From assembly GCA_030141605.1 (NCBI GenBank), contig JAQGDQ010000870.1, forward strand, positions 1 to 64,000: DNA of 64,000 bases. Reading direction: 5' to 3'. This document shows, piece by piece, positions 1 through 64,000 of this stretch. The position numbers and the translations under genes were made by a program. The notes beneath the pieces were generated by a model, which ran no database searches, had not been told where the DNA came from, and saw only the letters and a program-made list of their open reading frames with translations. The stretch is from Tubiluchus corallicola (taxonomy: Eukaryota; Animalia; Priapulida). How positions within the stretch are numbered: the first letter of the stretch is position 1; every line of letters starts with the position of its first letter.

Positions 1-769
1 TTACTTTCTTTCTTTATTCAATGACTGATTGTTAAATGGCTACGCCTAACTGTCAACACGGGAGTTTGAGTTTACCAGTTTTATTCAGTGTTATTGCTAA
101 TGTAAGCTATGTGTGCAGAAAGACAACAAATTGGTGATGCAAAATTTCAAAACGATTTTTTAGCTTTATGTAAAAATTGCAAAATAAATTGGTTATTAAA
201 TGATATAAATCGTTAATTAATTATTTGTGATGTGCTACCTAAAGAGTAGGAGTTTTTATTAGTGTCAGTACTTGCTTCCTTAATTAGTTAATTAATTAAT
301 TAATTAATTATAACCGAATCCTGGGAATATCAGACAGCGAATTAATAAACATAGTCCTATGAAAATGTTTTAGAATGTATTATAGCACATTGTTTTAGAA
401 TATATTGAAGTATTGTAGCACATTTACTATTGTTCCATATATCAACATCAATTTTTGTACTGTTGATGTTTTGGACGTTTTAACTTGCTAGGTTTACCGC
501 ATCAACCACAAAATTTCTTGACAAGCAGAAGTTCTTTGTGCAGAGAAAAAACATTTCGATGTACGTAATTTTTTGTGTACGTCAATACTATTTTTCCTTA
601 GCGTAGAGCAACTGCTTTGTTGGACATAACTAATAACACCCTCTACGTGCATCGTTAGTTAATGCTGCCAAACTTTACTATTATGTAATTATTATTATTA
701 TTATGTATTATTATGTAAAGTATTACTAATAATTATGTAAAGTATTACAATTTCATTTTGTAGGCAACA

Positions 770-2004
770 ATGAAGTTGTTACTAGTACTGGGACTAATTT
801 TCACGGTAAGCAATAAACATACAGTTTATAGAATGTATATACCATATTTGTCGTGGCATTCTCTTTATCGCGTCATCATCATCATCACCACCACCACTAC
901 CGCCACCGCCACCACCATCACCACCTACACCACCACCACCACAACCACACAATTTTGCAAGTTACCACACAAGTATTTTAAAAAATATACAATAAATAAG
1001 CTTGGCGCCTTCCTTTCATGAAACAGAAGCTCCGAATTTCGTTTTGCAAGGAAAAATTTTCTGGCAAAACTCATGACATCTATTTTGCAACTACACTTGA
1101 GACTAATAATGATCTAAAACTCTCTGTTGAGCTTCGAACCGTAAACCTCTCAACTAATAATGGTGCTGAAAAATTAGCAATGTTTAAATAGCTAGAAGTA
1201 ATAAATACATTTTTTGCTTTGCAGTTGAGTAGAGTAGACTCCAGTGGTGTAAGTTTTGGTACTGGTGCTGGCTACGGAGGCGGTGTAGGCTATGGTGGCG
1301 GTCTTGGATATGGCGGTGGTGCAGGCTACAGTGGTGCGAATTATGGTGGTCAACCGTACGATGTTACATACGACAAGGGTTCCTACGGCGCTCATCTGAA
1401 AGCGGCTTCTGGAGAAAAAGCTGTTGCTGCTGCCGCGAAATCCGCTGGACGTCTGGTGGATGCCAATTATGCCTTGAAGGACAAAACCCATGCGGACTCC
1501 AAAACCAAGGTCCACGCTTACCAACATGCTTACAGGAAGGGCTATCAATGGGCTGAGCCAAAGGAGCACTACAGATACAGCAAACGCAGACCCATTTATG
1601 GTGGATACGGAGGATATGGAGGTGGATATGGATTAGGTGGCTATGGTGGGCACGGTGGATTTGGAGGATATGGAAGTGGCCTTGGTGGTTACGGTGGATT
1701 TGGAGGTGGTTATGGTGGCTATGGTGGATTTGGTGGTTACGGTGGTTATGGGGGTGGCTATGGAGGTTATGGCGGTTACGGTGGCGGCCGCGGTGGTTAC
1801 GGCGGGTTTGGTGGCGGCTATGGTGGTTATGGTGGCTATGGTGGATTTGGTGGTTACGGTGGTTATGGGGGTGGCTATGGAGGTTATGGCGGTTACGGTG
1901 GCGGCCGCGGTGGTTACGGCGGGTTTGGTGGAGGCTATGGTGGATATGGTGGAGGTTACGGTGGATTCGGCGGAGGATATGGAGGTTATGGACGTGGATG
2001 GTAA
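770..2004 (+). CDS. SP1: secreted Gly/Tyr-rich (GGY/GGF repeat) structural-type protein, about 271 aa, 2 coding exons
   Basis: Exon 770-805 (MKLLLVLGLIFT, preceded by acceptor ttttgtag, followed by GTAAG) splices in phase 0 to exon 1225-2004 (tttgcag|LSRVDS...). This gives the signal peptide MKLLLVLGLIFTLSRVDS, then GYGGG repeats, a non-repetitive domain (1357-1602) and a long (GGY/GGF)n tail ending GRGW. Confidence 0.9.
873..950. repeat. (CAT)n/(CAC)n trinucleotide microsatellite in SP1 intron
   Basis: Directly visible tandem repeats; they explain the poly-Thr in the 770..1021 ORF. Confidence 0.9.
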
Positions 2005-2782
2005 ATAATTTCCAAATTAGTAGATTCACCAAATCGAAACTAGCCAAAGTTGTTTATTGTTTGTTAAATATTGTTGTTAACTAATAATATTAATTATTAT
2101 AATAACCATGATAACCATTTTTATGTTAGCAAACTGTGATAACAATTACACCTGTACTAATGACTGGTTGTGGGCGAAGCTGAATTATAAAAAGGAGCTC
2201 TTATTTATAATATTGAGGCCTATGTCGATGAGTGATGACGCTGTCTGTGATAGTAAGTTTTCTTTCAAAGGTATACATTCATGATCAATCATTGTTACTC
2301 ATTCTGTCAATGTTAACAGTTTGTATTATTAAGTGACCTGCAGACTGTGTAACTGTGACAAGCTGCTTATAAATAGATATTTTTGCAAAAAATACTTCTT
2401 GTTTTTTTTCGTCTTTTGACTTATAAGCTTGTGATATTACAAATGAATGTCATAACCATAGTAATAAGTAGCAATTGTTTTCAATCAATTTTAAAATTAA
2501 AAATCATTTCAAAATTCAGCACTATAGTTGAGACGTTGAACGAATTTGAAAACATTTACTGGCAAAAGTAAAGCATGTCCCATGATTGCTATTTCAATAA
2601 ACCTTTGCATTCAGTGTTTACGAATCTCCTCAGTAAACCATCAATAACTAACTGCAGTGTGGCTGCTCTACTAAAGCATGACAAATAAATAAATGAAACG
2701 TAGATCAGCAATCAAACAAGCAAACTGACAGACAAACAAAAAATTACTGCATACTTGTGAAACAAAAGTTAAATATATACAT

Positions 2783-2846
2783 ACACACGCACACGCACAC
2801 GCACACGCACGCACATACACACACACATACACACACACACACACAC

Positions 2847-2897
<51 letters not shown>

Positions 2898-2912
2898 CAT
2901 ATATATATATAT
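2783..2912. repeat. (CA)n/(CACG)n/(TA)n compound microsatellite
   Basis: Directly visible dinucleotide array. Confidence 0.95.
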
Positions 2913-5116
2913 AATAAAACAAAATCAATTTTCCCGTCAAAGGTGGTACTTTGACGAGAAAATTTATTTGAGTTTATTTTGTTTATTTTTCTTATTTTGA
3001 TGCACTTAAGTCTAATATATATTAGAGGTTGAAGAATAATTGAAAAAACAGAAATGGGGATGATTAGCTATACATATGCCTATCGTAGATTAAACGTTTA
3101 TTAAAATTTACAAGTTTTAATCTATAATTGAAAAGTTCTTGTTGTGAATATATGTTCATCGTCTATAGACATGCTCACTATTTTCATGGTCAAGCTTAAA
3201 CATAATTATGTATACTAGATGGCGCCTGTTTTCAAAGGCGGATACGTTTGTTACAATATAACTTATGTATCGAATCTCACCCTCATTATCCCGAAAAAAC
3301 ACAATTTTTCTGATTTTATCGTTCGTTGTATCAAACATATATTAAATGTCGAAGAATAAAATAATGAAAAACACTGTGGGTGATTTGTAGGCTAAATATC
3401 TAAATGTGCCTTAGATAAATGTCATAGGTTCGCATTAAAAATTAACATTAACGTTACAAACAATTAAAAAATGTTTGTAATATATACTGCTGAAAATTTA
3501 TTAGTGTCACTATACGGTTTAAACTTTTAAAAACTTGATGTAAACTTTGCCACACTGGAGAAGATTAGTTTTTTAAAGTGTTAAAACTCTTTCCATGAAT
3601 AATAATAGTTTCGGTCTGCACTGTCATGAAGTAGCAACTAGGTAATATCATTTCGAAAAATGATTTCGAAAAAACAACATTATCAGAGGTCATCCTTTAC
3701 TTCATTTTATTAAGCCACTGCTCCAAGTTGATGAGAGAGAGAGAACATTATTAATCATCTGAGACTGTTTGCATTAAAAAACAAATAAAAGTGTTATATT
3801 TAAAACAAATTGACAGTTTGTTTAAGTGATTGTCTAGTAATATTTTTAGTACTTAGATCTATATACGGCTCGGGAATGGGATTCAATAGTTACCGCCCCT
3901 CTTCAGTAATTACTTTTGCCGCAATTATTATAATAATTATAATGCGCGTAACAGATTAGATTTTTTTATATTCAATGCAAAATAGACTTACGGAAATTCT
4001 CTATATAATATATCGTGGTTCGTATGTATGAAACACAATTTCTGATCATTTGAGAAATGTAAATTCGCTGTCCATTTAAAAAAACTGTACGAAAACATTT
4101 ATGTTTTATGTGTATGATCGATCATATAATTTATATATTGTATCACCAGTCTGATTTCGATATGTAGCTGATGTCACCGTAAACAAATTTTCACATGCAT
4201 AATCATTTTGATGCCTGCATGATCTTTTGAGTCTTGTTTGATTCACATAATTGAGTTACTTTGCTTTTTTATTTTGTTTTACACTCTTTGAAAATCTTCG
4301 GTGACGGTCGGTAAAATTTTCTCGATAATATGTGTCTTATGGGATCTGCCATCGTAATAGTGATTATCATGATGTAGCCTATTGTCAGTGAAAGAAGTGT
4401 TATAACATTCTTATAACCTTGTTATGTTATAACTTGACAACGCTGAATTCTGATAAGCTACCCAATGCCAATTTGAAATCATTATGGAGAAATGCGTTTT
4501 TGGTTTGTTATAATGAGTATAATCAATAAAATGAATGAATAAAAGTTATATAAGAATGACAAAAAAATATGAAACTTAAGCCTTGCGAACCTGCCGACTG
4601 CTCACGTTGGGTAATGAAGTTCAATTCTCGAAATAATATTCTTACTAGTTGCCTAACGTACCTAGGACACCGTATGTTACAGTATTATTCGCAGTACTTT
4701 AGTATCACCATTAAAGGTAGGTTACTACCGTGCTACAGCAGCAGTTTTCTACTTCTAAACTGGCAAAATATAAACAATGAAAGTGAACGTAATTAGTTTA
4801 ACCTATTTAGCTCAAAAACAGACTAAAATGGAAAGCCACTACAAACCCGGTCACAAATATTCAGATTAGAAAGCACTTAATTGCCACTTTTAGCTAATTA
4901 CTGACTGGCCCGCCGACAGTTTAAGACTTGTAGGTGACATATCTTAGCAAAAACCATGTCACTTCGGTCAGAGAATCAAACCCAGTGAAAGTTGTCACAC
5001 ATTATGACATTACTGTGTTAGCAAATAACATCACTGTGCTTCTGCTTTAAAACTCATAGTATATCTTAAGCACTTTTCTAAGACTTAACAACAATATATA
5101 GATTAATCGAAACAAA

Positions 5117-5852
5117 ATGGAAATAATACATTTCCTATTGTTGCTAACAGTAAGTAATTGCATTTTATTTTCTTGTTATTGCAAAATTAGTGCGTCAAAA
5201 TAGAGCAGCAATAATAAGTGACTAAGCTGTAGCTGCTTTGCAAGTGTTTAGATAAGATAAATTGTAAAGATTTTTAGAGCTCAGCTTTGCTCGTGGTTAT
5301 TCGATTCGGTCACATGTATTACAGTTGAGCTGTCTTTTTCTAATCAGTTGTGTCCAATCATTTTGATTTTTATCCCATATGTAGTACCAAATGCTGTTTG
5401 AAGGATTAATCCTTGATTTTTTCACAACTTTTCAGTTGAGTTTGGGATCCGGTTTCAAGGTTCCTCTAAACAACGTCTACTACCACACAACCGGACCACA
5501 CCCGGATAAGTACCTTGGACCAGGATATGTAGGACATGGAGGCCTATCTAGAGCTGCGTATCTACCTATCTTAGGACAACAGGTGGATGGTGTCACCAAC
5601 GTACGACCTCTTTCAGGGCATACCGATCTGAGAACTCAACGAGGCTGGACGAATACGGTTCCTGGTTATGTGTTGGGTTTTGGTGGCAGAGTGGCATACA
5701 GCGATGAGGACCCGGTCAATAAGGTCATATCACACCATCAGGGTGGGTGGGTCCGCGGCGGGAAGGCAAATAATTTTCATTTAGCGAGTTTCAGTCCGTT
5801 TATGAACATCCGAATGGGGTCATACAGGCAGAAATTCCCGGATTTTGGCTAA
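5117..5852 (+). CDS. SP2: small secreted Gly/His/aromatic-enriched orphan protein, about 149 aa, 2 coding exons
   Basis: Exon 5117-5149 (MEIIHFLLLLT|GTAAGT) joins in phase 0 to 5436-5852 (ttttcag|LSLGSGFKVPLNNVYYHTTGPHPDKYLGPGYVGHGG...). The join creates a clean signal peptide, and the exon is GC-richer than its flanks. Confidence 0.82.
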
Positions 5853-6529
5853 TTTCGCCATTTTCAGTGATTTCTGCTTTCAGTGTTTTGTTATCTAGAC
5901 TTTTAAATTATACGTGATTCGCTAAGATCGTAATTTGAACTATTCCTGATTGCTATTTAATTTGCTTTTATGTTTTATAAATTGTAACAAGCAGATAACC
6001 GATTTTTTTATTTCGCAATATATTCTGTTAATTTCTTTCATTATTAGTGCAATTGTTTGTTTGTACGAAAATTACATTGTGTATACTGATGTTCGTAAGT
6101 TGCAAATTAATTATTAATTAATGTTATATGATTTGCGTTATATATGATTAATAAATGAACAAAAAATAACCTGCCTTTATTTTGTCTTCTTAAGTTTTAC
6201 AAACAAATGCGTTGTTCCTTTAGATCAGATTCTTTATTTTGACAGCTAAGTCATAAATTACATAAAAATATACACATTGTTACAATTGTTATTACATTTA
6301 CAATTATAATTATAAAAAATATCTAAAACTACAATCATCAAAAATATAAAAACACTACAATTTTAACCGTCATTTTAACCCTGAGGCATATTTTCAGTTA
6401 AACGCTAACTAGCTAAATGCCTAAATGATATCAAATATATAGTTGTTTTCGTTTACTTTTGAAAATTTTAGATTGAAAATAGGGGGACCGAAATCAAAAT
6501 ACATTTCACATAAAAGTTCTGTAAATGTT

Positions 6530-6880
6530 GTAGTCTAACAAATAGAGAATAGAGAGTAAGCTGAGCAAAGTAAGAGATGCCGTAATTTAAATACATTTGT
6601 CTAGCACTGCAGTCGCACTGAAGTAAGAATAGATTTCTAATACATTTAAGTAATTTTAAAGTCTCTCCATAAATTAAAAAAATTTCTCCACAAATGGCCA
6701 TTCCACAAATAGAAGAGCAATAGGTTTTGAAAAGTAAAGTTTTAATTTCTCTAGAGCTTTTCCAAAATTAGGAACACATATTTGCTCTTCCGGCTAATAA
6801 ACATTTTGCCGCTAGATGGCCTCATCATCATCGGAAGAATCTGTGATGTGTCCTAAATACTTCTCATTGGTTACCGGATT
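6530..6880 (-). mobile_element. degenerate 3' fragment of a non-LTR retrotransposon (LINE, CR1/L2-like) ORF2
   Basis: Minus-strand translation gives EKYLGHITDSSDDDEAI*RQ..., REIKTLLFKTYCSSICGM and IRNLFLLQCDCSARQMYLNYGI. These match the post-RT region of the LINE at 50220-51716 (EKYLGHILSKD..., KRQLFNAYCTTFYCM). Confidence 0.65.
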
Positions 6881-7468
6881 TAACTGAATTTCATTATAAC
6901 CGATTTTTCCAAATTGTATATATTTATAGTTTTTGGTTTTACAGTAATTAACTTAGAATTTTCACAGTTAACTATAATATCAAACTCAATTTAGTCAGCA
7001 GACCATCAAGGACAAATGGCAAAAACGGGTAAAATGCTCATCTAGCTTTTTATAATTCATACAAGAATCTCATTTAGTATCATCAAAGGTGTTTAACTAA
7101 AGTTACAAACCGCCAGCAAAAGCGCAAAAAACACGTAATCTAAATCATCAAACAAAAACGCTAACTCATTGTGACAAAAATACGAAATCGTAAAAAGAGA
7201 AAAACGTAGTGCTTACCTTTCTGTAAATTACAAGATAACATTTAAATTGCGTGATTCAGTTTCCACCTTTATTGTTAAAAAATTACTGCCTCGGTAATTC
7301 CTAGTTTATGCAAGAGCCTAGTCTAAATGACAGTCTTACAGTTTTGTTTCTGAAACAGCCTGAGTCCAATCATAGGTATCTTTTTAAGTATGGGCGTGAT
7401 TCAAACAATTTTTTTCTTAACATTGACTTTGACAAAAAGAAAACCGTAACGGGATAAAGACAACTAGC

Positions 7469-7554
7469 TATAAATAGGCGTCTTCTCCACTTTTATAAAT
7501 TAAGCTGTGGGTAAATGCGTTCGTGTTCAGTGGCTTAGTGGACGAAAGGTAAGC
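7469..7554 (+). promoter_or_regulatory. putative TATA box and non-coding first exon of SP3
   Basis: TATAAATA at 7469-7476, a strong donor AAAG|GTAAGC at 7549, and an acceptor (ttcag, 9259) six bases upstream of the SP3 ATG. Confidence 0.55.
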
Positions 7555-8296
7555 TATATTAAAAAGTGTTTTTCATTTTGTAAATGAAAGTATGAGTGCG
7601 AGATTCTCGCTTACCGTGTAGGCAATTTTTACATTCAAACTAGTTTTTTTGTTAGTTTTATTCCAAATCGTGGATGGTAATTATATGGCTACACACAGAT
7701 GTAGTCTTTAAGATGTTGTTCTTATGATAAAAAAAATCGTATATTGTTTTCTTTTTAATTTAAAGACCAGTGTCCCTATCAACCCCGCATGTTAGGGTGA
7801 ATAGAGACAGCTCTATTTTTAGTTCTTGTACTCATCTTGCATTACATGAGGTGAAACAGGACACAACTTAGGTTTTAAAAAGCGGGTTTTAAAATCAGTT
7901 ACTTTCATATGTAGGATAAATTTACAAAGCTTGGCTATAATAGCGCAGATAATTGATCTCATATCTTAGAAAGAAACCCAACATTTTAGGATGGGTTTCC
8001 GCTAACACAATTTGCTCTTGTATTGTATTGTTTTTATGTTGTTTTCTTGTATTGTGGTCCAGCTGGGAGTCGTTTATACCTGCTTTATAACTGCTCAAAA
8101 ATTCACAAAAAAATAAAGAATGATTCAAAACTGAAAAAATCTATTTAGATATTACTGAAGATAAGTCTCAAATGCCAGCTACTGTTCAACTGATTAGGCC
8201 TTTAAAATAAAAATTTAGACTACCATTATTTGAAAAAATTTAATTTGAAGCGACTTTGAAAACAATTTTATTGAAAGAGCGCTTTGCAAATAAATA

Positions 8297-8298
<2 letters not shown>

Positions 8299-8365
<67 letters not shown>
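8299..8365. repeat. (TTA)n microsatellite
   Basis: Directly visible. Confidence 0.95.
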
Positions 8366-8366
<1 letters not shown>

Positions 8367-9265
8367 TATTATATAATGACATTAATTTATTTACTTACTA
8401 CTTCGTTGTCCACAAAGAACAATATTTTAACTTAAATTTAGACTAACCGCCTAACAGTCGTCCCACTTGTTTTGCTAATGCCTTAAATGCCTTACAGAAA
8501 TGTTTCCAGCACTGTTGTTACTTTCCACAAAAAGTTGATGTAATTAATGTGATAATCTGATCATGACATCTACAACATGACTTACCGAATACACGAAAAA
8601 CTTGCAAGAAAAAGCAATCCGTTTCGTTATCGTTTTATTGCGTACACCTGTTGCTTTTTTATATTGTGGTTCAGAGCATTGATTCAAAACAGCGAAAACT
8701 TTGCGCTAATAATTTGTTCTTTATTGTTGATAGACCTAGTAACAGACTACATTTGGACTGTTGCAGTACGATTTACCTGTAGTCACATATTTTCTCTTTT
8801 CCTCATGATTATTCAGTTGCTTAACTAATAAACTAATTAACTGATCACGAAAAACTTCCAAACGAAAATTATAATTTAGTACTTCCGCCTCGTTCAAGAT
8901 TTTATCAAGTACAGAAATATTTTTGTTGACAAACAATAGATGGTAAAATTGTACTCAAAAATATTATACAGTAAAAACTGGTACACGTATATACGGGAAA
9001 AACTATAATAAAATGGAAAGGGGGAGCTGTGGTTAGATTGACCATGGTGCGAATGTACAGTAGTGGTGTAAACTAAAAGTTCCTAATAAAATACTTTGGC
9101 GCTGATCATAAACCATGTTTGGCGGATTCCTGCCGGTGGGATATGTACCGAGTTAGACTTGAGAATTACTCACGTCTCATTGAAATACAAAAATGGTGTT
9201 TTACATGGTACCAGTATTTCTGCATCTGCTACCTTTTAAAAGACACACAACTGCTTCAGATCAAA

Positions 9266-10576
9266 ATGGATTTCGTCTTCCTCCTCTTCGCCGTGTCCGT
9301 GTTCACTTCTGTTGTCGATGCGGAAGGCTACACAAAAGGGCCGGATTACTTTACAACCGTGATAGCTGGACCTTACACGCACGCTCGTGTTGTAGGAAAT
9401 GGTCAGAAGAGCGCTGTGAGCACTTATATCCGAGAAGGCCATGCGGCCGGCGCTGATTATGCCAGAGACCAGGCCCAAGCGGCGAAAACGTCGGCCCAAG
9501 CAAGAGGATACGACTATGCGCACAGGTATCAAAACTGGATATATATATATATATATATTTTACTCTTACTTAGACTATTAATTATCTAATTATAAATTGT
9601 GCCTAGGCTGCTTTTGAACTTTGATGATAAAATCCTAGACTGGTTCGGTCCAAAAATGAAAAATGAAAAGATTGTGGTTGAGCCTGAATTTGAACCAAAG
9701 ACTTTAGGCAAAGTGATTACCTTGTACGCATTTCACCTGAAGATTCCATCATGGATATTCCAATAATACGTTCTTATAAACAGATGGCACTACAATAACT
9801 GCGCGTTTTATCGCATCAATATGTTTACAGCATTTGTATCGCCAACTACTAAAACTGAGTATTAAACTAATAGAAGTTTATAGACGTTGAATTAAAGATT
9901 TAAAACATATTCGATTGCCACAATTGTAGCTGGCCATGTACCTGCTTATCATTGCAAGTATTACCAATGTAGCCATGCACAAAAACGGTAGAGAATAATA
10001 CAGTGAGTGGATGAGGCTTGCGTGATGTCAACTCAGAAAGTCATCAGTTTTTACTCTCTACATTTAGGTCCTCAGAACTAATGAGAAAACTGACATTGGT
10101 GCAATATTTTCATTTTCAGATCAGGAGCATCATACTATCAACCAAAGTTGTTGTACAGTTACGTCTATGATCAGCCTTTGTTGGGCTACAGAGATGTTAA
10201 TCCCAGCATTCCACACATTGATACAAACATTCAAAAATTGGATTTGCCAATGGTGCCATTTCCGTACCAGCATTTAAATGTACCAGTTAATCATGGACGC
10301 GAATCTACCTACGGTGATGGCACATCTGCTGGTTATCATGGCAAGGAAGATAATGAGTACTTTGACTCCAGATACAGAGCACCCTATGAAAACAATGGGT
10401 ACAGGGTGGAAGAAGGTTACGATGCGCCGTATTATGATCGGTACAATCATTATGGTGTTGACAGTCCTTATGGCGACGAATACAATTCTAAAAAATATAG
10501 AGATGATGGATATGATTACCCTAAAGATTTTCGTGCTCATAGTTATGGCCGACAAAACAATAATCCTTATTACTAA
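9266..10576 (+). CDS. SP3: secreted Tyr/Asp/Gly-rich protein, about 238 aa, 2 coding exons
   Basis: Exon 9266-9525 (MDFVFLLFAVSVFTSVVDA signal peptide ...GYDYAH AG|GTATC) joins in phase 2 to 10120-10576 (ttttcag|A TCA GGA...), restoring the frame of the 10148..10576 ORF. The C-terminal 91 aa contain 19 Tyr. Confidence 0.88.
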
Positions 10577-10867
10577 ATTGATATTACAAAGTGCTCTGGT
10601 AACGTTTCAGAATTGTGAAATGTCTAGATACTTTTTGAACAGATTGTCGTATTTTGTCTAAAAGTTTTGGCCTGAAAATACCACACTTGCTTGATAACTT
10701 TAGCGTTTTTTATGATGTTGTGAAGTACTTATTATGCATAATATAAGAAAAACAATAATTCAACATTGGAATGATATCTTTTTGTGTATGTATAAGATTG
10801 GGGCTATGTTGAACAAATGTTTACAGTTGATAAGAAGAGCTACAAAAACTAAGACAGCCAGTCATTA

Positions 10868-10879
10868 AATAAATTTATT
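10868..10879. terminator. palindromic AATAAA/TTTATT, candidate bidirectional polyadenylation signal
   Basis: AATAAATTTATT lies between the convergent SP3 (+) and SP4 (-) stop codons. Confidence 0.35.
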
Positions 10880-11979
10880 TCAAAGTTTGAGCTATTTACA
10901 TAATACATGTACAATTTAAATTCTGATAAAATAATTGATTGTTCCATCCGTATAGCCTTTATTATTATAGACTGGTTCAATCAAAAACAGACTAGTTTAC
11001 TAAAGACATGATAATAACTGGAATAAGAAACTTGTTTACTCTTGTTAATACGTAATAACAGAGTAATAAAGTAACAACAGCGTCAAAAGTGAGCTGCAAA
11101 AAGGTAAACACGTCAAATATGGGATTTCCAAAGTCTAATTTTAAAATTTTAATAGTTCCAAGATAGATATAACTATTCCTTTAAGATAGTTACGCACATA
11201 TATTCAGTGTAATAATACAAAAAACACTGTTCTATTGTATTCCTTGCGATATTTGGTAGAATTTTCTGCATACAATAAAATAGCGATAAACAGTGAAAAA
11301 ACTTGCAATGTGGTAGATTTTTTTTAAACCCACTGTGTCCACAATTATTGTATCGTTGCTTATCATAATTTTATTTTATTGCAATTAGAGCAGCTGATAT
11401 ATAAATAATTAGTTGATTTATCAAATGATGCACAATAAAACATCAGATGATGTTTATACATTAATTGATGTATAATTAATACTGTTTAAGCCAATTATTA
11501 CTGTAAGCCGCCTTTTTAAATAAGCATTGTCAGTTTTCTAATTCCTTTGATAAACAAAAACCAATGCAAAATTTTACAAGCTATTTATAAAAAACAGCTA
11601 TTACACTTCTCATCTTATTTTATACAAACGCTTTCTTTTACAGTTGTCTATTACAGTATTGGTTTAGATCAGGCTATACTTATCACAAAATACTAGAAAA
11701 GAATAGGCGCTTTCTTTAATTAAGCCGTGCTTTCGTTCTTTGGGAATCACTATAAGCTCTTTCTTGAAAGTAAAACTAATTATCGACTGAAATTTAGCAT
11801 GGATTTGACTTTTTAATGTGTTACACTAATTTCATACTTTTACTCTAAACTGAAGAGACTGGAGAAACGCTGCAAACACTCATCTTCTAGATCAACTCCA
11901 TAGTTATTTTGACTACAGCATTCTTTCAATAAATACTACATGTATTTACAAGTCAGAGAGGTGATGGTCGTCTGAGTGT

Positions 11980-13972
11980 TTACTCTGAGTTTAGATAACC
12001 TGCGTGTTTATTGCTGTCTGCAGTGAAAGCCAAATAGTTCAGTTCATCTAGCCTAATCCGTCCTTGCCGTGAGGATTCTGGTATGTTCTTTGTATCTTCC
12101 TCCTGTAAGACGGCAGCAGCAGGCGAAACGATTTCTGGAAGCTGCTGTGGCGGCGGCGCTGGTTCTTCCGGCAACTCGGGAACAGGCGGAGTGTCCGGTA
12201 CACGGTCTGGAGGAATAATTGGTGGTGGAGGAATGATGGGTCTACCGCCATCAGTGTCTAGGTAACCTTGGTGTTTGAAACTAGGCTGCTGCCAGGCTAG
12301 CCAGTTCAACTGATCTAGAACAAGAGGCGGTTGAGCAGGCTCTGGAACTTTTTGCAAATCTTCTTCAGTTATCGCAGGTAAAGCAGGTGGAATAACCTCG
12401 ATTGGTTCTTCGTCCACAGGTGGTGGAACCTCAACAGGCGGTTGTATTTCGGGCCTGGGTGGCGGCACTATTGGTTGAATTTCTTCTACTGGTGGTCGTA
12501 TGATTGGTTGTATTGGTCGCACTGGCGGAAGAGTCTGCAACGGGCGTGTCGGTTGAACTGGTTGTTCTTGATTATAACCCTGATGTTTGTTACTTGGTTG
12601 TTGCAGAGCAAGCCAGTTTAAGAGATCCAACCTTAGTGGTGGCCGAACTGGTGGAATGTCCATTTCAATCTCATCAGTTATTACAGGTAAAGCGGGCGGT
12701 ACATCCGGTTGTGGCTCAGGAACAACAGGTCGGGTAGGCATGGGTAATGGGGGCAATACATTCGGCTGTGGCTCGGATGGTAGCGGTCGAGGTATCACAT
12801 CGGGTTCTGGTTCTTTGGGTGAAATATCAGGTACACGATTCGGTGGAATGACAGGAGGTTCTGGCCTGATTGGAGGTCTGGGGCGCACAGGCCTTTCTTC
12901 ATCAACATCTTGATAACCTTGATGTTTGAAGCTAGGCTGTTGCCATGCCAACCAGTTCAACTGGTCAAGAACAAGACGAGGCCTAGCCTCTGGAACATTT
13001 CTCAGATCTTCGTCAGTTATCACAGGCAAAGCTGGAGGAATGATCTCTACGGGAGGCTCCTCTTCATCTGGTTCCTCTCCTAGAGTAGGGAGTTCTTCTG
13101 GCGGTGGTGGTTGCTCCCTTCTTGGGGGTGGCGGTTCCTCTCTTCCTGGTGGCGGTCTTCTCCTTGGAGGTAGAGTATCAACATCTTGATAACCATGATG
13201 CTTGTAGCTAAAGTCCTCCTTTCCTAGGTAGTTTAGCTCAAGCTGGGCTGATGCTACACAGATCAACTAAACAATAAAAAACATCTATCTAAAAGTAACT
13301 GCCTTTCAGGCTTACTTGCCATTTTACTTTATTATTAGTTTGTACAGTAATTATATTCCAGTGCATAACACGACACATTCCAAATTAATTAAGCAGTTAA
13401 TCAGTTAACTAAACAGATCAACTAAACACTTAATCAGGCTTTTGCGCATTATTTTTTCTAATCAGCACTAATCATCAATGAATAGCAGCAAAACATAAAA
13501 ATATAGAAATGTTTTTTCTGTATTAAACATTCAAAATTTAATGCAGTAAAGGACAGCTATACTATGCCGTTGTCCTTATATTTCAGCTTTCTTTAATAAA
13601 AATATTAGTTCTTATTGCCGGGTAGTTTTGATTAAAAATCTTGCTATTACCAGTTTTACAGTAAATATTAACTTTGCGACGTTTCGGCCACTAGAGAGAT
13701 TAGTTTTACATTTTATAAGCAGCATTATAGAATTTAAACATCACGCACATTTAAAATGACAATAGCCCATAGAATCTCCTCTGTATGTTCAGCTTCAGAT
13801 TTTTTATAGCCAGAGCCTCATCTAACAAGCATTCGAATTTGTATTTAAGCGTTATTCTAATAATAAAGAGGAGCATATTGTGATTTTTGCACCTATAAAT
13901 CAAAATCTTAATGTTAAAAATGAGAAATCGAATAAGACTTGCCAGCAAGCATAAACCAGTTGATTTCTTCAT
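11980..13972 (-). CDS. SP4: secreted Pro/Glu-rich repeat protein with five LN[WY]L-x5-SxKHxGY motifs, about 438 aa, 2 coding exons
   Basis: Exon 13972-13943 (MKKSTGLCLL, donor GCAAGT) joins in phase 0 to exon 13266-11980 (tttag|LICVASAQ...), giving the signal peptide MKKSTGLCLLLICVASA. The second exon is an uninterrupted 428-codon frame with internal repeats. Confidence 0.88.
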
Positions 13973-14132
13973 CTTTCCTAAAGCAACAAAAACAATTGTT
14001 TAGATGAAGTTTTTAATCATGGACACTTTAATCATGCAAAACACGCATTAAAATAATTCTGAAAGTTTGCTGGATCTTATTTTTTATTTTAACAACTATT
14101 TATTAATTGAGTTTATTGATTACAATAAAGAA

Positions 14133-14220
14133 TCCTACCTGATTCTCTTGTTTGCACACTTCTCTGGGATTACCAAACTCACTACAGTGCCGTAGTTTTT
14201 AATCATCTTCTCTTTTTATA
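14133..14220 (-). promoter_or_regulatory. putative TATA box and non-coding first exon of SP4
   Basis: TATAAAAA on the minus strand at 14220-14213, donor CAG|GTAGGA at 14138, and an acceptor (tttag, 13978) five bases before the ATG. Confidence 0.6.
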
Positions 14221-16585
14221 CTCGTCACCCCGTCCCTCTCGTCCTTCACAATCGTCAGCCACGTGGGAGAGGCTGTTGGCTGCTGAATATACATCCCTCC
14301 ACGGTCATCGTATTCAGGCGTAATTAAGATGAGACGAAAAAATCCACGATGTACTACCGAGTGAACAAGGCCAAGCTGGTTGTACCTCTACGCACAGAGG
14401 AGGCGTCTCCACAATACCCCACCATTAACTATGCCTTTCCTTTTAGACCTCATGCATAACTTCCGTCTACATTATTGCCGTCTCTACCCTGGCTGATCTG
14501 ACAAACCCGAGAAACAATTTGAAATTTTTTTACTAACGTTTTGATATATGCACGAATTCAGTAAAACGAATTGGGGGTTACCTGGATTCGAACTGCGCTG
14601 TGTTGCAAACAGCCGCGGGAGGCGATTTCGACAGTAATCGGAAAAAAGGCCAATACCTACGGATTACAAGTTGTGGATTAGCGATTAATGAAATTCAATT
14701 ACTACAAGATAAACAGACGATTAAATAGAATAGGTGTCGCTAAGGTCGCGCATGAGTTTAATTTCAAGCGTTTAATTGCTACTAACTCAAACGTCTGAAA
14801 ATTGCTTCATTCAGAAAAACGAAAGCTGGGTCCAGATCATACGAGTCACGGTCGTTTGCTTTGACAAGAATCGTCTGCAAATTTTGCAAAAAACTGCATA
14901 GGCATGCGAATGGAATGCTTGCCATGTTAATAAGACGCTAATTAAACTTTGACGGCATTAAAGTTTTTGAAACTTCGCGTTAATTACCATGTTATTATTA
15001 TCATCCCAATTTTACTACGACCAAATATCTGACCAAAGAAAACAGATAAATCCCGCGAGCGATTTGGACAATCCCAGTTTTAAATGCGTGCATTATGATC
15101 CATTAAGTACCAACACGTTACAACTTAGACCTCGCACGCCTGTTAATGATGTTTTGATTTTAAGGAACACTCTAATTTACCATTAGCAAATGACGATTAG
15201 TGAACGCTAATTTTCGCAGCGACTAATCACTCAGTAAACAGGTAGTGCCTCTCCTTTCCAAAATATATTCATTCTTCAGATTCCTGTAACAAGTCTTGTC
15301 TGGAAAATAAGCCGAAGACTTGCAACAGTAGAGCTTGTGAAAACTTTGCCAGGTAGAAGAGAACAAAAATGTATTTCTCTGCCGTCCACTTGACACAGTG
15401 TACCTTAATTTTGGCCATGAGTTTGTGCTTTTACTTTTCAATCTACTCTACTGTTCTGTGCCTGCAAAAGTAACACTTCTGCAATTCAGGCGATAATCCT
15501 ATTTATCCTATCTGACGACCGTGAGCTTATTTTAGTTTAATTGTGGAATGGAGGCACAAAACTCATTTCTTCGTTGCATGGTTTGTAAGAAGTTACGCAT
15601 ATCCTTCTCACAATAATTTGATATGAATAATCGTTTCCAATGCTCGCCAAAGTGCACTGCGATTTTCAGGGTGGATTATGAGACCTGGCACTTCGCCTTG
15701 TTTTTTAAATACTTTATAAATTATATAAAATTAAATAATTTTAAACAATTAACTAAGATTAAGTAATCGCACTACGTTGCGTATGTGTACATACTTTTGC
15801 ACACACGTCTCTAGTCTCAGTATTTCCAGTTGTATGCCAATATGTCAGTTTAGAGAAAGTGACAGTTATTGACGTCTTTCCAGGCATGTAGCGTGGTACT
15901 ACATAATTTACTCAACATAATAAAACAGTCTTTTTAGGACGATGTATCACTATCTACTAACATTACTGTTGAAATTTATAAGAACCTCATGCACTTTTAA
16001 TGACAAGAAAATAGCTCTTGAGCTGGAATTTGTTTGGCAACAGACTAGGCTAAAAAAAAGATGTATAGGGTTTTAGGCGTCCAGACGGACTGACAATTCT
16101 TCTTTGAAATCTAGGTCTCCCAGTCACTCACCAGAATTAACAACGCTCAACTTTTGTTTGCCAACTAAATAGTGTAAATTTGCATTTCTTTTTATTTTCA
16201 ATTACTTTTAAAAAGCCTCAAGAATGTGGACAACTTTAAACTGCAGCGTTTGATCTGAAACGTGCCACAACAAACAAAAATAAACAGTGACCTGTGGTTA
16301 CACAACATCTTGTCTTCTTTAGCTAATCTGTTGCTGCTAAAACATTGTTGAAAACTGGACATGTTTTTTTGGCGATACAGTTTTACAAACCGCGGTCAAA
16401 GAAGTCAGGGCTGTGTCAAAAGTGCCTTTCCGAGTTGTAAAGATACGAGATTACGCGCAATAACGCCAAGGTCAGTATTAATTTTTAAGTTTTTGAAGCA
16501 ACAACATTTTAGCCGTGATAATTGTTATCATGTTTTTGCCTTCGTAATTATATGCTCCATTACTTCAAGATATCAATATATTTCG

Positions 16586-16589
<4 letters not shown>

Positions 16590-16631
<42 letters not shown>

Positions 16632-16687
16632 CGTACGTGCGTGCGTGTGCGTGCGCGTGCGCGTGCGCGTGCGCGTGTGCGTGTGTG
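16590..16687. repeat. (TG)n/(TGCG)n microsatellite
   Basis: Directly visible. Confidence 0.95.
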
Positions 16688-16709
16688 ACGATGAAAATAT
16701 ATCTCTCCG

Positions 16710-17260
16710 TCCCTTACGCAGTACCCCTAATTGTGTTAGACCATATGGTCCAGTACAATCTCGGGAACGTTTTAGGGTATGTCGATTTAGGTTGTGTCGC
16801 TTCACCCCCACCTCCATATGGCTGTCAAATTTGAGCCAGAAATAGTCATTTTAGGACATTTGCAAATATAACGGCAAAGATGGCATCCAATGCACTACTC
16901 TTTAGGACATTTAACTAAAGCGATCCGTAGTGTAACATAAGAACCAGCATGACCCAAACAAGGTTTTAGACTAATGTCAATTTATATCGTCCCCTCCACA
17001 ATATAGCTGCCAAAATAGTGGTTTTAGGACATGAAACTGCATATAGCCATCTAATGTGACTATGTGGCAGTTTTAAGGGTGCATAGTTCGAATATTGATG
17101 TCCCCACTCTATCAGAATACAACACTCGCTGCCCCTTCTAATATGGCTGCCAAAATAGCATCCAAAATGGGACTTTTTGGTGAGATTCTGTTGTATATAG
17201 TCGTACGTAGTGTGCCATAAGCCCATAAAAACTGCTATAACATGACCCTGGGTATATTTG
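16710..17260. repeat. interspersed repeat with internal sub-repeats (ATATGGCTGCCAAAAT / TTTTAGGACAT)
   Basis: Three variants of atat[ga]gctg[ct]caaa within about 350 bp. A related segment (aaggttttag..., aaatatggcggccaaa) occurs at about 38640-38760. Confidence 0.4.
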
Positions 17261-18254
17261 AGACCCCGGGGCGTAATTTTGCAACTTTTAGTAAAACTAG
17301 AAACTTCTTATGTTTATAAATTATTTTAATGCACTGAAATGAATTTTAAATGAATGAAAATAAAATAATTAAATCCATTTCCGCAAAATCAAGTGGGCAA
17401 CATTATACTGGAATGGTCGGTGGAAAAAGTTTAGAAAACAATTATTGTCTACAACTAGTAATCGCTGCCACTACACAGCCAACTTACACCCACTTTTATG
17501 TATCACAAATGGAGCGAATATACTAGTTCTTGCTTCACAGTTCTCAATAGTGAGTGTTATTGATTGTAACATCGGAAATAGAATTGTCAATGCTAATCCA
17601 CTCACGAGCTTTATATTCCTTTACAGTAATTCTTTATAATGACATATTTTAGTGTTCCATGGTTATAGAAGAGGTATTCATATTAATTATAATAAATTAC
17701 ATTACTTTCATCTGCCATTGATAAAGCGCAGGTGTCATTGTGAAATTGATCCGTTTTGTGATAGTTACCCAACTTACGGTCTTAAACCTCCACGCGCTAC
17801 CTGGTCAATTTATAGCGACCGGAGGTCGCTACATTCAGCTATCTGTTCAATGCCGTTTCATTCTGTTCCTAGAAAGTGAGTCCATGGAGCATTACGGTCT
17901 TAAACTTTTAAGTTTAATCAGCGTTCAAGTCTAGCCACCGTAATAATTTTAACTTCAAATCTGTGTTTCATATGAAATCACTATTTAAGTTTTCAGCTTA
18001 ATTTTGTTATCACATTTTCATTTATTTTATTGTTTATTTTTTTTAGCTTATTTATAGTTATTTAAAGTCATTTGTTAGTTTCAGATAAACTATTTTGCTA
18101 TACGCAAGCGTAAAGTAAACAAAATCAAAAACCTTACATGTGAACGAAATTACCGTAACATTAGTTCAAAATTGGTGAATTGTATTATGGATTTCAAGTG
18201 CTATGCTTACTTTAAAGTAGCTACGGAAATACTTGAGGAAAACTTTTCATAATT

Positions 18255-18715
18255 TGTTTGTCTGCTTGCCTACTTGTTGGCTTGCTTGCTTCATCATTCG
18301 TTCGCTTATTCGTCTACCTGTATTCCTAACAATGTATCTTGTCCATGTCGGTCTATTTGTTTCCTTGTGTGTGTGTCCCCCTGTCTGTTTTCCTGTGTGC
18401 CTATCTGTCTGTCAGCTGGCCTGGCTGCGCTTTGTCTGTCTGTTTGTCTGTACATTAGTTTGTTTATTTTTCTGTTTTGTTTGTCGATTCGCTCGCCTGC
18501 CTGTCTACTTGTTCATGTCTCTGCTTGGCAGCTTAACCCCAAGCTGCATGACTGATTAGTTAGTTAGACCCACTATACTGGCTGTCTAGCTCGTTGAGTT
18601 GTTAGTTGGTCAGTTTGTTAGTTGATTAGTTTCGTGGGTGGTTGGGTGATTGGCTGGTTATTTAGTTGGTAAATTGGTAAGTTGGTAAGTTGGTTGATTG
18701 TATAATTGGTTGGAT
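18255..18715. repeat. degenerate tetranucleotide array (GTCT/GCTT/GTTA/GTTG)
   Basis: Period-4 low-complexity sequence that produces the spurious hydrophobic ORFs at 18233 and 18274. Confidence 0.8.
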
Positions 18716-21489
18716 ATACGTCATTTTGCCTGGATATACATCATTTTGACTATAAAAACAAAGTTCAATTTGGGTTTTGACGAAAAACTGCAAAATGACT
18801 CTAATATACAACAGTTGTACTTACCAAGTATGGAAGTTTTGCTGACTGAAATCTTATCCAAGCAAATAGGGTTTCTGATGTAATTTTGTCCATTAGATAC
18901 CACGGACGTGCAAAGGTCAAACCAATCAAAAACCGTCGCTCGTTATAATTAATTTAAACTATTTCTGAAGTCGCAGCGAATAAACGCATCAGTCTGCAGC
19001 CTGCAAGGCAACTATTTCCAGTTCCAGTTCCAGTTCTATTTTAGCCATCCACCTAGTGTACGTATTTGAGATCCATTTTCCAGTGGCAAGTTTTTTTATA
19101 CACCAAATGCTCAAAGTTTTAAAATCTGGATTGGGTTTATTTTTTTCTCTATTAAAAGAGTTTTATTATTGTTTAACTAAACTGTCACTTAAGTTATTAT
19201 CATTTAGCTATAGTTCAGTGAGGAACATTACATTCTATATGTGCCCCACTGCACACTAATAGTGGAATGCACTGTTGTGTTTTCCGTTTGCTTTTTGTAT
19301 TCTCCAAGACATACTTTGCGGAGCCCTATACCAGAGTTAAAATACCCATGAAAGCTGTAATGTATAAACAGTTAAAAAAACCTTTGTTCATCCGCTGGTT
19401 GTTTACTAAGACGCATTTTCAATCTAGCCAACAAACTATATTTTATGACTTTTTCCTAGATACATTTCCTTTTCTGTGTGTGCTAATCCGTTCACGTTTT
19501 TTAAAACCTTAAAAGGGTTACGTGGAGTAGTACAGAACCATGTAAACGAATTCTACCTTGAAGTCTTTGGGATTACGCGTTTGCAAGCACAAAAATTACA
19601 CTATAATACCCAAAACGGTCTTAGGACGCAGTACTTTACATATTATACCACTGCAACATGACAACAACAGCTTCTAGAGAAATACGTACACTAGTTTCCA
19701 ACAGAGAGATTTCGTTTATAAAACAAGGCACCACATCATAACCTGCAAAACAGTGGAATCCCTAAATGCATGTTACCTATATTATTTGAATTCAATCAAT
19801 GAATCAAACGCTGTTTTAGGATTAAAAGAACCTAACAATAAACAGTATACTCGTTAAACTAGATGACATTTTGACAAACAAGTCGTACAAGTAGCACAAT
19901 TTTTTGTTGGGCGTTTAGAATATTTATTAAAAAACAATTTACAAAATACATATAATAATCTCAGTGTATAAAAATCATTTAAGTTTAATAACAGTGCACT
20001 TTGCATATTAACCATGATGTAGAAATCATTTTTATCCCACCGATTGTGTCTATTGAAATGGTAATATTTTTCATAGAGAAAATCGTTTTCATGTTGTACT
20101 ATAACGTCAATTTCCTTCAATTTCTCGACATAAAGTATTTTCCACTACATCATTTTATCTGTATACAATGGAAGAGAGATTTGTAAAGGAAGATAAAATC
20201 GCAAACTTTATACAATTCGGCGACAGACCTTCAAATTCGGCAAGACTGACCTCAAACTTTACAAACGAAAAGCGAAAGTGAACACTGTTTCCTAATATCA
20301 CAGAAAAACCAACCACTGGGCGTGTTAAGTCGGGTTATCCTTCGGTTTAACAACACTGACACACAGCATGGCACAAGTAGCACAAAACCAAGTAGCTCCT
20401 GACTTTTGTTCTGCGAAAAAGACCTCGGGTTCGCAACGTTCAAAGTGACAAAAGTTCTATTGGAAACTGTATCACAACGTGCAACACATACAAAACTAGC
20501 ATAGTAATTATGAGCTGTATATAGGTGCAGGTAGATTTGTTGCGGAACAAATATAACGCATTTTTTTCTTTCATTTATGGATTGGGTATTTCGTATATAA
20601 ATAACGACGAACTAGATAGGTGCTTGCCTGGTGCATCTGTCACACATCATGGCAGTGCAAAGTGTTTAGAGTACGTTTGCATACAGTAAAGTAATTTCTT
20701 TTGTCAAAGGTTTTTTCTGTCAAACAAGAAAAAGTTGTTACAATTATAATACGTTACCAAGACGAGCAATTTTCGTGTCTCTTACATGAATTTACACACA
20801 TTCTTACATTTAAGCAATTGAAAATTTATTGTACAAATTGTCTTTTGTTTTTGAAAAGCAAGGTGTCTTTATGATTGTGTCAGAATTAGCGTCTGAATTA
20901 TTAATGCTTATCATCCTTCATCTAGCTGACCCACTCTGTCAGGTTATCTTATGTTTTGTAGTTTTATACATTGTATGACTATATAGTCTATATGACTAAA
21001 TTTTGCACACAAATGAAAGGCAATTTCAGTACACTGATACGCCTTCAAATTGCTCTAGTATGAACAGGATGAGACTGGGTGCTTGTAAAAAGTAAATTAG
21101 TTTTCCAGTATAATGTAATTGACGTTTGCAGAACTTATTTACGTGCATATGTTTAGAGCCACCGAACTCTTAAGACTAGTTTAATGTGCGCCCAACTAAT
21201 GTTCAATATCTCCCAGTACCACGATGCACAGGATGCATAAGAAGAACGTCATCTGTGCCAAAAAATCCGTGAACCCTATTGTCTTTTCTCCCGCTGCATT
21301 AGTGACCGTCGCTTGACGAAAGCACGTCGACTGACTTTCTGAAAAAAGCGCAGGCTTAATAACGCCATTTCAAAAATGCTAAGCTAGTTAGCATACTAAT
21401 CTGGAGACAAGCCTCTGATTACCCTGTATAATTATAACCTGTTCGGCACATTGTATGTTTTACTAAATGTTTTGAAATTAACTGTCAAA

Positions 21490-21835
21490 GAAAAATTAAA
21501 GAAAGACCGAATTATGGTGGTACGAATCCAATAACAGTAGGAAATGCGAAAAAGTTGGCACACAGCCTGAATTTGAATTACACACCTTCTGTTTACAAAG
21601 CAGATGACATTACAATAAGACTGTCAAATTCCCTAGTGATTATGACAGTCCAAAGTTCATCCCTAGCTGTCTAGTCATTTCAGCATTTCAAGTGTTTGAT
21701 TAATTTTTGCGTCTGAAATTCCAGTGGATTATTAATTAATTATTTGTAATCTTAATATCAAGATTACCATTAATGATTGTATAAGCCCAAAGTTCCGGTT
21801 CAAATCCATGGTCAACTAAGTAACTATTAGCTTAT
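21490..21835. repeat. copy of an interspersed repeat family containing a tRNA-like segment (other copies at about 40985-41115, 59080-59420, 9675-9710)
   Basis: Shared blocks atcttaatatcaagat...attaatga, tttgaacca, aaagcagatg and caaagttcatc. Confidence 0.6.
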
Positions 21836-21958
21836 AGAAACAAATTAATGATCGGCGAGAGCAGCCAGCGAAGTAGCGATGAAATGACAATTTGGGCACA
21901 ATTGGGAGAGAAACTTCGCTTTCTATTTTTGATGCTTCCTATATATAAGAAATGGGAA

Positions 21959-22129
21959 AGAATTTACGTTTCCCCACACAATTTAAATACCCTATTCCTA
22001 GCCCTAACCCTAACATTAACCCTAACCCAACCGCAACCTTAACCGTAACCTAAACCATAACCCAGCCCTAACCCTAACCCTAATCCGCCTCACGAATTGA
22101 TATCTTGTGTGTGGGGAATTGTAAACTCT
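21959..22129. mobile_element. short MITE-like element with imperfect TIRs enclosing degenerate (CCCTAA)n repeats
   Basis: Left end agaatttacgtttccccacaca versus reverse complement of the right end agagtttacaattccccacaca; internal ccctaa-like array at about 21990-22085. Confidence 0.6.
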
Positions 22130-22807
22130 AGCCAGAAAATGTTTCTTGCATTATAAATACAATTTAAGAATCTACATATCTGTATTAAATTCCCTTTTCT
22201 GAGCTACAAACGCCTAAATCTACAGAAAATGTCCAGAGTCCAAAGCCTCGTCGTACGATAAGTCCCATAATTCTGGTACTATTTTGGTAGAACATTCTTC
22301 TGAATGTCACTTTTTCTAAGCATCCTTACTTTTTTGAAAAGACAAACTATGCTACAAACCTGTAAGCTTCAGTGTTTTATTGGCATGTGCGAATTATTCC
22401 AATGGGATAGTAAATTGGATAAAATTAATTTTGATTTTCTTTCTTCCTATTTTGACTCCTTCTGCTTTTTATACTGAATTATCAGAACAGCTCAAATGGT
22501 TTTAGTACCACAAACAGCTAACAAAAAATTCAATATTGCAAACCATATTGACGGGACCTTTTATCTCACACTGAAAGCCGCAAAGCAGAGCAATAGAAGA
22601 GGCAATGAAACGAAAAGCAGTTACAAGTTGCCAAGCTTGGTTTCATACAACGTCGTAACATTATATTGCTTAGCAACATCAGTTACTAAATTGCACAAAA
22701 CGATGAGCGTTGCATAAAGGGAATGAATGGGAATAGATATTTCTTGATGGGGATTAAAATCCCTACTTCACGAAACACTACTAATAAGACTACAACCGAG
22801 GCATAAA

Positions 22808-22887
22808 ATCTCTCTCATCCCCCTCTCCCTCCCTCTCCCTCCCTCGCTCTCTCTTCTCTTCTCTCTCTCTCTCTCTCTCTCTCTTCT

Positions 22888-22927
<40 letters not shown>

Positions 22928-22948
22928 CCCCCCCTCTCTCTCTTTCTC
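22808..22948. repeat. (CT)n microsatellite
   Basis: Directly visible. Confidence 0.95.
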
Positions 22949-23195
22949 GCTTCTCAAGTGATCTAATCTACCTGAATTTAGAGAGTTACTGTTGACAATT
23001 GCGCACAGACCAGTAAAGCACACACAAGCACAATAAATTTCTTAACCAACGAAAAATGTCAGTTCTAAAACACTCGTTGTCAAACGATAGTTTTATCTGA
23101 TTATTGTTAACCTAGGCATTATTAGTAGTTTAAATATGTATTAAAGATTTTTTCCTTATTAATGAAGGTACTAGGCAGAAACGAGTGAATTATAG

Positions 23196-24980
23196 TCACT
23201 TTCTTCTACAGGTGCATTTGTAACAAAGTGTTTTATCATTCAGAGCACACCAGCAAGCTGTCCTGAGATGAAAATTAAAATGTAGTTTAGTTTTACACGC
23301 CTAGAATCAATGCTTTTTAAGTTGAAAATCATAACTAGATGGCACCACCAATCAACTTTACAGAAAAATCGATATTTCAAACAAATTTCAGACACCCGCG
23401 CGAATGTTTTAGCCAAGTTCACAATCAACCCGTTAACTCTAAACGATATTGACTTACCCATCTGGGTCTTCTTTGTCAGTAGTGCAATAACCTTGTTCTG
23501 TAACAAAAAAAACATTTAATTCTAGTTACACTCGCAGATAAAAATCTCCTTATATTACCGAGTTATCAGCACTGGACTTAAATAATAAAAGCATGGGTGA
23601 CCGCCGGGGAACGCTTCTGGACGACTTAATCTGCCATAATGTATCTAATTATGTGCCTCGTCGGGGGAGGATGTATAGTGTATACGCATCCGATATTTTT
23701 GTATGATACGTCTCTTTGTTCTATGACTCATCTACAGCGTTATTTCCTATGTTCCAATCCTGCCACAATTAGCTACACATGCTTTGTCGCTGAGTGTTGT
23801 ATCTCAGCTCGCACAGTGGTGAACTAATTGTAGAGAAATGAGACGCAAAGAAAAATTGCATGCTTATGATACTTGAAAACACATTGACATGACAGTTTTC
23901 GCAAGAGGATATCATGATGTCTCAGAAATCACTGTCTATACATACAATTTACGTTTTCCTAATTTTTTGGCAAACAAAGGACAACTTTTGAAAATTGTAC
24001 AAATTAACTAAAACCCTGGGCAATTCTTTGGGTGAAGTTAGACAAAATGGCCATGTGGAGATAGACAAGTCTAACGATAACGAGCTTTCACTAGCCTAGA
24101 AGACGTTTAACATTTTGCACCTTCACTGTTATGGTTGTTTAGAATAACAATAATGTTCAAAATAATTAATAATGTTGTTGCTAATGTGTTGCTCTATTAA
24201 GTCATTTGATGTCAATAATTAATAATCTATTAAATGCCTGTTTACTTTCTATATATTTATTATATATATACTGTAGTTGTAGATGTGCAAAAAATGTACG
24301 GGGTTTTCAAAAGTCCCTCATTGTTTTCTAAAAATATAGAAATGACAGTCGCATGACGAACCAGATAAAGACTAATGAGAATCTTGGTGGCATCGAACTT
24401 GGCTTCATAAGCCTTCTGTAGCGATTTTGCACATTATACGGCTATGACAGGCTTTTTCTGTCATATGTACAGCGATGCAGCAATTTTATATCTATACAAA
24501 CGTGGTAGCAGAGGGAAAGGACGCAAAACTTCAAATGTACAACCCTAAAATATTCAACTACCTAGTAAAAGTTTGCCACTAGACGAACTTGTTGGTCGAT
24601 GCTTTAACGAAAATTGAAAATCAAATTAGAGGGACTTTCAAAACACCGTATAGCATTGTATTGATTTTCATTAATGCAAAACTATTTGAGGTATATTACC
24701 TTCTGAACATTGAAGTAGAAGAGGTACAAGTGTTCGCCAATATTCACAATTTCTTGCTGATGGCCCTTGGCGACTGCCAGATATATTCACATCAAGTGTT
24801 TGATAATGTCGACCTTCCGTTGTCCAATGAGGCCATCTTTCTAAATTCGCAGAACTCTCTTCTAACTCTTCAAAGTTTTGATTAGGATTGCTGAAATGCA
24901 ATAATTTATGTAATAATGCGATTATAATTTATGTAATAATTTCATAATGATTTTGTTCATTCATGTTGTCATGACACAAT

Positions 24981-25047
<67 letters not shown>

Positions 25048-28000
25048 GCGTGTGCGTGTGCGTGTGTCACTGCAGTGGCGTAACAACTAGGCTGGGGGCC
25101 CTTGGACAAATTGAATGAAAGGCCCCATATCGACCCCATTTTTAATTTTGTAAAAAAGTGTTGAAGTAATGAAATTATTATAAAACACAAAAAAATGATT
25201 AAATGAAAAGCGAAATCGAACTTTATTATTATAGCAAATAGATTACAAAATTACTACAAAATTAGATACACCAAAATAGAAATAAGGCAACAAGTAACGC
25301 ATACACAGTGTATGTCAAGTAGAAATCCTGGAATGAAATTGATCTACATAAATTTTGCTGATCGAGCCTTAGTGTTGGCAAACTTGTCTGTAATATTGTC
25401 GACGTCTAGATCTAGGGGAAAACCCTTAAGAGTGGCAACCGGCAATCCTTCGGCATGGAAGTCAGTTCCCCGTTGGTTGCCAAAATTAGTAGCCAATTTA
25501 ATACCAAATAAATACGCATTTTCCTGTCTGTAAATTTGCATGTTTTTAGGGTCAGGCTTAGGGGCCCTAGCATTTGTCTAGCCTTGTCCAATGGGCGTTA
25601 CGCCACTGCGTGTGTGTGTGTGTGTGTGCGTGTGCGTGTGCGTGTGCGTGTGTGTGTGTGTGTGTCTTAACCATCATTATCATCATCGATGCTATTGTTT
25701 TGCTCATTTCTGAAATGGCCATTAGCATACAGACTCTATTTTTGCACTTTAGTCAACTGCTACTAGCATGGTAATTATGATGGGTATGATGGTAATTTAT
25801 CTTCCACTACACATGTCATTATTTGATTAATGTGGAGCTATAAAATTACATTGTATTTGCTTAGAATCACTACAGGTGTAACTAAACCTTATGGTGCCAA
25901 TAAAATCGTTTAGGCTTCATTATGCATGTAATTGAGTGCGTTTGAAAGCTAAACAGTCAAAAGTAATTTATCCACAAATTTTTTTTCTTATATGCATATA
26001 TCACCGGAGCACCGGAACTGTTATGAAGTGTAAATATGAAAAATTAACTTTTCACGTTTTTCTTCTTACGGAAAAATCAGTCTGCCACACGTAGCGCATA
26101 CAGCATATGAATCCTGCACTGAATGTCGCAGACTTAATTTGTAACTGTGCCACTGTCTACGGGGCATAAATATCAACGCAAATATTATTCTTCATTAATA
26201 ATATAATTTAATAGAATTTATTATTGTATTCAACACATAATCTTCATTAAATTTTGGTACATTTTAGAATGCGTTTCAGCTTGCACAGACGTAAGCGGTA
26301 TTAATTTTGTGTTGAAATAGCAGAGGGTGACACGGTTTTGAAGTGCGCTACATACACAACCTGAAGCGCATCCATGTTTAAGGACAAGGACCTCTGTAAC
26401 CAAAATAGATGATGATGATGATGATGATAAGTCTTTATTAGCCTCTTTTTGCAGGCAAAAATTTCTGTACAAACATTATACAATTTTACATAGACACTAG
26501 AGTGAATTCTACAATATTGCATGTTTCGCATTCTGTAATTAGCTTTTCTAATTTGTGCATATAACATTATTTATAGTGATGTTAAACAAGAAGTAGTGAA
26601 GTGAGTGCTAAAATTAAGGTTATTAATGAAAAACATAAATAACGTTTATTTAACAAATATTATTTTTTAAAAAAAATCTGAAATGTCAAACATATCTTTT
26701 TCTAGCAAAAAAGTGTACGAAGGGATAGCTGTGCCATCCATGTTTTTTCACGGCTTAGGATTTAATGTTGCGTTAACTGCTAAGTAGCCTAAATTAAATT
26801 TTTATTTGCCCAAAGTTTCAAACGGAAAGGAAACGAAACGTTGACAGCTCCCAACAATTGAAAAAAGGCCATTTGCTGGTTTTACATTCTGTCAAAACCC
26901 ATACTTTGCAAAAAACAATAAGTCGCTCATTTCACGTTTTGTAACTTATAGGAGAAGGTTAATGCAGTAGTAGAAAAAATTATTATTCAATCGACAAAAC
27001 TAGTGGTACTTTAAATTCACTTTACCCAAACTTTGCAAAGTTGCTCCAATATTGCATTATCTTCTTTGAGAGAATTTTCTCAACGGCAGTATACTGGTCG
27101 CTTAGCAACGGCGTACCGAGTACGTACACTCTCTCAGCCGTATGTGTAACACCCATCCACTTAGGACTCTTCAAATACTCTGTCCTATGCGTGAATAAGT
27201 ACATAAAAACTGGAATGTCACGCCTTGCAAAATGAAAGGCCTGAATGTCTTGCTGACATAAAAAATTCCAGTCACCAATCATGCCAATAATGCCTTTTAT
27301 GTTAGTGTCATTTAGATACGGCCAATCATTGTATTCAAATCCCGTTGCGCTTGCGACAACTGCTGTCCAATGCCTGGGGAATATTTGTGCAACAGCCTGG
27401 TCATAATCTCCTTTGCTTATGTTTAAATATTCAGTCATCGGAAACAACTGCGGGAAGCCATTAGCCGCGTACGTGGCGCCCTCATCCTTGCAGCTCCCTA
27501 GTAAAATTTCGGTCCGTTCTTTAAAATGACCACGCTGCAGCGAAATCATTGGCGCTTCCTTAAGAAAAAAGCCATCAATGGTAGGCACAAACGGATTATC
27601 AAAAATTCCTTTTTCTTGTTCCTGTTGCCACTGTTTATCACAGATTTCTTCGAAGCTAACATTTCGCAGACATTTAATGATTAGCGCAGCATCAGGAAAA
27701 TGGCAATCAGTAAGCTTAGCGAGATGAACTGATCGTTTTAGGGCAAGCTCTCTTGGTGAGAATGCCCAAGGCATGATCGCGGCACCACTTTCCATAATTG
27801 CTCGCTGAAATAAGTCCCTACTGAACGGTGATAAAAGATGATAGCTGACGCTAGCAGAACCGGCACTACCACCAAATAGGCTGATCCTCTCACTGTCACC
27901 TCCAAATCTCTCTGCGTTCTCCCTTATCCACTTCAGGGCCAGGCGCTGGTCCAACAGGCCCACATTTCCGGGAGATTCTGGGCTATTAAGATACAGAAAC

Positions 28001-28527
28001 CCTAAAGCACCCAACCGATAGGCAACAGAGAAAACTATGACGTCGCCGGTAACGACGAAGGCGTCAGGAATGATGGCGGCAGTTCCGGTCATGAACCCAC
28101 CACCATGAATGTAAACCAACACGGGCTTCTTAATGTTGCCACTGGGAACCCAGACATTTAGGTATAAACAGTCTTCGCGCATATCTTCACTCCAAGTTTC
28201 ATATTCACTGACCTGATGTATGAGCTTGTCTAGCATCTCATTATTAACTAGGGAAATCCTTTCTTTTTGCGCACAAAATGGAGCCAGCGAAGTGGCGTTG
28301 ATGACATCAGACCAAGGTCGGATTGGTATTGGCGGCATGAACCTGAGTGTACCAATTGGTGGTTCTGCATATGGTATGCCGAAGAAGTAAGAGAGATCTT
28401 TATTCAAAACTGTTTTCACTGCCCCTTGAATTTTGCCAGTTGTGGTGGATACCACGGGGTCACTCAGCTGATCAGAGTGAGTTACTGGTGTTAAAAGGAA
28501 CAGTAAAAGCCACATTGCAGTCATCAT
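23196..28527 (-). CDS. secreted type-B carboxylesterase / cholinesterase-like alpha/beta hydrolase, about 599 aa, 4 coding exons
   Basis: Exons 28527-27026, 24890-24700, 23497-23458 and 23262-23196, all GT-AG, phases 2/1/2, total 1800 nt. Signal peptide plus motifs GIPYAEPP, EDCLYLNVW, HGGGF, GNVGLLDQ, FGGSAG (Ser), KDEG (Glu), GVTH (His), WSNFAKFG|NPN...WP..W...CEYW. The ORF-track stop at 27022 lies inside the intron (GG|GTAAAG). The last two exons are less certain. Confidence 0.9.
24984..25066. repeat. (TG)n microsatellite, continuing at 25609-25664
   Basis: Directly visible; interrupted by the hAT element. Confidence 0.95.
25073..25608 (-). mobile_element. non-autonomous hAT-superfamily DNA transposon derivative (536 bp)
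   Basis: Perfect 12-bp TIRs CAGTGGCGTAAC (25073-25084) and GTTACGCCACTG (25597-25608), subterminal GGGGCCC motifs, and an internal minus-strand remnant DLDVDNITDKFANTKAR resembling the extreme C-terminus of hAT transposases. No clean 8-bp TSD seen. Confidence 0.8.
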
Positions 28528-29694
28528 GCTAATATATCAGGGCAGCTCATTCGATATCCTTGAAATGGATTCAGACTATATGTCTGTGCTGATTCATTAT
28601 TTTGGTTTTCTGAACCTACAAAGGGAAATAACAGTCTTTATTAAACAGTAAAGGCTGCAAACAGTAAACACAAGATTCTGAGTTACTGGTGTCCAAACAG
28701 TGCGGGAGAACTCGTATAATCGTATTATGAAACGTCAACTCAAATTAAAAAAAACTTGCTATAGAAAGCTCTGAGAATGTGATTTGAGTATATATGTTTA
28801 GACCGATACCTTTATGCGTAGTCCTACCGAAATGTGTGCAGTATTAGTCACTTTGAGTACTTTAGTGACCCAGACTAAATAGCGCAATTTAATCAAATTT
28901 GGTTACGTCGGAGCATTGATTTAAAGTTAACTGCATATCTTATTGCATTTGTTATTAACCCAAGTTAGAACTGATAATGGCAGAAACCAAAGTTTTTGAT
29001 ATAAATGAGGTCCCACATAGTTGAGCGGTAATGGTGTGTGCTTAGTGACTGAAGTTACGTAACGCCCAGTTTTGCCAGCAAATGGAAAGATGATTGCCAG
29101 AGAAACTGCTCCTAGGCAGATTCATCTGCCACAGTGCCCCCAGCTGTTTATCTCGCTCGGGTTAAATTTATAAGATTTAAGCTTCAACGATTACCCTTGA
29201 TAAAAATTCAGGTTCCGGTCTCGCAACAAATATCAAGATAAAGTAAAACCTCGTCATTGAGTGATGGACCATGGCATGTAGAGTGTGGAAGCCTATAAAG
29301 AAATTTTCGTAATTAGATTGGAAAAGGCCTGTTTGTGAAGCCATAGCCTAATATTCCTATTATTGTAAAATATAGTGCAGCATTCTTGAACATTCTAACG
29401 GAAATAGATTTAGATATATATCTTTCTCTCTACAGGTTTGTTTCGCTACATCTCTGGCTTTTATATAAAACAGTAACGAAATTTGTATTGTCATTATTAT
29501 TAACGCTGTTAATGTTTTAAAGGATGCAAGAAAGGATTTTGTGGATTTTGAAATTAGAAAGCTTGCCATGGGTTTTTCTGAGGAAGATTTTTCAACCTAT
29601 TTAAGAACCTAAATTAACGCTATCAAAAGCGAAAATGTTATCATCAAAATAGTCCAGTAGATATGAATTATGAATCAGTGTTTAGTCAGCAATA

Positions 29695-29851
29695 CAGTAA
29701 TAACAGCAGCAACAGCAACAGCAGCAGTAGTAGTAGTTGTAGTGGTGGTGGTGGTCGTGGTGGTCGTTGCGCTTGTGATAGTGATGGTGACGGTGACGGT
29801 GTCGGCGGTGGCAGCAACAGCAGCAGCAGTTTTAGTAGTAGTAGTAGTAAT
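29695..29851. repeat. mixed trinucleotide low-complexity tract (CAG/TAG/TGG)
   Basis: Directly visible; explains four overlapping spurious ORFs. Confidence 0.9.
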
Positions 29852-30949
29852 ATTACGCCTAGGTGACACAAACCGTTTGCAAGTACGGTTTACAATTACA
29901 CAGTTAGAAAATTGTAAGCTCCGTTCTGCAAAAGAATGATTAAAAATATTATAAAACACTTTGCAGCCTTAAACGAAAATCGCTTAGGGAAATTATGTTA
30001 GGGAAATTATAACATGGAATTTAGAATTTATTTTTAGCATATACATTATACTACAATTACATACATACAATAAAACAACAACAAAATACAAAAATAGAAA
30101 ACAGAGCTATTACATTATAGCTATGGAACCAAAAAACATACATAATAAATAACAATAAAAGCTGCTCAGCTGTTTTTAAGATTTTGCCTTAGAAAAGTCA
30201 GCTTAACTAATCAAAAAAACTGCGAAAATAGCAAACTCACCGTGTCTCTGACATTTAAATGAATCCACGTTCCGCTAGTGAAAACTGAATGAGACAAATG
30301 GACAGATTCATATAAAACACTAAATACATTGTTATCACCAAAGATGCTGTTGCAGCAACTGATACACTAAACCCGCATGTTAAAGAATAGCAATAATTCT
30401 GTTCTCTCTACTGAGGATGCAGAACGCATGCGGCTTGCGCAGCATGCAAAAATAGCGTTGATAATTATTCACGTGGCATTACTAAATTTTTATCCAGGGC
30501 CTGCAGCAAAGACGGAAATGTTTGAAAGAACAGCTCAGAATGAAAAACAAGAAGCGCGTAATGCGGAGAGACAAACGCATTTTTTTATTTCAAAATTGTT
30601 AGCTCTAAGTACTATAAGAGATTGACGAAAAAACAATCTAACGGTAAAGGAAGAAAACAAAATAAAGAAGTAGGAAGAGAGAAGAATGAAAAAAGAAAAT
30701 GAAGGAAAGTCGGATAGAAGGCAGACAAGAATAAAAGTAGACAGAGTAGTAAAGCAATGAAGGCTCCGGCAGTGTTAAAGCTTCCTACAGTTTTGTGAAA
30801 GTTTCAGTTAAATTAATCTACAAAATAAAACTTTTTAGAAATAAGGTGTTTATAAAACAGTGTTAATTAAACCTTAAATTCGATACGAAGAATTCTTATT
30901 TTTTTAATTTTTGAAGTACTTTGTTTTACTTGATGGCTTTGTTTTACTA

Positions 30950-31235
30950 GATTTGACTTTACTTGACTTTATTTTACTTTACTTGACTTGATGTGACTTT
31001 ACTTTACTTTACTTTGCTTTGCTCTGCTCTGCTCTGCTCTGCTCTGCTCTACTCTACTGTACTGTACTGTACTGTACTCTGCTCTGCTCTGCTCTGCTCT
31101 GCTCTGCTCTGCTCTACTCTACTCTACTCTAATCTACTCTACTCTAATCTATCTACTCTACTCTGATCTAATCTTACCTAATCTAATCTGATCTAACCTA
31201 ACCTGTAATCTAATCTAATCTACTTTACTTCACTT
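30950..31235. repeat. compound pentanucleotide array with drifting unit
   Basis: TTGAC/TTTAC > TTTGC > TCTGC > TGTAC > TCTAC > TCTAA/CCTAA. Confidence 0.9.
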
Positions 31236-31792
31236 CGCGTAATTTACACGTAATTTCATTTCATTTACCTTTTTTAGAAACAAAATGTAGCACAAACAAA
31301 AGGTTACGGTAAAAACTGGCAGCTACAGGACATCCATGTTGACCATGCATCTGTAATTACAGGCAGTAATAAAATATCGTCTTGGTGTTTCTATCCTCCT
31401 GCATTCTCCCTCGTCAATCATTTTTTGAATATTCATAAAATATATGATCCACTAATATTCATAAATCATTTTTAAACATTAATAAATCAATTTTGAATGC
31501 TCATGAATCATTTTTCAATAATCACATAAGATTTATTTTTATTAATAAGTGCGTCATTTGTCAGTTAGTCAATTTTGAACATACATGTTTTTAAATATTT
31601 AAAAATAATGATTAATTTCTACTTTGATGTCCCATACTATGTATGTTCTCATCATTCGTCCATAGGCGAAGTGCTCGGGTTTGAAGTTCACTTTATAGAT
31701 TACTTTCCAAAGTTACACTAATCAGAAACAAATTATTAGTTTGTGATTTGCTGTATCATAGCAAACCATTCGCATGTAGGGCTATAGAGTAT

Positions 31793-31816
31793 ACTACTAC
31801 TACTACTACAACTACT

Positions 31817-31855
<39 letters not shown>

Positions 31856-31879
31856 ACCACCACCACCACCACTACTACT
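31793..31879. repeat. (ACT)n(GCC)n(ACC)n compound microsatellite
   Basis: Directly visible. Confidence 0.9.
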
Positions 31880-32123
31880 GTTATGAGTTGGAATTGGTTA
31901 CACAAAACATGGTGAATAAACGGAGAAGCATTTGCGACATTACTTCATTTTTATTGCCAGTAAACACAAATTAACAAAAACAAAACATCAGGGCTGTCAT
32001 CCTGAGCAGCCGACATTACTTCCACCTCAATAACAACTCTCACCAACTAGGTCAAAAGCAAGTACAGAACACAGGTGAGAAGCCAACCTGGCGCTTAAAC
32101 TAAAATCGGCAGGCGGGTCATAA

Positions 32124-32369
<246 letters not shown>

Positions 32370-33709
32370 TCTAGCTTAATTTCAATCTAAAGCAAGCGTA
32401 ACAAATTCAAGAGAACAACAGACTTGTAAATTTATCCTAAGCGTTTTGCCTAAGAGCTTACACTTAAATTCACGCCCGAGCTCACACGTGCCCGCAGCTG
32501 TGCAGAGAGAGATGTGTTGTGTTTCCAATACCCATATAATGCAAAATATTTCGTTTTAGTGGTGAATATAAACGGTATAGCAGGGATTGCATTGTCATCT
32601 CATATTTAGAAAATACCTAAAGCGGACGTACGTCACATATTTACGTGACGTGAGTGTCGTATTGAATTATAGCAAGACTATCATACGCGTATTCTATTAT
32701 TGTAAGCAAAGCATCACGAAAACATTCATTAGAGCAGTATAATGATGTAGTGAATATAGATAACGTAAGCAGTTTGACATTTTTGTATTATCATCTTGCA
32801 GGTGTTTCTGGTGATTATGCTTAATAGTGGTAATACTATAATGATTGGGCTAGCGTTTTAGTGCTGAATTCGAGCTAAAACGCACGCGTGTGAAGGTCTG
32901 TGACCTACATTTTGATAATCTTAGCATCTTGCCTTAACTGCTACTGCTGTTACAAGATTGTGATAGCATAATTCCCTGACCCAAACCGGTAGAATTAGAA
33001 TTCTTAATATTGGCTCGATGGATTTGATCTTCGAAAGAACAGCTAGCGTCACCTATGAACGGAATTGTTTATAATTTTGGATATTTTTTCTGATTGCCTA
33101 AGTCATGTCGGACATAATACAGCTCAAGTACCACTAACGCAACAACGCATTATTTTAGCAACACTAGTATTTACCAAGCAGTATTCGTACATTTTCAATT
33201 AGTCAAACATATAACCTCTTTGGCCGTGCACTTAATCACGTTGTTTCTTTGGGAGTTAATAATGTTGTTTACTTGTGTTCTCACGTGTGTTATCTCAACT
33301 TACCTGTGGTATTAAGCAAACAAAGGTAGTCCTCTGCAACGACGTGTCACAAATCCTGTAAAACCTTTACAATCTACAGGAAATGCTAATGAAGTAACAG
33401 CTAAAAATCCACTTCTAGCTTCTAAATTTGAAATCAAAACGTCCCCAAACGGGAAATCACCTGCAATTTCACCTGTGCCAAGCAGCTGTTGTGCAGCTTT
33501 TACTACCACTGCCCTCTGTTAACAGAAAATGCCTTAGTACATGCACCTGCATGTTTACATAAAGAGGTTAGCTTATAAATAATATTTTCAATGTAAATAG
33601 TAGCCTGTACTATCTTTCACCACAAATATGACTAATATATTCATCGGGCAAGCAGCAATTCTATTTACCGTGCAAATGTCTACATGTGAACGTGTTTGAT
33701 TAGGCCACC

Positions 33710-36700
33710 ATGCAGTACTTCATCTCCAGAAACATGGCCATTATTGGCGCTTGTGGACTGGCAATTGGTGTCGCTGTCGTCGGCGTCGTAGTCGGCAAGA
33801 TTTCTAGAAAATGTGAAGCCGCTGATGCTGTTCCTTCAAAACAACCGCCAACTGTAACCACAGCAACAACAACTGACAACGCAACTGCCAGTGTGACTAC
33901 ACAAACTCTTAATCCTACAAACGAAAGTGTGACAGCAAGCCCAATGCCTACAGAACGACCAGACCTGCGCCTGCCAGGTAATATTACACCTGTCCGCTAC
34001 AAACTCTACTTATGGCCAGATATAGATAATTTCACAGCTACAGGTTCTGTGATTCTAGAATTCAAATGTCTTCAAACTACAAGACAGATCACTGTACATG
34101 TTAGCAAAAAACATTTATTTATTGACGCTCTCAAGACCCAGTTGATTCACGAGAGAAAACATGTAAATATCGAAAGCCAGTATTACGAAGAGGAAAAGGA
34201 ATTTTATCATGTTTTTGTCAGCAAAGCATTGTCAGAACTGGAAGATTATGAGCTGCATTTAACGTGGAATGGTATTTTTTCGGGCGATCTAAAAGGGCTT
34301 TATGGCAGTTTTTACACAGATGGGAGCGGGAAAACGAAGTAAGTTAGTCATAATTATGTTTTGTTGTTATACCCTTTCTGCTTCTTGAATAGCGGTTTGG
34401 TACATGTAACAATGATTGAATCTTTCTATGCTATGGTCGTCTCATCTACGGTCATTTCAAGCATGCACTTAAAATAGAACAGAAAGTGTACCAAATGTAT
34501 GGGCAAAGCTAACTAGAGTGATTCAGGCCCTTACAATAACTATAGAGTCAGAGGAAACCAATTCTACTTACAGCCATATTATCGATTTTTTTCGAAGGTG
34601 GATGGCTTCTACGCAAATGCAGGGTCCATATGCCAGACGGGTATTACCTTGCCTGGACGAACCGTATTACAAGGCAACGTTCAGTTGCACAGTAGTAAGA
34701 AAGAAGCATATGGTGGCTCTTTCAAACACAGACATCCAGTCTACTGAAACAGTGTGAGTTTGACATAAATAAATTAGATATATGCCAGAAAATATAGTAA
34801 CACACAATCCTGTGCTAATTTACAAACAAATCACTAACGATTATATTGCGTTTACTGTTTAAGATAAACGTCCTAAGAAAGATACTTATTTAACCTAAGC
34901 ACATACACTCAAAATTAAGCAATAGTGAAATTTTATCACAATTTTTTTCTCAAGTTTTCCTCCTTATGTCGAATGTCGATTGACGTTTCATCTACTAGCT
35001 ATGACTCATTGAATAGACTCATTTTCGTGCACGACAAAGCTGGAATATGGCATTCAACTTAACTTTGGCCACGGCTATTCCCCTGAATCCCTTAGCGTCT
35101 ATTCAAAAGCCGAAATAATTCGGCGACTCTATTCATACATGTTAACACAGCTGCACGAAATTTCAATAGAGAAAATATGATAAAAAAATTATCCCCCGGT
35201 ACCTAAAAAAGGATTGTTTAGCTATAAGCTTATGAAAAGTTTTTACTTCAGAGAACTTATTAACATAACTGAATCAGGATAATTCAAGATAATGATAGAT
35301 ATGGAGTGGCATGTCAAGTAAATTGCATATGGAGTGAGGCTCTAGGGACGTAACGGGTGGATACTTTTGTGTTTTAGCCCAGGACATCATGATTGGGTTG
35401 CTGATGTTTATGAAGAAACTCCAGTCATGTCAACCTACCTTCTTGCCTTTGTTATTTGCGAGTTTCAGCATTTGAACATTACAACTGACAATGGTGTTAA
35501 GGTAAGAAACCTTCCAAAAATGCGACCGTAGCTACCATGTCGTTCGTTAAATTAAGGAAGAACACTTATGATCTTTCACAAAAATTCATCTTCTATAATC
35601 AAAACCTAAATTACCAAGAACCTCTGCATTAAGGCTGTTGTCAGAAATTATTGTGCTTTTACCCGATTTCAGGATTAACTGTATCTGCTGTGGGTGAAGC
35701 TAGTTCGTTGTTCTGCGACAATGCCGTAACCAGTGGTAGCATAAGCTCTTCCAAAACTGACTTAGAAAATCCTTTCACGTGATGTACGCCAAAGGCCATT
35801 TGAAACAAACAGCAAAGGAGTCGAAGATATCCAAACGAGTCTGATTTGGATTAGCATGCTACCATTAGTTGGGTTGTGTCATTAGAGTAGCAGAGCTAAC
35901 TGGCACCTTGCGGAGGATCTAATTAAGCTGGTAAACCTAGTTAAGCATAATAACCGCTTGTTTTACCAAAGGAACTTTTGTAACGCATGTAGAGTTACTA
36001 AATTTCTAAAATCTTTCCACCGGTATTCTATCGCTGGCGTTTTCTTCAATTTAGATACGAGCTTGGGCAAGACCAGAGTTGATTCATCAAGCTGAGTATG
36101 CACTTTTTGCAACTGCACACATCATTGAACAGTTTGAGGCGTTGTTTAATGTAAAATACGCACTTAGTAAATCAGGTATGTTATATAACAAACAACGATT
36201 ATTTAAACAAAGTCTTAGGTAATTGTCAGTGATAATTACACATTTGAAATTTTGTTAGTGCACAGGTCAATTGTTGCATTAATTTTGAAAATGCAATGAT
36301 AACAGCAGTTGTGGAAGGTAATGAAATCTTGGAGAAACGAGGTACATGTAGTGGAATGCGAACGGGTGGTTGTAATGGCACCGGTAAGCATGTCATGATG
36401 ATGGGTAGTGATACTGGTAGCGGTAAAGGCGACAAGGATGATTCTGATGATAGTGATAACGTTAGTGATGATAATGATAATAATAGCAACCATGAATATG
36501 TTATTGGTATGATAATTATGATGATGTTGCTGATAGTGAGTGTGGTGGTGGTGATGATGGTGGTGGTGGTGGTGATGGTGGTGGTGGCGGTGATGATAAT
36601 GATGACAATGACAATAATAAAGACGTTAGTGTTAATGTTTATGAGGACAGTGTTCCTTATGATGATGATAACGATGCTGATGATAATGGTAATAACAAAG

Positions 36701-36732
36701 CATCATCATCATCATCATCATATTCACCATTG

Positions 36733-36774
<42 letters not shown>

Positions 36775-39700
36775 CCATCATCATCATTAATATTATTACA
36801 TCTTCCAGATCTCATTGCGATTCCTGATTTTGCATATGGAGCAATGGAAAATTGGGGACTAGTAACTTACAGGGAAGAATACATGCTTTACGATCCAAAG
36901 ATTTCCACTGTTGCTGACAAGAAATTGATGTGCAGAGTAATTGGACACGAGTTGGCACACATGGTAGCCTGGAAACTACAAACTTTCTTTAGGCTTATTC
37001 TTTACATGAGGACAGTTTTACAGAGGGGGTATTCTTTAAACTGGGAACAGTTTCATAGACTTGTCGCTTAGTTTCACAGTTTACTTAACAAGCGTGGTTC
37101 AACGCTTAATCTAAGTAACTGTGATTGGATTAACAACTATTATCGAATAACAATCGTTATCGATCAGATGTTATTATTAAAGTTTATTGAATTTTTCATA
37201 TAAAAATCATCCGAAATAATCCGAGAAAATACTGAAAATTATTATTGAAAGAAAATGAAGCGAGGTTTTTGGAAGCAGAAAAAGGGAAAGACTACAAAAA
37301 GAAATGACAGCGGGCCAGGGAGTAGAGAGAAAAGAGTGAGTGACTGAGAGAGGGAAAGAGAGAGGGTGGGAGAGGGGAGTGAAACAGTGCTACAACAAGT
37401 CTGTGAAGTGTATTTTGTTTAAAATAATCTGTTTTTAATTGTGAAATGTTTTGTTGCTACACCGCAGTCAACCATTTATGTAATAAATAAAAAACAATAC
37501 AAATCAAGAACCGTCTGATAACGTTAACGCCTTTCCTTGTTTCAGTGGTTTGGTAACCTGGTAACTTGTGACTGGTGGGACCATATCTGGTTAAATGAAG
37601 GCACCGCAAGATTTTTCGAGTTCATCGGCTGTGACTTCACTGACCCAACGTGGATGCTGGTAATTTCGTAATACTGTACAATCGTATTTATGATAAAATA
37701 CTTAAATGTTAGTGTATATTATACTAACCATCTGTGACTTAAATGTGACTTTAAGTGCGAGTGTAATGTGTCATATTTGCTACTATTTGTTAAAATTGTC
37801 TATTGTTACACATTGTCTCAAATTTGGCCATCAATAAAAATACCATCATCGTCAGCTGTACACTGTGTGGTTCATTTTCTACGAGTTATTCTGAGCGTTC
37901 CCTTCTTTTAGAGGTCAGTGTTCATTTGTATTTGATAAAACGTTTCCAGGAGGAGCAACATTTCGTCCTGGATAATTTCCCACCTGCGCTAGAACTCGAT
38001 GCACTGGCCTCCTCACATCCAACTGTGATGGATATCATGACAAATGCGGAGATTGAGAGCACGGGGGATGCAATCACCTCCTCAAGAGTAAGAATGCTTC
38101 TTTTAATTGCATCTTTCAAGTGTGAAGTCTCACTTAGCACTATCAATAAATCTTGTCTTTTTGTGACTCTCTAACTCCATTCTTACTAGGTTAAAGAGTG
38201 TTCTTAGCTACTTTCGAAAAAGCTTGCTCGCTTGTTTCAGTGCACTTCTTCATTTTTATGTAAGATGACATTTCAGTAAATTTAAAACAACTATGTAGTG
38301 TAATTATTACCAGTTCATAAATTATATAGTCTCATAAAGTGATTATAAATTTACTAATACGAAAAAATAGTTAATCAAAATTTCTTCTTAAATTTAATTT
38401 AGAAGATTTTGATGCGACTATTAACGAAAAGAAAGATAGAAGTTTCCTTGTATTCATGTCACATCCGACATAAAAGTAAATTTTCATTTTTGTGTTTTAG
38501 GGGTCGTGTCTTTGCTTAATGATGGAAAGCATGATTGGAAAGGAAGCTTGGTACCATGGAGTAGAAGTATATATTTTATAATTAAAAGATAAAAGCCTGT
38601 CCTTGTGTTTTTTATGCCCACTCACACACTACAGTGAACCCCAAAGTGGCATACCAAGAGAACCAACAAAAGGTTTTAGGCCTCGGAAAGGTTTTAGGCT
38701 AAGTCATAGCCCACTCCCAAATATGGCGGCCAAATGACGTCTAAAAGAACATCTGCACCGCGGGCGAATTCAGCTAGTAATCTATTAAACATTAGTTTTG
38801 TGCAGTTCCGTGTATGTCCTGCTTAAGTTTCAACAACGAGAAAAATTGCTATAATATTTAAGAAAAGGGCTTCCTAATAGCAATAACTTTTTTGTTCATT
38901 CGTTTATTTTTTGCATTCGTTTAGCATCATTTAAACCGATTGGCTTTTGCTACCTCAACAACTGATGATCTTTGGGAATCACTACAATGGGTAAATATCA
39001 GCTTCTTATGCTAGGGATCACAAGGAATCAAAATAGCATTTGAAAATATGAACGTTTGTGGAACTGAATTGTTTAGTTTCGCGAGTTTTTTGTTGCTATA
39101 GTTTTGTCATCAAGCTCCACGGTGAACCCCTCTACCATCTTTATTGACTTATTGACTTATTTAATGCAAATCTAAGATGATGTTATAGATCTTTTGTCAT
39201 CCGCGTTTTTTATAAATATGTTTATTTTCCCATCACCTTTTGTATACAGAACAAAACTCATTAACATACCTTAAGTACTCTAATACAAAGCTGAGACATT
39301 TATAATTACATATCTATAGTTTTACAGTGCGTTAAGTGCAATCTAATGGTGCAAAATGTTAAATTAACGTCTACTGAATCGGCTTAAAGCTCTAATAAAT
39401 CTCTGCGTTATATTAAAGGTAGCTTTGAATTCGTCAAGATTGAAAAGTAAATTACAGTGTAATAATGTATGGATTTTGGTTTCGATATTTAATTCATTAA
39501 TATTAACTGGGAGAAAGTTTGAATTATCTTCCGTGTTTAATTAATTATTAAAATTTCGTTCTAGGCAGTTGAAGATTTAAAAGTGGAGTTAGAAGGAAGA
39601 ACCGTGAAGGAAATAATGGACACGTGGACGTTGCAGATGGGATATCCGCTTTTAATTGTAACAAGAGATTACGGCAACGGCAGAGTCACCGTTGCACAAA

Positions 39701-42700
39701 CTCATTTTCTACGTCAACCAGAGACACAAATTCCACCCAGTATATACAAGTATTAATTGTTGCCTTTGCATTTTTCTTTATATCTTTCTTAATTTTTATC
39801 TTTATCTTTATCTTTATCTTTTTCTTTTTCTTGTTCTTGATCTTGATCTTGATCTTGATCTTGATCTTGATCTTGATCTTGATCTTGATCTTGATCTTGA
39901 TCTTGATCTTGATCTTGATCTTCATCTTCATCTTGATCTTCATCTTCATTTTCATCTTCATCCCTACCTTCAACTTTTGCCTTTGCCTTTGCCTTTACCT
40001 TTATCTTTTTATTTATCCTTGTCCTTATCCTTATCCTGTATTTCAGTCTCTCTTACCTCTGTCTCTATCTTCATTCCATTTGTATCTGCATCTTTACTGT
40101 ATCTGTATCTGTATCTGTATCTGTATCCGTATCCGTATCCGTATCCGTATCCGTATCTGTTTAAGTATCACTGTCTCTGTCTCTGTTTTTACATCTACCA
40201 CATTCAACCTGTTCCATTTACTAAAAAAATGCTGCTTTTAATTTTCAGTTATACGTGGGAAGTGCCTGTTTTTTATACGACTTCCGACCAAAGAAACTTT
40301 ACCAATCCAAGTATTGACTGGATGCACAAAGAAAACTGTAAGCATTGTCAACCAAAATTGACTACTGAGCTGTTTCATGTTTTACAGTTTTTAGATGTCA
40401 GATTACTTTTTTTAATTTCTCTACAGTTATTACTCTCAAGCAATCTGTGCCAAAAGACTCTTGGATCTTGCTCAACGCTGGCGTGAGGGGATTCTACAGG
40501 ATCCTTTATGATGAACGGAACATGGATCTTATTAATGAGCAGCTACAACTGTCTCATCAAGTATGGGTTCACACAACTTGCGTTACATCAGGCATATGAA
40601 TGTTTTATTTAAATGAAACAATACCTATGCTCAATTGATTGCGTTTCCATGACTTAATAGCCAGTATATCCTCGGCAATTAAATGTCTCTTTAACTGGAT
40701 CCACCATTTCGACTTTTTATAACTTTTCGTCGCCAATTACAGGTAATTGGAAGATAATTTCTCAGATCAGCTCTGATCAAAGGCAAGAAATCCTATTTAA
40801 TCTAGACTTTTCACTTCAAGCGTATTCATCCTAATTTAATGTAATAAATTTTTACTTTGCTGTAGAGTATAGATGTGAGAAATCGAGCGCAACTGTTCGA
40901 AGATGTGTTTGAGTTAGCAAGGTTTGCCTTTAATGTTCATTGAACTAATAATTAGACGTAGTATATTTATTTTAATTAATGGTTCACAATCTTAATTTTA
41001 AGATTATCATTAATGACAGTACGAACACACAATTAGCAAATTTTGAAACTGAACTTGTCCGAAAGAAATGAAACATGAATAAGTCGGGGGCATAATCTGG
41101 ATTTGAACCAGGGATCTAAAAGAAAAGATAGGTGAAAAAGCTGGGAAAAAAGCTAGTATAATTGTCACAAATAGAAAGCCTTTGGTTGCTTGTTGCTAAA
41201 ATGTTTTGTAATTGAGCCCACTCTTGCTGGCTAGGAGCGCGCATAAAACATTGAATTTTGTGAACTTTTGCAGGGCCTTGGTTTTGGATCAAGTCAGCGC
41301 ATTGAAAATGCTTGAGTACTTAGATAGAGAAGAAGATTATTTACCTTGGCATGCAGCACTAACTAAGCTCAAATACTTGGATCTGATGCTCATAAAAAGT
41401 GGTTCATACGGTCTTTTCAAGGTATAACTGCCAGAGAAACAAAAAAATGCAAAGAAGCAATTTATTTAAACGTTATCCCACATCCACGCTTAACTGAATA
41501 TGTGATCTTGTTATAGATGCAAGACATTTTGACTTGTGACCGCCACATATATGATTAATTTCCATCAGCAAGCGTCTGAGAAAATATTTAATATTGAAAT
41601 GCCACATTTAGGGTTGCTTAATGCAATTGTTTTTATTTTAGGAGTTTCTAGTAAATCAGATTAAGCCTGTTTACACGATGCTTGGCTGGGATGATCACGA
41701 AGACAAGTTCCAAACGTAAGATGCTCTAAAATTAATTTGTTTCTTCCAAGGTGACTGAAAATTATTTTTGCCATGCTTTTAAATTGATAAATAAATTATA
41801 GGAAAGAAGATCCTAAACAGTGTACCCAAATGGGAGTCCCACTCGGAGAAATACTCGTCTTTTGTAATGTCCAATTCACTTCTCCTTGTTTTTTATAATT
41901 TCTATACAGACTAGAACTAATCATTATTACATGCTTGCCCTAGGGCGTTCGACTTCTTAAGCAAAACAATATTTTAGCGCCTCGAGTCGCCTGGGCAAAA
42001 TTGACAAAAATTAGACAGCTGTTTTATTTTGGCTTAACAATGATCGACCAGGCATCTGAAAGAAAACGTCACTTTTTAATGGGACTAAAATACGTCACTC
42101 GCCACCATTGGCATAAAGTCGACACATAGCCATAAGTGTTAATAATTTAACTTTTCAATAGCCACGCATTTGTCTTTGCAGATATTTAAGAACTTTTAAA
42201 GAAAAAACATGAGAGTGTAAGAAAGAATCGAAGAAAAAATCCAATTACAGGCCTGAAGCGTTTTCATTAGTGCAAAAGAAGAATTAGAAATTACAATCAC
42301 AAGATATTTTTGCACTAAGAATAGAGCAAGCATCTTGCTAACAAAAGACGCATTCATTGCAGGTTATTGCAGATTGACGCCTTGACAACAGCCTGTTACT
42401 ATGGCAACGAGGAGTGCATCAAGATGGCGAAAGAGCTCTATCGAGAATGGATGAACACGGGAGTAAACGAGTATGGTTACCTACCTTTGCCACTTTTTTA
42501 ATAATGCAGTCTTAACTCTTTATATTATGTGGCACAACTTAATTTTCCACCTTTTCACTGTATGGTGATTTTTGTCACATAGACATTATAGCCTTAATGC
42601 AAAATAGTTAGGTGGTCACACTTAATTAAATTTTGGCATTGATGTTTCATAAAGTCGAATAATTGAATGCGATGATTAGTGTGCAAATTCGGTGTGGCAA

Positions 42701-45700
42701 ATCAGGGTTTTTAGTTAGTCAATGTTTTTAAACGAAGTTGAGTTGGCCTAACAAAATTATTAGATGAAGTAAAGTCACTTATAAAAAGTTGCTGAAAAGA
42801 GTGTAGGAAAGTGAGAGGAAGGTTTATTGGATAAATAGAAATAACTGACAGCGAATCACTGAGAGGAGTGAAGATGCAAAAAGTACAATCAAATAAGGAA
42901 GAAAAATTTTGATGAATAAGGTAACAAGAGGAAATCTACATTATTTACAACAGAGAGAAAATGACGAGGAGACAATAAAAGCGTTCGTTGCAGCAGGTGT
43001 GGGTGAAATTTCGTTTTCTTGGGAAACAAACAAGCTAATGTGTTCAAACGCAACAAAGAATTTATAATAATTGCGCAATATGTCGCTAGTATTTTTATAA
43101 TAAATGAACGAAATGCTACGTTTGAAAGCGCCAAAAATAGTTTTTAGATATAAGTAATACTGTTGATTTTGTTACTAATTGCAGAATCTCCCCTGATATC
43201 CAGGGAATTGTGTACTGCACTGCCATAGCGAATGGGGGCGAAGAGGAGTGGTACTGGGCGTGGGATCACTACATCACTAGCCAAACACCTTCCGAGACCA
43301 CAAAACTTCTTCAAGCCATGGCATGCTCTAAGCAAATATGGATTCTGCAAATGTAAGTTCACCAGTTAAGCCAGAAAGATAAACAATGCCCAGCGCAGTC
43401 CTATTTTAGATTTAGTAAGTATTGACAAGATATTGGTTCTTCACGGTGAAAGATATTAGGAGCCACTAATGCCGATTACATATGACATACTGATCACTGT
43501 CTTATTTGTTGGTTAAACATGTTTTTAGAATGCAATATTTTACTTGAAATTTGAGTTTATAAATTGCACCTCAAGGTGAAAATGAACGCTTCTATTAGTG
43601 TCTATAAGTTAGCTGTATAGAGCCCAAAACACTTTATTCTGGTTGTAAATAAAGTTTGTTAAACCATAAACCGGCAAAACGATAAAATTGACATCTGTTT
43701 AGGTTTTTAAAAGTACTGTTTAGGTTTTTAAAAGTACAATTTAAAAATATTCTTTTTTTAAACTGTAGTTTGGTGATAAGAAGCTATGAGATCCCGGCGT
43801 TAGATGGGGTGACCTCGTGCGTGACACCCCTGAAAGTATTAATTATAACCAACTCTGAACTGTATTCCGTCAATGCATCTCGGTGTCTTCCTCCACTACT
43901 TCCGCTGTCTGATTACACTGTTTGATTTGAGCCGCCTTTGGTTGAAGAAGACTGCATAAATAATCACGACCTTTCATCTCAGATGTTATAACTCTCCGAT
44001 AGAAGCATTTGCCTTCTTCTGTTACTGTGGAATCTATATAATAATTTCCGCTGTAGTATAGATATCCCTAATTAGGGAACTAATTAGCCTTTACAATAGT
44101 TTGCGCGAGCCCTGTTTACGCGGATTCTAAAATTAGAAAAAAGTGCAAGTGGTAAGGTGTATTTCATTCAGTTTTTTCTACTTTCACTTCGGAAGTTTCT
44201 TAAATCATTCGCGCTAAGAAAGCAGTTTTTACTAAAGCAATTTTAAAAGGGCTTCCAGTTTGTCGACACTAACGGTTTAATTATGTTTCAGTTGATTAAA
44301 CAACTAACAAAGGTTAGGGAATACGTGGTTTTGCAATACGTAGAAAGATGTGTTCGAACGTATCAACCGAAGTAAAGTAACTTCGAATCTGTTAAGTGTA
44401 TGGGCGGGTATTTACCAGGAAACCTGCTTCACAGTAGCTTCGTCTGCCATATATAATGCCCCGTTCGAGAGAGCATATTTTTACCTTTGCCGGTTCAGTG
44501 TCTTGACTATTATCCTACATATATATATATATATATGTAGTATATATATATATATATATACATATACAGTATACATATGTGAGCTTCATGCCTTCTCTTG
44601 TTTAAGGCTTTTTATTTTTAATATCAGTGGAAACTTCACTTGTATGTAGTTTTCCATTTAAGCGCTCAACTTTTCAAAAAGCGTCTTAGCAATGTGAATA
44701 ATCCGTGTTTACTATTTGTGTGACGACAGAAATCAATAACGCCGAGCAGTAATAGATTCCTGACCACTGGATACAAGACTCATTCTGAACATTTCACTTG
44801 ACGTACTGTCCGTGTTTCTCCTTATAGCCCGTGTAATTAGGATGCATTTATTTTCGAACAGCTAAGAAAACTCCCCCGCTCCAGTGTCACACCATAAAAT
44901 AATAGCCCTTGATAACGAACCTTCGTAATGAATCAGATTTCGATCCCCGCTACATCCATCTGCATTAAGTATTCCCTGTTCCTGCCTGCTACATCCCAGT
45001 TTTCAGAGTGCTGAACTATATAAACGGCTTTTACATATTATAGCGTGTGTAGAATTTAATTTTATAGGTATTTGGAGAAAGTTCTGAATTTAGATGGGGT
45101 TAGGCAGCAGCATGGCGACCGGGTTATACAATATGTAGCCGAAAATGTACTAGGAAGTTACCTCGCCTGGAATTTTCTTAGACAAAATTGGTTTGTACTG
45201 TACAACAGATACACGTACTCGTCATTGAACCGAATGGTTACAACCGTGACCAGTTGGCTCAACACTGAATGGGAACTGGCAGAAGTGAGTTACGTTTTCT
45301 ATTAGTAAATTGGAATTAAATTAAACGCAAATATTTGAAAATAAATAGGGGCCTGCTATAAATGGTTTGACCTTGATTAATCACTCAGAAACATACTTCA
45401 TTCTTACACATACGTACTTAAATCATTATGACGCATAATTATTGCGACATACATAATTAAAATACAAAATGCATGCGGCAAAAATTAGTGCTTATCGCAG
45501 CATAAATTATCATGTAATTATGTGTTTTCACTGCTGGCGCTACTGCTTTCAAGCCCATTTTCGCTTGTCGACCCATATTTTTAAATTCTCACGGTAATTT
45601 AGGTACGTCAGTTTGTCAAGACAATTACAGGACATGGCGATAATGAAGCTTACTGGTCTACGGCGATGGAGAACATTGCAGCTAACATAAAGTGGGTCGA

Positions 45701-45752
45701 GAAAAACGAAAAGTCCATTCATGAGTGGCTAGAATCGTTGCAGGATAATTAA
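33710..45752 (+). CDS. aminopeptidase N-like M1 zinc metallopeptidase, type II membrane protein, about 965 aa, 19 coding exons; catalytic Tyr substituted
   Basis: Exons 33710-34338, 34598-34753, 35378-35501, 36055-36175, 36809-36963, 37546-37659, 37950-38087, 38501-38566, 38925-38990, 39565-39749, 40249-40337, 40427-40560, 40866-40921, 41274-41421, 41642-41715, 42363-42470, 43185-43352, 45068-45284, 45603-45752; all GT-AG, total 2898 nt, open throughout. Features: GCCACCATG start, N-terminal TM anchor, Ser/Thr stalk, RLP, TQMQ...[31 protein letters not shown]...WFGNLVT...[12 protein letters not shown]-terminal ERAP1-like region; AATAAA at about 45863. Confidence 0.93.
36395..36788. repeat. 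trinucleotide low-complexity tract (GAT/GGT/CAT) in aminopeptidase intron
   Basis: Directly visible; source of the spurious poly-His, poly-Ser and poly-Val ORFs. Confidence 0.9.
39790..40185. repeat. compound hexanucleotide array with drifting unit in aminopeptidase intron
   Basis: TTTATC > TTGATC > TTCATC > TTTGCC > TGTATC > CGTATC. Confidence 0.9.
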
Positions 45753-46870
45753 AAATTACTGCGTACGTCCAATTTTGTTTATTTCATTGTAAATTTTGGT
45801 GTTTATATTTTTGTCTCCCTATGGTTATATAATTATAATTTTTGCTGTAACATTAAATTTTGAATAAAGAAATGTGACATTAATGATCGAAAATTCGGAG
45901 TCGAGTCTATGGCCCTATCAAACATTAACGCGATTTATTCAAGTTTTTGGTAATTTTATAATGTGATTATATAACGTCATATTGTTTAATGTTTAATTAT
46001 AATGGCAAATAGATCATGGATTTATAGGTTTGTCTCAAACACTGCGTTAAATAATTCCTAACATATACTTTAAACAATTTAACCTGAACTTAAACAGTAA
46101 ATTTGGTTTTTATACTATTTCTTGTATGTCTTTTATGTAAGTCTTTTTTCTGCTATGGCTAATTAATAATAAGTGAATAATAAAAATGGATTATCATCAT
46201 ATCAGTACTTGTCATGTTTCAATTAATCGGTTCAATCTGCACAGCGGGTTAATATCACATTTGTGAAAACTTAATTTTCATGTCATTATTAAAAGTTAGA
46301 TCAAAAGAAACTAATCAATATTCTAAAGATGTTCACACAAGAACTCAAGGTCCCCGTTGAATATTAATATCACGAAATTATGATAATATTTATATCAGAA
46401 GGGGGCCAAGATATTATATTGGCCACTAGAACAATATAAGCATATATTAGAAACAAACAAAAAACATATTATTAACAAGTTAACTTTATTATTAGAGAAA
46501 CATATATATTTAATATGTAACGTAGGATTAGTAATACAAACAAGCTGGCCTTCTATGTTGTCACAATTGCTTAACATTTCCGACTGAGTTAATGGCCAGT
46601 ACTAGCAAAAGGAGAAATGTTTTTTAACGTAAAATGGTAAAGAGATATAGTATAAGTTTAACTATTATCCAGTTAGATCAATAGTCGTTGTTACCGTTTT
46701 TCTTTTGCCGTTGTTGTTTTCGATTGTCGGTGTCACAGTAGCGACGTTGCTACTGTTGTTGCTGTTATTGCTGTTGCTGTTACTGCTGTCATTATTTTGA
46801 GCATCCGGCTACACGTTTTGTCCTAACACAGCTGACATGACGTTGACACGATTACTGAAATAAAGTATCT

Positions 46871-48187
46871 TTAATATCCTCCGCGTCTAATGTCGACAGG
46901 TAACCTACTCTTTGGCCCGGAATGTACAGGCAGTGATTCAACGTGAACTGGTTGGAAGCGCACTCCACCAGGTGTCTCAAATGCATACGCAGCACCCTCT
47001 TCTACAGCTCCCTCGCCAGAAGCAGTCTGCTGGTATTGCTGGGTGGCATCTTGAGCAGCTTGCCTGGTAGCATCCAGTTGTATTCCAGCTTCGCCAGCTC
47101 CGACTCCAACTCTTTCAGCAGAACTGGATTCCGTCTGCCGAGCGTTCCCAGAACTGTATCGTGTTCCAATAACAACTTGCTGTTGTCGTCCATTTATTGC
47201 TGGACGTGGAGCTGCCGCAGCCGCTTCTGCTCGGGCTCCATTGAAGTCGAATCCTTCGATGTTGACGTATCTGTCTCCAAATCGTTCAATTCCGAAAGCT
47301 TCAGAGTCGATATTTCCAAAATTATTGGGGTTGATGTCGCCGCGGCCAAAACCCTGGATTCCGACTGACCTTATGTTGGAAGTGACGGCAGGAAAGCGCC
47401 TTACGGGTGCTGCATCTACTGCAATGCGTCTCGCTTGTACTGTGGTAACAGCTGGGGCGGCGCCAACAGTTCTGGTAACTCCAACATTTCCAACAAGACC
47501 ACTGCCAATAGTGCCACCAACACCTCTGTAGCCATTAAGGCCCCCATAGCCTCCACCATACCCATTGTAACCTCCACGGTTGCGGATTCCTTGGAATCCT
47601 CTTCCACCAAATCCGCCATATCCACCCCCCAATCCGCCAAAGCCTCCACCATAACCTCCCCTTAATCCCCCGTAACCACCACCAAGTCCACCATAACCAC
47701 CATAGCCACCTCCTAGCCCACCATATCCACTTCCAATCCCACCATAACCACCTCTGAATCCACCACCAATCCCTCCAAATCCTCCATAGCCGCCCCCTAA
47801 TCCACCATATCCTCCACCTATTCCACTATACCCACCTCTATACCCACCACCAATTCCCCCAAAATAGCCACCCCCTGTTCCACCATAGCCACCCCCTATT
47901 CCACCATAGCCACCCCCTATTCCACCATAGCCACCCCCTATTCCACCATAGCCACCCCCTATTCCACCATAGCCACCCCTTATTCCACCATAACCTCCAC
48001 CAATTCCCCCATATCCTCCACCAGTTCTTCCAATTCCACCATATCCTCCACTAATTCCACCATATCCTCCGCCAATACCACCATATCCGCCTCCAATTCC
48101 ACCATATCCGCCTCCACCTAGTAAGAATGACCCTAGAGTACAAGCTAGGGAGCAAGACATCACACTCGTTAGGTACAGCGTCTTCAT
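46871..48187 (-). CDS. SP5: secreted Gly/Tyr-rich (GGGYGG[ILF] repeat) protein with non-repetitive C-terminal half, 438 aa, single coding exon
   Basis: Open 438-codon ORF with signal peptide MKTLYLTSVMSCSLACTLG, an acceptor (ttttag|G ATG) immediately upstream, and 21-nt tandem repeats encoding GGGYGGI. Confidence 0.9.
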   Translation of the reverse strand: MKTLYLTSVMSCSLACTLGSFLLGGGGYGGIGGGYGGIGGGYGGISGGYGGIGRTGGGYGGIGGGYGGIRGGYGGIGGGYGGIGGGYGGIGGGYGGIGGGYGGTGGGYFGGIGGGYRGGYSGIGGGYGGLGGGYGGFGGIGGGFRGGYGGIGSGYGGLGGGYGGYGGLGGGYGGLRGGYGGGFGGLGGGYGGFGGRGFQGIRNRGGYNGYGGGYGGLNGYRGVGGTIGSGLVGNVGVTRTVGAAPAVTTVQARRIAVDAAPVRRFPAVTSNIRSVGIQGFGRGDINPNNFGNIDSEAFGIERFGDRYVNIEGFDFNGARAEAAAAAPRPAINGRQQQVVIGTRYSSGNARQTESSSAERVGVGAGEAGIQLDATRQAAQDATQQYQQTASGEGAVEEGAAYAFETPGGVRFQPVHVESLPVHSGPKSRLPVDIRRGGY

Positions 48188-48239
48188 CCTAAAAGAAAAA
48201 ACTATTTGGAAACAATGTCACAGCATTAGTAATTATTGA

Positions 48240-48378
<139 letters not shown>

Positions 48379-49165
48379 ATAATACATATTCTATTTATGT
48401 AATTTAAGTCATATCAAGATTATTATTACTATAATTACATAAATAGAATATCCGATTCATTCTTGGGGAGTTTCAATAACAGCAGAAATTGAAAAGCCAG
48501 ACCAACATGTTTAGTAGCATAATGAATTTATTATGGTTGCCATTTTTGTCATGTACACATACTGTACACATCCTAAGTGATGTTACTGAGTAATGTATAG
48601 TATGTATACGTTTTAAGTCAATTATTGTTGTCGACAGAATGGCAGTAATTACTTTTTTGATCTTCTGAACTGGGAAGTGAGGAAGGATGAAGAAAAGGAG
48701 AGAAATGAAAAACTTGAATCAAAACTTCGCGTTTACGAGACATTTTTACGAGGCAAGCTACAAGAGAGCATCATCTAAATTTAAGGTTATTTTGAAAGTT
48801 TTAAACGTTAAGCTAGCTTCATGATAGTTATTTGCTGTGTAAGCGGCTCAATGTTTTGCGAAGGAGTAGTGGAACGAATTTAAAAGGCAATTAGTAGTTC
48901 TGCAATTTGGAATAACAAGTTCTAAGTTTTCGGCAAGTTCGAGGAGAAAGGAAAAAGAATAGATAAAAACAAACAAAGCCGTGAACAAGGGCATTTAATT
49001 TTGAGTAACGAACATCATTTCCGCTTTTTCGATATTTACCACGTAGCTGTTTAATTTAGACGCTGGTCAATGTAGTGTTGAATTAAATAAAGAAGAAGGC
49101 AAGCAAGAAGGTCAGTAAGTATGTAAATAAGTAAGTAAGTAAGACACACGCCTATTAACGCGTGT

Positions 49166-49343
49166 TTATGTTTATGTATGTATGTATGTATGTATGTATG
49201 TATGTATGTATGTATGTATGTATGTATGTATGTATGTATGTATGTATGTATGTATGTATGTATGTATGTATGTATGTATGTATGTATGTATGTATGTATG
49301 TATGTATGTATGTGTGTTATGTATGTATGTATGTATGTATGTA
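49166..49343. repeat. (TATG)n microsatellite
   Basis: Directly visible. Confidence 0.95.
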
Positions 49344-49499
49344 AGTAAATCAGAAATTTCTTTATCACCTTCTACAAAATAACAAGACTAAACTAGTAAC
49401 AAAATTTATCACTAAGCGCAAAGATCTTCAGTTTCATTAAGCCGAAAGTAATTAAACCTGACAGTAATCTACGGCGTCAAATTATTTAAAAAATTCTTA

Positions 49500-49597
49500 T
49501 CTTACCTGTTACAAGTATGGCACAAGCTTTCTTAGTACTCAAATCGTAGTGTTAAGCAAATGAGCGAGGAGGCTTTGCCATCTTCTTTCTTTTATAT
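49500..49597 (-). promoter_or_regulatory. putative TATA box and non-coding first exon of SP5
   Basis: TATAAAAG on the minus strand at 49596-49589, donor CAG|GTAAG at 49505, matching acceptor at 48189. Confidence 0.6.
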
Positions 49598-50219
49598 GAC
49601 GCATCTCTCATGTTTGGCCTAGATAACCACTGTGACAATTTTGTTGATTCCCGTACTTATCACAGAGAAAATCACACACAAAATTGACAATGCTAAATGA
49701 TGACACCAAACATGTTGTCAAGTATCATTAGAGTGTCGCCATTTATCACGTGACCTGACGTAACACGCACTATTGTACCTAATCTCTCGTGGTTCGTGTG
49801 ATTTGTGGTTGCTGGCTATCGTAAAAATTTTCGTCTCATTTTTTTCTGAGCTTTTTCGTCCTAGTTTAAAAAGCGAATATGCTTCTGTTTTCATTAGTAA
49901 TGTATTGAGGCCAACAATATAGCTATTAGCAGGCAAGGCTTATCATTCAAACAACAATAGCCGACCCTATCATTATAATGGCTGCTACACTAATTCACTA
50001 AATCTACATTCTCATTCACTTTTAAAAATTGTGTTTATTCGTAGTTATCGTTGACAACGTTCAGTGTTTTTAAATCTTTGTAATTATTGAAGAAAATTTT
50101 GTTATTTCAGACATTTGCTCATCGTTGTGCATAAAACCGTGTAAAAATTCTACTTTGCCAGTCAGTCAGACAGTTAGTCATTCAGTCATTAGTCAGAAAT
50201 TCAGAAAGTTCGTCAGCTA

Positions 50220-51716
50220 GTTTACCTGGCTGGAATGACTTCGTTGCTCATAGTCATAAATATTCTCGCCAGTGTTTCCTTCTATGGCCTTTGAATGGTA
50301 AGACACGTAATGATTACTTAGATGACGAAATGCGCCGTTCTCGTGCACTGTTTAAACGCGCATTGCGTGAGTGCAAACTTATTGAGAAACCTACTGAGTA
50401 TTATTGCTGATAAGCTGGCTTATAAACTTATGCATTGTAACCCTTACGAGTTTTGGACATCTATAAAAAAAGAAACCAATTCATAACTTCTTCTTTCTTC
50501 ACACGTTGGTGAGGTAAATTCAGTTGACAATATAGCTCTTAACGCGCGCAAAAAACATGTTCTGAGCCATAGCAGAACGCCTATTAATGCATTTAGTTTT
50601 TGAAGTACGAGAGGCAATTGTTAAGCTTTCCTTACATAAATCAGCTGGCTCAGATGGACTTTTCCGTAATGCATCCCATTTGCTGCCAATCATGTTCACG
50701 TCCTTCATGTAACACACGGTTACTTGCCGCGTTCATTAATGTTATCTGTACTAGTACCCCTCGATAAAGATAAAAATGGGGATATTACAGACAAAAACAA
50801 CTATAGGCCTATCGCTCTTTCATCTGTAGGAAGCAAAGTTATAGAAATACTGCTTCTAAATCGTTACAGGTCTTGTTTGAGTACCATGCAAAACCAGTTT
50901 GGTTGTTTTTGAAAATTTAGGCACAGAGATGTGCAGCCAAACTTTAAAAGAGGTGCTTGACTATTACATTAGTTGACAAAGCACTGTACACATTCTGTTT
51001 ATTGACACATCAGCAGAGTAAACTATCTCAAACTTTTTCCAACCCTTATCAGTACTAACCTACCAAATGCAGTAATTAGATTTTTGCTTTTTTATTACAA
51101 GGAATTATGTTGGTTAGATGGGGCAAATTTAACTCTGACAGTTTTACGTTTTACAGTAGGTAACGGAATTCGTTAATGTGGAAAAATGTCTCCACTGTTA
51201 TTCAACTCCTATTTTAAAAATCTTAATGCTGAACTTACACGTGTGGGTTGTCATATTACTGAAACCTGCATTAATCACTTCATATACGCTGATGACATAT
51301 GTTTTTTAGCAACAATCAGAACAGTTTTACAGAGGCTGCTAGGCATTTTTAATAAATTTGGTAACGAATATGATATTCTTCTAAATATGAATAACACTAA
51401 GCTTGTCACATTTCGCTCTGCCCATATACAGCAGGTTACTTTTGGGTCTGTTGTTTTGCAGCGTCAACATTTTGTACCTAGTAAAAAAGAAAAATATCTG
51501 GGTCATATTTTATCGAAAGACAATAGAGAAGATTTAGATTTATTATGACAATGCTCAATTTACTATGGCGGAGTCAGTAAATTACTCATGTAATTTACTC
51601 ATTAATAATGTGAAGAGACAATTGTTTAATGCTTACTGCACTACTTTTTATTGTATGTCCACTTGGAGACATTTTTACTCTTACAATCTTAGGAAACTCA
51701 AGGTTGCGTATAATGT
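50220..51716 (+). mobile_element. 5'-truncated, frameshifted non-LTR retrotransposon (LINE, CR1/L2-like) reverse transcriptase
   Basis: Fragments LPGWNDFVAHSHKYSRQCFLLW, KSAGSDG, NYRPIAL, NQFG, SPLLFN, HFIYADDI, EKYLGH and KLKVAYN occur across several frames with stops; followed by a (GTCA/GTCT)n tail. Confidence 0.88.
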
Positions 51717-53807
51717 CTGTCAGTCAGTCAGCCAGTCAATCTGTCTCAGTCTGTCTGTCTGACTGACTGACAGTCTGTCTGTCTGTCTGTCAATTAGTCA
51801 GTCAATCAGCTAGTCAGTCTGTCAGTTAGACAGATATTCGTATTTTTAGAAATAATTCTCCTAAATTTAAACGACAAAATTATAAAAATATCACCAGGCA
51901 ACTCCGTTTATTTTGTCGCTGGGTCAAGAACTATATTGTATTAAAAGTGTAGGGTAATCGCGACAGCAGTGCAACCTGGGTGTTCAATAAAGGAAGTCGA
52001 CATTTGCTCCTTTAATTTGTGCTGGAGACCATAACTGGCTTCGCTGTATTAAAAAGCTTATCGATTATTTTTCTACTCCTGGACTCGCTACCTATAACAA
52101 TTGTTATTTAATGTAGAGAGTTGTAGTTGTGGTGGCAATGGCGTCAAATCATTAAAATGGACAATCCTCAAGCAGGAAATAGTGAAAAAAACGAAGTCTA
52201 TCTATACCCAGTTTACGTGGCTGTTCAAAACACTGATATTCAACATAATATGCATTGTGTTATGTCCATATCGTCAGTTACCACTGATATATTTAGCGAA
52301 ATTCTTTTAATTTCTACAACAGTGTCAAAATAATTCACATTTGTTCAACTTTCGTCAACGACACCTAACTACGTAAACTGCCTTCATTTTTTATTGAAAT
52401 TGTAATGAGCTTTGTAAACCTTGCGTGGGACTAATAAATTATGAAGTAGTCTGTAAAAATGATCTTTGTACAAAAATAGCTTTTATAGACAGAAAATAAG
52501 AACAAACGAGGTAATAAATCATTCGGAAAGAAAGGACAGCATGCATAAGAATCTCCAAGTCAAGAAACACACAGCAATGGTTAGCGGCAATGAATTTAAT
52601 ATATATAGACATGCATAACATGCTGGTAAAAACGGAAATGTCTTGCAATTGAATTGAATACAAGCAAAAGTAAAAGGAAGGCGACAAACTCAAAAGACAG
52701 TTTAAGAACGATTTAAACTTATTCCACCAGTTTTTTCCATTGTTATTATTAAGTGCAAATACGTTGGTGTGCAGTCGTAATATTCTTCAAGCAGTCAGAA
52801 AATGGATTTTTGCAAATTGTCTATAAGCGTCATGCAGGAAAGAGAAGTAGAATAATGTGTAAGATGAAGCCCTGTCAAGCCTAACTGATGGGATATGAGC
52901 CGCACTGAAGATTGTGAAACGCGTGTGGTTGACAGTTTTTCACGCGTTATAGCAAATATTTATTAAATTTTGATGCGTGCTATATAAACACATTAATACT
53001 ACTGTCTGTAAGAGCGTATTTTGATGTTTTCAGCTCTTGATTTAGTTAGTCTTTATGCACGAGCATCAGGAGTTGCTACAAAATAATCGTGAAATGTACC
53101 AATACAGTGAAAAGGTACGGCCTGGGTGAACGAAAATAAATACGTAAACAGAGAAAATGGGTGAGCGTAGGCATGACGGGTAGGTCCGTAAACCAGTAAG
53201 TACATAAGGATCGAGACACCAATCTGAAACTGACAAAATAAGCAGACGTCACTACGAGTGTTGTGATAATTCGGCTTCGTTCCCAGATTTATGTCAGTGA
53301 GATATTTTAAGACAACAATCTATTTCTAAGCAAATCAGCAGAGTAGAAAAACTATACCAATGTAATTGTGCTCCTTTTTATTGCGTACTATGGGATGTGT
53401 AACATATAATAAATGTATAATTATAATAGCTACTTTTTGTGTTTGCTGATTTTAATTATGACGCAAATTCCTTATTGCCACTTTCTCCAAATTGGTTCTG
53501 GTTATAGTCACAATAATATTTTATCACAAAAAGGAAACATGAAGGAATTTAGCATGATGTGTTGACAGCTTGCGCCATCTATTGTCGACGCACTTCACAA
53601 ATACAGATTCATCGTATCTGTTGTTAACTGCATATCCACAAATGTTTTCAAAAACACAAAAATAGTTGATAAACGTTGTATCACTGAAATTAATAGCGAA
53701 ATCGATAACAAATTACTGCTGCTGAGTTTTAATTGTGGTTGTAGGCCGTAAGAGTTACCATTTATTGCTAAGCTATTTACTGCTTGCTTCCAAAAGCAAA
53801 CCCATTT

Positions 53808-53808
53808 C

Positions 53809-53875
<67 letters not shown>

Positions 53876-53876
53876 G

Positions 53877-53915
<39 letters not shown>

Positions 53916-53922
53916 GCTCTTT
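53808..53922. repeat. (CT)n microsatellite
   Basis: Directly visible. Confidence 0.95.
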
Positions 53923-55870
53923 CTGATACTTTTTTCCGTGGGCATCTCAAAACCCGATTCGATCAAGCTTTACCATCGTATCTGTTACTTCAGTAGAGAT
54001 TTTAGTAAATAACATCATGGCGACACCAGTGATATAACGTGCTAGTAATAAAATACCACTAACAATTTTTTTTTGAATGAAGCCTTCGATTGCAATTGTA
54101 TGTCAGCAGCTATCCTCCTCGAGGTTTTATTTTCTTTCTTCAGAGGTTCTTTAAAATATAGTCTTAGCGAACTAATGTCTGGAAGTCTTACGGTATCGTC
54201 CTATATGTTTATCTCGGTATTGTTTTGATCTTGTTTGTTCATTCCTCTGTTGGGAGTCACCCCTATGACTTTATTACATGGATATTGATTTGATATGTAG
54301 TCCTTAGTTCTAGGCTGTTCCCGAAATGAATCTATTTCGGATTATTGATGAGCTTTGTTAGTCAAGAATTCTGAGCTGCAGACTTGCAACGAGTCAGTTT
54401 CCACCTATACAGTAAAAATTCTTAATTTTGCTTTTAAATTGATCCTGTCATTTAAGTAAATTTGAAAACTAAGTTTTTTCTTCTCTATAGATTTTCTAAT
54501 GTCGCTAGAAGGCTGCTTGGATCCGAAGTATTTCCTCAAACTTTTTCGCCGTATTTATACCATAATAATATTATGGCTATGCGTCCTATTACTTGCAACT
54601 CTCATGTATTGGAGATTTGCCATTGCATCAGAACATGTATGCCTACGATTTCGAAAAATTGTGTGTTAATTTGGGACAGTGACTTTGCGAGTTTTACACA
54701 GAGAACAAGCAATATACAAAATCTTTAGCAAAATGCACCAAAGTGGCCAGAAGCGTGATTCGTCAGCGAGAAACTTACGCGAAGAAAAGATTAAGTTGAA
54801 AAGCTTCTTTGAATGGACAAAAAATTGTCATTCAAGTGTGAATAAAAAACTGATTCGCCGATCTGATAAATTATTAAGTAGCGTGTCCGGTTGTTGATGT
54901 ACCCAGGTACTCAGCATTTAAGAAAATAACAAGTTTTCTACATACTTGTACATAACCTTTTATATTTACCGATACATACAGTGTCTTCCTGATGGATTCT
55001 TTGTTAACTCGTTAACCTCTATAAAACTACTGTCCACTCATAGTCTCTCATTTTCCTGCAAAGTTTTGTAAAGGTTTGATTCTCAGTTTTGGAACCATTC
55101 AAGTTATTTACCATACTTTGAATCAGGCGTAGTCGAAAGTAGCCCGCTTTACCAAATTTGCTTAATTTGACCTAGTACTACAAATTAGTATAAGTTTGGT
55201 CTCCCGCAGCGTGCTTTACAGTTTTCGAGTTACTGTGTTTGATCATGATGGTCATGAAAGAAATATTTGACTTTGAGCATTTTGACTTTGATCTTGGGCA
55301 ACCTAAAAAGTAGAGCACCAATCGAATTTGTTTCAATGATATAATAACGCAAACTGAGTAGATTTGTCTTCTCAGTCCTCGTAAGTTGTTGAGTTACTCA
55401 GATGGATTACCTGGTCCTGGTAATAATAATAATGAAGAAAATAAATGCCAAACCGTTGAATATAAGCTATTTTTAAACAGAATGTAGCCAAGCTATTTTC
55501 CAAAAGCAGCTTTATATTATACAATAGTTATAATAATATATAGACCTATAAAAAAAATCAGGCTTTTGAAAATGCCTAAAGGCCATTAATTTCTTTTAAG
55601 TTTGTGCTCAAAGTCTGCAAAATAAATTAAACCAACAACAACATGTGATCGTTTTAAAAATTAATGATTATTTTGAGAGAAGTTCTATATAATAATTATT
55701 GCCTGTAAAAATAAAATGTGGACTCTCATAATCATGACAACTGTATATCCAGTTTTCAGTTAATCATGTTTCGCAAAAGAGGAAATGAAAATAATTTACA
55801 CGACATGCTCTGTTATCACAGTAAAGTCAGTATTTACAACATTTAATCTATTAAGGATTTGCGCACTTGG

Positions 55871-58800
55871 TCATTTCGTGTATTTTGGGACGTATTTAGT
55901 CTCTGTTGGAGGTACTGTTACTGTGTAAGCGGTTTTAGCTCCGTTGGCGCCCTCTTGTAAAGCGGAATCGTGTTTCTGCTCTCGGAGCACGTGATCACCC
56001 TTGCCGCGGTCGTAACCGTAGCCGGCTCCGCCAAATACCGCACCACCTTCGCCGAACGGGTGTCCGTAATTACCGACCTTCCTGCCGCCTAGCTGGGCGG
56101 GAACTGGATTAAAGAAAATATGACCGTATTGGTAGCCGTATCTGAAACCTCTAGAAATGTCGTATCCGGCTTTCTCTACCCTATACGCGGATGCGTTTCT
56201 AGCTATTGTGTAGTTTTTAAACTTTCCACGCTCGTGCTGCTCTGCACTACTTTTTGTCTCATATTCTTCGCCTGATCCTTTTCCTCCTTTTTCGAAATTA
56301 TCACTCTGAATGATTTTGAGAGGCTTCGGTTTATAACTCGGATCATCGGCAGGACCAGCATGTGTTACTCCGTAATCTGGAATGGCGACCCTTTTTTGTG
56401 ATACTTGGACAGAAACTCCGTCATTCGGATCGTGGTAGATCTCCTGAGGTGCTGGGTCGGCTGGAACAGGTTGTTGCTCCGGCACATCTCGGCTGATGAA
56501 CGATGGTGGTGCTCCAATTGAGTAACCAAACGGGGTATTGTAGACCTTCATACTGGATAATGTGCCTGGGTCACCCAGGAATACCTGTTGTTGAACAGCT
56601 TGTTTAGCTGGTTGCAGAGAATCTTGAGTCACTTGAAAAGCTTGTTCTTCTTGAAGTACAGCTTGCTGAACTGGTTGGAAAACCCTTTCCTGCTGTAAAG
56701 TTGGATCTGCTGCTTGAAGAGTCTTTAGCTGCGGGTCCTGGAAAGCCTGCTTCATGATTTGGTATCCTCGGACTGGTTGCAGAAGGTCTACTTGGGCAAC
56801 TACCGGAACTCGTGCACGTGTGATTTTTGTCCCGGAGCTGAAAACTGGTGACGAGAAACTAGGTTGGCTACTCAGAACTGGAAGCCTGTCGACTATGTTG
56901 GTGCTGGCTTGGCCTTCATCGCCAAAATTCACATTTGTATAATCATTGGTTATGGTGACCGCATAACCATCGTCGCGAGGTAGTGAAGGTGCAGAGTTTG
57001 GCTGCTCTCTTGCAATGGCACTGGTCATCACTGTCAACCATGATGGGTAGCTGTGTTGCGCCGCCGGATAATTTGGATATGGCTGCACCACAGAGTAACT
57101 TGGTATTGCTGCTGCTGTTTGAATATTTCCTGTATCAAGCACTCCTGGTCTGGCGTATGTGGGTGGGTTGACTGGTGTAGCAGATCGTGGCACAAAATCA
57201 CTAATGGCTGATCCTTGACTAAGTGTCACCTATAACAATTAAATAGAATTACTATTAGATAGAGATTGTATTTTGCATACAAAAATGTACCATTATATAA
57301 TGTGAATCCATCATTATGACCTATGAACTAGACTTTTATCTCAGCAGATCTGGTGAAAAAATCTATTACGTATTAGCATCCCTTTCAGAATCAGAGTTTT
57401 TGTTAAAGTCATACAGTCAGTTGCACGACGTCTCCATCCGATGTTGGCGTGTCACCTTTAATGCAGAAATGTCAAAGTCAAAACTCACAGTCAATATAGT
57501 CAACTCTCGTTCATGCTACCCAAGAAATCTCTAGTGGACATACGTCAGAAGCACTTGCGCAAGTGACGCTAATGTTTTAGGATAAGCTGATGTACAGGGT
57601 GTTACATAAACTTTTTGCTAGTAGGCGTACAGTAACTACGAGTAATATTTACATCATTATAAAGTTTTGCTGAATCAATAGAGAATCTATCAAGACCTCA
57701 GTATTTAGCGTAGAAGACCGCTGCGTCTCGCGCTATCTGCAATACGTACATTGACAGGTATCGAAAGGACATCTACAAGATGTATTGGACGATCTTGTGC
57801 TTCGAGTTTCCGATCACATCTCACAAGACTGCAGGCTGTGCGAGCTGCGTGACACCTTTACATCAAAAAATTTTGAGGACGCGATAGATTCTCTATTAAT
57901 TCAACTCAGTTTGATATTATAAATTGTTCTGTGCTATCAGAGTATAACACGTAACCTAGCAAAAGTTATGTTATACTCTATATAATCTAAAGTTTAGGAT
58001 ATACGCGTGGAACGGGAGCAGGCATCATCAGGAAAATTCAGTCAACTTATTTATTGCAGTAATCTATACTACAAAAGTGCAAAGTGTTCACATAGTCTTC
58101 TTGCACAAGTAGGTTTTATGACAAGTAGGCTATATCAATTCTACACCCACAAACTATATTAAATTATTACGTATCCAACGCTATTTCGGCATTTCTGCAA
58201 TAATAAACTTGATTTAAAGTCAGATTTAAATCCAGCAAACAAGACAAAGCAAAGCCGACTGTAATTAACAAACTATACTTATATAATGGATATTGTTATT
58301 ATTATTACTGTGCTTTACCTTAAATACCACGCGCCAGGTAGGGCAGAGAGCAGGTACCATTTTTTAAATTATTGGTACGACCCGCCTGTGGTATCGAACT
58401 TCACGATCTCCCAGACGGAAAACAGACGCGTAATTTATTACACTATAACGTCTGGTTGGAGAAGTGTGAATATTGTGATTAAATCCTGTAACTTTCGACA
58501 ATTTCATTAAAATCGATTTTGGCATGACCACTACAGTTATTATTCAACATGCCAAATCATTTAGGTTTAGGTCTTCAATCAACACAACTGCAAATTAAAC
58601 AGAAGCTTTAGAAAGTTAAGTGAAATATAAAATTTCTTTAATTTAGGTAACTAATTGAATCGATAACTGTTTTTTTTTGTTCTAGCTCTACATTTTAGCC
58701 ACTCATACATTCAACTTAATATGTTCGGTGACAAAATACTCAAAAATGTTATACATGACACACAATGAGTTCGCCACCTCATTAAACATTTGACAGAAAA

Positions 58801-61711
58801 CTGAGCGTCTGTTGTGCGGCCCAGGTAATACAAGTCAACCGTTAATGCTTTGGTCGTGCAGAGAACACATGTATATATTAATGAGATACAAATGTTAATT
58901 ACAGGTGTTTTGGTGATGGTTCAAATCCACAGTTCATTAAATTTTGGTATTAAAGTTGAAAGACAGGAAATGTGAAAATGTGGTATACAGCCTTAATTCG
59001 AGCTATAGGGGCCTTCTGCTTACAAGGCGTGCCATAGACCAATAGGCCACAATATCACCACGTTATAATTTATGTCCAACCGAATTCAGCATTTCCAGTG
59101 TTAGATCGCTCAAGCTAAATTGATTCTAACTAATAGTTATTATTTTTGAATCATTTTGAACCAAAAGATTTTAGTAGGAAATTAATTATTATAATCTTAA
59201 TATCAAGATCACAATTAATGATGGTACAAAACCAAAATTAACTAAATTTTGGTAGAAAAGTCAACTGAAAGACAACGAATGTGAAAAATTTTTAATACCT
59301 CCTCTTCGATTTGAACCAGGGACTTTTTGTTTAAAAAGCAGATGCCTTCGACAGCTAGGCCACCGTATTCTAGTGATCAAGGCAGCACAAAGTTCATCTC
59401 TTATAGCTGACCAACTATTGTTGTGAACAATCTAACAATCTAACATTGGAAATGTCGAATTCAGTTGCCGAATCTATAAGGGATGAAATTTGGATGAGCT
59501 GTTTTGAGATGGTTGTTCACTGGTGGAAACTGCGTTTACTCAGTACCTTTGAAACAGGGTTGCTCCGGTTAGTAACGTTTTCAACTCGGGTTCGAAGCTG
59601 GGTACTAAACCCAAATCGCTAGTCTTCTGGACGTTGTTGTGGTTGTCCTCGTTGTCATTGTCGCTGTTGTTGTTTGGGATAATCTGTTGAAAAAAGCCTA
59701 AGGCTCCGTGAACTCGCAATAGATTGTCATGAAACTTTACAGGACTATACAAGAACGAATTCTGCATCGATCGGCAAAGCCAGATTTTCGATCAGTCATT
59801 TTGAATTCAAAGCTAAAAGACATCATGGACATCAAAACAATTACATCAAGTTTAGTGACCTTGGCATTAAGATTTTCTCCGGGAGTTTTCTAACGACATG
59901 GAAAAACCGCACAGTGATCCTGTAGTCCTTTCTTTCATCTTCCTAATCATATGAAGCAGCACAAACTTGCCCGTTAAGTGACACTGACATTAATAAGTTG
60001 TCACAAGCATTATCACAGCATTTTGATCTTGACTTTTTTGTCAAAAACACTACCGCACCGGAGCGCAAAGTAACTCAACTAAGTCCGATCACTCCGGTGA
60101 CGGAGATTATTTTAAAAATTTTGAAATGGACACCGGCATTTTTTCTCTGGCTTTTTTCTCTTCATCATCCCAAACACCGCTACACTTTGAATTTCAGCTT
60201 TGGCTTTTCATTTTCTCATCATCCCAAACACTGTGAGTGTAATCTCTTCATCGTCAGACAGATATGACAACAGGGAGAACAAAACAAAATGAATTTTAAT
60301 GCGGGCAGGCGAGTCACAAACGTATCGCAAATAAACCTCGTTACTGTATTCCCAGAGTTTGGAAATGAAAATTGAAATACTGATCCATCTGTTGACCGTT
60401 TCTCGAATATTTCCTAAGGATAGTAATACTTACGATAGTGAAATAAGCAGGGTAAATAGACTCATTTCTCCAACTCATTAAGTCAAATGTTTTCGTCTTT
60501 TCTTAGCGCAGTGTTACATAATTTCTAAAGACAACTCGAGGAATAAAGAGACCAAAAATAATTATATTTGCTCTTGAACAAGATGACTCATCCTTTAGTA
60601 TTCCACATTTTACGCAGTGTTACAAAGACAGGTGAGAAATGGTCTCGTACCCGTCCTCACAACATCCTAGGCATCAACTCCCTACAGTCCAAAGTCTTAG
60701 ACCAATAGGTCAGCAAAGAAAGTGACAGGCTAAGAATTTAACCTTTTCGCATCATCATTCGTAATTAAAACGCTGTTAAACGGTCGTTTGGTCTTGCATA
60801 AAAGCCAGGAGAAAGTAAACCGATTGACCCAAATAAATAATACGTTTCATTCCTTAACCACACATTTCATTCATGCACAATGTTGAACAACAACTGCGTG
60901 AACATTTCAACCCATATTGAAAGTTTGTACAGTAAGTGTGATTCCAGATACATTTGCCTTAGGCCAGTAACTGTTGTACTGCAATTTCACCTGTAGTAAA
61001 ATTCGTCTGCTATATATACAATGTATTTCGCGTTAATAATGGACCTGCTGATCTACTTACAAATCTTTATACTAAGTACTGATTTCACTTTATGTAGGAA
61101 TCGTAATTGAGGTGCTACCTGAATTGTGATATATATAAAGCCAGAAAGTTCAAATTCCTATAGATGAGTAAGATTGGTCAATTCACAGTAACTAAGTAAT
61201 ACTATTATTAATAAGCAACTTAAATTTCTATTTTAATGCCCCTTGAAATGAAAAAAGGCTTTATTAACACTAATTTTTTGTATTATATTACCTGAAGAAA
61301 GATTTAGTTTCACTAACAAGTAAAACTAACTGCAGCCAAATAAAAATATCAACTAATAAATAATCTGTAAACCAATGATTATTTATCCATTTCACAAACT
61401 TACGTTAAACAAGTATATTAAATAATCCTGTAGTAGTACGAAAAACTGATGTTGTCATTTAACAACTAAAATTATAAATGCATTTTTATAATGTGAGTTT
61501 GAATAAACAAATTTAACCTTTTCAAGGTCTTAAATTCTTCGATCTGGAACTTCTTAAGGAAACTTATTTGAAAGGATGTGTTTCAAGGAAACAAAGGAAA
61601 TGTTTTGTAACGATTTTCTGAATCAAATTTGTATCTAGATTTTTAAGACTACATTTTATTTTTGACACTTACCAAAGACAAAAGGAAAAACGCACCCCCC
61701 GCTTCCAACAT
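55871..61711 (-). CDS. SP6: secreted Pro/Gln/Val-rich protein with Gly/Tyr-containing C-terminal module, about 465 aa, 2 coding exons
   Basis: Exon 61711-61673 (MLEAGGAFFLLSL|GTAAGT, acceptor at 61726 upstream) joins in phase 0 to 57229-55871 (ttatag|VTLSQGSAIS...), giving the signal peptide MLEAGGAFFLLSLVTLSQG. The second exon is a 452-codon open frame. The first-exon assignment spans a 4.4-kb intron and is less certain. Confidence 0.8.
57595..57980. mobile_element. Tc1/mariner-type MITE in SP6 intron
   Basis: TA|CAGGGTGTTACATAAACTTTTTGCTAG...CTAGCAAAAGTTATGTTATACTCTA|TA imperfect TIRs with TA flanks, plus a second internal inverted pair (gaatcaatagagaatctatc...ctca / tgagg...gatagattctctattaattc). 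Confidence 0.7.
58318..58455 (-). mobile_element. tRNA-derived SINE fragment, Meta-domain-like
   Basis: Minus strand: tRNA-like head with B-box GTTCGATACC, then GGGTCGTACCAATAATTTAAAAAATGGTACCTGC...CCTGGCGC, which resembles the conserved MetaSINE central domain as I recall it (not aligned). Confidence 0.55.
59080..59420 (-). repeat. interspersed repeat copy containing a tRNA-like segment (about 59300-59365)
   Basis: Minus strand GGTGGCCTAGCTGTCGAAGGCATCTGCT...GTCCCTGGTTCAAATC has A-box/B-box-like motifs; homologous to 21490-21835. Confidence 0.6.
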
Positions 61712-63414
61712 TCTTCAATCTTTAGCTAAAAATGACAAAAAATTAGACAGCGATCACACCACTAAAACAACACAAGCATCCGAAACAATAGAAGTCCTAA
61801 TAATAACGATAATGCACTGATAAATGTTCGCGCATTAACCTTAGATTATAATGGCATCTTGTATTTTTCTGTTGTTCGAAGTTTCAACTCAGGAAGGTTC
61901 CTATCCACATTTCAGCAACGCGTTACAGTGTTAAATTGTTTCATTTTCATTTTGTTGAAAAAAAAAATCAGGTAAGCTTACCATGCATAACATTCAAACG
62001 ATGAAAACTATTGTGCACTGCACGTTCACAGCAAGAGAACTGTGGTGAAATCGAGGCGTGACAGCGTGACATACATTTCAGAAAATCATGCTTAGCCCGC
62101 CTTGAGTCAGCCGCCATAATACCAACAAACCTCCATAATTACGAAAAATGCCCGCGACAAATAGACAATGGTCGTTAATTAGCGTCACCTACTGCTGATA
62201 AGAAAATAATGGTTGTTGTTGAGGATGAGCTTACAAGTTTGAAAAAGAAAGACAATGTCAAAGACAAGCAAACTAAACCGAAACTATGAAGTTATGAGTT
62301 TGAAATCGCAAAAACTTTTGAGAGGAACGCCAATAAAATTGATTAATGTTTGTTCTATATTCTTTTCGGCTGGGAATTTTTATTGTCTGTCTGTGATTCA
62401 AGGCCATGTAAGAAGAACAAACAAGCATAGTTTTACCTTACCTCTTTTTGATGGCAATTTCCATTGTCTTTGCCGCTAATTTTTGCTCTGCAATTTATTT
62501 GAAATAAAAGAGCAAGATTCTAGAAATACGAGGTGTAGTTAGAGTATGTTAAAGATGCTCCATAACTTCTCATAGTTGAATAATAAATTATTATTATTCG
62601 TGCGTGCGTGCGTGTGCGTGTGTGTGTATAGGGGATACGTGCGTGGGTGGTGCTTATTTGCTTGTTTTTCAAGTTGCAAACAGTCATGTTTTTATAGACT
62701 ACTGTGTAGTTTTTACAAACCTGACTGAAATGGGCATTCATAATGTCAGTCTCCTTGATTGCACTCATAATTTCTGTGTGACTTGTTTTCCTAAGGCTTG
62801 AGGGTGTCCTAGTGAAAGTTTATTCATATAAGGGCACGAACGTTGCTGTCGAATAATTTGAATACTGCATGGATAATAAATCATTAATGCTAAGCAGATG
62901 TCGGTTTACGATAATTGAGTAAGCATTTTACGTTGTACTTGTGTAATAAATTAATGTTATAATAATTTTGCGTGTTTGAAAGCAATTGCCCTGCGCCCCC
63001 ACTAAGCTTTAAAATTAATTTGAACTGTGTATGATTTAAACAAATTTGAAAATGTCACACTTTGACAGCCACTCGAATGGGTTTCTGTGTGTTAATCAGT
63101 GTGTCGCCGTAAGTATAATACCGCGCAGCCACCAAAACACGGGTGTTTTTACATGGATTCACGATCACTAATCGATTGCTAATCTAAAAGTACCGCGATT
63201 TTATAATTCAGCAAAGAAACCATAGTGTTAAACTCAACCGATGCAATACCTTCGACAAAAACGAGACTTAAACAAGTATAAAAACAAAAAATCTATCGCC
63301 GATCACTAGTCAGTGGTTTGTTACTAAACTTTTGGAAGGGGAATGGTTCGTACGAAGGGTAGAGCTGGATGGCTCTAGTCGCTATCGTCTCGACAGAGTG
63401 AGGATATTAAGATG

Positions 63415-63590
63415 CTTGGCCGCCTGTCTTATACCTCGACCAAGTACTAAGGCTGGGTAGGCTTAGCAAGGGCAACCAGAAAGTCCTGTTCCAGAAGTAA
63501 ATTGCTGGAAAAAACCAACATGAATGAGATTCGAACCCAGAACTTTTGGATTGGCGGTGAAGTGGCGTAAACTCGGTTGCGAACCTGGCT
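63415..63590 (-). mobile_element. tRNA-derived SINE-like fragment
   Basis: Minus strand B-box GGGTTCGAATCTC preceded by a degenerate tRNA-like sequence; GC-richer than flanks. Confidence 0.45.
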
Positions 63591-64000
63591 TGTTATTAGT
63601 TTCCGGGTTAAAAATAACTGATAATCTGAACACAGAAAAAACCAGTCTAGACATATAATGAAAGAAAATTTCACTCTCCTACTAATTATTCAAGCTGTGA
63701 CCTCACATCGAGATGATTTGCCGGAATCTTGGTAGCAAACTATCCATCATCCTGCTTTGCTCGTCCAGTTTGCCAAAAATCATGTTCATGCTGAGAAGGT
63801 TTACTCAGATAATTTACTCACGATTCATTTACGTTAACATAACATCTCCAAGCGGTTTATTTAGACCACCTGCACACTGAAACTGTTTATTCGGGCGTCC
63901 CTTTATATTCAGCATAATAACTGATCGATTAAAATGATCAATTATAATTATTCCATTTGAAAGGGATTTTTATTTAAAACATTTCAGTATATTCAAGACA

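What the first reader, a model, noticed from the sequence alone, without database searches (positions are those of the whole stretch)
770..61711. Cluster of six orphan, secreted, cysteine-free structural-type proteins: candidate undescribed biomaterial locus
Seen: six genes within 61 kb, each with a signal peptide, one or two coding exons, low-complexity composition (GGY-rich SP1 and SP5, Tyr/Asp-rich SP3, Pro/Glu-rich SP4, Gln/Pro-rich SP6, Gly/His-enriched SP2) and no Cys in any mature chain. Three have clear TATA boxes with non-coding first exons. Established: Gly/Tyr-rich secreted proteins form sclerotised invertebrate materials (squid suckerins, oyster shematrins, Phragmatopoma cement Pc1, trematode eggshell proteins) and are often cross-linked through DOPA-quinone or dityrosine. 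Inference: this is a co-regulated multi-component kit for one secreted structure (tube, cocoon, egg capsule, cuticle/jaw or glue). I do not recognise any of the six as a named family. The cluster may continue beyond both window edges.
Basis: partly seen in the sequence, partly recalled or inferred. Interest (0 to 1): 0.88.

Follow-up and report, generated by a model that had tools for sequence, protein, structure and literature searches.

The report
Undescribed priapulid cuticle-type protein family
Six intact genes for predicted secreted, cysteine-free, repetitive proteins lie in two groups in the genome of what is probably a priapulid worm; two of them carry an unnamed 87-residue domain shared with at least 14 Priapulus proteins, and they likely help build the moulted body cuticle, whose proteins in these worms we found described nowhere.

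Summary
The six genes are real: open frames, good splice sites, and cysteine only in signal-like N-termini. SP4's unusual GC-AG intron is bridged by a contig from a relative. Two corrections. (1) It is not one block: SP1-4 (13 kb) and SP5-6 are 33 kb apart, with a cholinesterase-like gene and an 18-exon aminopeptidase between them. (2) SP1 and SP3 are not orphans. They share an 87-residue, gap-free domain with strictly alternating conservation. A profile search of 1.84 billion proteins gave 20 hits: 13 Priapulus caudatus proteins, 4 unnamed, 3 spurious. Most are signal peptide + domain + Gly/Tyr/Ala/Gln tracts, labelled only by composition. No Pfam or PDB match. The esterase also points to a priapulid host. 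Best reading: a cuticle-gene-rich region, with the domain likely doing the job the Rebers-Riddiford domain does in arthropods. Clusters of unrelated, Cys-free, secreted low-complexity genes are already reported in Drosophila. A single co-regulated kit is unsupported: no shared promoter motif, and the family looks dispersed in Priapulus. Cuticle location, chitin binding and cross-linking are untested.

The parts
770..2004 (+). SP1, 271 aa: signal-like N-terminus split by a phase-0 intron, short GY tract, divergent copy of the priapulid domain, GGY/GGF tail; net charge about +11
1345..1605 (+). Priapulid domain in SP1 (residues 53-139), uninterrupted by an intron
   Evidence: 29.1 bits against a profile built only from database hits, 0 of 500 block shuffles
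5117..5852 (+). SP2, 149 aa, Gly/His-enriched; same phase-0 signal-peptide intron and T|LS junction as SP1; no relative found (not searched against the large protein libraries)
7469..7548 (+).
9266..10576 (+). SP3, 238 aa: signal-like N-terminus, priapulid domain, Tyr/Asp-rich tail with YGD, GYR and DDGYDYPK motifs
9335..10189 (+). Priapulid domain in SP3 (residues 24-110), with a phase-2 intron at domain column 64
   Evidence: 102.3 bits, 0 of 500 shuffles; 55 of 87 identical to P. caudatus XP_014668263.1
10858..11979 (-). SP4 3' untranslated region, about 1.1 kb, ending just past the palindrome AATAAATTTATT (10868-10879)
   Evidence: contig pieces of X2
11980..13972 (-). SP4, 438 aa, acidic (about -32), Pro/Glu-rich; five KH[HQA]GY motifs spaced 92, 113, 104 and 89 aa, four preceded by an LD(Q/L/E)LN(W/Y)LA motif; GC-AG intron 13267-13942
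   Evidence: X2 contig joins 13266 to 13943
14140..14220 (-). Predicted TATA box and non-coding first exon of SP4
24700..28527 (-). Intervening cholinesterase-like carboxylesterase (coding exons 28527-27026 and 24890-24700; last exon not fixed); nearest named relative is from Priapulus caudatus
33710..45752 (+). Intervening M1 aminopeptidase (aminopeptidase-N-like), 18 candidate exons, GAMEN and HELAH motifs present
46871..48187 (-). SP5, 438 aa, single coding exon: GGY[GI]G repeats, two AAP[AV] motifs, Ala/Gln-rich C-terminal half
49506..49596 (-). Predicted TATA box and non-coding first exon of SP5
55871..61711 (-). SP6, 465 aa, Gln/Pro-enriched, Tyr/Gly-rich C-terminus
56105..56305 (-). Possible degenerate, split copy of the priapulid domain in SP6 (residues 322-349 and 372-388); inconclusive
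   Evidence: HMM 2.1 bits, 30 of 500 shuffles; two-block score 0 of 1000, but the blocks were chosen after seeing the HMM pieces
62441..62696 (-). Predicted TATA box and non-coding first exon of SP6

Best explanation
The six genes encode predicted secreted, low-complexity proteins of a probable priapulid worm that likely serve as building blocks of its cuticle, and SP1 and SP3 carry an unnamed 87-residue domain, shared with at least 14 Priapulus caudatus proteins, that likely anchors them in that matrix. Shown: the gene models, compositions and absence of mature Cys; the SP1/SP3 domain and its family; splicing of SP4 in a relative. Inferred: the domain forms long beta-strands with one conserved Gly/Ala/Tyr face, which would pack on chitin or on its own kind, as the Rebers-Riddiford domain does in arthropod CPR proteins. 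Inferred: the varied Gly/Tyr, Tyr/Asp and Pro/Glu flanks tune stiffness and supply Tyr and His for dityrosine or quinone cross-links. Inferred: SP4 acts as a long disordered spacer with five aromatic linking nodes. The region is best read as one cuticle-gene-rich neighbourhood among several in the genome, not as a self-contained kit.
For: Host: the esterase's best named hit is P. caudatus, 417 bits against 366 for the next. It groups with that protein at 98/97 among 6 rows, and its second exon, not used in the search, scores 128 against it versus 53 against gecko cholinesterase. SP3 is 55 of 87 identical in the domain, and 50% over 158 aa, to P. caudatus XP_014668263.1. Family: 13 of the 14 taxon-named representatives among 20 hits are P. 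caudatus. 15 of 18 family proteins have a hydrophobic N-terminus and 11 of 18 have no Cys after residue 25. 11 of 17 aligned rows span 87 columns without a gap. Conservation alternates strictly over columns 13-64 (entropy 0.7 vs 2.2 bits; 0 of 20000 column shuffles; conserved face Ala 21%, Gly 19%, Tyr 11%). Motifs of ecdysozoan cuticle proteins: AAP[AV] twice in SP5 (0.01 expected; motif recalled), GGY 28 and 25 times in SP1 and SP5, YGD and GYR twice each in SP3 (p 0.035, 0.018, post hoc). Four of six genes have an intron inside the signal peptide, as in most Drosophila CPR genes (PMC2793513 passage). Absence of Cys is called a hallmark of cuticular proteins (PMC2932725). SP4 is transcribed and constrained: an X2 contig joins the predicted GC-AG intron, and 3 of 3 listed coding indels keep the frame. 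That priapulids have a moulted, chitin-containing cuticle with hardened teeth and a larval lorica is recalled, not from a call.
Against: No tissue, stage, proteomic or binding data. The motifs are short and also occur in eggshell, vitelline and peritrophic proteins (PMC2932725) and in mollusc shell proteins (recalled). No Chitin_bind_4, GYR or YLP Pfam match in the six proteins or in 14 family members. The only fold of the domain (2-sequence alignment, pLDDT 41) shows helices, not strands, although it is too poor to weigh. SP2, SP4 and SP5 lack the domain and have no relative found, so their role rests on composition and position alone. Atlas hits of SP4 to arthropod GYR/YLP clusters score 0.83 or less, which is lead level only. 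The esterase tree has six rows and no lophotrochozoan, kinorhynch or loriciferan sequence.
Confidence: 0.62

Rival explanations
1. One reading: the six form one co-regulated kit for a single secreted structure (for example teeth, scalids or the larval lorica).
For: Six predicted secreted Cys-free genes in 61 kb, with SP1-4 coding regions 1.4-3.4 kb apart. Complementary charges: SP1 +11, SP5 +10, SP4 -32. Similar TATA plus short non-coding first exon design in four genes.
Against: Two intact enzyme genes fill the 33 kb between SP4 and SP5. Shared 7-mers 8 vs 6.8 expected and 8-mers 1 vs 0.95 in four promoters; 8 of 9 recalled regulator motifs not enriched, E-box borderline at p 0.048. The domain family lies on 13 differently sized P. 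caudatus contigs, in a fragmented assembly. SP3 and SP4 converge with predicted overlapping 3' ends.
Confidence: 0.17
2. They are structural proteins of a non-cuticular secreted matrix: egg envelope, gut peritrophic matrix, mucus or adhesive-gland secretion.
For: The same Tyr motifs and low-complexity design occur in Drosophila eggshell, vitelline and peritrophic proteins (PMC2932725). An aminopeptidase-N-like gene, typically a gut enzyme (recalled), is a neighbour.
Against: A family of at least 14 paralogues with one fixed domain and variable flanks resembles the large cuticle families more than small eggshell sets (inference). No Cys-based chitin-binding (peritrophin-type) domain is present.
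Confidence: 0.15
3. The six are functionally unrelated neighbours; for example SP4 is a precursor cut into repeated KHQGY peptides, and SP2 or SP6 are defence or signalling proteins.
For: Only SP1/SP3 are significantly alike. SP4/SP6 falls to 9 of 750 under block shuffles and looks compositional; the other pairs tested are at chance.
Against: The five SP4 motifs are not flanked by dibasic cleavage sites and are not followed by amidation signals (sequence). All six lack mature Cys, which a random set of secreted proteins would rarely do.
Confidence: 0.06

Closest known systems
Arthropod CPR cuticular proteins (Rebers-Riddiford domain, Pfam PF00379)
   Same: Signal peptide, one conserved Cys-free domain of similar size rich in Gly and aromatic residues, low-complexity flanks, multigene family, tandem arrays, intron within the signal peptide (PMC2793513 passages).
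   Different: No PF00379 match in the six proteins or 14 family members. The priapulid domain is 87 columns, gap-free, with unbroken period-2 conservation. Chitin binding is untested.
[quoted passage not shown]
   Same: Clusters of 3-10 Gly- or Pro-rich, signal-bearing genes with no Pfam domain, Cys only in the signal peptide, not recognisably homologous to each other.
   Different: Different phylum. Here two members share a real domain, and the six are split into 4 + 2 by enzyme genes.
Nematode epicuticlins (Asu-EPIC-1; PMC9612446)
   Same: SP4: short first exon plus long repeat exon, acidic, Pro-rich disordered repeats each with a conserved Tyr motif. SP3 has YGD and GYR twice each.
   Different: SP4 repeats are 89-113 aa (epicuticlins 49-71) and end in KH[HQA]GY, not YGD/GYR. 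SP3's motifs are not in tandem repeats.
Uncharacterised Priapulus caudatus proteins XP_014668263.1 / XP_014668264.1 and 12 paralogues
   Same: True sequence relatives. SP3 matches XP_014668263.1 at 55 of 87 in the domain and 50% over 158 aa.
   Different: They carry only automatic labels (uncharacterized, shematrin-like, loricrin-like, keratin-like, elastin-like, FUS-like, RPB1-like); no function is on record in the calls.
Shematrins, suckerins, trematode eggshell proteins
   Same: Gly/Tyr repeats, secreted, little or no Cys.
   Different: Resemblance is compositional only. No sequence match was found, and the host is probably not a lophotrochozoan.

Membership tests
CPR (Rebers-Riddiford) cuticular proteins | Chitin_bind_4 (PF00379) domain | tested here: not met
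   0 of 7 SP exons, 0 of 6 SP segments at E<=10, 0 of 14 family members
CPR (Rebers-Riddiford) cuticular proteins | Signal peptide, no Cys in the mature chain, low-complexity flanks | tested here: met
   (signal judged by hydropathy only)
CPR (Rebers-Riddiford) cuticular proteins | Binds chitin; present in cuticle | not testable with these tools
   needs binding assay and proteomics
GYR/YLP-motif cuticular proteins (PF02756, PF02757) | Pfam GYR or YLP match | tested here: not met
   Atlas feature similarity of SP4 only 0.83, 150 of 256 features
Nematode epicuticlins | Tandem repeats of 49-71 aa, each with YGD and GYR | tested here: not met
   SP4 repeats are 89-113 aa with 0 YGD and 0 GYR; definition from PMC9612446
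Nematode epicuticlins | Short signal-coding exon 1 plus long repeat exon 2; disordered, Pro-rich, Tyr motif per repeat | tested here: met
   SP4 model, intron bridged in X2; disorder inferred from composition only
Drosophila-type cluster of unrelated low-complexity secreted genes | Three or more genes under 10 kb apart, signal peptides, no Pfam domain, Cys only in the signal | tested here: met
   SP1-SP4 meet it; SP5-SP6 are a separate pair 32.9 kb away
Unnamed priapulid 87-residue domain family | Match to a profile built only from database hits: SP3 and SP1 | tested here: met
   102.3 and 29.1 bits, 0 of 500 block shuffles each
Unnamed priapulid 87-residue domain family | Match to the same profile: SP6 | tested here: inconclusive
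   two ordered partial matches; 30 of 500 by HMM; 0 of 1000 and 5 of 1000 in post hoc block tests
Unnamed priapulid 87-residue domain family | Match to the same profile: SP2, SP4, SP5 | tested here: not met
Shematrins | Basic RKKKY-type C-terminus (recalled) after Gly-rich repeats | tested here: not met
   C-termini are GRGW (SP1) and RRGGY (SP5)
DOPA- or dityrosine-cross-linked materials | Tyr modified or cross-linked in vivo | not testable with these tools
   Tyr is 16%, 14% and 7.5% in SP1, SP3 and SP5; chemistry untested

The most novel reading that the evidence does not exclude
The 87-residue domain is the priapulid cuticle's own core module: a long beta-ribbon with a Gly/Ala/Tyr face that binds chitin or self-assembles. 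It would be a third molecular solution to the moulted ecdysozoan cuticle beside arthropod Rebers-Riddiford proteins and nematode collagens/cuticlins, and the first named cuticle-protein family for Scalidophora. SP4 would be an epicuticlin-like cross-linking spacer of the same system.
Probability: 0.4. Interest if true: 0.72.

Novelty: new variant of a known kind. Interest (0 to 1): 0.52.

Why it matters
All ecdysozoans moult a cuticle, yet the known cuticular protein families are described as arthropod-restricted, which is noted as an open puzzle (Willis, quoted in PMC9612446). Priapulids are the branch usually used to infer the ancestral moulting animal (recalled), and my paper searches found no description of their cuticle proteins. 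A short, well-aligned domain with at least 14 paralogues gives a direct handle: it can be searched across kinorhynchs, loriciferans, nematomorphs, tardigrades and onychophorans, expressed, and tested for chitin binding. It would also correct about a dozen misleading RefSeq labels. The cluster itself is of a known kind and adds little.

Tried and rejected
Word-index protein searches found nothing for the SP1 domain (42 candidates) or SP4 (7986 candidates scored). The first was a false blank, since the full profile search later found the family, so SP4's blank is weak. SP2, SP5 and SP6 were never searched against the large protein libraries; SP5 only had an exact look-up, which was negative. ESM Atlas: no usable hit for the SP1 domain. 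JGI metagenome scans: none for SP4 or the domain. PDB by sequence: nothing significant for the domain. Rfam: 0. AlphaFold2 models of the domain (pLDDT 41) and SP2 (pLDDT 33) were unusable, so no fold search was run. A two-copy complex prediction of the P0006 domain gave no answer; it is no evidence either way. Sequencing runs: no RNA holder listed. In X2 (RNA is a guess; about 90% like the window) no contig covered the unique parts of SP1, SP2 or SP3; a part without cover is no evidence on expression. Contig depths were not used. A hand alignment putting the domain in SP5 was rejected. SP4/SP6 similarity was rejected as compositional. Three of the 20 profile hits (P0019, P0022, P0025) were dropped: long repeat proteins of microbial type matching only 21-25 profile columns. 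No whole genome is held, so synteny and flanking windows were not examined. Scan notes by place, relatives and sequence returned nothing.
Full report
Observation. The window is AT-rich animal DNA with many microsatellites. I rebuilt the six genes by coordinates. All are open from ATG to stop with canonical acceptors, and five have GT donors or a single coding exon; SP4 needs a GC donor. Cys occurs only in the first 16 residues of SP4 and SP5. Each protein starts with a hydrophobic stretch and has no later membrane-length segment; this is hydropathy, not a signal-peptide predictor. A TATA box followed by a splice donor lies upstream of SP3, SP4, SP5 and SP6.

The layout is 4 + 2, not six in a row. 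The coding regions of SP1-SP4 are 3.1, 3.4 and 1.4 kb apart, SP5-SP6 7.7 kb, and SP4-SP5 32.9 kb. The gap holds a cholinesterase-like carboxylesterase (PF00135, E 1e-127) and an M1 aminopeptidase, for which I found 18 open candidate exons through to a stop. A scan for other Gly/Tyr/Pro/Ala-rich frames and a tblastn of the six against the window found no seventh gene.

Transcription. Two runs were offered: X1 behaves as DNA (it covers introns) and X2 is guessed to be RNA. X2 is about 90% like the window. One of its contigs joins 13266 to 13943, exactly the predicted GC-AG intron of SP4. Its pieces cover SP4 exons and a 3' region ending at 10858, and 3 of 3 listed coding indels are multiples of three. 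So SP4 is a real spliced gene in a relative. Nothing comparable was obtained for the other five.

Host. The esterase search returned 5 proteins at E <= 1e-100 among 7989 scored: an unnamed one (492 bits), Priapulus caudatus acetylcholinesterase-like (417), then gecko (366), ray (358) and mite (357). The window's protein shares gaps and motifs with the first two and groups with them at 98/97 in a six-row tree. Its second exon, not used in the search, scores 128 against the Priapulus protein and 53 against the gecko one. With the SP3 result below, a priapulid other than P. caudatus is probable. Other scalidophorans are not excluded.

The shared domain. SP1 54-137 and SP3 25-108 align without gaps, 21 of 84 identical, 0 of 1000 full shuffles and 1 of 10000 block shuffles. 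A two-row profile searched against 1.84 billion representatives gave 20 hits at E <= 0.001: 13 P. caudatus RefSeq proteins, 4 unnamed Logan proteins and 3 long microbial-type repeat proteins that match only 21-25 columns and were dropped. One more P. caudatus protein, P0026, is a cluster mate of the best hit on a contig of the same length. A profile built from the 17 hits alone is 87 columns long, gap-free in 11 rows, and scores SP3 at 102 bits and SP1 at 29 bits, 0 of 500 block shuffles each. SP2, SP4 and SP5 do not match, and SP6 gives two ordered fragments that remain inconclusive. SP3 is closest to XP_014668263.1 (55 of 87); SP1 is a long branch. All four unnamed proteins stop or lose similarity at column 64, where SP3 has its intron, which suggests a conserved intron (inference).

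Nature of the family. 15 of 18 members have a hydrophobic N-terminus and 11 of 18 lack Cys after residue 25. The flanks are Gly-, Tyr-, Ala-, Gln- or Pro-rich and differ between members. Source names are compositional guesses such as shematrin-like, loricrin-like, keratin-like and FUS-like. None of 14 members scanned matches Pfam, and the profile finds nothing in the PDB. Conservation alternates strictly over columns 13-64: 0.7 versus 2.2 bits, 0 of 20000 column shuffles, conserved positions mostly Ala, Gly and Tyr, variable ones Ser and Thr. That pattern predicts long beta-strands with one close-packing face. The only model I obtained, from two sequences, had pLDDT 41 and showed helices, so the fold is unverified. 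The 13 P. caudatus representatives lie on contigs of 13 different lengths, none equal to the esterase's contig. The family therefore looks dispersed, although that assembly is fragmented.

Mechanism. A fixed domain with exchangeable low-complexity flanks, a signal peptide split by an early intron, no Cys and many paralogues is the design of arthropod CPR cuticle proteins (PMC2793513, passages). Priapulids moult a chitin-containing cuticle (recalled). I therefore read SP1 and SP3 as cuticle proteins whose domain likely docks on chitin or on other copies, and whose Tyr-rich flanks are likely cross-linked. SP5 has GGY repeats and two AAP[AV] motifs, SP3 has YGD and GYR twice each, and SP6 has GYxY twice (short motifs, chosen after seeing the sequences). 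SP4 resembles nematode epicuticlins in plan, with acidic Pro-rich spacers and one conserved Tyr-bearing node per repeat, but fails their repeat length and motifs (PMC9612446: abstract, passages, sections 7 and 17). None of location, binding or cross-linking is shown.

Co-regulation. The four candidate promoters share no more 7- or 8-mers than random windows, and 8 of 9 recalled regulator motifs are not enriched; the E-box is borderline at p 0.048. With the intervening enzymes and the dispersed family, a single kit is possible but unsupported.

Prior knowledge. Cornman 2010 (PMC2932725, parts 1-3 of 5 read) reports Drosophila clusters of 3, 4, 5 and 10 genes for Gly- or Pro-rich secreted proteins with no Pfam domain, Cys only in the signal peptide and no mutual homology, which is the same kind of locus. 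For priapulid cuticle proteins, searches gave 0 papers, 2 and 1 unrelated listings, and no relevant title in three broader listings; KHQGY gave 0. These were search listings only. The library lacks most subscription journals and I read no supplements, so a mention in a genome paper's tables or in older morphology journals could be missed.

Verdict. The arrangement is a known kind. The new element is an apparently undescribed, well-defined domain family, seen here only in Priapulus among named sources, that is a good candidate for the core cuticle module of priapulids. The range rests on one search with a two-sequence profile and could widen with a deeper profile. Interest 0.52; novel case 0.4 probable, 0.72 if true.

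Noticed in passing
window 10868-10879: Perfect palindrome AATAAATTTATT between convergent SP3 (+) and SP4 (-). It is the first AATAAA after the SP3 stop and the last one in SP4's 1.1-kb 3' region; an X2 contig ends at 10858. It may be a two-way poly(A) signal with short overlapping 3' ends.
   Followed up: partly
window 13267-13942 (-): GC-AG intron inside the SP4 signal-peptide coding region, bridged by an X2 contig.
   Followed up: yes
window 24700-28527 (-): The cholinesterase-like gene has GGSAG at the catalytic serine instead of the usual GESAG; its two closest relatives have GCSAG and GSSAG. It appears to belong to a priapulid-type subfamily.
   Followed up: partly
window 1632-1876, run X2: X2 holds several contigs that fit SP1 only inside the GGY repeat and run on into unlike Gly/Tyr/Arg-coding sequence, so the relative probably has further GGY-rich transcripts.
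   Followed up: no
window 9108-9530, run X1: One X1 contig differs from SP3 exon 1 at 9 listed coding places, 5 of them amino-acid changing: an allele or a close paralogue.
   Followed up: partly
window 21989-22090: Degenerate interstitial TTAGGG-type repeat.
   Followed up: no
window 25072-25606: About 530-bp element with terminal inverted repeats beginning CAGTGGCGTAAC, flanked by CA microsatellites; MITE-like, inside the esterase intron.
   Followed up: no
window 51177-51545 (+): Reverse-transcriptase fragment (PF00078, E 2.5e-9) between SP5 and SP6, probably a decayed LINE.
   Followed up: no
window 22474 (-): TATAAAAAGCAGAAG resembles the SP4 and SP5 core promoters, but I saw no coding exon downstream.
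   Followed up: partly
P0012, P0014, P0018 (Priapulus caudatus RefSeq): These models lack an N-terminal signal; P0012 and P0014 show a signal-like stretch internally, so their annotated starts are probably wrong.
   Followed up: no

Follow-up and report, generated by a model that had tools for sequence, protein, structure and literature searches.

The predicted products of two genes of the priapulid Tubiluchus corallicola, SP1 and SP3, are paralogues of one unnamed protein family that this animal has in common with Priapulus caudatus. From their sequences, they are very probably secreted structural proteins. We regard as evenly balanced the more specific proposal that a predicted β core of fixed length packs with other copies into fibres, probably of the cuticle. 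Both genes lie in the 64,000-nucleotide stretch of contig JAQGDQ010000870.1 that was analysed as a whole, here called the window.

A preliminary description of this DNA had proposed that SP1 and SP3 share a hidden domain. Its coordinates, translations and gapless register were all right on recomputation: SP1 and spliced SP3 align over 82 residues without a gap and are identical at 21 of them, as had been counted. The match also lies above the compositional background, since none of 5000 shuffles reached its local BLOSUM62 score of 87 (mean 30.6, maximum 68). Shuffling whole sequences or 10-residue windows, with two matrices and in both directions, gave 0 of 1000 in each case, and the reversed sequence control scored 39 against the real 87. 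Each half of SP3 alone matches SP1 weakly (the scores were reached by 24 of 5000 shuffles for the exon-1 part and by 4 of 5000 for the exon-2 part), and tblastn with the SP1 domain as query recovered only the exon-2 part, with an E value of 0.41. This weakness of the halves explains why the match is hidden in the track of open reading frames (ORFs), as had been claimed. Homology of SP1 and SP3 is virtually certain.

The gene models are predicted (Table 1), with the signal peptides of SP1 and SP3 called from a hydrophobic N-terminal stretch by a heuristic. They code for proteins of 271 (SP1) and 238 residues (SP3). SP1 contains no intron at the position that matches the Arg60 intron of SP3. This intron has GT..AG ends, and 220 donor/acceptor pairs were enumerated for it. 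The proposed pair, 9526/10120, scored best against SP1 (87; runner-up 60) and also against P0004, a P. caudatus relative described below (391; runner-up 322), and it opens the longest frame of all 220 (238 residues). The P. caudatus relatives are continuous across the intron position; P0004 itself is a predicted model. The splice at 9526-10119, with its junction resting on homology, is almost certainly correct. Contigs of run X2 leave the SP1 core and SP3 uncovered at 85% or 80% likeness and have no bearing on expression.

Table 1. Predicted features of the SP1, SP2 and SP3 genes in the window
Feature	Position	Strand	Remarks
SP1 coding exon 1	770..805	+	most of the predicted signal peptide; sequence and hydropathy heuristic
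SP1 exon 1 donor	GT at 806		phase 0
SP1 coding exon 2	1225..2004	+	sole in-frame acceptor of two tried near the ORF start
SP1 N-terminal arm, Gly/Tyr-rich	1261..1356	+	
SP1 copy of the 82-residue domain	1357..1602	+	alignment and HMM
SP1 C-terminal tail	1603..2001	+	133 aa, 68% Gly, 21% Tyr
SP2, predicted secreted, between SP1 and SP3	5117..5852	+	150 aa; exons 5117-5149 and 5436-5852
SP3 coding exon 1	9266..9525	+	predicted signal peptide plus residues 1-60 of the domain (9347-9525)
SP3 intron	9526..10119	+	phase 2, GT..AG, within the codon of invariant Arg60
SP3 final coding exon	10120..10576	+	domain residues 60-82 (10120-10186), then tail

SP2 has the same split-signal-peptide layout as SP1 and lacks the domain. 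The domain is also missing from the other predicted secreted low-complexity genes that surround SP1 and SP3 in the window: neither shuffle tests nor the HMM found a match to it in the secreted-type ORFs at 5385, 11983, 46874 and 55874, and hhalign of three of these against the domain gave no match.

Relatives were found in P. caudatus. A phmmer search of 1.84 billion representatives, with SP1, the most divergent family member, as query, returned three matches, namely two P. caudatus proteins, one of which has a near-identical neighbour, and an ORF derived from a repeat. This ORF (P0002) was the top match and was dropped; its likeness runs via short repeated words. A profile search of 6954 candidates of 33-317 residues then gave six matches, all from P. 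caudatus and five of them new. With the neighbour look-up, these searches yield eight P. caudatus proteins that carry the domain (P0003-P0010; accessions XP_014668263, XP_014668264, XP_014666800, XP_014665992, XP_014678354, XP_014664989, XP_014677301 and XP_014678922). Judging by their numbers, the first two are neighbouring loci. All eight are predicted models. Two are annotated as uncharacterised and six are named for unrelated proteins (WW-domain-binding, fibroin, elastin, FUS and, twice, keratin), so that seven of the eight are either unnamed or carry names of unrelated low-complexity proteins; the misleading names of the six evidently derive from their tails. When the SP1 region was the query of a word-based search, none of 26 candidates came in at E ≤ 0.01, and none of 521 pattern matches in metagenome contigs was confirmed as belonging to the family. 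Few scalidophoran proteomes are public.

The domain also stood up to an HMM search of the window. A model built from the eight P. caudatus cores only found SP1 (E 1.5e-8), SP3 exon 1 (E 5.9e-24) and SP3 exon 2 (E 4.8e-8) and nothing else among 1484 ORFs, the next best having an E value of 0.77. SP3 is identical to P0004-P0006 (XP_014668263, XP_014668264 and XP_014666800) at 51-53 of 82 positions, and this likeness extends about 35 residues past the core before the Tyr/Asp/Asn-rich tail begins. SP1 is the outlier of the family, with 16-26 of 82 residues identical to those of other members; at this level of identity no P. caudatus sequence stands out as a clear orthologue of SP1. Since SP3 is so much closer to P0004-P0006 than to SP1, either the duplication would be older than the divergence from P. 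caudatus, or evolution would have been fast in SP1. The family tree gives SP1 a branch of 3.03 and does not place it.

The preliminary description had also seen in the domain a length-constrained module with differing low-complexity tails, and the wider family agrees with this view. The ten sequences (SP1, SP3 and the eight from P. caudatus) share 91 alignment columns without a single gap, both with two different MAFFT settings and when the full-length proteins are aligned. Pairwise identities are 16-81 of 82, and the family tree sums to about 6 changes per column. SP1 may contain compensating indels in the poorly conserved middle. Each protein has one core. The arms vary from 5 to 186 residues on the N-terminal and from 11 to 173 on the C-terminal side, and the tails are Gly/Tyr-, Gly/Ser-, Gln- or Tyr/Asp-rich. 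By heuristic, all ten members start with a hydrophobic stretch (an internal Met was taken as the start of P0003-P0005) and none has a later membrane-like segment. With the near-duplicates P0005 and P0006 left out, eight non-redundant sequences share ten invariant columns: T4, G8, G19, G31, Y55, R60, G62, P68, Y72 and G82. Each core contains 7-11 Tyr and 22-31 Gly/Ala/Ser, large hydrophobic residues number only 8-13, and the eight cores counted have no Cys. This composition would therefore be poor material for a stand-alone globule.

Variation in the DNA run X1 is consistent with selection on the core, although the numbers are small and the X1 contigs could be paralogues. Among the differences from the window that are listed (four of the five on the SP1 contig), the SP1 core has four synonymous and no non-synonymous ones (chance about 0.002-0.006). 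Next to the core, X1 has an 18-base deletion in the SP1 tail. The exon-1 part of the SP3 core differs by three synonymous and three amino acid changes, the latter at the variable columns 7, 12 and 30.

For the shape of the module, the preliminary description had offered an in-register β or a helical rod. Conservation across positions 17-59 speaks for the first and against the second. Odd columns score 0.61 and even columns 0.24; the power at 180 degrees was reached by 0 of 2000 shuffles and that at the helical 100 degrees by 1323 of 2000, in a test on the eight non-redundant, related sequences with column shuffles that ignore relatedness. Restricting the test to the six P. caudatus sequences leaves the alternation intact (0 of 2000), but it is missing when SP1 and SP3 are taken by themselves (reached by 1999 of 2000 shuffles). 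A period of two residues without a helical one favours long β-strands, and a β-rich core is likely. As to how such strands would be arranged, a single long hairpin (i + j = 76) came out first among 24 registers (r 0.49) but was discarded, with 222 of 1000 parity-preserving shuffles reaching it.

The conserved face presents first Gly/Ala, then Arg/Asp/Glu/Lys and finally a Tyr ladder, and the opposite face is variable and polar. It is present in SP3 and the P. caudatus members and largely lost in SP1, where the small residues are largely replaced by Lys/His/Asp/Leu and the net charge is +8. Given these replacements, the charge and the lack of alternation in the SP1/SP3 pair, SP1 may not pack like the others.

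How might such a core work? We propose that it would form long β-strands with Gly/Ala, Arg/Asp/Glu and the Tyr ladder on the packing face. With so few hydrophobic residues it would not fold by itself and would pack between chains. An indel would then shift the register relative to neighbouring chains, and for this reason the length of the core would be frozen. The tails would adjust the properties of the matrix and provide Tyr for cross-links, and paralogues may co-polymerise. We lean slightly towards polymerisation through the core, and a little more firmly to a location in cuticle and not in egg coat or cement. That SP1 and SP3 enter the same fibre is doubtful.

Alternatively, the core could bind chitin as a β-sheet or hairpin and so be the priapulid counterpart of the Rebers-Riddiford (R&R) domain: it would clamp the tails to chitin fibrils without polymerising itself. 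Priapulid cuticle contains chitin, and Y55, Y57, Y59, Y72 and Y74 form a ladder on one face with conserved Arg. Insect and other arthropod cuticle proteins likewise combine a signal peptide, GGX repeats and one conserved domain (PMC12426002), and conserved Tyr motifs also occur in arthropod cuticular proteins (PMC2932725); the family is alike in all these respects to the CPR, CPF, CPLCA-retinin, Tweedle and CPG proteins. In the ESM Atlas, the nearest six clusters listed for whole P0004 are all arthropod, and the top three carry the name of cuticle proteins (0.90, 0.87 and 0.87). The domain alone reaches 0.80, a level that shuffled proteins attain a third of the time, and we treat this single-source likeness as a lead only. 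Unlike the arthropod families, the SP family is without a profile match, and their defining motifs are absent or loosely matched. Pfam scans of the window proteins and their homologues, whose HMMER filters discard the majority of matches above E 0.1, gave no passing family for any of the members. Specifically, PF00379 (Rebers-Riddiford, CPR) matches no member, and R&R patterns taken from general knowledge match 0 of 10; as definition of CPR we used the extended R&R consensus (PMC522807). Moreover, a ligand-binding fold alone would need no ban on indels over 91 columns. Chitin binding in place of polymerisation is hence unlikely.

Polymerisation through a β core, as we propose it, could also serve another matrix, such as gland cement, mucus or an egg envelope, the last of which would make the family a chorion analogue in the strict sense. 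In architecture, the family most like it belongs to egg coats: each moth chorion protein has a single 51-residue central domain free of indels, with variable flanks, and this domain forms cross-β filaments (PMC13252134). Like the SP proteins, the lepidopteran chorion A/B proteins are secreted paralogues with a single indel-free core of fixed length and flanks that vary in length and composition. Their core, however, consists of Gly and short hydrophobics, whereas that of the SP family has at least 82 residues, is Tyr/Arg/Ala-rich and contains conserved charges. Chorion proteins comprise hundreds of paralogues, and amyloid has been shown for them; the SP family has at least eight members. No chorion family matched SP members in the Pfam scans, and the ESM Atlas neighbours, weak as this indication is, are cuticle rather than chorion clusters. 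Such polymerisation in a matrix other than cuticle is distinctly unlikely. The several charged residues on the conserved face, unlike the Gly/hydrophobic chorion cores, run against the packing that we propose.

A second precedent is given by the sauropsid corneous β-proteins (β-keratins), in which a conserved central β core with variable termini builds filaments (PMC8072682). In contrast to the SP core, their filament core has 34 residues, a strand/turn period of about 8 residues and an apolar face (PMC8072682). Pfam and PDB searches gave no sequence match between these proteins and the SP core. Corneous β-proteins are intracellular. The SP family resembles the design of chorion and corneous β-proteins and belongs to neither.

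A further alternative is that an Ala-rich helix in the centre of the core forms a coiled-coil rod whose length is set by the heptad register. AlphaFold2 gave models of low confidence from single-sequence and 11-row inputs (pLDDT 52 and 43), both with helix rather than strands at about 26-64, and residues 41-53 are Ala/Glu/Lys-rich. Nevertheless, pLDDT is about 43-53 in the helical stretch, conservation has a strong two-residue and no helical period, and conserved glycines (17, 19, 31, 35 and 54) and few large hydrophobics fit such a rod poorly; we consider it very unlikely. The sole structure models, helical and of low confidence, do stand against β packing. The PDB contained no sequence match to SP1; four weak matches to the profile (E 0.39-1.9; three ankyrin-type and one hypothetical) were rejected.

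Finally, it is highly improbable that the core represents a far-diverged version of a cuticle motif of arthropods (CPF/CPFL, retinin or Tweedle), in which case the family would already have a different name: Retinin_C and Cuticle_3 clusters are among the Atlas neighbours of the domain (0.79-0.80), and a loose pattern for Tweedle block 1/2 occurs once, at position 69, in seven of ten members (8% of shuffles reach it), but none of these families, PF11018 and PF04527 (CPF/CPFL and CPLCA-retinin) included, gave a Pfam match, blocks 3 and 4 of the four conserved blocks that define Tweedle (PMC12426002) occur in 0 of 10 members, and no arthropod protein is among the phmmer or profile-search matches. 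The conserved cysteines that mark the chitin-binding domain of CPAP/peritrophin-A proteins are likewise absent from the eight cores counted.

In main texts, chiefly from non-subscription journals, we found no description of priapulid structural cuticle proteins or of the SP core; the background on cuticle in PMC5011709 and PMC11793982 is given without proteins. Gene tables in the supplements of priapulid genome papers could affect whether the family counts as undescribed.

Because the overall design has known precedents, we describe a new family and not a new principle. The defined and expressible module of 82 residues makes the make-up of priapulid cuticle testable, and likewise whether anything outside panarthropods corresponds to the cuticle domains of arthropods. 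The assignment also puts right six misleading names in databases, and the modular scaffold of core and tails could be of use in biomaterials work. Priapulids branch early among moulting animals, and their cuticle and scalids are resistant to decay (PMC5011709). A bolder and rather unlikely reading of the sequences is that their hard cuticle (scalids, teeth and lorica) would be built by a functional-amyloid family, with a length-locked core that co-polymerises across paralogues and interchangeable Gly/Tyr, Gly/Ser and Gln tails. If true, this family would represent a third independent invention of the chorion and β-keratin design, in an early-branching moulting animal, and would be a candidate, at the molecular level, for what makes scalidophoran cuticle resist decay.

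The signal peptides of the neighbouring predicted secreted-protein genes SP1 and SP2 and of the Pro/Glu-rich gene at 12-14 kb are each divided by a phase-0 intron after 10-12 codons, and in all three the exon that follows this intron opens with Leu. SP3 is without this layout. For the gene at 12-14 kb, a contig from sequencing run X2 (RNA by our guess, about 92% alike) connects position 13266 directly to 13943, and the segment that it omits starts with GC and ends with AG on the minus strand. This gap is likely a GC-AG intron of the gene. In the encoded protein, a motif that closes with K-H-[QA]-G-Y occurs at four separate places, and a Pfam scan returned no significant match.

Features of the window
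Feature	Position	Strand	Basis
Signal-peptide-splitting intron region, SP1	770-1225		
Signal-peptide-splitting intron region, SP2	5117-5436		
Signal-peptide-splitting intron region, 12-14 kb gene	13266-13972		
Pro/Glu-rich protein, predicted secreted	11980-13972	-	
Cholinesterase-like enzyme, uninterrupted 504-codon frame	27022-28536	-	
Exons resembling M1 aminopeptidase	33704-37071	+	by eye
438-aa protein, predicted secreted	46871-48187	-	
ORF with domain-like stretch at residues 359-375	55871-57229	-	

The cluster of secreted genes is broken by the gene for the cholinesterase-like enzyme, the closest relative of which is only 48% identical, and by exons that, judged by eye, look like those of an M1 aminopeptidase. 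A degenerate telomere-like (CCCTAA)n stretch lies inside the window at about 21995-22085. The 438-aa protein combines a long GGYGG tract with a repeat-free C-terminal part; it gave no match in a Pfam scan and no significant match to the 82-residue domain common to SP1, SP3 and eight Priapulus caudatus proteins. One of these eight, P0003, carries at residues ~400-435 a partial second copy of the last third of the domain, starting close to the SP3 intron position. This copy may stem from the duplication of an exon or from an error in the gene model.

Finally, the 17-residue stretch in the ORF at 55-57 kb matches domain columns 52-68 in register and shares R53, G54, Y57, Y59, G62 and P68. This ORF ranked second of 1484 window ORFs in the gapless profile scan, with columns chosen post hoc, after the match had been seen; comparison with the domain by hhalign gave an E-value of 0.094, and the domain HMM did not detect it among the same 1484 ORFs. 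It is possibly a far-diverged relative.
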